Shown here: positions 1 through 19,598 of the stretch, in pieces
Numbering within the stretch: position 1 is the first letter of the stretch
Layout: every line of letters begins with the position of its first letter
NCBI RefSeq assembly: GCF_006345805.1
Contig: NW_021836407.1
Span: 1 to 19,598 of the forward strand
Length of the DNA: 19,598 bases
Reading direction: 5' to 3'
Source of the DNA: Octopus sinensis
Taxonomy: Eukaryota
Program-made: the position numbers and the translations under genes
The notes under the pieces: generated by a model
What the model was told of the DNA's origin: nothing
The model's input: the letters and a program-made list of their open reading frames with translations, nothing else
Database searches by the model: none

Positions 1-691
1 ATATCATATGCAAGGAACTTGTTAAATTACATAATATATTACGCAATTTATTACTCAATTTATTACATAATTCAAGTACCCCCATATCATATGCAAGGAA
101 CTTGTAAAATTACATAATAATATATTACGCAATTGATTACGCAATTTTTACTCAATTTATTACATAATCTCAATACCCCCATATCCTTACATCTACGGAC
201 CATCCAAATGCATAATATATTACGCAATTTATTACTCAATTATTACATAATCTCACACAGTACCCCCATATCATATGCAAGAACCTTGTTAAATTGCATA
301 ATATATTACGCAATTTATTACTCAATTTATTACATAATCTCAAGTACCCCATATCATATGCAAGGAACTTGTTAAATTGCATAATATATTACGCAATTTA
401 TTACTCATTTATTACATAATCTCAAGTACTCCCCATATCATATGCAAGGAACTTGTTAAATTGCATAATATATTACGCATTTTTACTCAATTTATTACAT
501 AGTCTCAAGTACCCCCATATTATATCACAGGAACTTGTTAAATTCATAATATATTACGCAATTTATTACTCAATTTATTACATAATCTCAAGTACCCCCA
601 TATCCTTACAACTACGGACCATCCAAAATTGCATAATATATTACGCAATTTATTACTCAATTTATTACATAATCTTAAGTACCCCCATATC
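1..691 (+). repeat. 84-bp AT-rich satellite block S0 (partial, ~8 monomers)
   Basis: Tandem copies of CTCAAGTACCCCCATATCATATGCAAGGAACTTGTTAAATT(A/G)CATAATATATTACGCAATTTATTACTCAATTTATTACATAAT. The consensus is about 26% GC (22/84). Includes variant B monomers at 186 and 605. Confidence 0.97.
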
Positions 692-3600
692 CTTACAACT
701 ACGGACCATCCAAACTACGGACCATCAAGACAATTGCACGTGCACGTTGTTGTTGTTGCTTTGTTGCTATTTCTTGTATTGTTGTTCATTATATTGTAAT
801 ATCGTTCTTTCTGATTTCCTTGTATCTTATATTCTTGTACTCATTGTTATATTCCTCAATTCTTGTATCTAATCTGTTTATGATCCCATCTCTTATTCAA
901 TCGTTTCAAACATTCGAATGCCTAATCTGCTCAACAAATAACACTCGCAAGAGGCGAGAAAGTGCTTTGACTGTCAGAGAGATGTGCACCTATCTTGTGC
1001 CGGCTTAACAAAGATGTCATCTGCAGCCCTCGCAATCTGGAAATGTCCAGCGTGTCTCAGTGCTTGTCCCCTAAAGCCAGCACCCCTTCAAAATCCCCCA
1101 CTCCCGTCTCGTCCGGTTGTTTGTGACATCCCCTTCGAAGATTTGTTATCTCTCTTTTGCCGGTCTGCGCCGCGCACGGAAGATATGCATAAAAATTCCG
1201 AAAGCAGCTCGGATTGCCGTCGCCGACTCGCTCACGAAGACCATTGTAAACGCCCTCGATTCTGACCAGCCTGCTGATTGGCTGAAATTATTTTGCTTTG
1301 GTCCCATGGCAATTGGCACACCCTACAGGGAACCTAATTCGAAGCAGCGCGGTTCCCTGACTTCGCAATTAAAGAAAATTTGACTCTCTTCGACAAAAAT
1401 CCATTCACGGTCCTTCCTACTCCCCCCGCTGAATTTGAGACCCCTTTAACGAATAAACCTGAACGCACAAACCTTCGTAATAAAGTCCACGCCAAGCTTA
1501 TGGAAAACGATGTTAAAGCTGCTGTTCGCCTTGTGGCTTCCGATGACGTTGTTCTACCTCCGTCGGAAGAGCTTCTCGAGGCACTCAAACTTAAACATCC
1601 GGCTGCCCCCACCGACCTCCGTGCTTTGCCAGTCCTCTCTGGAACCCCTACACATTCCTTTACGCCCTCGGAGATCTTAAGCTGCATCGCGAGTTTCCCC
1701 CTCAGCAGCAGTGGTGGCGTGGACGGTCTTCGTCCTGGCCACCTACGTGACCTGACGTCCCCGGTTACAGGCGAGGCAAGAACCCGCCTGGTGAAGGCAA
1801 TTACTGCTCTTTGCAATCGGTTCTTCTCCGGCGACCTTATCCCGTATGCACGTGACTTATTCTTCTCTGCCAATCTCACTGCCTTGAGGAAGACCGATGG
1901 TGGAGTTCGCCCCATCGCTGTCGGAAATGTCTTCAGGAGGCTGGCTGCTAAGCTTGCTTGCAGGCTCGTCTCTACTGATCTTGGCGCATTTTTCGGACCT
2001 GTTCAACTTGGAGTTGCTGTCAAGAATGGATGTGAAGGCGCCGCCCACGCAATGAGATGTTATATCGCCAATGCGTCAGCCGATTCTCGCCATGACAGGG
2101 CACTTCTCAAACTTGACATCAAGAACGCATTTAACTGCATCCGCCGGGATCACTTCTGTCAGTTTGCTTCGACCAGTTCCCCGTTTTGTATCCCCTGGCG
2201 CTATTGTCATATGGAAGACCTAGCTCTCTAGTATTCGGTTCGGATATTATTCCTTCAAGTACGGGAGTTCAACAGGGCGATCCACTAGGTCCCCTTCTCT
2301 TTGCCTTGGAAATAAATGGAATAGCTCGGTCGGTTTCTTCCGACTGAATATTTGGTATCTGGACGATGCCACTATTGGCGGCTCCCCAGAGACGATTTTA
2401 AGAGACGCTTTGTCGTTGGCACCTGCACTTCTGAGGATTGGATTGGAGATTAACCCCACCAAATCCGAATTAGTCGGTGTCAACATTCCTGATAAACGCC
2501 TTGACGACCTTTCATCGTCCCTCCGCACTGGTCTTGGCCAAGTGCGCGCGACTGACGTAAATGATCTCCGGATCCTTGGATCCCCCATCCTGCCGACTGC
2601 TATTAAGACTGATCTTCTTACCAAACATTCCACGTTAACTATTTTGCTGGACCGCCTCACGTTTTTGGACAGCCACGTCGGCCTGTTTCTTGCGAAAAAC
2701 TTTTTCGCCCTGCCTAAATTACTCTACTCCCTCAGAAGTGCACCTTGTTACCTACATGAGGACATTCTCACTGATCTCGGCGACTCCCTTCGTTCGAAGA
2801 TCGAATCAATATGCAATGTCGAGTTCGACTCTTTGGGGTGGAGTCAAGCTTCACTCCCCGTACGCCACGGAGGCCTTGGAATTCGGTGTCCGAATGATGT
2901 TGCACTGCCTGCCTACCTGTCGTCACTTTCTTCATGCCAGAAACTCATGGGCACGGTTCTTCCAACCGATTTTGAACATTACGTGCCCTCTGAGTTATCA
3001 TCGGCGGTCGTAAAGTGGCACTCGCTAGGACTGGAAATCCCAGAGGATCAGCATAAGCAATTTGTTTGGGACGAAGTCCGCCTACAATCCCGAATCCAAT
3101 CTTTACGTACATCTTTCGACCAACACCGCTTGGCCTGCTTTGAGACGGCATGTCGCCCTCACAGCGGAGCCTGGCTAAATGCCACTCCACTGCCGAGCAT
3201 TGGGAACCTTCTGGACTGCGAGTCCGTACGCACTGGAATCTTTTACGTCTCGGTCTTCGCCTATGCGAGCCACATGTCTGCCGCTGTGGCGCGAAAATCT
3301 GTCGCTTTGGATTGCACGCTCTATCGTGCAGACGCAGTGCTGGCCGCATCCCGCGTCACGCCGCTCTTAACGACCTTATCAGGAGAGCCCTGGAAGTCGC
3401 CGGAATCCCCTCCCTGCTTGAACCCACTGGGATCGATCGGGGAGACGGAAAAAGGCCTGACGGGATAACTGTGTTTCCTTTCAACAGGGGGAAGCCTCTC
3501 ACCTGGGATGCCACGTGTGTGGACTCTTTCTCGCCTCAGAACCTGCTGATGTCGGCCTCCGCTCCTGGATCTATTGTCACAACCGCGGAATGCAAAAAGA

Positions 3601-3877
3601 TGCGGAAGTACTCCTCACTTACGGAGAAGTTCCAATTCCTTCCATTCGCGGTTGAGACTTCCGGTTCCTTGGGCAGTAAGGCAATCAGCTTCGTTCAGGA
3701 GATCGGATCCCGCATGTCTGCCATCACAGGCGACGCCCGCGAATCGAGATGGTTTTTCGAGCGGATATCCTTGCGATAGAACGCTCTAATTCTTTCTCGA
3801 TCGCGTCGGCTTCCCGCACTTGAAGCTTTTAATTAATTAACTTGTAGTTATTGGTTGGTTTTCAAAAAAAAAAAAAA
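692..3877 (+). mobile_element. Full-length RLE-type non-LTR retrotransposon (CRE-like), copy 1
   Basis: Starts CTTACAACTACGGACC directly after the target motif at 671-691. Near-identical to copy 2 over its whole length. Ends in a 40-nt 3' UTR plus an A14 tail (3864-3877). Confidence 0.95.
880..3823 (+). pseudogene. PHD-RT-RLE ORF of copy 1, frameshifted as sequenced
   Basis: ATG at 880 and TGA at 3821-3823 match copy 2. About seven private 1-nt indels (near 951, 1148, 1376, 2157, 2343, 3240, 3770) split it into ORF-track fragments. These may be sequencing errors rather than true inactivation. Confidence 0.75.
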
Positions 3878-5942
3878 TCTCAATACCCCCATATCATATG
3901 CAAGGAACTTGTTAAATTACATAATATATTACGCAATTTATTACTCAATTAATTACATAATCTCAAGTACCTCCATATCATATGCAAGGAACTTGTTAAA
4001 TTACATAATATATTACGCAATTTATTACTCAATTTATTACATAATCTCAAGTACCCCCATATCATATGCAAGGAACTTGTTAAATTACATAATATATTAC
4101 GCAATTTATTACTCAATTTATTACATAATCTCAAGTACCCCCATATCATATGCAGGAACTTGTTAAATTGCATAATATATTACGCAATTTATTACTCAAT
4201 TTATTACATAATCTCAAGTACCCCCATATCATATGCAAGGAACTTGTTAAATTGCATAATATATTACGCAATTTATTACTCAATTTATTACATAATCTCA
4301 AGTACCCCCATATCATATGCAAGGAACTTGTTAAATTACATAATATATTACGCAATTTATTACTCAATTTATTACATAGTCTCAAGTACCCCCATATTAT
4401 ATGCAAGGAACTTGTTAAATTACATAATATATTACGCAATTGATTACGCAATTTATTACTCAATTTATTACATAATCTCATACCCCCATATCCTTAACAT
4501 CTACGGACCATCCAAAATTGCATAATATATTACGCAATTTATTACTCAATTTATTACATATCTCAAGTACCCCATATCATATGCAAGAACTTGTTAAATT
4601 GCATAATATATTACGCATTTATTACTCAATTTATTACATAGTCTCAAGTACCCCCATATTATATGCAAGGAACTTGTTAATTACATACATAACGCAAATT
4701 ACTATATTACAAATTCATTTCAATCTCAATTAATTACATATTATCTCGCAAGTCTTACCCCCATATTCAAGTACTAACAATGAAGAACTTGTTTTATCCT
4801 ACATAAAATATTACAGTTTTATCAAGAATATACGCAATTATTACTCAATTTATTACATAATCTCAAGTACCCCCATATCATATGCAAGGAACTTGTTAAA
4901 TTACATAATATATTACGCAATTTATTACTCAATTTATTACATAATCTCAAGTACCCCCATATCATACAAAGGACTTGTTAAATTACATAATATATTACGC
5001 AATTTATTACACAAGCAATTATACATATCTCAAGTACTCCCATATCCTACATCTACGGACCATCCAAATGCATAATATATTACGCAATTTATTACTCAAT
5101 TTATTACATAATCTCAAGTACCCCCATCATATGCAAGGAACTTGTAAATTACATAATATATTACGCAATTGATTACGCAATTTATTACTCAATATTACTA
5201 ATCTCAATACCCCCATATCCTTACATCTACGGACCTCCAATTGCATAATATATTACGCAATTTATTACTCAATTTATTACATAATCTCAAGTACCCCCAT
5301 ATCATATGCAAGAAACTTGTTAATTGCATAATATATTACGCAATTTATTACTCAATTTATTACATAATCCATAAATTACATAATATATTACGCAATTTAT
5401 TACAAAATTTATTACATAATCTCAAGTACCCCCATATCATATGCAAGGAACTTGTTAAATTGCATAATGTATTACGCAATTTATTACTCAATTTATTACA
5501 TAATCTCAAGTACCCCCATATCATATGCAAGGAACTTGTTAAATTACATAATATATTACGCAATTTATTACTCAATTAATTACATAATCTCAAGTACCCC
5601 CATATCATATGCAAGGAACTTGTTAAATTACATAATATATTACGCAATTTATTACTCAATTTATTACATAATCTTAAGTACCCCCATATCATATGCAAGG
5701 AACTTGTTAAATTACATAATATATTACGCAATTTATTACTCAATTTATTACATAATCTCAAGTACCCACATATCATATGCAAGGAACTTGTTAAATTGCA
5801 TAATATATTACGCAATTTATTACTCAATTTATTACATAGTCTCAAGTACCCCCATATCATATGCTAGGAACTTGTTAAATTACATAATATATTACGCAAT
5901 TTATTACTCAATTTATTACATAATCTCAAGTACCCCCATATC
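3878..5942 (+). repeat. 84-bp satellite block S1 (~24 monomers, 2065 bp)
   Basis: Period of 84 read directly (monomer starts at 5505, 5589, 5673, 5757, 5841). B monomers at 4493, 5047 and 5220. Degraded stretch at about 4680-4860. Confidence 0.97.
5922..5942 (+). repeat. 5' copy of apparent target-site duplication for element copy 2 (AATCTCAAGTACCCCCATATC)
   Basis: The same sequence follows the poly(A) at 9137/9139-9157. The equivalent motif precedes every copy (671-691, 10651-10670, 14967-14987, 19285-19305) and follows every tail (3878-3895, 13870-13888, 18176-18194). Confidence 0.75.
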
Positions 5943-6130
5943 CTTACAACTACGGACCATCCAAACTACGGACCATCAAGACAATTGCACGTGCACGTTG
6001 TTGTTGTTGCTTTGTTGCTATTTCTTGTATTGTTGTTCATTATATTGTAATATCGTTCTTTCTGATTTCCTTGTATCTTATATTCTTGTACTCATTGTTA
6101 TATTCCTCAATTCTTGTATCTAATCTGTTT

Positions 6131-9079
6131 ATGATCCCATCTCTTATTCAATCGTTTCAAACATTCGAATGCCTAATCTGCTCAACAAATAACACTCGCA
6201 AGAAGGCGAGAAAGTGCTTTGACTGTCAGAGAGATGTGCACCTATCTTGTGCCGGCTTAACAAAGATGTCATCTGCAGCCCTCGCAATCTGGAAATGTCC
6301 AGCGTGTCTCAGTGCTTGTCCCCTAAAGCCAGCACCCCTTCAAAATCCCCCACTCCCGTCTCGTCCGGTTGTTTGTGACATCCCCTTCGAAGATTTGTTA
6401 TCCTCTTTTGCCGGTCTGCGCCGCGCACGGAAGATATGCATAAAAATTCCGAAAGCAGCTCGGATTGCCGTCGCCGACTCGCTCACGAAGACCATTGTAA
6501 ACGCCCTCGATTCTGACCAGCCTGCTGATTGGCTGAAATTATTTTGCTTTGGTCCCATGGCAATTGGCACACCCTACAGGGAACCTAATTCGAAGCAGCG
6601 CGGTTCCCTGACTTCGCAATTAAAGGAAAATTTGACTCTCTTCGACAAAAATCCATTCACGGTCCTTCCTACTCCCCCCGCTGAATTTGAGACCCCTTTA
6701 ACGAATAAACCTGAACGCACAAACCTTCGTAATAAAGTCCACGCCAAGCTTATGGAAAACGATGTTAAAGCTGCTGTTCGCCTTGTGGCTTCCGATGACG
6801 TTGTTCTACCTCCGTCGGAAGAGCTTCTCGAGGCACTCAAACTTAAACATCCGGCTGCCCCCACCGACCTCCGTGCTTTGCCAGTCCTCTCTGGAACCCC
6901 TACACATTCCTTTACGCCCTCGGAGATCTTAAGCTGCATCGCGAGTTTCCCCCTCAGCAGCAGTGGTGGCGTGGACGGTCTTCGTCCTGGCCACCTACGT
7001 GACCTGACGTCCCCGGTTACAGGCGAGGCAAGAACCCGCCTGGTGAAGGCAATTACTGCTCTTTGCAATCGGTTCTTCTCCGGCGACCTTATCCCGTATG
7101 CACGTGACTTATTCTTCTCTGCCAATCTCACTGCCTTGAGGAAGACCGATGGTGGAGTTCGCCCCATCGCTGTCGGAAATGTCTTCAGGAGGCTGGCTGC
7201 TAAGCTTGCTTGCAGGCTCGTCTCTACTGATCTTGGCGCATTTTTCGGACCTGTTCAACTTGGAGTTGCTGTCAAGAATGGATGTGAAGGCGCCGCCCAC
7301 GCAATGAGATGTTATATCGCCAATGCGTCAGCCGATTCTCGCCATGACAGGGCACTTCTCAAACTTGACATCAAGAACGCATTTAACTGCATCCGCCGGG
7401 ATCACTTCCTGTCAGTTTGCTTCGACCAGTTCCCCGTTTTGTATCCCCTGGCGCTATTGTCATATGGAAGACCTAGCTCTCTAGTATTCGGTTCGGATAT
7501 TATTCCTTCAAGTACGGGAGTTCAACAGGGCGATCCACTAGGTCCCCTTCTCTTTGCCTTGGGAATAAATGGAATAGCTCGGTCGGTTTCTTCCGAACTG
7601 AATATTTGGTATCTGGACGATGCCACTATTGGCGGCTCCCCAGAGACGATTTTAAGAGACGCTTTGTCGTTGGCACCTGCACTTCTGAGGATTGGATTGG
7701 AGATTAACCCCACCAAATCCGAATTAGTCGGTGTCAACATTCCTGATAAACGCCTTGACGACCTTTCATCGTCCCTCCGCACTGGTCTTGGCCAAGTGCG
7801 CGCGACTGACGTAAATGATCTCCGGATCCTTGGATCCCCCATCCTGCCGACTGCTATTAAGACTGATCTTCTTACCAAACATTCCACGTTAACTATTTTG
7901 CTGGACCGCCTCACGTTTTTGGACAGCCACGTCGGCCTGTTTCTTGCGAAAAACTTTTTCGCCCTGCCTAAATTACTCTACTCCCTCAGAAGTGCACCTT
8001 GTTACCTACATGAGGACATTCTCACTGATCTCGGCGACTCCCTTCGTTCGAAGATCGAATCAATATGCAATGTCGAGTTCGACTCTTTGGGGTGGAGTCA
8101 AGCTTCACTCCCCGTACGCCACGGAGGCCTTGGAATTCGGTGTCCGAATGATGTTGCACTGCCTGCCTACCTGTCGTCACTTTCTTCATGCCAGAAACTC
8201 ATGGGCACGGTTCTTCCAACCGATTTTGAACATTACGTGCCCTCTGAGTTATCATCGGCGGTCGTAAAGTGGCACTCGCTAGGACTGGAAATCCCAGAGG
8301 ATCAGCATAAGCAATTTGTTTGGGACGAAGTCCGCCTACAATCCCGAATCCAATCTTTACGTACATCTTTCGACCAACACCGCTTGGCCTGCTTTGAGAC
8401 GGCATGTCGCCCTCACAGCGGAGCCTGGCTAAATGCCACTCCACTGCCGAGCATTGGGAACCTTCTGGACTGCGAGTCCGTACGCACTGGAATCTGTTTA
8501 CGTCTCGGTCTTCGCCTATGCGAGCCACATGTCTGCCGCTGTGGCGCGAAAATCTGTCGCTTTGGATTGCACGCTCTATCGTGCAGACGCAGTGCTGGCC
8601 GCATCCCGCGTCACGCCGCTCTTAACGACCTTATCAGGAGAGCCCTGGAAGTCGCCGGAATCCCCTCCCTGCTTGAACCCACTGGGATCGATCGGGGAGA
8701 CGGAAAAAGGCCTGACGGGATAACTGTGTTTCCTTTCAACAGGGGGAAGCCTCTCACCTGGGATGCCACGTGTGTGGACTCTTTCTCGCCTCAGAACCTG
8801 CTGATGTCGGCCTCCGCTCCTGGATCTATTGTCACAACCGCGGAATGCAAAAAGATGCGGAAGTACTCCTCACTTACGGAGAAGTTCCAATTCCTTCCAT
8901 TCGCGGTTGAGACTTCCGGTTCCTTGGGCAGTAAGGCAATCAGCTTCGTTCAGGAGATCGGATCCCGCATGTCTGCCATCACAGGCGACGCCCGCGAATC
9001 GAGATGGTTTTTCGAGCGGATATCCCTTGCGATAGAACGCTCTAATTCTTTCTCGATCGCGTCGGCTTCCCGCACTTGA
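6131..9079 (+). CDS. Non-LTR retrotransposon polyprotein: PHD finger + reverse transcriptase + zinc knuckle + restriction-like endonuclease (982 aa from first ATG; ORF track starts at TTG 6071)
   Basis: RT motifs GGVDG, RPIAVGNVFRRL, LDIKNAFN (D at 7367), QQGDPLGPLLF (7523), YLDD (7610-7621), GLEINPTKS and LRILGSPI. Also SLPVRHGGLG, the knuckle CRC-x9-H-x3-C, RHAALND, KRPDG, WDATC, KKMRKY and PFAVETSG. The CRE-clade assignment is from motif recognition, not a phylogeny. Confidence 0.96.
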   Translation: MIPSLIQSFQTFECLICSTNNTRKKARKCFDCQRDVHLSCAGLTKMSSAALAIWKCPACLSACPLKPAPLQNPPLPSRPVVCDIPFEDLLSSFAGLRRARKICIKIPKAARIAVADSLTKTIVNALDSDQPADWLKLFCFGPMAIGTPYREPNSKQRGSLTSQLKENLTLFDKNPFTVLPTPPAEFETPLTNKPERTNLRNKVHAKLMENDVKAAVRLVASDDVVLPPSEELLEALKLKHPAAPTDLRALPVLSGTPTHSFTPSEILSCIASFPLSSSGGVDGLRPGHLRDLTSPVTGEARTRLVKAITALCNRFFSGDLIPYARDLFFSANLTALRKTDGGVRPIAVGNVFRRLAAKLACRLVSTDLGAFFGPVQLGVAVKNGCEGAAHAMRCYIANASADSRHDRALLKLDIKNAFNCIRRDHFLSVCFDQFPVLYPLALLSYGRPSSLVFGSDIIPSSTGVQQGDPLGPLLFALGINGIARSVSSELNIWYLDDATIGGSPETILRDALSLAPALLRIGLEINPTKSELVGVNIPDKRLDDLSSSLRTGLGQVRATDVNDLRILGSPILPTAIKTDLLTKHSTLTILLDRLTFLDSHVGLFLAKNFFALPKLLYSLRSAPCYLHEDILTDLGDSLRSKIESICNVEFDSLGWSQASLPVRHGGLGIRCPNDVALPAYLSSLSSCQKLMGTVLPTDFEHYVPSELSSAVVKWHSLGLEIPEDQHKQFVWDEVRLQSRIQSLRTSFDQHRLACFETACRPHSGAWLNATPLPSIGNLLDCESVRTGICLRLGLRLCEPHVCRCGAKICRFGLHALSCRRSAGRIPRHAALNDLIRRALEVAGIPSLLEPTGIDRGDGKRPDGITVFPFNRGKPLTWDATCVDSFSPQNLLMSASAPGSIVTTAECKKMRKYSSLTEKFQFLPFAVETSGSLGSKAISFVQEIGSRMSAITGDARESRWFFERISLAIERSNSFSIASASRT
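6170..6307 (+). other. PHD finger (C4HC3) domain at the N-terminus of the ORF
   Basis: CLIC-x11-CFDC-x4-H-x2-C-x13-W-x-CPAC matches canonical PHD spacing, including the Trp two residues before the seventh ligand. Confidence 0.9.
8534..8866 (+). other. Zinc knuckle plus restriction-like endonuclease (RLE) catalytic region
   Basis: CxC..H..C at 8534-8584, RH at 8609, PD at 8711-8716, second Asp at 8762 and K-x2-KY at 8852-8866. This is the motif order typical of R2-group RLE domains. Confidence 0.9.
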
Positions 9080-9138
9080 AGCTTTTAATTAATTAACTTG
9101 TAGTTATTGGTTGGTTTTCAAAAAAAAAAAAAAAAAAA
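9080..9138 (+). other. 3' UTR (40 nt) and poly(A) tail
   Basis: AGCTTTTAATTAATTAACTTGTAGTTATTGGTTGGTTTTC followed by an A-run. Identical in copies 1-4, with tails of 14, 19, 23 and 21 A. Confidence 0.9.
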
Positions 9139-10670
9139 TCTCAAGTACCCCCATATCATATGCAAGGAACTTGTTAAATTACATAATATATTACGCAATT
9201 TATTACTCAATTAATTACATAATCTCAAGTACCGCCATATCATATGCAAGGAACTTGTTAAATTACATAATATATTACGCAATTTATTACTCAATTAATT
9301 ACATAATCTCAAGTACCCCCATATCATATGCAAGGAACTTGTTAAATTACATAATATATTACGCAATTTATTACTCAATTTATTACATAATCTTAAGTAC
9401 CCCCATATCATATGCAAGGAACTTGTTAAATTGCATAATATATTACGCAATATATTACTCAATTTATTACATAATCTCAAGTACCCCCATATCATATGCA
9501 AGGAACTTGTTAAATTGCATAATATATTACGCAATTTATTACTCAATTTATTACATAATCTCAAGTACCCCCATATCATATGCAAGGAACTTGTTAAATT
9601 ACATAATATATTACGCAATTTATTACTCAATTTATTACATAGTCTCAAGTACCCCCATATTATATGCAAGGAACTTGTTAAATTACATAATATATTACGC
9701 AATTTATTACTCAATTAATTACATAATCTTAGTACCCCCATATCATATGCAAGGAACTTGTTAAATTACATAATATATTACGCAATTTATTACTCAATTT
9801 ATTACATAATCTCAAGTACCCACATATCATATGCAAGGAACTTGTTAAATTACATAATATATTACGCAATTTATTACGCAATTTATTACATAATCTCAAG
9901 TACCCCCATATCCTTACATCTACGGATCATCCAAAATTGCTAATATATTACGCAATTTAATACATAATCTCAAGTACCCCAATATCATATGCAAGGAACT
10001 TGTTAAATTACATAATATATTACGCAATTTATTACTCAATTTATTACATAATTTCAAGTACCCCCATATCATATGCAAGGAACTTGTAAAATTACATAAT
10101 ATATTACGCAATTGATTACGCAATTTATTACTCAATTTATTACATAATCTCAATACCCCCATATCCTTACATCTACGGACCATCCAAAATTGCATAATAT
10201 ATTACGCAATTTATTACTCAATTTATTACATAATCTCAGTACCCCCATATCATATGCAAGAACTTGTTAAATTGCATAATATATTACGCAATTTATTACT
10301 CAATTTATTACATAATCTCAAGTACCCCCATATCATATGCAAGGAACTTGTTAAATTGCATAATATATTACGCAATTTATTACTCAATTTATTACATAAT
10401 CTCAAGTACCCCATATCATATGCAAGGAACTTGTTAAATTGCATAATATATTACGCAATTTATTACTCAATTTATTACATAATCTCAAGTACTCCCATAT
10501 CCTTACATCTACGGACCATCCAAAATTGCATAATATATTACGCAATTTATTACTCAATTTATTACATAATCTCAAGTACCCCCATATCATATGCAAGGAA
10601 CTTGTTAAATTACATAATATATTACGCAATTTATTACTCATTTATTACATAATCTCAAGTACCCCCTATC
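9139..10670 (+). repeat. 84-bp satellite block S2 (18 monomers, 1532 bp)
   Basis: Clean tandem monomers. B monomers at 9913, 10166 and 10502. A 74-bp variant at 9895-9968 and a 96-bp variant at 10053-10148. Confidence 0.97.
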
Positions 10671-13600
10671 CTTACAACTACGGACCATCCAAACTACGGA
10701 CCATCAAGACAATTGCACGTGCACGTTGTTGTTTGTTGCTTTGTTGCTATTTCTTGTATTGTTGTTCATTATATTGTAATATCGTTCTTTCTGATTTCCT
10801 TGTATCTTATATTCTTGTACTCATTGTTATATTCCTCAATTCTTGTATCTAATCTGTTTATGATCCCATCTCTTATTCAATCGTTTCAAACATTCGAATG
10901 CCTAATCTGCTCAACAAATAACACTCGCAAGAAGCGAGAAAGTGCTTTGACTGTCAGAGAGATGTGCACCTATCTTGTGCCGGCTTAACAAAGATGTCAT
11001 CTGCAGCCCTCGCAATCTGGAAATGTCCAGCGTGTCTCAGTGCTTGTCCCCTAAAGCCAGCACCCCTTCAAAATCCCCCACTCCCGTCTCGTCCGGTTGT
11101 TTGTGACATCCCCTTCGAAGATTTGTTATCCTCTTTTGCCGGTCTGCGCCGCGCACGGAAGATATGCATAAAAATTCCGAAAGCAGCTCGGATTGCCGTC
11201 GCCGACTCGCTCACGAAGACCATTGTAAACGCCCTCGATTCTGACCAGCCTGCTGATTGGCTGAAATTATTTTGCTTTGGTCCCATGGCAATTGGCACAC
11301 CCTACAGGGAACCTAATTCGAAGCAGCGCGGTTCCCTGACTTCGCAATTAAAGGAAAATTTGACTCTCTTCGACAAAAATCCATTCACGGTCCTTCCTAC
11401 TCCCCCCGCTGAATTTGAGACCCCTTTAACGAATAACCTGAACGCACAAACCTTCGTAATAAAGTCCACGCCAAGCTTATGGAAAACGATGTTAAGCTGC
11501 TGTTCGCCTTGTGGCTTCCGATGACGTTGTTCTACCTCCGTCGGAAGAGCTTCTCGAGGCACTCAAACTTAAACATCCGGCTGCCCCCACCGACCTCCGT
11601 GCTTTGCCAGTCCTCTCTGGAACCCCTACACATTCCTTTACGCCCTCGGAGATCTTAAGCTGCATCGCGAGTTTCCCCCTCAGCAGCAGTGGTGGCGTGG
11701 ACGGTCTTCGTCCTGGCCACCTACGTGACCTGACGTCCCCGGTTACAGGCGAGGCAAGAACCCGCCTGGTGAAGGCAATTACTGCTCTTGCAATTTTCTC
11801 GGTTCTTCTCCGGCGACCTTATCCCGTATGCACGTGACTTATTCTTCTCTGCCAATCTCACTGCATTGAGGAAGACCGATGGTGGAGTTCGCCCCATCGC
11901 TGTCGGAAATGTCTTCAGGAGGCTGGCTGCTAAGCTTGCTTGCAGGCTCGTCTCTACTGATCTTGGCGCATTTTTCGGACCTGTTCAACTTGGAGTTGCT
12001 GTCAAGAATGGATGTGAAGGCGCCGCCCACGCAATGAGATGTTATATCGCCAATGCGTCAGCCGATTCTCGCCATGACAGGGCACTTCTCAAACTTGACA
12101 TCAAGAACGCATTTAACTGCATCCGCCGGGATCACTTCCTGTCAGTTTGCTTCGACCAGTTCCCCCCGTTTTGTATCCCCTGGCGCTATTGTCATATGGA
12201 AGACCTAGCTCTCTAGTATTCGGTTCGGATATTATTCCTTCAAGTACGGGAGTTCAACAGGGCGATCCACTAGGTCCCCTTCTCTTTGCCTTGGGAATAA
12301 ATGGAATAGCTCGGTCGGTTTCTTCCGAACTGAATATTTGGTATCTGGACGATGCCACTATTGCGGCTCCCCAGAGACGATTTTAAGAGACGCTTTGTCG
12401 TTGGCACCTGCACTTCTGAGGATTGGATTGGAGATTAACCCCACCAAATCCGAATTAGTCGGTGTCAACATTCCTGATAAACGCCTTGACGACCTTTCAT
12501 CGTCCCTCCGCACTGGTCTTGGCCAAGTGCGCGCGACTGACGTAAATGATCTCCGGATCCTTGGATCCCCCATCCTGCCGACTGCTATTAAGACTGATCT
12601 TCTTACCAAACATTCCACGTTAACTATTTTGCTGGACCGCCTCACGTTTTTGGACAGCCACGTCGGCCTGTTTCTTGCGAAAAACTTTTTCCCCTGCCTA
12701 AATTACTCTACTCCCTCAGAAGTGCACCTTGTTGCCTACATGAGGACATTCTCACTGATCTCGGCGACTCCCTTCGTTCGAAGATCGAATCAATATGCAA
12801 TGTCGAGTTCGACTCTTTGGGGTGGAGTCAAGCTTCACTCCCCGTACGCCACGGAGGCCTTGGAATTCGGTGTCCGAATGATGTTGCACTGCCTGCCTAC
12901 CTGTCGTCACTTTCTTCATGCCAGAAACTCATGGGCACGGTTCTTCCAACCGATTTTGAACATTACGTGCCCTCTGAGTTATCATCGGCGGTCGTAAAGT
13001 GGCACTCGCTAGGACTGGAATCCCAGAGGATCAGCATAAGCAATTTGTTTGGGACGAAGTCCGCCTACAATCCCGAATCCAATCTTTACGTACATCTTTC
13101 GACCAACACCGCTTGGCCTGCTTTGAGACGGCATGTCGCCCTCACAGCGGAGCCTGGCTAAATGCCACTCCACTGCCGAGCATTGGGAACCTTCTGGACT
13201 GCGAGTCCGTACGCACTGGAATCTGTTTACGTCTCGGTCTTCGCCTATGCGAGCCACATGTCTGCCGCTGTGGCGCGAAAATCTGTCGCTTTGGATTGCA
13301 CGCTCTATCGTGCAGACGCAGTGCTGGCCGCATCCCGCGTCACGCGCGCTCTTAACGACCTTATCAGGAGAGCCCTGGAAGTCGCCGGAATCCCCTCCCT
13401 GCTTGAACCCACTGGGATCGATCGGGGAGACGGAAAAAGGCCTGACGGGATAACTGTGTTTCCTTTCAACAGGGGGAAGCCTCTCACCTGGGATGCCACG
13501 TGTGTGACTCTTTCTCGCCTCAGAACCTGCTGATTCGGCCTCCGCTCCTGGATCTATTGTCACAACCGCGGAATGCAAAAAGATGCGGAAGTACTCCTCA

Positions 13601-13869
13601 CTTACGGAGAAGTTCCAATTCCTTCCATTCGCGGTTGAGACTTCCGGTTCCTTGGGCAGTAAGGCAATCAGCTTCGTTCAGGAGATCGATCCCGCATGTC
13701 TGCCATCACAGGCGACGCCCGCGAATCGAGATGGTTTTTCGAGCGGATATCCCTTGCGATAGAACGCTCTAATTCTTTCTCGATCGCGTCGGCTTCCCGC
13801 CCTTGAAGCTTTTAATTAATTAACTTGTAGTTATTGGTTGGTTTTCAAAAAAAAAAAAAAAAAAAAAAA
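10671..13869 (+). mobile_element. Full-length CRE-like retrotransposon, copy 3
   Basis: Same 5' junction, body and 3' UTR as copy 2. A23 tail at 13847-13869. Confidence 0.95.
10860..13806 (+). pseudogene. PHD-RT-RLE ORF of copy 3, frameshifted as sequenced
   Basis: ATG at 10860 and TGA at 13804-13806. Multiple private small indels, while all domain motifs remain visible in the ORF fragments. Possibly sequencing error. Confidence 0.75.
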
Positions 13870-14987
13870 TCTCAAGTACCCCCATATCATATGCAAGAAC
13901 TTGTTAATTAACTTTTTAAATACATAATCTATTACGCAATTTATTACTCAATTTATTACATATCTCAAGTACCCCCATATTATATGCAAGGAACTTGTTA
14001 AATTACATAATATATTACGCAATTTAATTACTCAATTAATTACATAATCTTAAGTACCCCCATATCATATGCAAGGAACTTGTTAAATACATAATATTAC
14101 GCAATTTATTACTCAATTATTACATAATCTCAAGTACCCCTATCATATGCAAGGAACTTGTTAAATTACATAATAATTACGCAATTTATTACGCAATTTA
14201 TTACATAATCTCAAGTACCCCCATATCTTACATCTACGGATCATCCAAAATTGCTAATATATTACGCAATTAATACATATCTCAAGTACCCCAATATCAT
14301 ATGCAAGGAACTTGTTAAATTACATAATATATTACGCAATTTATTACTCAATTTATTACATAATCTCAAGTACCCCCATATCATATGCAAGGAACTTGTA
14401 AAATTACATAATATATTACGCAATTTATTACGCAATTTATTACTCAATTTATTACATAATCTCAATACCCCCATATCCTTACATCTACGGACCATCCAAA
14501 ATTGCATAATATATTACGCAATTTATTACTCAATTTATTACATAATCTCAAGTACCCCCATATCATATGCAAGAAACTTGTTAAATTGCATAATATATTA
14601 CGCAATTTATTACTCAATTTATTACATAATCTCAAGTACCCCCATATCATATGCAAGGAACTTGTTAAATTGCATAATATATTACGCAATTTATTACTCA
14701 ATTTATTACATAATCTCAAGTACCCCCATATCATATGCAAGGAACTTGTTAAATTGCATAATATATTACGCAATTTATTACTCAATTTATTACATAATCT
14801 CAAGTACTCCCATATCCTTACATCTACGGACCATCCAAAATTGCATAATATATTACGCAATTTATTACTCAATTTATTACATAATCTCAAGTACCCCCAT
14901 ATCATATGCTAGGAACTTGTTAAATTACATAATATATTACGCAATTTATTACTCAATTTATTACATAATCTCAAGTACCCCCATATC
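13870..14987 (+). repeat. 84-bp satellite block S3 (13 monomers, 1118 bp)
   Basis: Tandem monomers with B monomers at 14227, 14478 and 14817. Confidence 0.97.
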
Positions 14988-17900
14988 CTTACAACTACGG
15001 ACCATCCAAACTACGGACCATCAAGACAATTGCACGTGCACGTTGTTGTTGTTGCTTTGTTGCTATTTCTTGTATTGTTGTTCATTATATTGTAATATCG
15101 TTCTTTCTGATTTCCTTGTATCTTATATTCTTGTACTCATTGTTATATTCCTCAATTCTTGTATCTAATCTGTTTATGATCCCATCTCTTATTCAATCGT
15201 TTCAAACATTCGAATGCCTAATCTGCTCAACAAATAACACTCGCAAGAAGGCGAGAAAGTGCTTTGACTGTCAGAGAGATGTGCACCTATCTTGTGCCGG
15301 CTTAACAAAGATGTCATCTGCAGCCCTCGCAATCTGGAAATGTCCAGCGTGTCTCAGTGCTTGTCCCCTAAAGCCAGCACCCCTTCAAAATCCCCACTCC
15401 CGTCTCGTCCGGTTGTTTGTGACATCCCCTTCGAAGATTTGTTATCCTCTTTTGCCGGTCTGCGCCGCGCACGGAAGATATGCATAAAAATTCCGAAAGC
15501 AGCTCGGATTGCCGTCGCCGACTCGCTCACGAAGACCATTGTAAACGCCCTCGATTCTGACCAGCCTGCTGATTGGCTGAAATTATTTTGCTTTGGTCCC
15601 ATGGCAATTGGCACACCCTACAGGGAACCTAATTCGAAGCAGCGCGGTTCCCTGACTTCGCAATTAAAGGAAAATTTGACTCTCTTCGACAAAATCCATT
15701 CACGGTCCTTCCTACTCCCCCCGCTGAATTTGAGACCCCTTTAACGAATAAACCTGAACGCACAAACCTTCGTAATAAAGTCCACGCCAAGCTTATGGAA
15801 AACGATGTTAAAGCTGCTGTTCGCGCTTGTGGCTTCCGATGACGTTGTTCTACCTCCGTCGGAAGAGCTTCTCGAGGCACTCAAACTTAAACATCCGGCT
15901 GCCCCCACCGACCTCCGTGCTTTGCCAGTCCTCTCTGGAACCCCTACACATTCCTTTACGCCCTCGGAGATCTTAAGCTGCATCGCGAGTTTCCCCCTCA
16001 GCAGCAGTGGTGGCGTGGACGGTCTTCGTCCTGGCCACCTACGTGACCTGACGTCCCCGGTTACAGGCGAGGCAAGAACCCGCCTGGTGAAGGCAATTAC
16101 TGCTCTTTGCAATCGGTTCTTCTCCGCGACCTATCCCGTATGCACGTGACTTATTCTTCTCTGCCAATCTCACTGCATTGAGGAAGACCGATGGTGGAGT
16201 TCGCCCCATCGCTGTCGGAAATGTCTTCAGGAGGCTGGCTGCTAAGCTTGCTTGCAGGCTCGTCTCTACTGATCTTGGCGCATTTTTCGGACCTGTTCAA
16301 CTTGGAGTTGCTGTCAAGATGGATGTGAAGGCGCCGCCCACGCAATGAGATGTTATATCGCCAATGCGTCAGCCGATTCTCGCCATGACAGGGCACTTCT
16401 CAAACTTGACATCAAGAACGCATTTAACTGCATCCGCCGGGATCACTTCCTGTCAGTTTGCTTCGACCAGTTCCCCGTTTTGTATCCCCTGGCGCTATTG
16501 TCATATGGAAGACCTAGCTCTCTAGTATTCGGTTCGGATATTATTCCTTCAAGTACGGGAGTTCAACAGGGCGATCCACTAGGTCCCCTTCTCTTTGCCT
16601 TGGGAATAAATGGAATAGCTCGGTCGGTTTCTTCCGAACTGAATATTTGGTATCTGGACGATGCCACTATTGGCGGCTCCCCAGAGACGATTTTAAGAGA
16701 CGCTTTGTCGTTGGCACCTGCACTTCTGAGGATTGGATTGGAGATTAACCCCACCAAATCCGAATTAGTCGGTGTCAACATTCTGATAAACGCCTTGACG
16801 ACCTTTCATCGTCCCTCCGCACTGGTCTTGGCCAAGTGCGCGCGACTGACGTAAATGATCTCCGGATCCTTGGATCCCCCATCCTGCCGACTGCTATTAA
16901 GACTGATCTTCTTACCAAACATTCCACGTTAACTATTTTGCTGGACCGCCTCACGTTTTGGACAGCCACGTCGGCCTGTTTCTTGCGAAAAACTTTTTCG
17001 CCCTGCCTAAATTACTCTACTCCCTCAGAAGTGCACCTTGTTGCCTACATGAGGACATTCTCACTGATCTCGGCGACTCCCTTCGTTCGAAGATCGAATC
17101 AATATGCAATGTCGAGTTCGACTCTTTGGGGTGGAGTCAAGCTTCACTCCCCGTACGCCACGGAGGCCTTGGAATTCGGTGTCCGAATGATGTTGCACTG
17201 CCTGCCTACCTGTCGTCACTTTCTTCATGCCAGAAACTCATGGGCACGGTTCTTCCAACCGATTTTGAACATTACGTGCCCTCTGAGTTATCATCGGCGG
17301 TCGTAAAGTGGCACTCGCTAGGACTGGAAATCCCAGAGGATCAGCATAAGCAATTTGTTTGGGACGAAGTCCGCCTACAATCCCGAATCCAATCTTACGT
17401 ACATCTTTCGACCAACACCGCTTGGCCTGCTTTGAGACGGCATGTCGCCCTCACAGCGGAGCCTGGCTAAATGCCACTCCACTGCCGAGCATTGGGAACC
17501 TTCTGGACTGCGAGTCCGTACGCACTGGAATCTGTTTACGTCTCGGTCTTCGCCTATGCGAGCCACATGTCTGCCGCTGTGGCGCGAAAATCTGTCGCTT
17601 TGGATTGCACGCTCTATCGTGCAGACGCAGTGCTGGCCGCATCCCGCGTCACGCCGCTCTTAACGACCTTATCAGGAGAGCCCTGGAAGTCGCCGGAATC
17701 CCCTCCCTGCTTGAACCCACTGGGATCGATCGGGGAGACGGAAAAAGGCCTGACGGGATAACTGTGTTTCCTTTCAACAGGGGGAAGCCTCTCACCTGGG
17801 ATGCCACGTGTGTGGACTCTTTCTCGCCTCAGAACCTGCTGAGTCGGCCTCCGCTCCTGGATCTATTGTCACAAGCGGAATGCAAAAAGATGCGGAAGTA

Positions 17901-18175
17901 CTCCTCACTTACGGAGAAGTTCCAATTCCTTCCATTCGCGGTTGAGACTTCCGGTTCCTTGGGCAGTAAGGCAATCAGCTTTGTTCAGGAGATCGGATCC
18001 CGCATGTCTGCCATCACAGGCGACGCCCGCGAATCGAGATGGTTTTTCGAGCGGATATCCCTTGCGATAGAACGCTCTAATTCTTTCTCGATCGCGTCGG
18101 CTTCCCGCACTTGAAGCTTTTAATTAATTAACTTGTAGTTATTGGTTGGTTTTCAAAAAAAAAAAAAAAAAAAAA
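14988..18175 (+). mobile_element. Full-length CRE-like retrotransposon, copy 4
   Basis: Same 5' junction, body and 3' UTR as copy 2. A21 tail at 18155-18175. Confidence 0.95.
15176..18114 (+). pseudogene. PHD-RT-RLE ORF of copy 4, frameshifted as sequenced
   Basis: ATG at 15176 and stop at 18114, with the same C-terminus SIASASRT. Many private 1-2 nt deletions, possibly sequencing error. Confidence 0.75.
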
Positions 18176-19305
18176 TCTCAAGTACCCCCATATCATATGC
18201 AAGGAACTTGTTAAAATTAACTAACTTGTTAAATACATAATATATTACGCAATTTATTACTCAATTTAATTACATAATCTCAAGTACCCCCATATCATAT
18301 GCAAGGAACTTGTTAAATACATAATATATTACGCAATTTATTACTCAATTAATTACATAATCTTAAGTACCCCCATCATCATATGCAAGGAACTTGTTAA
18401 ATTACATAATATTACGCAATTTATTACTCAATTTATTACATAATCTCAAGTACCCCACATATCATATGCAAGGAACTTGTTAAATTACATAATATTACGC
18501 AATTTATTACGCAATTATTACATAATCTCAAGTACCCATATCCTTACATCTACGATCATCCAAAATTGCTAATATATTACGCAATTTAATACATAATCTC
18601 AAGTACCCCAATATCATATGCAAGGAACTTGTTAAATTACATAATATATTACGCAATTTATTACTCAATTTATTACATAATTTCAAGTACCCCATATCAT
18701 ATGCAAGGAACTTTGTAAATTACATAATATATTACGCAATTGATTACGCAATTTATTACTCATATATATGAATTATTACATAATCTCAAACCCCATATCC
18801 TTACATCTACGGACCATCCAAAATTGCATAATATATTACGCAATTATTACTCATTTATTACATAATCTCAAGTACCCCCATATCATATGCAAGAAACTTG
18901 TTAATTGCCATAATATATTACGCAATTTATTACTCAATTATTACATAATCTCAAGTACCCCCATATCATATGCAAGGAACTTGTTAAATTGCATAATATA
19001 TTACGCAATTTATTACTCAATTTATTACATAATCTCAAGTACTCCCATATCATATGCAAGGAACTTGTTAAATTGCATAATATATTACGCAATTTATTAC
19101 TCAATTATTACATAATCTCAAGTACTCCCATATCCTTACATCTACGGACCATCCAAAATTGCATAATATATTACGCAATTTATTACTCAATTTATTACAT
19201 AATCTCAAGTACCCCCATATCATATGCTAGGAACTTGTTAAATTACATAATATATTACGCAATTTATTACTCAATTTATTACATAATCTCAAGTACCCCC
19301 ATATC
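18176..19305 (+). repeat. 84-bp satellite block S4 (13 monomers, 1130 bp)
   Basis: Same order of variant monomers as S3. B monomers at 18543, 18800 and 19135. Noisier sequence. Confidence 0.96.
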
Positions 19306-19598
19306 CTTACAACTACGGACCATCCAAACTACGGACCATCAAGACAATTGCACGTGCACGTTGTTGTTGTTGCTTTGTTGCTATTTCTTGTATTGTGTTC
19401 ATTATTTGTAATATCGTTCTTTCTGATCCTTGTATCTTATATTCTGTACTCATGTTATATTTCCTCAATTCTTGTATCTAATCTGTTTATGATCCCATCT
19501 CTTATTCAATCGTTTCAAACATTCGAATGCCTAATCTGCTCAACAAATAACACTCGCAAGAAGGCGAGAAAGTGCTTTGACTGTCAGAGAGATGTGCA
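19306..19598 (+). mobile_element. CRE-like retrotransposon copy 5, 5' part only (cut by window end)
   Basis: Same 5' junction and leader. ATG at 19489 and the start of the PHD finger (CLIC...CFDC). Confidence 0.93.

What the first reader, a model, noticed from the sequence alone, without database searches (positions are those of the whole stretch)
186..19157. Fourteen satellite monomers carry a copy of the retrotransposon's 5' tip
Seen: variant B monomers replace ATATGCAAGGAACTTGTT with CTTACATCTACGGACCATCCA. This starts at exactly the position where elements begin (after CATATC) and matches the element start CTTACAACTACGGACCATCCAAA at all but about one base. B segments begin at 186, 605, 4493, 5047, 5220, 9913, 10166, 10502, 14227, 14478, 14817, 18543, 18800 and 19135. 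All continue into the TGC allele of the satellite, mostly as AATTGC, and the element leader also has ...ACCATCAAGACAATTGCA. Inference A: B is the scar of an element deleted via AATTGCA microhomology, or of an aborted insertion, later amplified as a satellite subunit. That would be a transposon reshaping its own target. Inference B: the element captured B sequence at its 5' end and uses it for homology-guided full-length integration.
Basis: partly seen in the sequence, partly recalled or inferred. Interest (0 to 1): 0.72.

Follow-up and report, generated by a model that had tools for sequence, protein, structure and literature searches.

The report
Retrotransposon 5' tip scar in satellite
Some units of an 84-base satellite repeat carry the first 21-23 bases of an R2-like retrotransposon that sits in the same array; this is most likely one old insertion scar that was then copied along with the satellite, not fourteen separate events.

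Summary
Fourteen of about 75 monomers replace ATATGCAAGGAACTTGTTA with CTTACATCTACGGACCATCCAA, right after CATATC, where the five element copies begin.

The fourteen are not independent. They occupy three positions (B1, B2, B3) of a higher-order unit. The last three units (4317 and 4318 bp: element plus 13 monomers) are collinear duplicates. The elements were co-amplified with them: four copies differ by only 7 substitutions in 3.19 kb, and those track the flank variants. So "where elements begin" rests on one or two independent junctions.

Outside the patch, B2/B3 monomers match the TGC consensus (mostly 0-2 of 65; up to 5 in noisy copies). Inside it they are about half different, no better than out-of-register comparisons. 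B is therefore a foreign patch, and the only donor seen is the element's 5' end.

The similarity resumes at AATTGCA in the leader (chance about 0.001), after 18 bases that correspond to one unit of a 16-base tandem duplication plus two.

Best reading (about 0.55): one microhomology-mediated scar of a deleted or aborted insertion, later amplified. The element is an R2-architecture retrotransposon. No outside copy of the satellite or element was found.

The parts
692..3877 (+). Element copy 1 (3186 bp, poly(A) about 14). ORF broken by several 1-base indels. Preceded directly by B monomer 605.
5943..9138 (+). Element copy 2 (3196 bp, poly(A) about 19). The only copy with an intact ORF and no private indels.
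6131..9079 (+). Intact ORF, 982 aa from the first ATG: PHD-like zinc finger, reverse transcriptase, CCHC knuckle and restriction-like endonuclease. Whole-protein fold matches R2 proteins.
10671..13869 (+). Element copy 3 (3199 bp). ORF broken by many 1-base indels and a 5-base insertion.
14988..18175 (+). Element copy 4 (3188 bp). ORF broken by 1-base indels.
19306..19598 (+). Element copy 5, cut by the end of the window.
5948..5979 (+). 16-base tandem duplication in the leader: AACTACGGACCATCCA / AACTACGGACCATCAA, 15 of 16 identical. Present in all five copies. B monomers have only one unit.
5983..5989 (+). AATTGCA in the leader, 18 bases after the tip. It is the same heptamer that follows the tip in B. 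Chance of this is about 0.0014.
5923..5942 (+). Upstream copy of the apparent target-site duplication ATCTCAAGTACCCCCATATC (copy 2). The downstream copy is at 9139-9157, after the poly(A).
9139..9157 (+). Downstream copy of the apparent target-site duplication, followed by an A-type TAC monomer.
186..208 (+). B tip (B2 position: follows the long 95-97 bp monomer and is followed by the AAGAAC-marked monomer).
605..627 (+). B tip identical to the element tip (AA). Its monomer abuts element 1.
4493..4516 (+). B tip (B2 position) with one extra A.
5047..5068 (+). B tip (B3-like, preceded by a TACTCCC monomer), one T missing.
5220..5240 (+). B tip (B2 position) with 1-base deletions.
9913..9935 (+). 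B tip (B1 position: GGATC variant, short 74-bp backbone, TGCTAAT).
10166..10188 (+). B tip (B2 position).
10502..10524 (+). B tip (B3 position, one monomer upstream of element 3).
14227..14249 (+). B tip (B1 position).
14478..14500 (+). B tip (B2 position).
14817..14839 (+). B tip (B3 position, one monomer upstream of element 4).
18543..18564 (+). B tip (B1 position), one G missing.
18800..18822 (+). B tip (B2 position).
19135..19157 (+). B tip (B3 position, one monomer upstream of element 5).
10671..14987 (+). Macro-unit of 4317 bp (element 3 plus 13 monomers including B1, B2, B3). The next unit, 14988-19305, is 4318 bp and collinear with it.

Best explanation
What the locus is. An R2-architecture non-LTR retrotransposon (one ORF: PHD-like finger, reverse transcriptase, CCHC knuckle, restriction-like endonuclease) sits in an 84-bp AT-rich satellite. 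Its 3' poly(A) joins before (A)ATCTCAAG. Its 5' end joins 19-21 bases further on, after CATATC.

What B is. A normal TGC-allele monomer in which the 19 bases just downstream of that top-strand site were replaced by the element's first 21-23 bases.

Most likely mechanism. This happened once, as a scar, by one of two routes:
(a) Second-strand synthesis primed from the CATATC 3'-OH copied only the start of the cDNA. The nascent strand then re-annealed to the satellite at AATTGCA (or AA/AAA), and the 19-base flap and the rest of the cDNA were lost.
(b) A complete insertion was later deleted between the leader and the first downstream AATTGCA.
Either route restores the monomer phase automatically (87 against 84 bp) and ties B to the TGC allele.

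Donor. It probably lacked one unit of the 16-base tandem duplication now in the leader, so B preserves an older leader state.

Spread. The scarred monomer spread as part of a 3-4-monomer repeat (B-A-A(-A)). It spread again when a 4.3-kb unit of element plus 13 monomers was duplicated by unequal exchange.

Shown: the patch structure, the extended similarity, the collinear duplication, the protein architecture.
Inferred: the direction (element to B), the single origin, the cleavage geometry, and which of routes (a) and (b) applied.
For: - 17 tip copies against 0 expected, all + strand, only at element starts and B heads.
- B2/B3 backbones mostly differ at 0-2 of 65 positions from the TGC consensus (up to 5 in noisy copies), while the head is about half different.
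- In-register similarity of tip and replaced segment (10 of 21) equals the best out-of-register offsets, so B is not a diverged A.
- AATTGCA lies 18 bases after the tip in the leader. Chance of that heptamer within 40 bases is 0.0014.
- The 18 bases correspond to one unit of a 15/16-identical 16-base tandem duplication plus two.
- B1, B2 and B3 sit at the same positions with the same private variants in three collinear arrays.
- Element copies differ by 7 substitutions in 3.19 kb. Two of these split copies 1/2 from 3/4, as the 3' flank variants do.
- The 19-21 base target repeat flanks every copy.
- RT domain. Invariant CCHC and RPDG...WD.T...K motifs across 29 relatives. Model with pLDDT 88 matches R2 proteins over about 900 columns, E about 1e-22.
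Against: - No outside copy of the satellite or element could be found. So the age of B relative to the element, and B in element-free arrays, are untested.
- The AATTGCA route needs a donor leader without the duplication, plus a 1-2 base difference. No such element and no intermediate 'long B' is in the window.
- In a tandem array a 19-21 base duplication cannot be told from a 63-65 base target deletion.
- The T/A difference at tip position 7 is unexplained.
- Only one or two independent insertions define the element's 5' end.
Confidence: 0.55

Rival explanations
1. The tip next to each element is the head of a B monomer. The present insertion lies inside a B monomer. An element whose own start was ...AACTACGGACCATCAAGAC joined after B's ...CCAA(A) by AA(A) microhomology, with loss of about 42-45 bases of target. 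That would create the apparent 16-base tandem duplication. B itself would still be an older scar of the same family.
For: - The duplication boundary falls exactly where B leaves the element sequence.
- All element copies descend from one or two insertions, so one odd junction would be copied everywhere.
- In tandem DNA, duplication and deletion of target cannot be told apart.
Against: - The tip beside the elements has A at position 7, whereas 13 of 14 B tips have T.
- It needs a target deletion plus an earlier scar event, so more steps.
- A B derived from a leader reading ...ATCAAGACAATTGCA fits the B sequence worse than the duplication-later model.
Confidence: 0.15
2. B came first. B is an older satellite variant. 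The element picked up its head from B by 5' transduction or co-transcription. It now uses the tip as homology for annealing of the cDNA 3' end, as most R2 RNAs use about 28 bases of upstream rRNA.
For: - In R2, base-pairing of the cDNA to the upstream target is reported as the favoured way to prime the second strand (PMC13580325).
- The left edge of the similarity would automatically coincide with the A/B boundary.
- Elements lie 0 or 1 monomer downstream of a B.
Against: - B's head is a sharply bounded foreign patch with no other source in satellite or element, on either strand.
- The target repeated after the poly(A) is followed by an A-type monomer, so no B homology was used at the observed insertion.
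- The tip is 48% G+C with a CpG, unlike the satellite.
- No ribozyme or structured leader was found to process a co-transcript.
Confidence: 0.12
3. Recurrent scarring: B monomers arise repeatedly from independent aborted or deleted insertions, so several of the 14 are separate events.
For: B at 605 has the element's own AA variant and sits against element 1, unlike the other 13.
Against: - B1, B2 and B3 are at collinear positions with shared private variants.
- 13 tips share the same T and the same junction with AATTGC.
- With today's leader, a new AATTGCA-mediated event would give a long B, and none is seen.
- B at 605 is explained more simply by gene conversion or unequal exchange with the adjacent element tip.
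Confidence: 0.08
4. Assembly artefact: the macro-repeat and its B monomers come from misassembly of noisy long reads.
For: - Indel columns outnumber substitutions 45 to 7 among element copies.
- Noise is uneven along the window.
Against: - The B head is a 21-23 base block, not an indel error.
- It recurs with position-specific variants (B1 GGATC, TGCTAAT, the 12-base deletion) in three units.
- Units differ in length and content (5251, 4728, 4317, 4318 bp).
Confidence: 0.02

Closest known systems
R2 and other non-LTR retrotransposons with a restriction-like endonuclease (R2, R4, NeSL/Utopia, HERO, CRE clades)
   Same: - Single ORF with reverse transcriptase, C-terminal CCHC knuckle and PD-(D/E)xK endonuclease.
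- Whole-protein fold match to R2 structures.
- Poly(A) 3' end and insertion in a repeated target.
- A roughly 20-base target duplication is reported for reptile Utopia (PMC4640811).
   Different: - The target is an 84-bp satellite, not 28S rDNA, U2 snRNA or a microsatellite.
- The N-terminus is a PHD-like finger, not C2H2/Myb.
- No HDV-like ribozyme was found.
- Closest proteins are only 49% identical.
- The clade could not be assigned without Repbase.
R2 RNA carrying about 28 bases of upstream 28S rRNA for cDNA annealing (Eickbush et al. 2013, as summarised in PMC13580325)
   Same: Short sequence shared between the 5' end of the element and target DNA at the 5' junction.
   Different: In R2 the shared bases are target sequence carried by the RNA. 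Here the shared bases are foreign to the satellite and lie downstream of the junction in only about a fifth of the monomers. Nothing shows that they are used in integration.
Tandem R1 arrays separated by 33 bases of rDNA in Drosophila melanogaster, and TE dimers expanding into satellites (PMC5932611)
   Same: A site-specific non-LTR element plus a piece of its target becomes the unit of a tandem array that grows by unequal exchange.
   Different: Here the spacer is 13-24 satellite monomers, not one short target duplication. The element joined an existing satellite rather than founding one.
YURE/Utopia insertions in U2-derived satellite repeats of Ciona (PMC4640811)
   Same: An endonuclease-bearing (RLE) non-LTR element that lives in a satellite.
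   Different: That satellite derives from the family's ancestral gene target. No small-RNA origin was found for this satellite.
Solo LTRs and other transposon excision or deletion footprints
   Same: A short terminal remnant marks a former insertion.
   Different: Non-LTR elements normally leave 3' remnants (5' truncation). A 5'-tip-only remnant that restores the repeat phase and is then amplified is unusual.

Membership tests
Non-LTR retrotransposon with restriction-like endonuclease (R2-type architecture) | Reverse transcriptase domain | tested here: met
   Pfam RVT_1, E 1.3e-15, residues 337-533. Closest solved sequences are R2 proteins.
Non-LTR retrotransposon with restriction-like endonuclease (R2-type architecture) | C-terminal CCHC zinc knuckle followed by a PD-(D/E)xK endonuclease | tested here: met
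   Invariant C802, C804, H814, C818 and R860-P-D-G863, W877-D878, T880, K908 in 29 relatives. Model (pLDDT 88) aligns with R2 proteins over about 900 columns, E 7.7e-23.
Non-LTR retrotransposon with restriction-like endonuclease (R2-type architecture) | Poly(A) or simple 3' end and target-primed insertion signature (target duplication or small deletion) | tested here: met
   Poly(A) of 14-23 bases. A 19-21 base repeat, (A)ATCTCAAGTACCCCCATATC, lies on both sides of each full copy. It cannot be told from a 63-65 base deletion in tandem DNA.
Non-LTR retrotransposon with restriction-like endonuclease (R2-type architecture) | Site-specific insertion shown by independent copies at the same target position | tested here: inconclusive
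   Five copies at the same position, but they are segmental duplicates of one or two insertions. No outside copies were found.
R2 clade proper | Insertion in the 28S rRNA gene | tested here: not met
   Flanks are an 84-bp satellite. No rRNA match in Rfam.
R2 clade proper | N-terminal C2H2 zinc finger(s) and Myb motif | tested here: not met
   The N-terminus matches only PHD fingers, and weakly: Pfam PHD E 0.0049, below the cut-off, and PDB PHD domains.
R2 clade proper | HDV-like self-cleaving ribozyme at the 5' end | tested here: not met
   No Rfam hit, even at E up to 10, over positions 1-1000 or at gathering scores over the whole window. The leader folds worse than its shuffles, z +2.5.
Transposon co-amplified as part of a satellite higher-order unit | Element plus flanking repeats recur as collinear units with shared private variants | tested here: met
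   Units of 4317 and 4318 bp. Thirteen collinear monomers upstream of elements 3, 4 and 5. Element substitutions co-vary with flanks.
Microhomology-mediated insertion scar | Foreign patch with sharp borders, one border at the element's integration site and the other at a short shared motif | tested here: met
   Left border at CATATC|. Right border at AA(A) or AATTGCA, which is shared with the leader. Backbone otherwise consensus.
Microhomology-mediated insertion scar | Donor older than or coeval with the scar, and scar absent from lineages without the donor | not testable with these tools
   The species and its relatives are not in the searchable collections.

The most novel reading that the evidence does not exclude
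The tip copies are not inert. By seeding its target array with its own first 21-23 bases, the element may have created monomers that do one of three things:
- give the cDNA 3' end a place to anneal for second-strand priming (a self-made version of R2's upstream rRNA homology);
- start transcription;
- resist new insertions, because the 19 bases downstream of the cleavage site are gone.
The 80-plus bases of continuous similarity between a B head with its upstream monomer and an element 5' junction would also drive unequal exchange. That could explain the AA-type B at 605 and the varying unit lengths.
Probability: 0.1. Interest if true: 0.75.

Novelty: new variant of a known kind. Interest (0 to 1): 0.45.

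Why it matters
Non-LTR retrotransposons usually leave 5'-truncated copies, that is, 3' remnants. A remnant made only of the 5' tip, placed exactly at the top-strand site and restoring the repeat phase, would be a footprint of the least understood step of target-primed reverse transcription: second-strand priming and its failure.

The locus also shows a transposon altering about a fifth of its own target units and being copied passively as part of a 4.3-kb satellite unit. The scar gives a ready marker for tracing how the higher-order repeat grew.

If B keeps an older leader without the 16-base duplication, it also dates a change in the element's 5' end.

Tried and rejected
- Metagenome scan with CTACGGACCATCCAAA. 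The 16-mer was too short. All 120 loci are single chance hits in unrelated, mostly bacterial contigs, including a recurrent bacterial repeat.
- Protein search with the ORF that runs through the satellite, B and the element junction, meant to find the satellite in other assemblies. Nothing found.
- Main ORF search. Best hit 49% identity, so the species is not in the collection.
- Eight relatives' contigs (L121-L128). Their 5' ends cannot be defined. None carries ACTACGGACCATC in its leader. A 9-mer CTTACAACT in L124 and CTTACAC in L121 are too weak to count. Alignment of the leaders was uninformative.
- B as a diverged A monomer. Rejected: in-register similarity is no better than other offsets.
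- Small-RNA origin of the satellite or tip. The tip resembles the 5' end of 5S rRNA, but that is from memory only, and Rfam finds nothing.
- HDV-like ribozyme or structured leader. Not found.
- Splicing of a read-through transcript as the source of B. Rejected: no GT/AG at the borders.
- The insertion in the first monomer after elements 3 and 4 as a 3' UTR remnant. More simply a local tandem duplication of AACTTGTTAAATTAC.
- Literature search for the satellite sequence. Nothing found.


Full report
**What is in the window**

The 19.6 kb consist of an AT-rich 84-bp satellite, itself built of seven 12-bp sub-repeats. It is interrupted five times, in the same orientation, by a 3.19-kb element that ends in poly(A). 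The copies are at 692-3877, 5943-9138, 10671-13869, 14988-18175 and 19306 to the window end, which cuts the last copy.

Every copy begins after ...CCCCCATATC with CTTACAACTACGG. After the poly(A) the satellite resumes at TCTCAAGTACCCCCATATC and then ATATGC. The element is therefore flanked by a 19-21 base repeat of the target. In tandem DNA this cannot be told from a 63-65 base deletion.

**The element**

- Copy 2 has an intact ORF (6131-9079, 982 aa). The other full copies are broken by 1-base indels.
- The protein has a weak PHD-like finger and a reverse transcriptase domain.
- Its closest solved relatives by sequence are R2 proteins.
- In an alignment with 28 relatives, a CCHC knuckle and an RPDG...WD.T...K endonuclease motif are invariant.
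- A confident model (pLDDT 88) matches R2 proteins over about 900 columns, with E about 1e-22.
- It is therefore an R2-architecture (restriction-like endonuclease) non-LTR retrotransposon. It is not an R2 proper: the target is not rDNA, there are no C2H2/Myb motifs, and no ribozyme was found.
- Relatives are common in animal and marine assemblies but reach only 49% identity.

**The observation**

It is correct. The 21-mer occurs 17 times with up to 3 mismatches, against none expected. Five of these are element starts and twelve are B monomers. Two more B monomers carry indels. All 14 continue into the TGC allele. Thirteen differ from the element tip by T for A at position 7. The B at 605 is identical to the element tip and abuts element 1.

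**The fourteen are not fourteen events**

- The monomer table and the alignment of the arrays upstream of elements 3, 4 and 5 show thirteen collinear monomers.
- B sits at three fixed positions in them:
  - B1: short 74-bp backbone, GGATC, TGCTAAT.
  - B2: after a 95-bp monomer and before an AAGAAC-marked monomer.
  - B3: after a TACTCCC monomer, one monomer before the element.
- The units measure 4317 and 4318 bp.
- The B monomers in the first two arrays carry the same neighbour markers.
- The elements were copied along with the units. Four copies differ by 7 substitutions in 3.19 kb, and two of those split copies 1/2 from 3/4, exactly as the 3' flank variants do.
- Independent insertions into the same one of 13 monomers in three units would be improbable.
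- So the element's 5' end is defined here by one or two independent junctions.
- This resembles the tandem R1 arrays of Drosophila, which grew by unequal exchange (PMC5932611).

**What B is**

- Outside the head, B2 and B3 monomers mostly differ at 0-2 of 65 positions from the TGC consensus, and at up to 5 in noisy copies.
- The head is about half different from the A segment. That in-register similarity (10 of 21) is no better than several out-of-register offsets.
- Point mutation cannot produce so sharp a block, so B is a patch copied from elsewhere.
- The only other place the sequence occurs, on either strand, is the element's 5' end.
- This is the main argument for the direction element to B. 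A B-first history would need an unknown donor as well as a capture.

**How far the similarity goes**

- In the leader, the tip is followed by 18 bases and then AATTGCA, the heptamer that follows the tip in B.
- The chance of that heptamer within 40 bases is about 0.0014. This holds even though shared 7-mers in general are common between element and satellite.
- The 18 bases correspond to one unit of a 16-base tandem duplication, 15 of 16 identical, plus two bases.
- B therefore looks like a leader with one unit instead of two, fused to the satellite at AATTGCA.
- No long-B intermediate exists in the window.

**Mechanism**

With an R2-type enzyme, the bottom strand is nicked first and primes cDNA synthesis. 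The top strand is nicked later, and its 3'-OH primes the second strand on the cDNA's 3' end (PMC13580325). The first bases copied in that step are the element's 5' tip.

If synthesis stops after 20-30 bases, the nascent strand can pair with the intact bottom strand at AATTGCA (or AAA). The 19-base flap is then removed, and the result is exactly B:
- the left border is at the cleavage site;
- the phase is restored (87 against 84 bp);
- B is linked to the TGC allele.

A later deletion of a complete insertion between the same motifs gives the same product. I cannot separate these two routes.

**Inference B**

- The target repeat after each poly(A) is followed by an A-type monomer, so no B similarity was used at the insertion seen here.
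- The leader shows no ribozyme or stable fold for processing a co-transcript.
- It stays possible in principle because R2 does use upstream target homology (PMC13580325).

A third reading is that the present insertion sits inside a B monomer and that this created the duplication. It fits the borders but needs more steps, and it conflicts with the A/T difference at position 7.

**Limits**

- The species, the satellite and close copies of the element are absent from every collection I could search.
- Relatives' leaders gave no usable 5' ends.

**Verdict**

Its number of events was overstated. It is a new variant of known transposon-satellite interplay and is of moderate interest.

Noticed in passing
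window 692-18175 (four full element copies): Among the copies there are 45 indel columns but only 7 substitutions. Copy 2 and the array after it (about 5400-10700) are clean, while the rest is noisy. This ratio and patchiness point to uneven long-read consensus error rather than decay, so the 'broken' ORFs of copies 1, 3 and 4 may be intact in reality.
   Followed up: partly
window 4661-4879: Two strongly diverged monomers (107 and 112 bp) sit inside array 2. They are recognisable only by AACTTGT and TACCCCCATATT. They may be an older satellite variant or a foreign insert.
   Followed up: no
window 13889-13981 and 18195-18296: The first monomer after elements 3 and 4 carries a shared 9-18 base insertion (AATTAACT...AACTTGTT). 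It resembles the element's 3' UTR motif AATTAATTAACTTGT, but a local tandem duplication explains it more simply. It marks these two units as sister copies.
   Followed up: partly
window 3878-3895: The target repeat after element 1 reads TCTCAATACC (G missing). This is the same variant that ends the 95-bp monomer before every B2, which hints at exchange between these positions.
   Followed up: no
window 5304-5438: A 135-bp monomer contains a 52-bp internal duplication (TRF period 52, positions 5322-5421).
   Followed up: no
whole satellite, e.g. window 14251-15168: The 84-bp unit is 28 codons long and open in several frames. This gives stop-free ORFs of up to 305 aa that run through monomers and into the element leader. 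They have no homologues and are probably meaningless.
   Followed up: partly
window 186-208 and the other B tips: TCTACGGACCATCCA resembles the 5' end of animal 5S rRNA (TCTACGGCCATACCA). This is recalled from memory only. Rfam finds no 5S match at E up to 10.
   Followed up: partly
L126 3400-3641: A 49%-identical relative is followed within about 150 bases of its stop codon by a 36-bp tandem repeat (CAATTTACAGGAAATCCCTAATATACGAGCTTACAT). Living in satellites may therefore be common in this lineage.
   Followed up: no
relatives P0020, P0025, P0107: Some relatives carry a ubiquitin C-terminal hydrolase domain (PF00443) fused to the reverse transcriptase protein. Others carry a SAP domain (PF02037).
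   Followed up: no

What the first reader, a model, noticed from the sequence alone, without database searches (positions are those of the whole stretch)
692..19598. Satellite-targeted CRE-like retrotransposon forming a composite element-satellite array
Seen: five copies, all in the same orientation, each entering the 84-bp monomer at the same nucleotides. The 5' side is ...CCCCCATATC|CTTACAAC and the 3' side is poly(A)|TCTCAAGTACCCCCATATC. The elements make up about two thirds of the window. Known: RLE-bearing elements are often sequence-specific. R2 targets 28S rDNA, Utopia U2 snRNA genes, trypanosomatid CRE/SLACS/CZAR spliced-leader genes, and MoTeR telomeric repeats. Inference: this family's target is a complex satellite, and together they build a heterochromatic, possibly centromeric or subtelomeric, domain. 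I cannot tell whether this family has been described.
Basis: partly seen in the sequence, partly recalled or inferred. Interest (0 to 1): 0.82.

Follow-up and report, generated by a model that had tools for sequence, protein, structure and literature searches.

The report
Retrotransposon co-amplified with its satellite
A CRE-type jumping gene sits five times at the same spot of an 84-bp satellite repeat, but the copies share their flanking repeats too, so most likely one insertion was copied along with the satellite rather than five targeted hits.

Summary
Four full copies (about 3.19 kb) and one copy cut by the window end lie on the + strand. They interrupt an 84-bp AT-rich satellite at identical junctions and make up 66.6% of the window.

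The element is a non-LTR retrotransposon with one ORF: a PHD-type finger, RT, a CCHC motif and a restriction-like endonuclease, then poly(A). Its predicted fold matches R2 proteins end to end. Its RT groups with Cre-1_BM (LINE/CRE-II, 100% bootstrap) and with SLACS/CZAR/CRE1/CRE2 (97%). "CRE-like" is therefore supported.

The five copies are not independent samples of target choice:
- The order of satellite monomer variants next to the elements is shared between units.
- One 5.8-kb stretch of satellite plus element repeats with only 12 mismatches.
- A rare monomer variant (GCTAGG) occurs only directly upstream of three elements.
- Element substitutions group the copies as the flanks do.

The best reading is one insertion, or very few, amplified as a 4.3-5.3 kb higher-order repeat by unequal exchange. 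Satellite-specific targeting is neither shown nor excluded. The closest multi-copy relative family is dispersed in unrelated, non-satellite DNA.

One puzzle remains: the element's first 23-47 nt also occur in 14 satellite monomers.

The parts
1..691 (+). Satellite block S0: 84-bp AT-rich monomers. Includes B-type monomers at 167-252 and 585-671.
   Evidence: TRF period 83-84; monomer decomposition.
692..3877 (+). Element copy E1 (3186 nt, poly(A) 14). It differs from the consensus by 7 one-base indels and 1 substitution.
3878..5942 (+). Satellite block S1 (about 25 monomers). Includes degenerate stretches at 4641-4859 and 5284-5418. The GCTAGG-variant monomer lies at 5839-5922.
5943..9138 (+). 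Element copy E2 (3196 nt). It is identical to the consensus of the four full copies and is the only copy with an uninterrupted ORF. Poly(A) at 9120-9138.
5943..5989 (+). 5' leader of the element. Nt 1-23 are shared with B-type satellite monomers. A second copy of CTACGGACCATC starts 16 nt after the first, and AATTGCA at nt 41-47 matches the point where B-type monomers return to common satellite sequence. This stretch may be satellite, not element.
6131..9079 (+). ORF of 982 aa (ATG to stop).
   Evidence: Translation. Homologues 49% identical and below. AF2 model pLDDT 91.8. Foldseek top hits are R2 proteins over about 900-970 aligned columns.
6170..6307 (+). PHD-type (C4HC3) zinc finger, residues 14-59.
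   Evidence: Pfam PHD E 0.0049, below the curated cut-off. PDB PHD fingers E 0.002-0.02. PF00628 is on record for several homologues.
7139..7729 (+). Reverse transcriptase domain, residues 337-533, with YLDD.
   Evidence: Pfam RVT_1 E 1.3e-15; invariant residues in A1/A2.
8534..8854 (+). CCHC motif and restriction-like endonuclease: C802-x-C804-x9-H814-x3-C818, R827-H828, E849, R860-P861-D862, D878, K908.
   Evidence: C802, C804, H814, C818, R827, H828, E849, R860, P861, D862 and D878 are invariant, and K908 is conserved in at least 90%, of 59 homologues. The order matches the REL-ENDO motif quoted in PMC12857005. The whole-protein fold matches R2.
9139..10670 (+). Satellite block S2 (about 18 monomers). 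Its last 13 units recur in the same order in S3 and S4.
10671..13869 (+). Element copy E3 (3199 nt, poly(A) 23); 19 gapped alignment columns and 5 substitutions against the consensus.
13870..14987 (+). Satellite block S3 (about 13 monomers). GCTAGG-variant monomer at 14884-14967.
14988..18175 (+). Element copy E4 (3188 nt, poly(A) 21); 12 indels and 3 substitutions. Two of the substitutions are shared with E3.
18176..19305 (+). Satellite block S4 (about 13 monomers, same variant order as S3). GCTAGG-variant monomer at 19202-19285.
19306..19598 (+). Element copy E5: the first 293 nt only, cut by the window end. Its apparent mismatches are indel artefacts.

Best explanation
The element is a member of the CRE clade of non-LTR retrotransposons, in the metazoan CRE-II / Cre-1_BM-like lineage. 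It has one 982-aa ORF with a PHD-type finger, RT, a CCHC motif and a restriction-like endonuclease, and it moves by target-primed reverse transcription.

One copy, or at most very few, inserted into an 84-bp AT-rich satellite. Unequal exchange between satellite monomers then duplicated the element together with 13-25 neighbouring monomers. This built a higher-order repeat of 4.3-5.3 kb in which every element has the same orientation and the same junctions by descent.

Shown here:
- the element's class and intact domains;
- co-inheritance of flanks and elements.

Inferred:
- the single origin of all five copies;
- unequal crossing-over as the copying process.

A sequence-specific preference of the endonuclease for this monomer is not needed to explain the window.
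For: Class:
- phmmer of the ORF scores Cre-1_BM at 394 bits, CRE2 at 66, SLACS at 57, CZAR at 53.5 and CRE1 at 45. Utopia scores 24 and R2 at most 18. HERO and Dong/R4 give no hit.
- The NJ tree gives 100% bootstrap with Cre-1_BM and 97% with the trypanosomatid CRE elements.
- The fold matches R2 proteins over the whole length.
- The RLE motif residues are conserved: all invariant across 59 homologues except K908, which is nearly invariant.

Co-amplification:
- 9557-15285 aligns with 13868-19598 over 5786 nt with only 12 mismatches. This stretch includes more than 2 kb of satellite, whose monomers otherwise match at only 77-89%.
- The monomer-variant order of S3 equals S4 and the last 13 units of S2.
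- The 420 nt upstream of E3, E4 and E5 best match each other in register: 1-4 mismatches, against 13-20 elsewhere.
- The GCTAGG variant occurs three times among about 75 monomers. Each time it is the last full monomer before an element (E2, E4, E5). My estimate of the chance of that is about 1.5e-4.
- Two element substitutions group E1/E2 against E3/E4, as the flanks do.
- No 5'-truncated or inverted copies are present.

Precedent: same-strand, high-identity TE copies with identical TSDs inside satellite arrays are read as one integration copied by host recombination (bioRxiv 10.64898/2026.09.17.752431).

Relatives: the nearest multi-copy family (50% aa identity) has three copies, 97% identical to each other, in three different non-satellite flanks.
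Against: - Co-duplicated flanks differ more than the elements do. For example, S1 against S2 monomers 1-6 show 4 mismatches in about 504 nt, while E1 against E2 show 1 in 3185. This could mean gene conversion among monomers, polishing errors in the satellite, homogenisation of the elements, or later element replacement.
- The upstream flanks of E1 and E2 are not co-linear with those of E3-E5 beyond the last monomer. A second insertion cannot be excluded.
- CRE-clade elements are classically site-specific (PMC12278014; PMC4640811).
- The element's first 23-47 nt match a satellite monomer variant at exactly the junction position. This hints at a longer association between the family and the satellite.
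- E2's ORF is intact.
Confidence: 0.65

Rival explanations
1. The family really is specific for this satellite, in the way SLACS/CRE are for spliced-leader genes. The RLE and N-terminal domain would recognise the monomer and nick near CATAA/TCTCAAG, and the second nick would fall about 19 bp downstream. The leader at the RNA's 5' end, which resembles the satellite, would help to seal the 5' junction. The array would combine repeated targeted insertions with satellite homogenisation.
For: - The element belongs to the CRE clade, whose classical members insert at one position of a tandemly repeated gene.
- RLE clades are mostly target-specific.
- The junctions are identical and precise, with a 19-nt overlap.
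- 14 monomers carry the leader's first 23 nt at the junction position.
- Elements are more alike than their co-duplicated flanks.
- The ORF is intact.
- E1 and E2 have upstream contexts unlike those of E3-E5.
Against: - Every copy can be linked to another copy by shared flank variants, so the window holds no demonstrably independent insertion.
- There are no 5'-truncated copies, which targeted LINEs usually leave.
- The N-terminal finger is PHD-type, which as a rule reads histone tails rather than DNA sequence (the functional statement is my general knowledge).
- The nearest relatives are dispersed in non-satellite DNA.
- Only 4 of 80 metagenome relatives have any tandem repeat beside the ORF.
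- The relatives share no common flank or RNA gene.
Confidence: 0.25
2. The 'satellite' is the element's own 5' region. In this reading a long array of 84-bp monomers acts as leader or promoter, as in mouse L1, and the window is a head-to-tail array of such long elements rather than an insertion into a pre-existing satellite.
For: - The leader is homologous to B-type monomers.
- The orientation of elements relative to monomers is constant.
- A few relatives have tandem repeats just upstream of the ORF: L008, L031 and L046.
Against: - Composition differs sharply: 27-30% GC in the satellite against 50-54% in the element.
- The blocks hold 13-25 monomers with their own higher-order variants and degenerate stretches.
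- Each block starts and ends so that 19 nt overlap, as a target-site duplication would.
- The closest relatives have short, non-repetitive 5' ends.
Confidence: 0.05
3. The repeated units are an assembly artefact: a long-read assembler expanded or mis-joined a single element-satellite junction.
For: - Nearly all differences between element copies are one-base deletions in short homopolymers, typical of unpolished long reads.
- Errors rise toward the window end.
Against: The units differ in length (5251, 4728, 4317 and 4318 nt), in monomer number, in substitutions and in poly(A) length, and these differences are internally consistent.
Confidence: 0.04

Closest known systems
Cre-1_BM (RepeatMasker/Repbase class LINE/CRE-II, Bombyx mori)
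   Same: This is the best reference match: 394 bits, 38% identity over 562 aa covering RT to CCHC. It falls in the same 100%-bootstrap clade. The YLDD RT and the 'GLHxLSC' CCHC region are shared.
   Different: Only 38% identical and from a different host. The segment available to me lacks the N-terminus and the RLE, so the PHD finger and the target habits of Cre-1_BM could not be compared.
SLACS / CZAR / CRE1 / CRE2 (trypanosomatid CRE clade)
   Same: Sister group in the RT tree (97%). They also have a single ORF with RT and a C-terminal RLE, a poly(A) tail, and residence in a tandem array at one fixed position.
   Different: Their target is the spliced-leader RNA gene; here no RNA gene is present. 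They carry ZF-like motifs, with C2H2-type fingers reported in the related FoTeRs, whereas this element has a PHD-type finger. Their site-specificity rests on many independent copies, which is not shown here.
R2 (28S rDNA-specific RLE element; cryo-EM structures 8gh6, 9nl3, 9dou)
   Same: The whole-protein fold matches (E 5e-23, about 900-970 aligned columns). The mechanism, target-primed reverse transcription by an RLE-RT protein, is presumably the same.
   Different: The RT sequence is far away (at most 18 bits). There is no Myb/C2H2 N-terminus, no 28S target, and no HDV-like ribozyme was found at the 5' junction.
Tandemly copied transposons inside centromeric satellite arrays (Gypsy in Anoplius nigerrimus, 11 LINEs in Porphyrio hochstetteri; bioRxiv 10.64898/2026.09.17.752431)
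   Same: [quoted passage not shown]
   Different: Different element classes and hosts. A centromeric location is unknown for this window.
YURE in U2-derived satellite (Ciona) and Utopia/U2 tandem arrays (Phytophthora)
   Same: RLE-type LINEs that interrupt tandem repeats and form mixed arrays (PMC4640811).
   Different: They belong to the NeSL clade, and their target derives from a U2 snRNA gene.
MoTeR / FoTeR telomeric CRE-clade elements
   Same: CRE-related RT and REL-ENDO domains, residence in simple tandem repeats, and 5' ends flanked by target-like motifs.
   Different: They are fungal, their target is the telomere repeat, and they carry C2H2 fingers.

Membership tests
CRE clade of non-LTR retrotransposons (incl. 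RepeatMasker LINE/CRE-II) | RT groups with CRE references rather than with R2, NeSL/Utopia, HERO or R4/Dong. | tested here: met
   phmmer scores: Cre-1_BM 394 bits, CRE2 66, SLACS 57, CZAR 53.5, CRE1 45. Utopia scores 24, R2 at most 18, and HERO and Dong give nothing. NJ bootstrap is 100% with Cre-1_BM and 97% with the trypanosomatid CRE elements. The references were taken from supplements of PMC5678591 and PMC7650587.
CRE clade of non-LTR retrotransposons (incl. RepeatMasker LINE/CRE-II) | Single ORF with RT followed by a CCHC motif and a PD-(D/E)XK restriction-like endonuclease. | tested here: met
   One 982-aa ORF; RVT_1 domain. The motif residues are C802, C804, H814, C818, R827-H828, E849, R860-P861-D862, D878 and K908; all are invariant in 59 homologues except K908, which is nearly invariant. 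Their order is as in the REL-ENDO consensus, with spacers 1-2 residues outside the quoted ranges. The fold matches R2 across RT, linker and RLE. The C-terminal 223 aa alone gave no PDB sequence hit.
CRE clade of non-LTR retrotransposons (incl. RepeatMasker LINE/CRE-II) | 3' poly(A) tail. | tested here: met
   A14, A19, A23 and A21 at the four complete 3' ends.
CRE clade of non-LTR retrotransposons (incl. RepeatMasker LINE/CRE-II) | N-terminal zinc finger(s); ZF-like in trypanosomatid CRE elements and C2H2-type in the related FoTeRs. | tested here: not met
   A finger is present, but it has a C4HC3 PHD-type pattern. Pfam PHD E 0.0049, PDB PHD fingers E 0.002-0.02, and no C2H2 hit.
CRE clade of non-LTR retrotransposons (incl. 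RepeatMasker LINE/CRE-II) | Insertion at a fixed position of spliced-leader RNA genes (classical SLACS/CZAR/CRE1/2). | tested here: not met
   No Rfam family at gathering threshold in the window, none of relevance at E up to 10 around E2, and no tRNA. The interrupted unit is an 84-bp AT-rich satellite.
Target-specific (site-specific) non-LTR retrotransposon | Independent insertions at the same nucleotide of the target. | tested here: inconclusive
   The junctions are identical, but the copies share flanking monomer haplotypes and so are not independent. E1 and E2 have partly different upstream contexts.
Target-specific (site-specific) non-LTR retrotransposon | Copies are rare or absent outside the target across the genome. 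| not testable with these tools
   The source genome is in none of the collections. The exact protein is not on record. Junction and satellite patterns are absent from metagenome contigs and genome contigs. The best protein hit is 49% identical.
Target-specific (site-specific) non-LTR retrotransposon | Related families share the target or show their own fixed target. | tested here: not met
   Relatives L002, L004 and L005 have no satellite. Three copies of the nearest multi-copy family have three different flanks. The 85 loci share no flank, and no RNA gene lies beside 18 of them.
R2 clade | RT groups with R2; ZF/Myb N-terminus; 28S rDNA target. | tested here: not met
   R2 references score at most 18 bits and fall in another clade. 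PDB R2 sequences reach only E 5e-5 over the RT. There is no rRNA in the window. Only the overall fold is shared.
Composite TE-satellite higher-order repeat (one integration copied by host recombination) | Same strand, identical junctions, flanking satellite variants duplicated together with the element, and element relationships congruent with flank relationships. | tested here: met
   the criterion is as used in bioRxiv 10.64898/2026.09.17.752431.

The most novel reading that the evidence does not exclude
This would be a metazoan-type CRE-II element that has specialised on one 84-bp satellite. Its RNA would carry a satellite-derived leader (nt 1-47) that anneals to the target to seal the 5' junction. 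The 14 'B-type' monomers would be footprints of earlier insertions at the same nucleotide, so the element would be actively writing monomer variants into the satellite. Its PHD finger could add chromatin-level guidance to heterochromatin.
Probability: 0.2. Interest if true: 0.65.

Novelty: new member of a known kind. Interest (0 to 1): 0.35.

Why it matters
Identical junctions inside a tandem array are not, by themselves, evidence of target specificity. The flanking monomer haplotypes must be checked first, and here they show co-amplification.

The window is a clean example of a retrotransposon becoming part of a satellite's higher-order repeat. That is one route by which transposons and satellites interconvert.

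If later genome-wide data did show true targeting, the element would extend the CRE-clade habit of living in tandem repeats from spliced-leader genes and telomeres to a complex satellite. It would also offer a compact RLE-RT protein (982 aa, confidently modelled) with a new target.

The PHD-type finger in an RLE-type LINE and the leader shared with a monomer variant are worth a specialist's look either way.

Tried and rejected
- **Ribozyme at the 5' junction:** I looked for an HDV-like or other ribozyme, as in R2. A permissive Rfam scan of 5400-9400 gave only chance hits.
- **Known RNA gene as target:** no Rfam family at gathering threshold and no tRNA in the window.
- **Same genome elsewhere:** the exact protein is not on record. 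The junction pattern is absent from metagenome contigs and the satellite pattern from genome contigs. No census of copies was therefore possible.
- **Satellite association across relatives:**
  - The three closest long loci have none.
  - 80 metagenome loci were fetched. Only 4 have tandem repeats beside the ORF.
  - The loci share no flank.
  - No RNA gene lies next to the 18 loci scanned.
- **PDB sequence search with the C-terminal 223 aa:** no RLE hit. The whole-protein fold search succeeded instead.
- **Bacterial promoter and terminator scan:** irrelevant for a eukaryotic repeat, so ignored.
- **Tree building:** the first tree run timed out. The second was invalid because the Kimura distance was undefined for very distant pairs, which gave a ladder in input order. 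I discarded both and repeated the tree with Poisson distances.
- **First CRE comparison:** it used OCR-damaged sequences and was superseded by clean FASTA references.
- **Is the B-type segment a diverged A-type segment?** Similarity is 10 of 20 positions, not significant (p about 0.08), so the origin stays open.
- **Frameshifts in E1, E3 and E4 as evidence of decay:** rejected. They are one-base homopolymer deletions typical of long-read error.


Full report
**1. What is in the window**

TRF finds an 83-84-bp AT-rich satellite in five blocks: S0 1-691, S1 3878-5942, S2 9139-10670, S3 13870-14987 and S4 18176-19305. The blocks are separated by GC-richer segments of about 3.19 kb. GC is about 27-30% in the satellite and about 50-54% in the inserts.

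A motif search places the inserts at 692-3877 (E1), 5943-9138 (E2), 10671-13869 (E3) and 14988-18175 (E4). A fifth, E5, starts at 19306 and is cut by the window end. All lie on the + strand.

Each insert starts CTTACAACTACGGACC directly after ...CCCCCATATC. Each full copy ends in A14-A23 followed by TCTCAAGTACCCCCATATC. The inserts make up 13,062 of 19,598 nt (66.6%).

The 19 nt TCTCAAGTACCCCCATATC lie on both sides of each element and look like a target-site duplication. In an 84-bp tandem array this cannot be told apart from a 65-bp target loss.

**2. What the element is**

E2 carries an uninterrupted ORF, 6131-9079, of 982 aa. The evidence for its domains is:
- Pfam finds RVT_1 (E 1.3e-15) and a sub-threshold PHD finger.
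- PDB sequence search finds PHD fingers for residues about 7-72 and only weak R2 and L1 RT matches.
- The protein database holds hundreds of homologues. None is closer than 49% identity. They include Octopus and Plutella proteins and many marine, soil and freshwater metagenome contigs of about element length.
- Alignment of 59 homologues shows invariant RT residues (YLDD). At the C-terminus it shows C802-x-C804-x9-H814-x3-C818, R827-H828, E849, R860-P861-D862, D878 and K908. All of these are invariant except K908, which is conserved in at least 90% of the sequences.
- That is the order of the REL-ENDO motif of RLE elements as quoted in PMC12857005, with spacers 1-2 residues outside the quoted ranges.
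- An AlphaFold2 model is confident (pLDDT 91.8, pTM 0.86).
- Its best structural matches are R2 retrotransposon proteins, aligned over about 900-970 columns (E 5e-23). L1 ORF2p matches only through the RT.

For clade assignment I took reference protein segments from two supplements: PMC7650587 and, as clean FASTA, PMC5678591.
- phmmer of the ORF scores Cre-1_BM (RepeatMasker class LINE/CRE-II, Bombyx mori) at 394 bits, with 38% identity over 562 aa.
- It scores CRE2 at 66, Cre-1_HM at 63, SLACS at 57, CZAR at 53.5 and CRE1 at 45.
- Utopia scores 24 and R2 at most 18. HERO and Dong/R4 give nothing.
- An NJ tree (380 columns, 300 bootstraps) puts the window element with Cre-1_BM and the database homologues at 100%.
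- It joins that group to the trypanosomatid CRE elements at 97%, apart from HERO, R4/Dong, NeSL/Utopia and R2.

"CRE-like" is therefore supported. More precisely, the element belongs to the CRE-II lineage, which is already catalogued. It departs from classical CRE elements in two ways. The finger is PHD-type rather than the ZF-like motifs reported for trypanosomatid CRE elements or the C2H2 fingers of the related FoTeRs. And no spliced-leader or other RNA gene lies at the insertion site.

**3. Are the five copies independent insertions?**

No. Five lines of evidence point the same way.
- **(a) Element identity.** The elements differ by 0-5 substitutions from their consensus, and E2 equals the consensus. 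Nearly all other differences are one-base deletions in short homopolymers, the signature of long-read error rather than decay.
- **(b) Monomer-variant order.** Cutting the satellite into monomers shows that the order of variants is conserved between units. S3 and S4 are co-linear with the last 13 units of S2. The first six monomers of S1 parallel those of S2.
- **(c) Long self-alignments.** Self-megablast aligns 9557-15285 with 13868-19598 over 5786 nt with only 12 mismatches. That stretch includes more than 2 kb of satellite, although monomers within an array match at only 77-89%. Other unit pairs align over 5.1-6.0 kb at 92.8-95.2%.
- **(d) Flank matching.** The 420 nt upstream of E3, E4 and E5 best match one another in exact register (1-4 mismatches). 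The next-best places have 13-20 mismatches. The flanks downstream of E3 and E4 match each other, and also match S2 displaced by five monomers. S3 and S4 are thus S2 with an internal deletion.
- **(e) Rare variant and substitutions.** The monomer variant ATGCTAGG occurs three times among about 75 monomers. Each time it is the last complete monomer before an element (E2, E4, E5). By my calculation the chance of that placement is about 1.5e-4. Two element substitutions (alignment columns 1201 and 2072) split E1/E2 from E3/E4, as the flanks do.

The units are 5251, 4728, 4317 and 4318 nt long. This is the pattern expected when a composite unit is copied by unequal exchange. A recent survey of centromeres interprets the same pattern as one integration followed by copying through host recombination. 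Its examples are five same-strand Gypsy copies with identical TSDs, and eleven LINEs in a bird satellite.

**4. Is the family nevertheless satellite-specific?**

This cannot be decided here. The source genome is in none of the collections.

Evidence that lowers the prior:
- The closest long loci (47-50% identity) contain no satellite.
- The nearest multi-copy family (50% identity) has 21 members, at least 90% identical to each other, on different large contigs of one assembly.
- Three copies of that family are 97% identical over 3.2 kb. They have three unrelated non-satellite flanks, and one copy is 5'-truncated.
- Among 80 metagenome loci, only four show tandem repeats beside the ORF.
- The 85 loci share no flank, and no RNA gene adjoins the 18 loci scanned.
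- PHD fingers usually read histone tails, not DNA sequence (my general knowledge).

Evidence that raises it:
- Classical CRE elements are strictly site-specific in tandem gene arrays, and most RLE clades are target-specific.
- The element bodies are more alike than their co-duplicated flanks. For example, E1 and E2 differ at 1 of 3185 nt, while the first six monomers downstream differ at 4 of about 504 nt.
- E1 and E2 have upstream contexts that are not co-linear with those of E3-E5 beyond the last monomer.

I put satellite-specific targeting at about 0.25.

**5. An unexplained detail that bears on the boundary**

Fourteen monomers ("B-type") replace the usual ATATGCAAGGAACTTGTTAA after CCCCCATATC with CTTACATCTACGGACCATCCAAA. 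Their CTACG motifs start at 193, 612, 4501, 5053, 5227, 9920, 10173, 10509, 14234, 14485, 14824, 18550, 18807 and 19142. They rejoin the common sequence at ATTGCATAATAT.

That segment equals the element's first 23 nt except at position 7. The monomer at 585-671 matches position 7 as well. The element then has a second copy of CTACGGACCATC, starting 16 nt after the first, followed by AATTGCA at nt 41-47. After that, unrelated sequence begins.

B-type monomers fall into at least three subtypes, each fixed at its own position in the higher-order repeat. They therefore predate the last amplification.

There are two readings:
- The element's true 5' end is at nt 48. It inserted into a B-type monomer after AATTGCA, with loss of about 37-39 bp of target.
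- B-type monomers are 5' footprints of the element, produced by deletion through the AATTGCA microhomology.

The A-type and B-type segments are not significantly similar (10 of 20 positions, p about 0.08), so I cannot choose between them. Copies outside the satellite would settle it.

**6. Other rivals**

- **The satellite is the element's own 5' monomer array.** This is unlikely. The composition contrast is sharp, the blocks have their own higher-order structure, the block ends overlap in phase, and the relatives have short non-repetitive 5' ends.
- **Assembly artefact.** This is unlikely because the units differ consistently in length, monomer number, substitutions and poly(A) length.

**7. 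Verdict**

The central inference, targeting of the satellite, is not supported by this window.

The most likely history is one chance or weakly preferred insertion of a CRE-II LINE into a satellite, followed by co-amplification as a 4.3-5.3 kb higher-order repeat. This is a new member of known kinds, both of the element clade and of the composite-repeat phenomenon. Interest is moderate to low, with a modest chance of a more interesting targeted system.

Noticed in passing
window 136-691, 3876-5942 and the other satellite blocks: About 36-48 nt of each 84-bp monomer are built from 12-nt sub-repeats (ATTACGCAATTT / ATTACTCAATTT / ATTACATAATCT). Some monomers are 96 nt long because they carry one extra sub-repeat. 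The satellite probably grew from a 12-mer.
   Followed up: partly
window 4641-4859 and 5284-5418: S1 has two irregular stretches. One is a 219-nt degenerate monomer pair. The other is a 135-nt monomer with an internal duplication of about 52 nt. They mark places where the higher-order order of S1 departs from that of S2-S4.
   Followed up: no
window 585-691: The B-type monomer directly upstream of E1 is the only one with CTTACAAC, the element's own spelling. It looks like a recombinant between an element leader and a satellite monomer.
   Followed up: partly
window, all element copies; worst at 19306-19598: Differences between copies are almost all one-base deletions in runs of 2-5 identical bases, and they become denser toward the window end. 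The sequence looks like an incompletely polished long-read assembly, possibly a contig end. The frameshifts in E1, E3 and E4 should not be read as real.
   Followed up: yes
window 5452-6123, 9111-9764, 14251-15168 (+ strand ORFs): ORFs of 217-305 codons run through the satellite. An 84-nt period is 28 codons and the monomer has a stop-free frame. They are not genes.
   Followed up: yes
proteins P0020, P0025, P0107; P0059, P0117; P0082: Some homologues of the ORF carry extra N-terminal domains on record: ubiquitin hydrolase (PF00443/PF13423), SAP (PF02037) or PF02257. The N-terminal module of this clade appears to be exchangeable.
   Followed up: no
L005 9342-9986: An inverted repeat of about 650 nt beside a relative of the element holds two type I hammerhead ribozymes on opposite strands (48.9 and 41.6 bits). 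It is probably a Penelope-like element or retrozyme, unrelated to the finding.
   Followed up: no
L008 154-480, L031 6-348, L046 940-1619, L064 2948-3083: Four distant relatives (36-38% identity) have 36-189-nt tandem repeats just outside the ORF match. They could be 5'-UTR repeats or target repeats. The contigs are too short to tell.
   Followed up: no
L086 999-2042 and 8762-9805: The same pair of called genes (177 aa with HTH_animal, then 147 aa) appears on both sides of the relative's copy. That copy may sit inside another repeated element.
   Followed up: no
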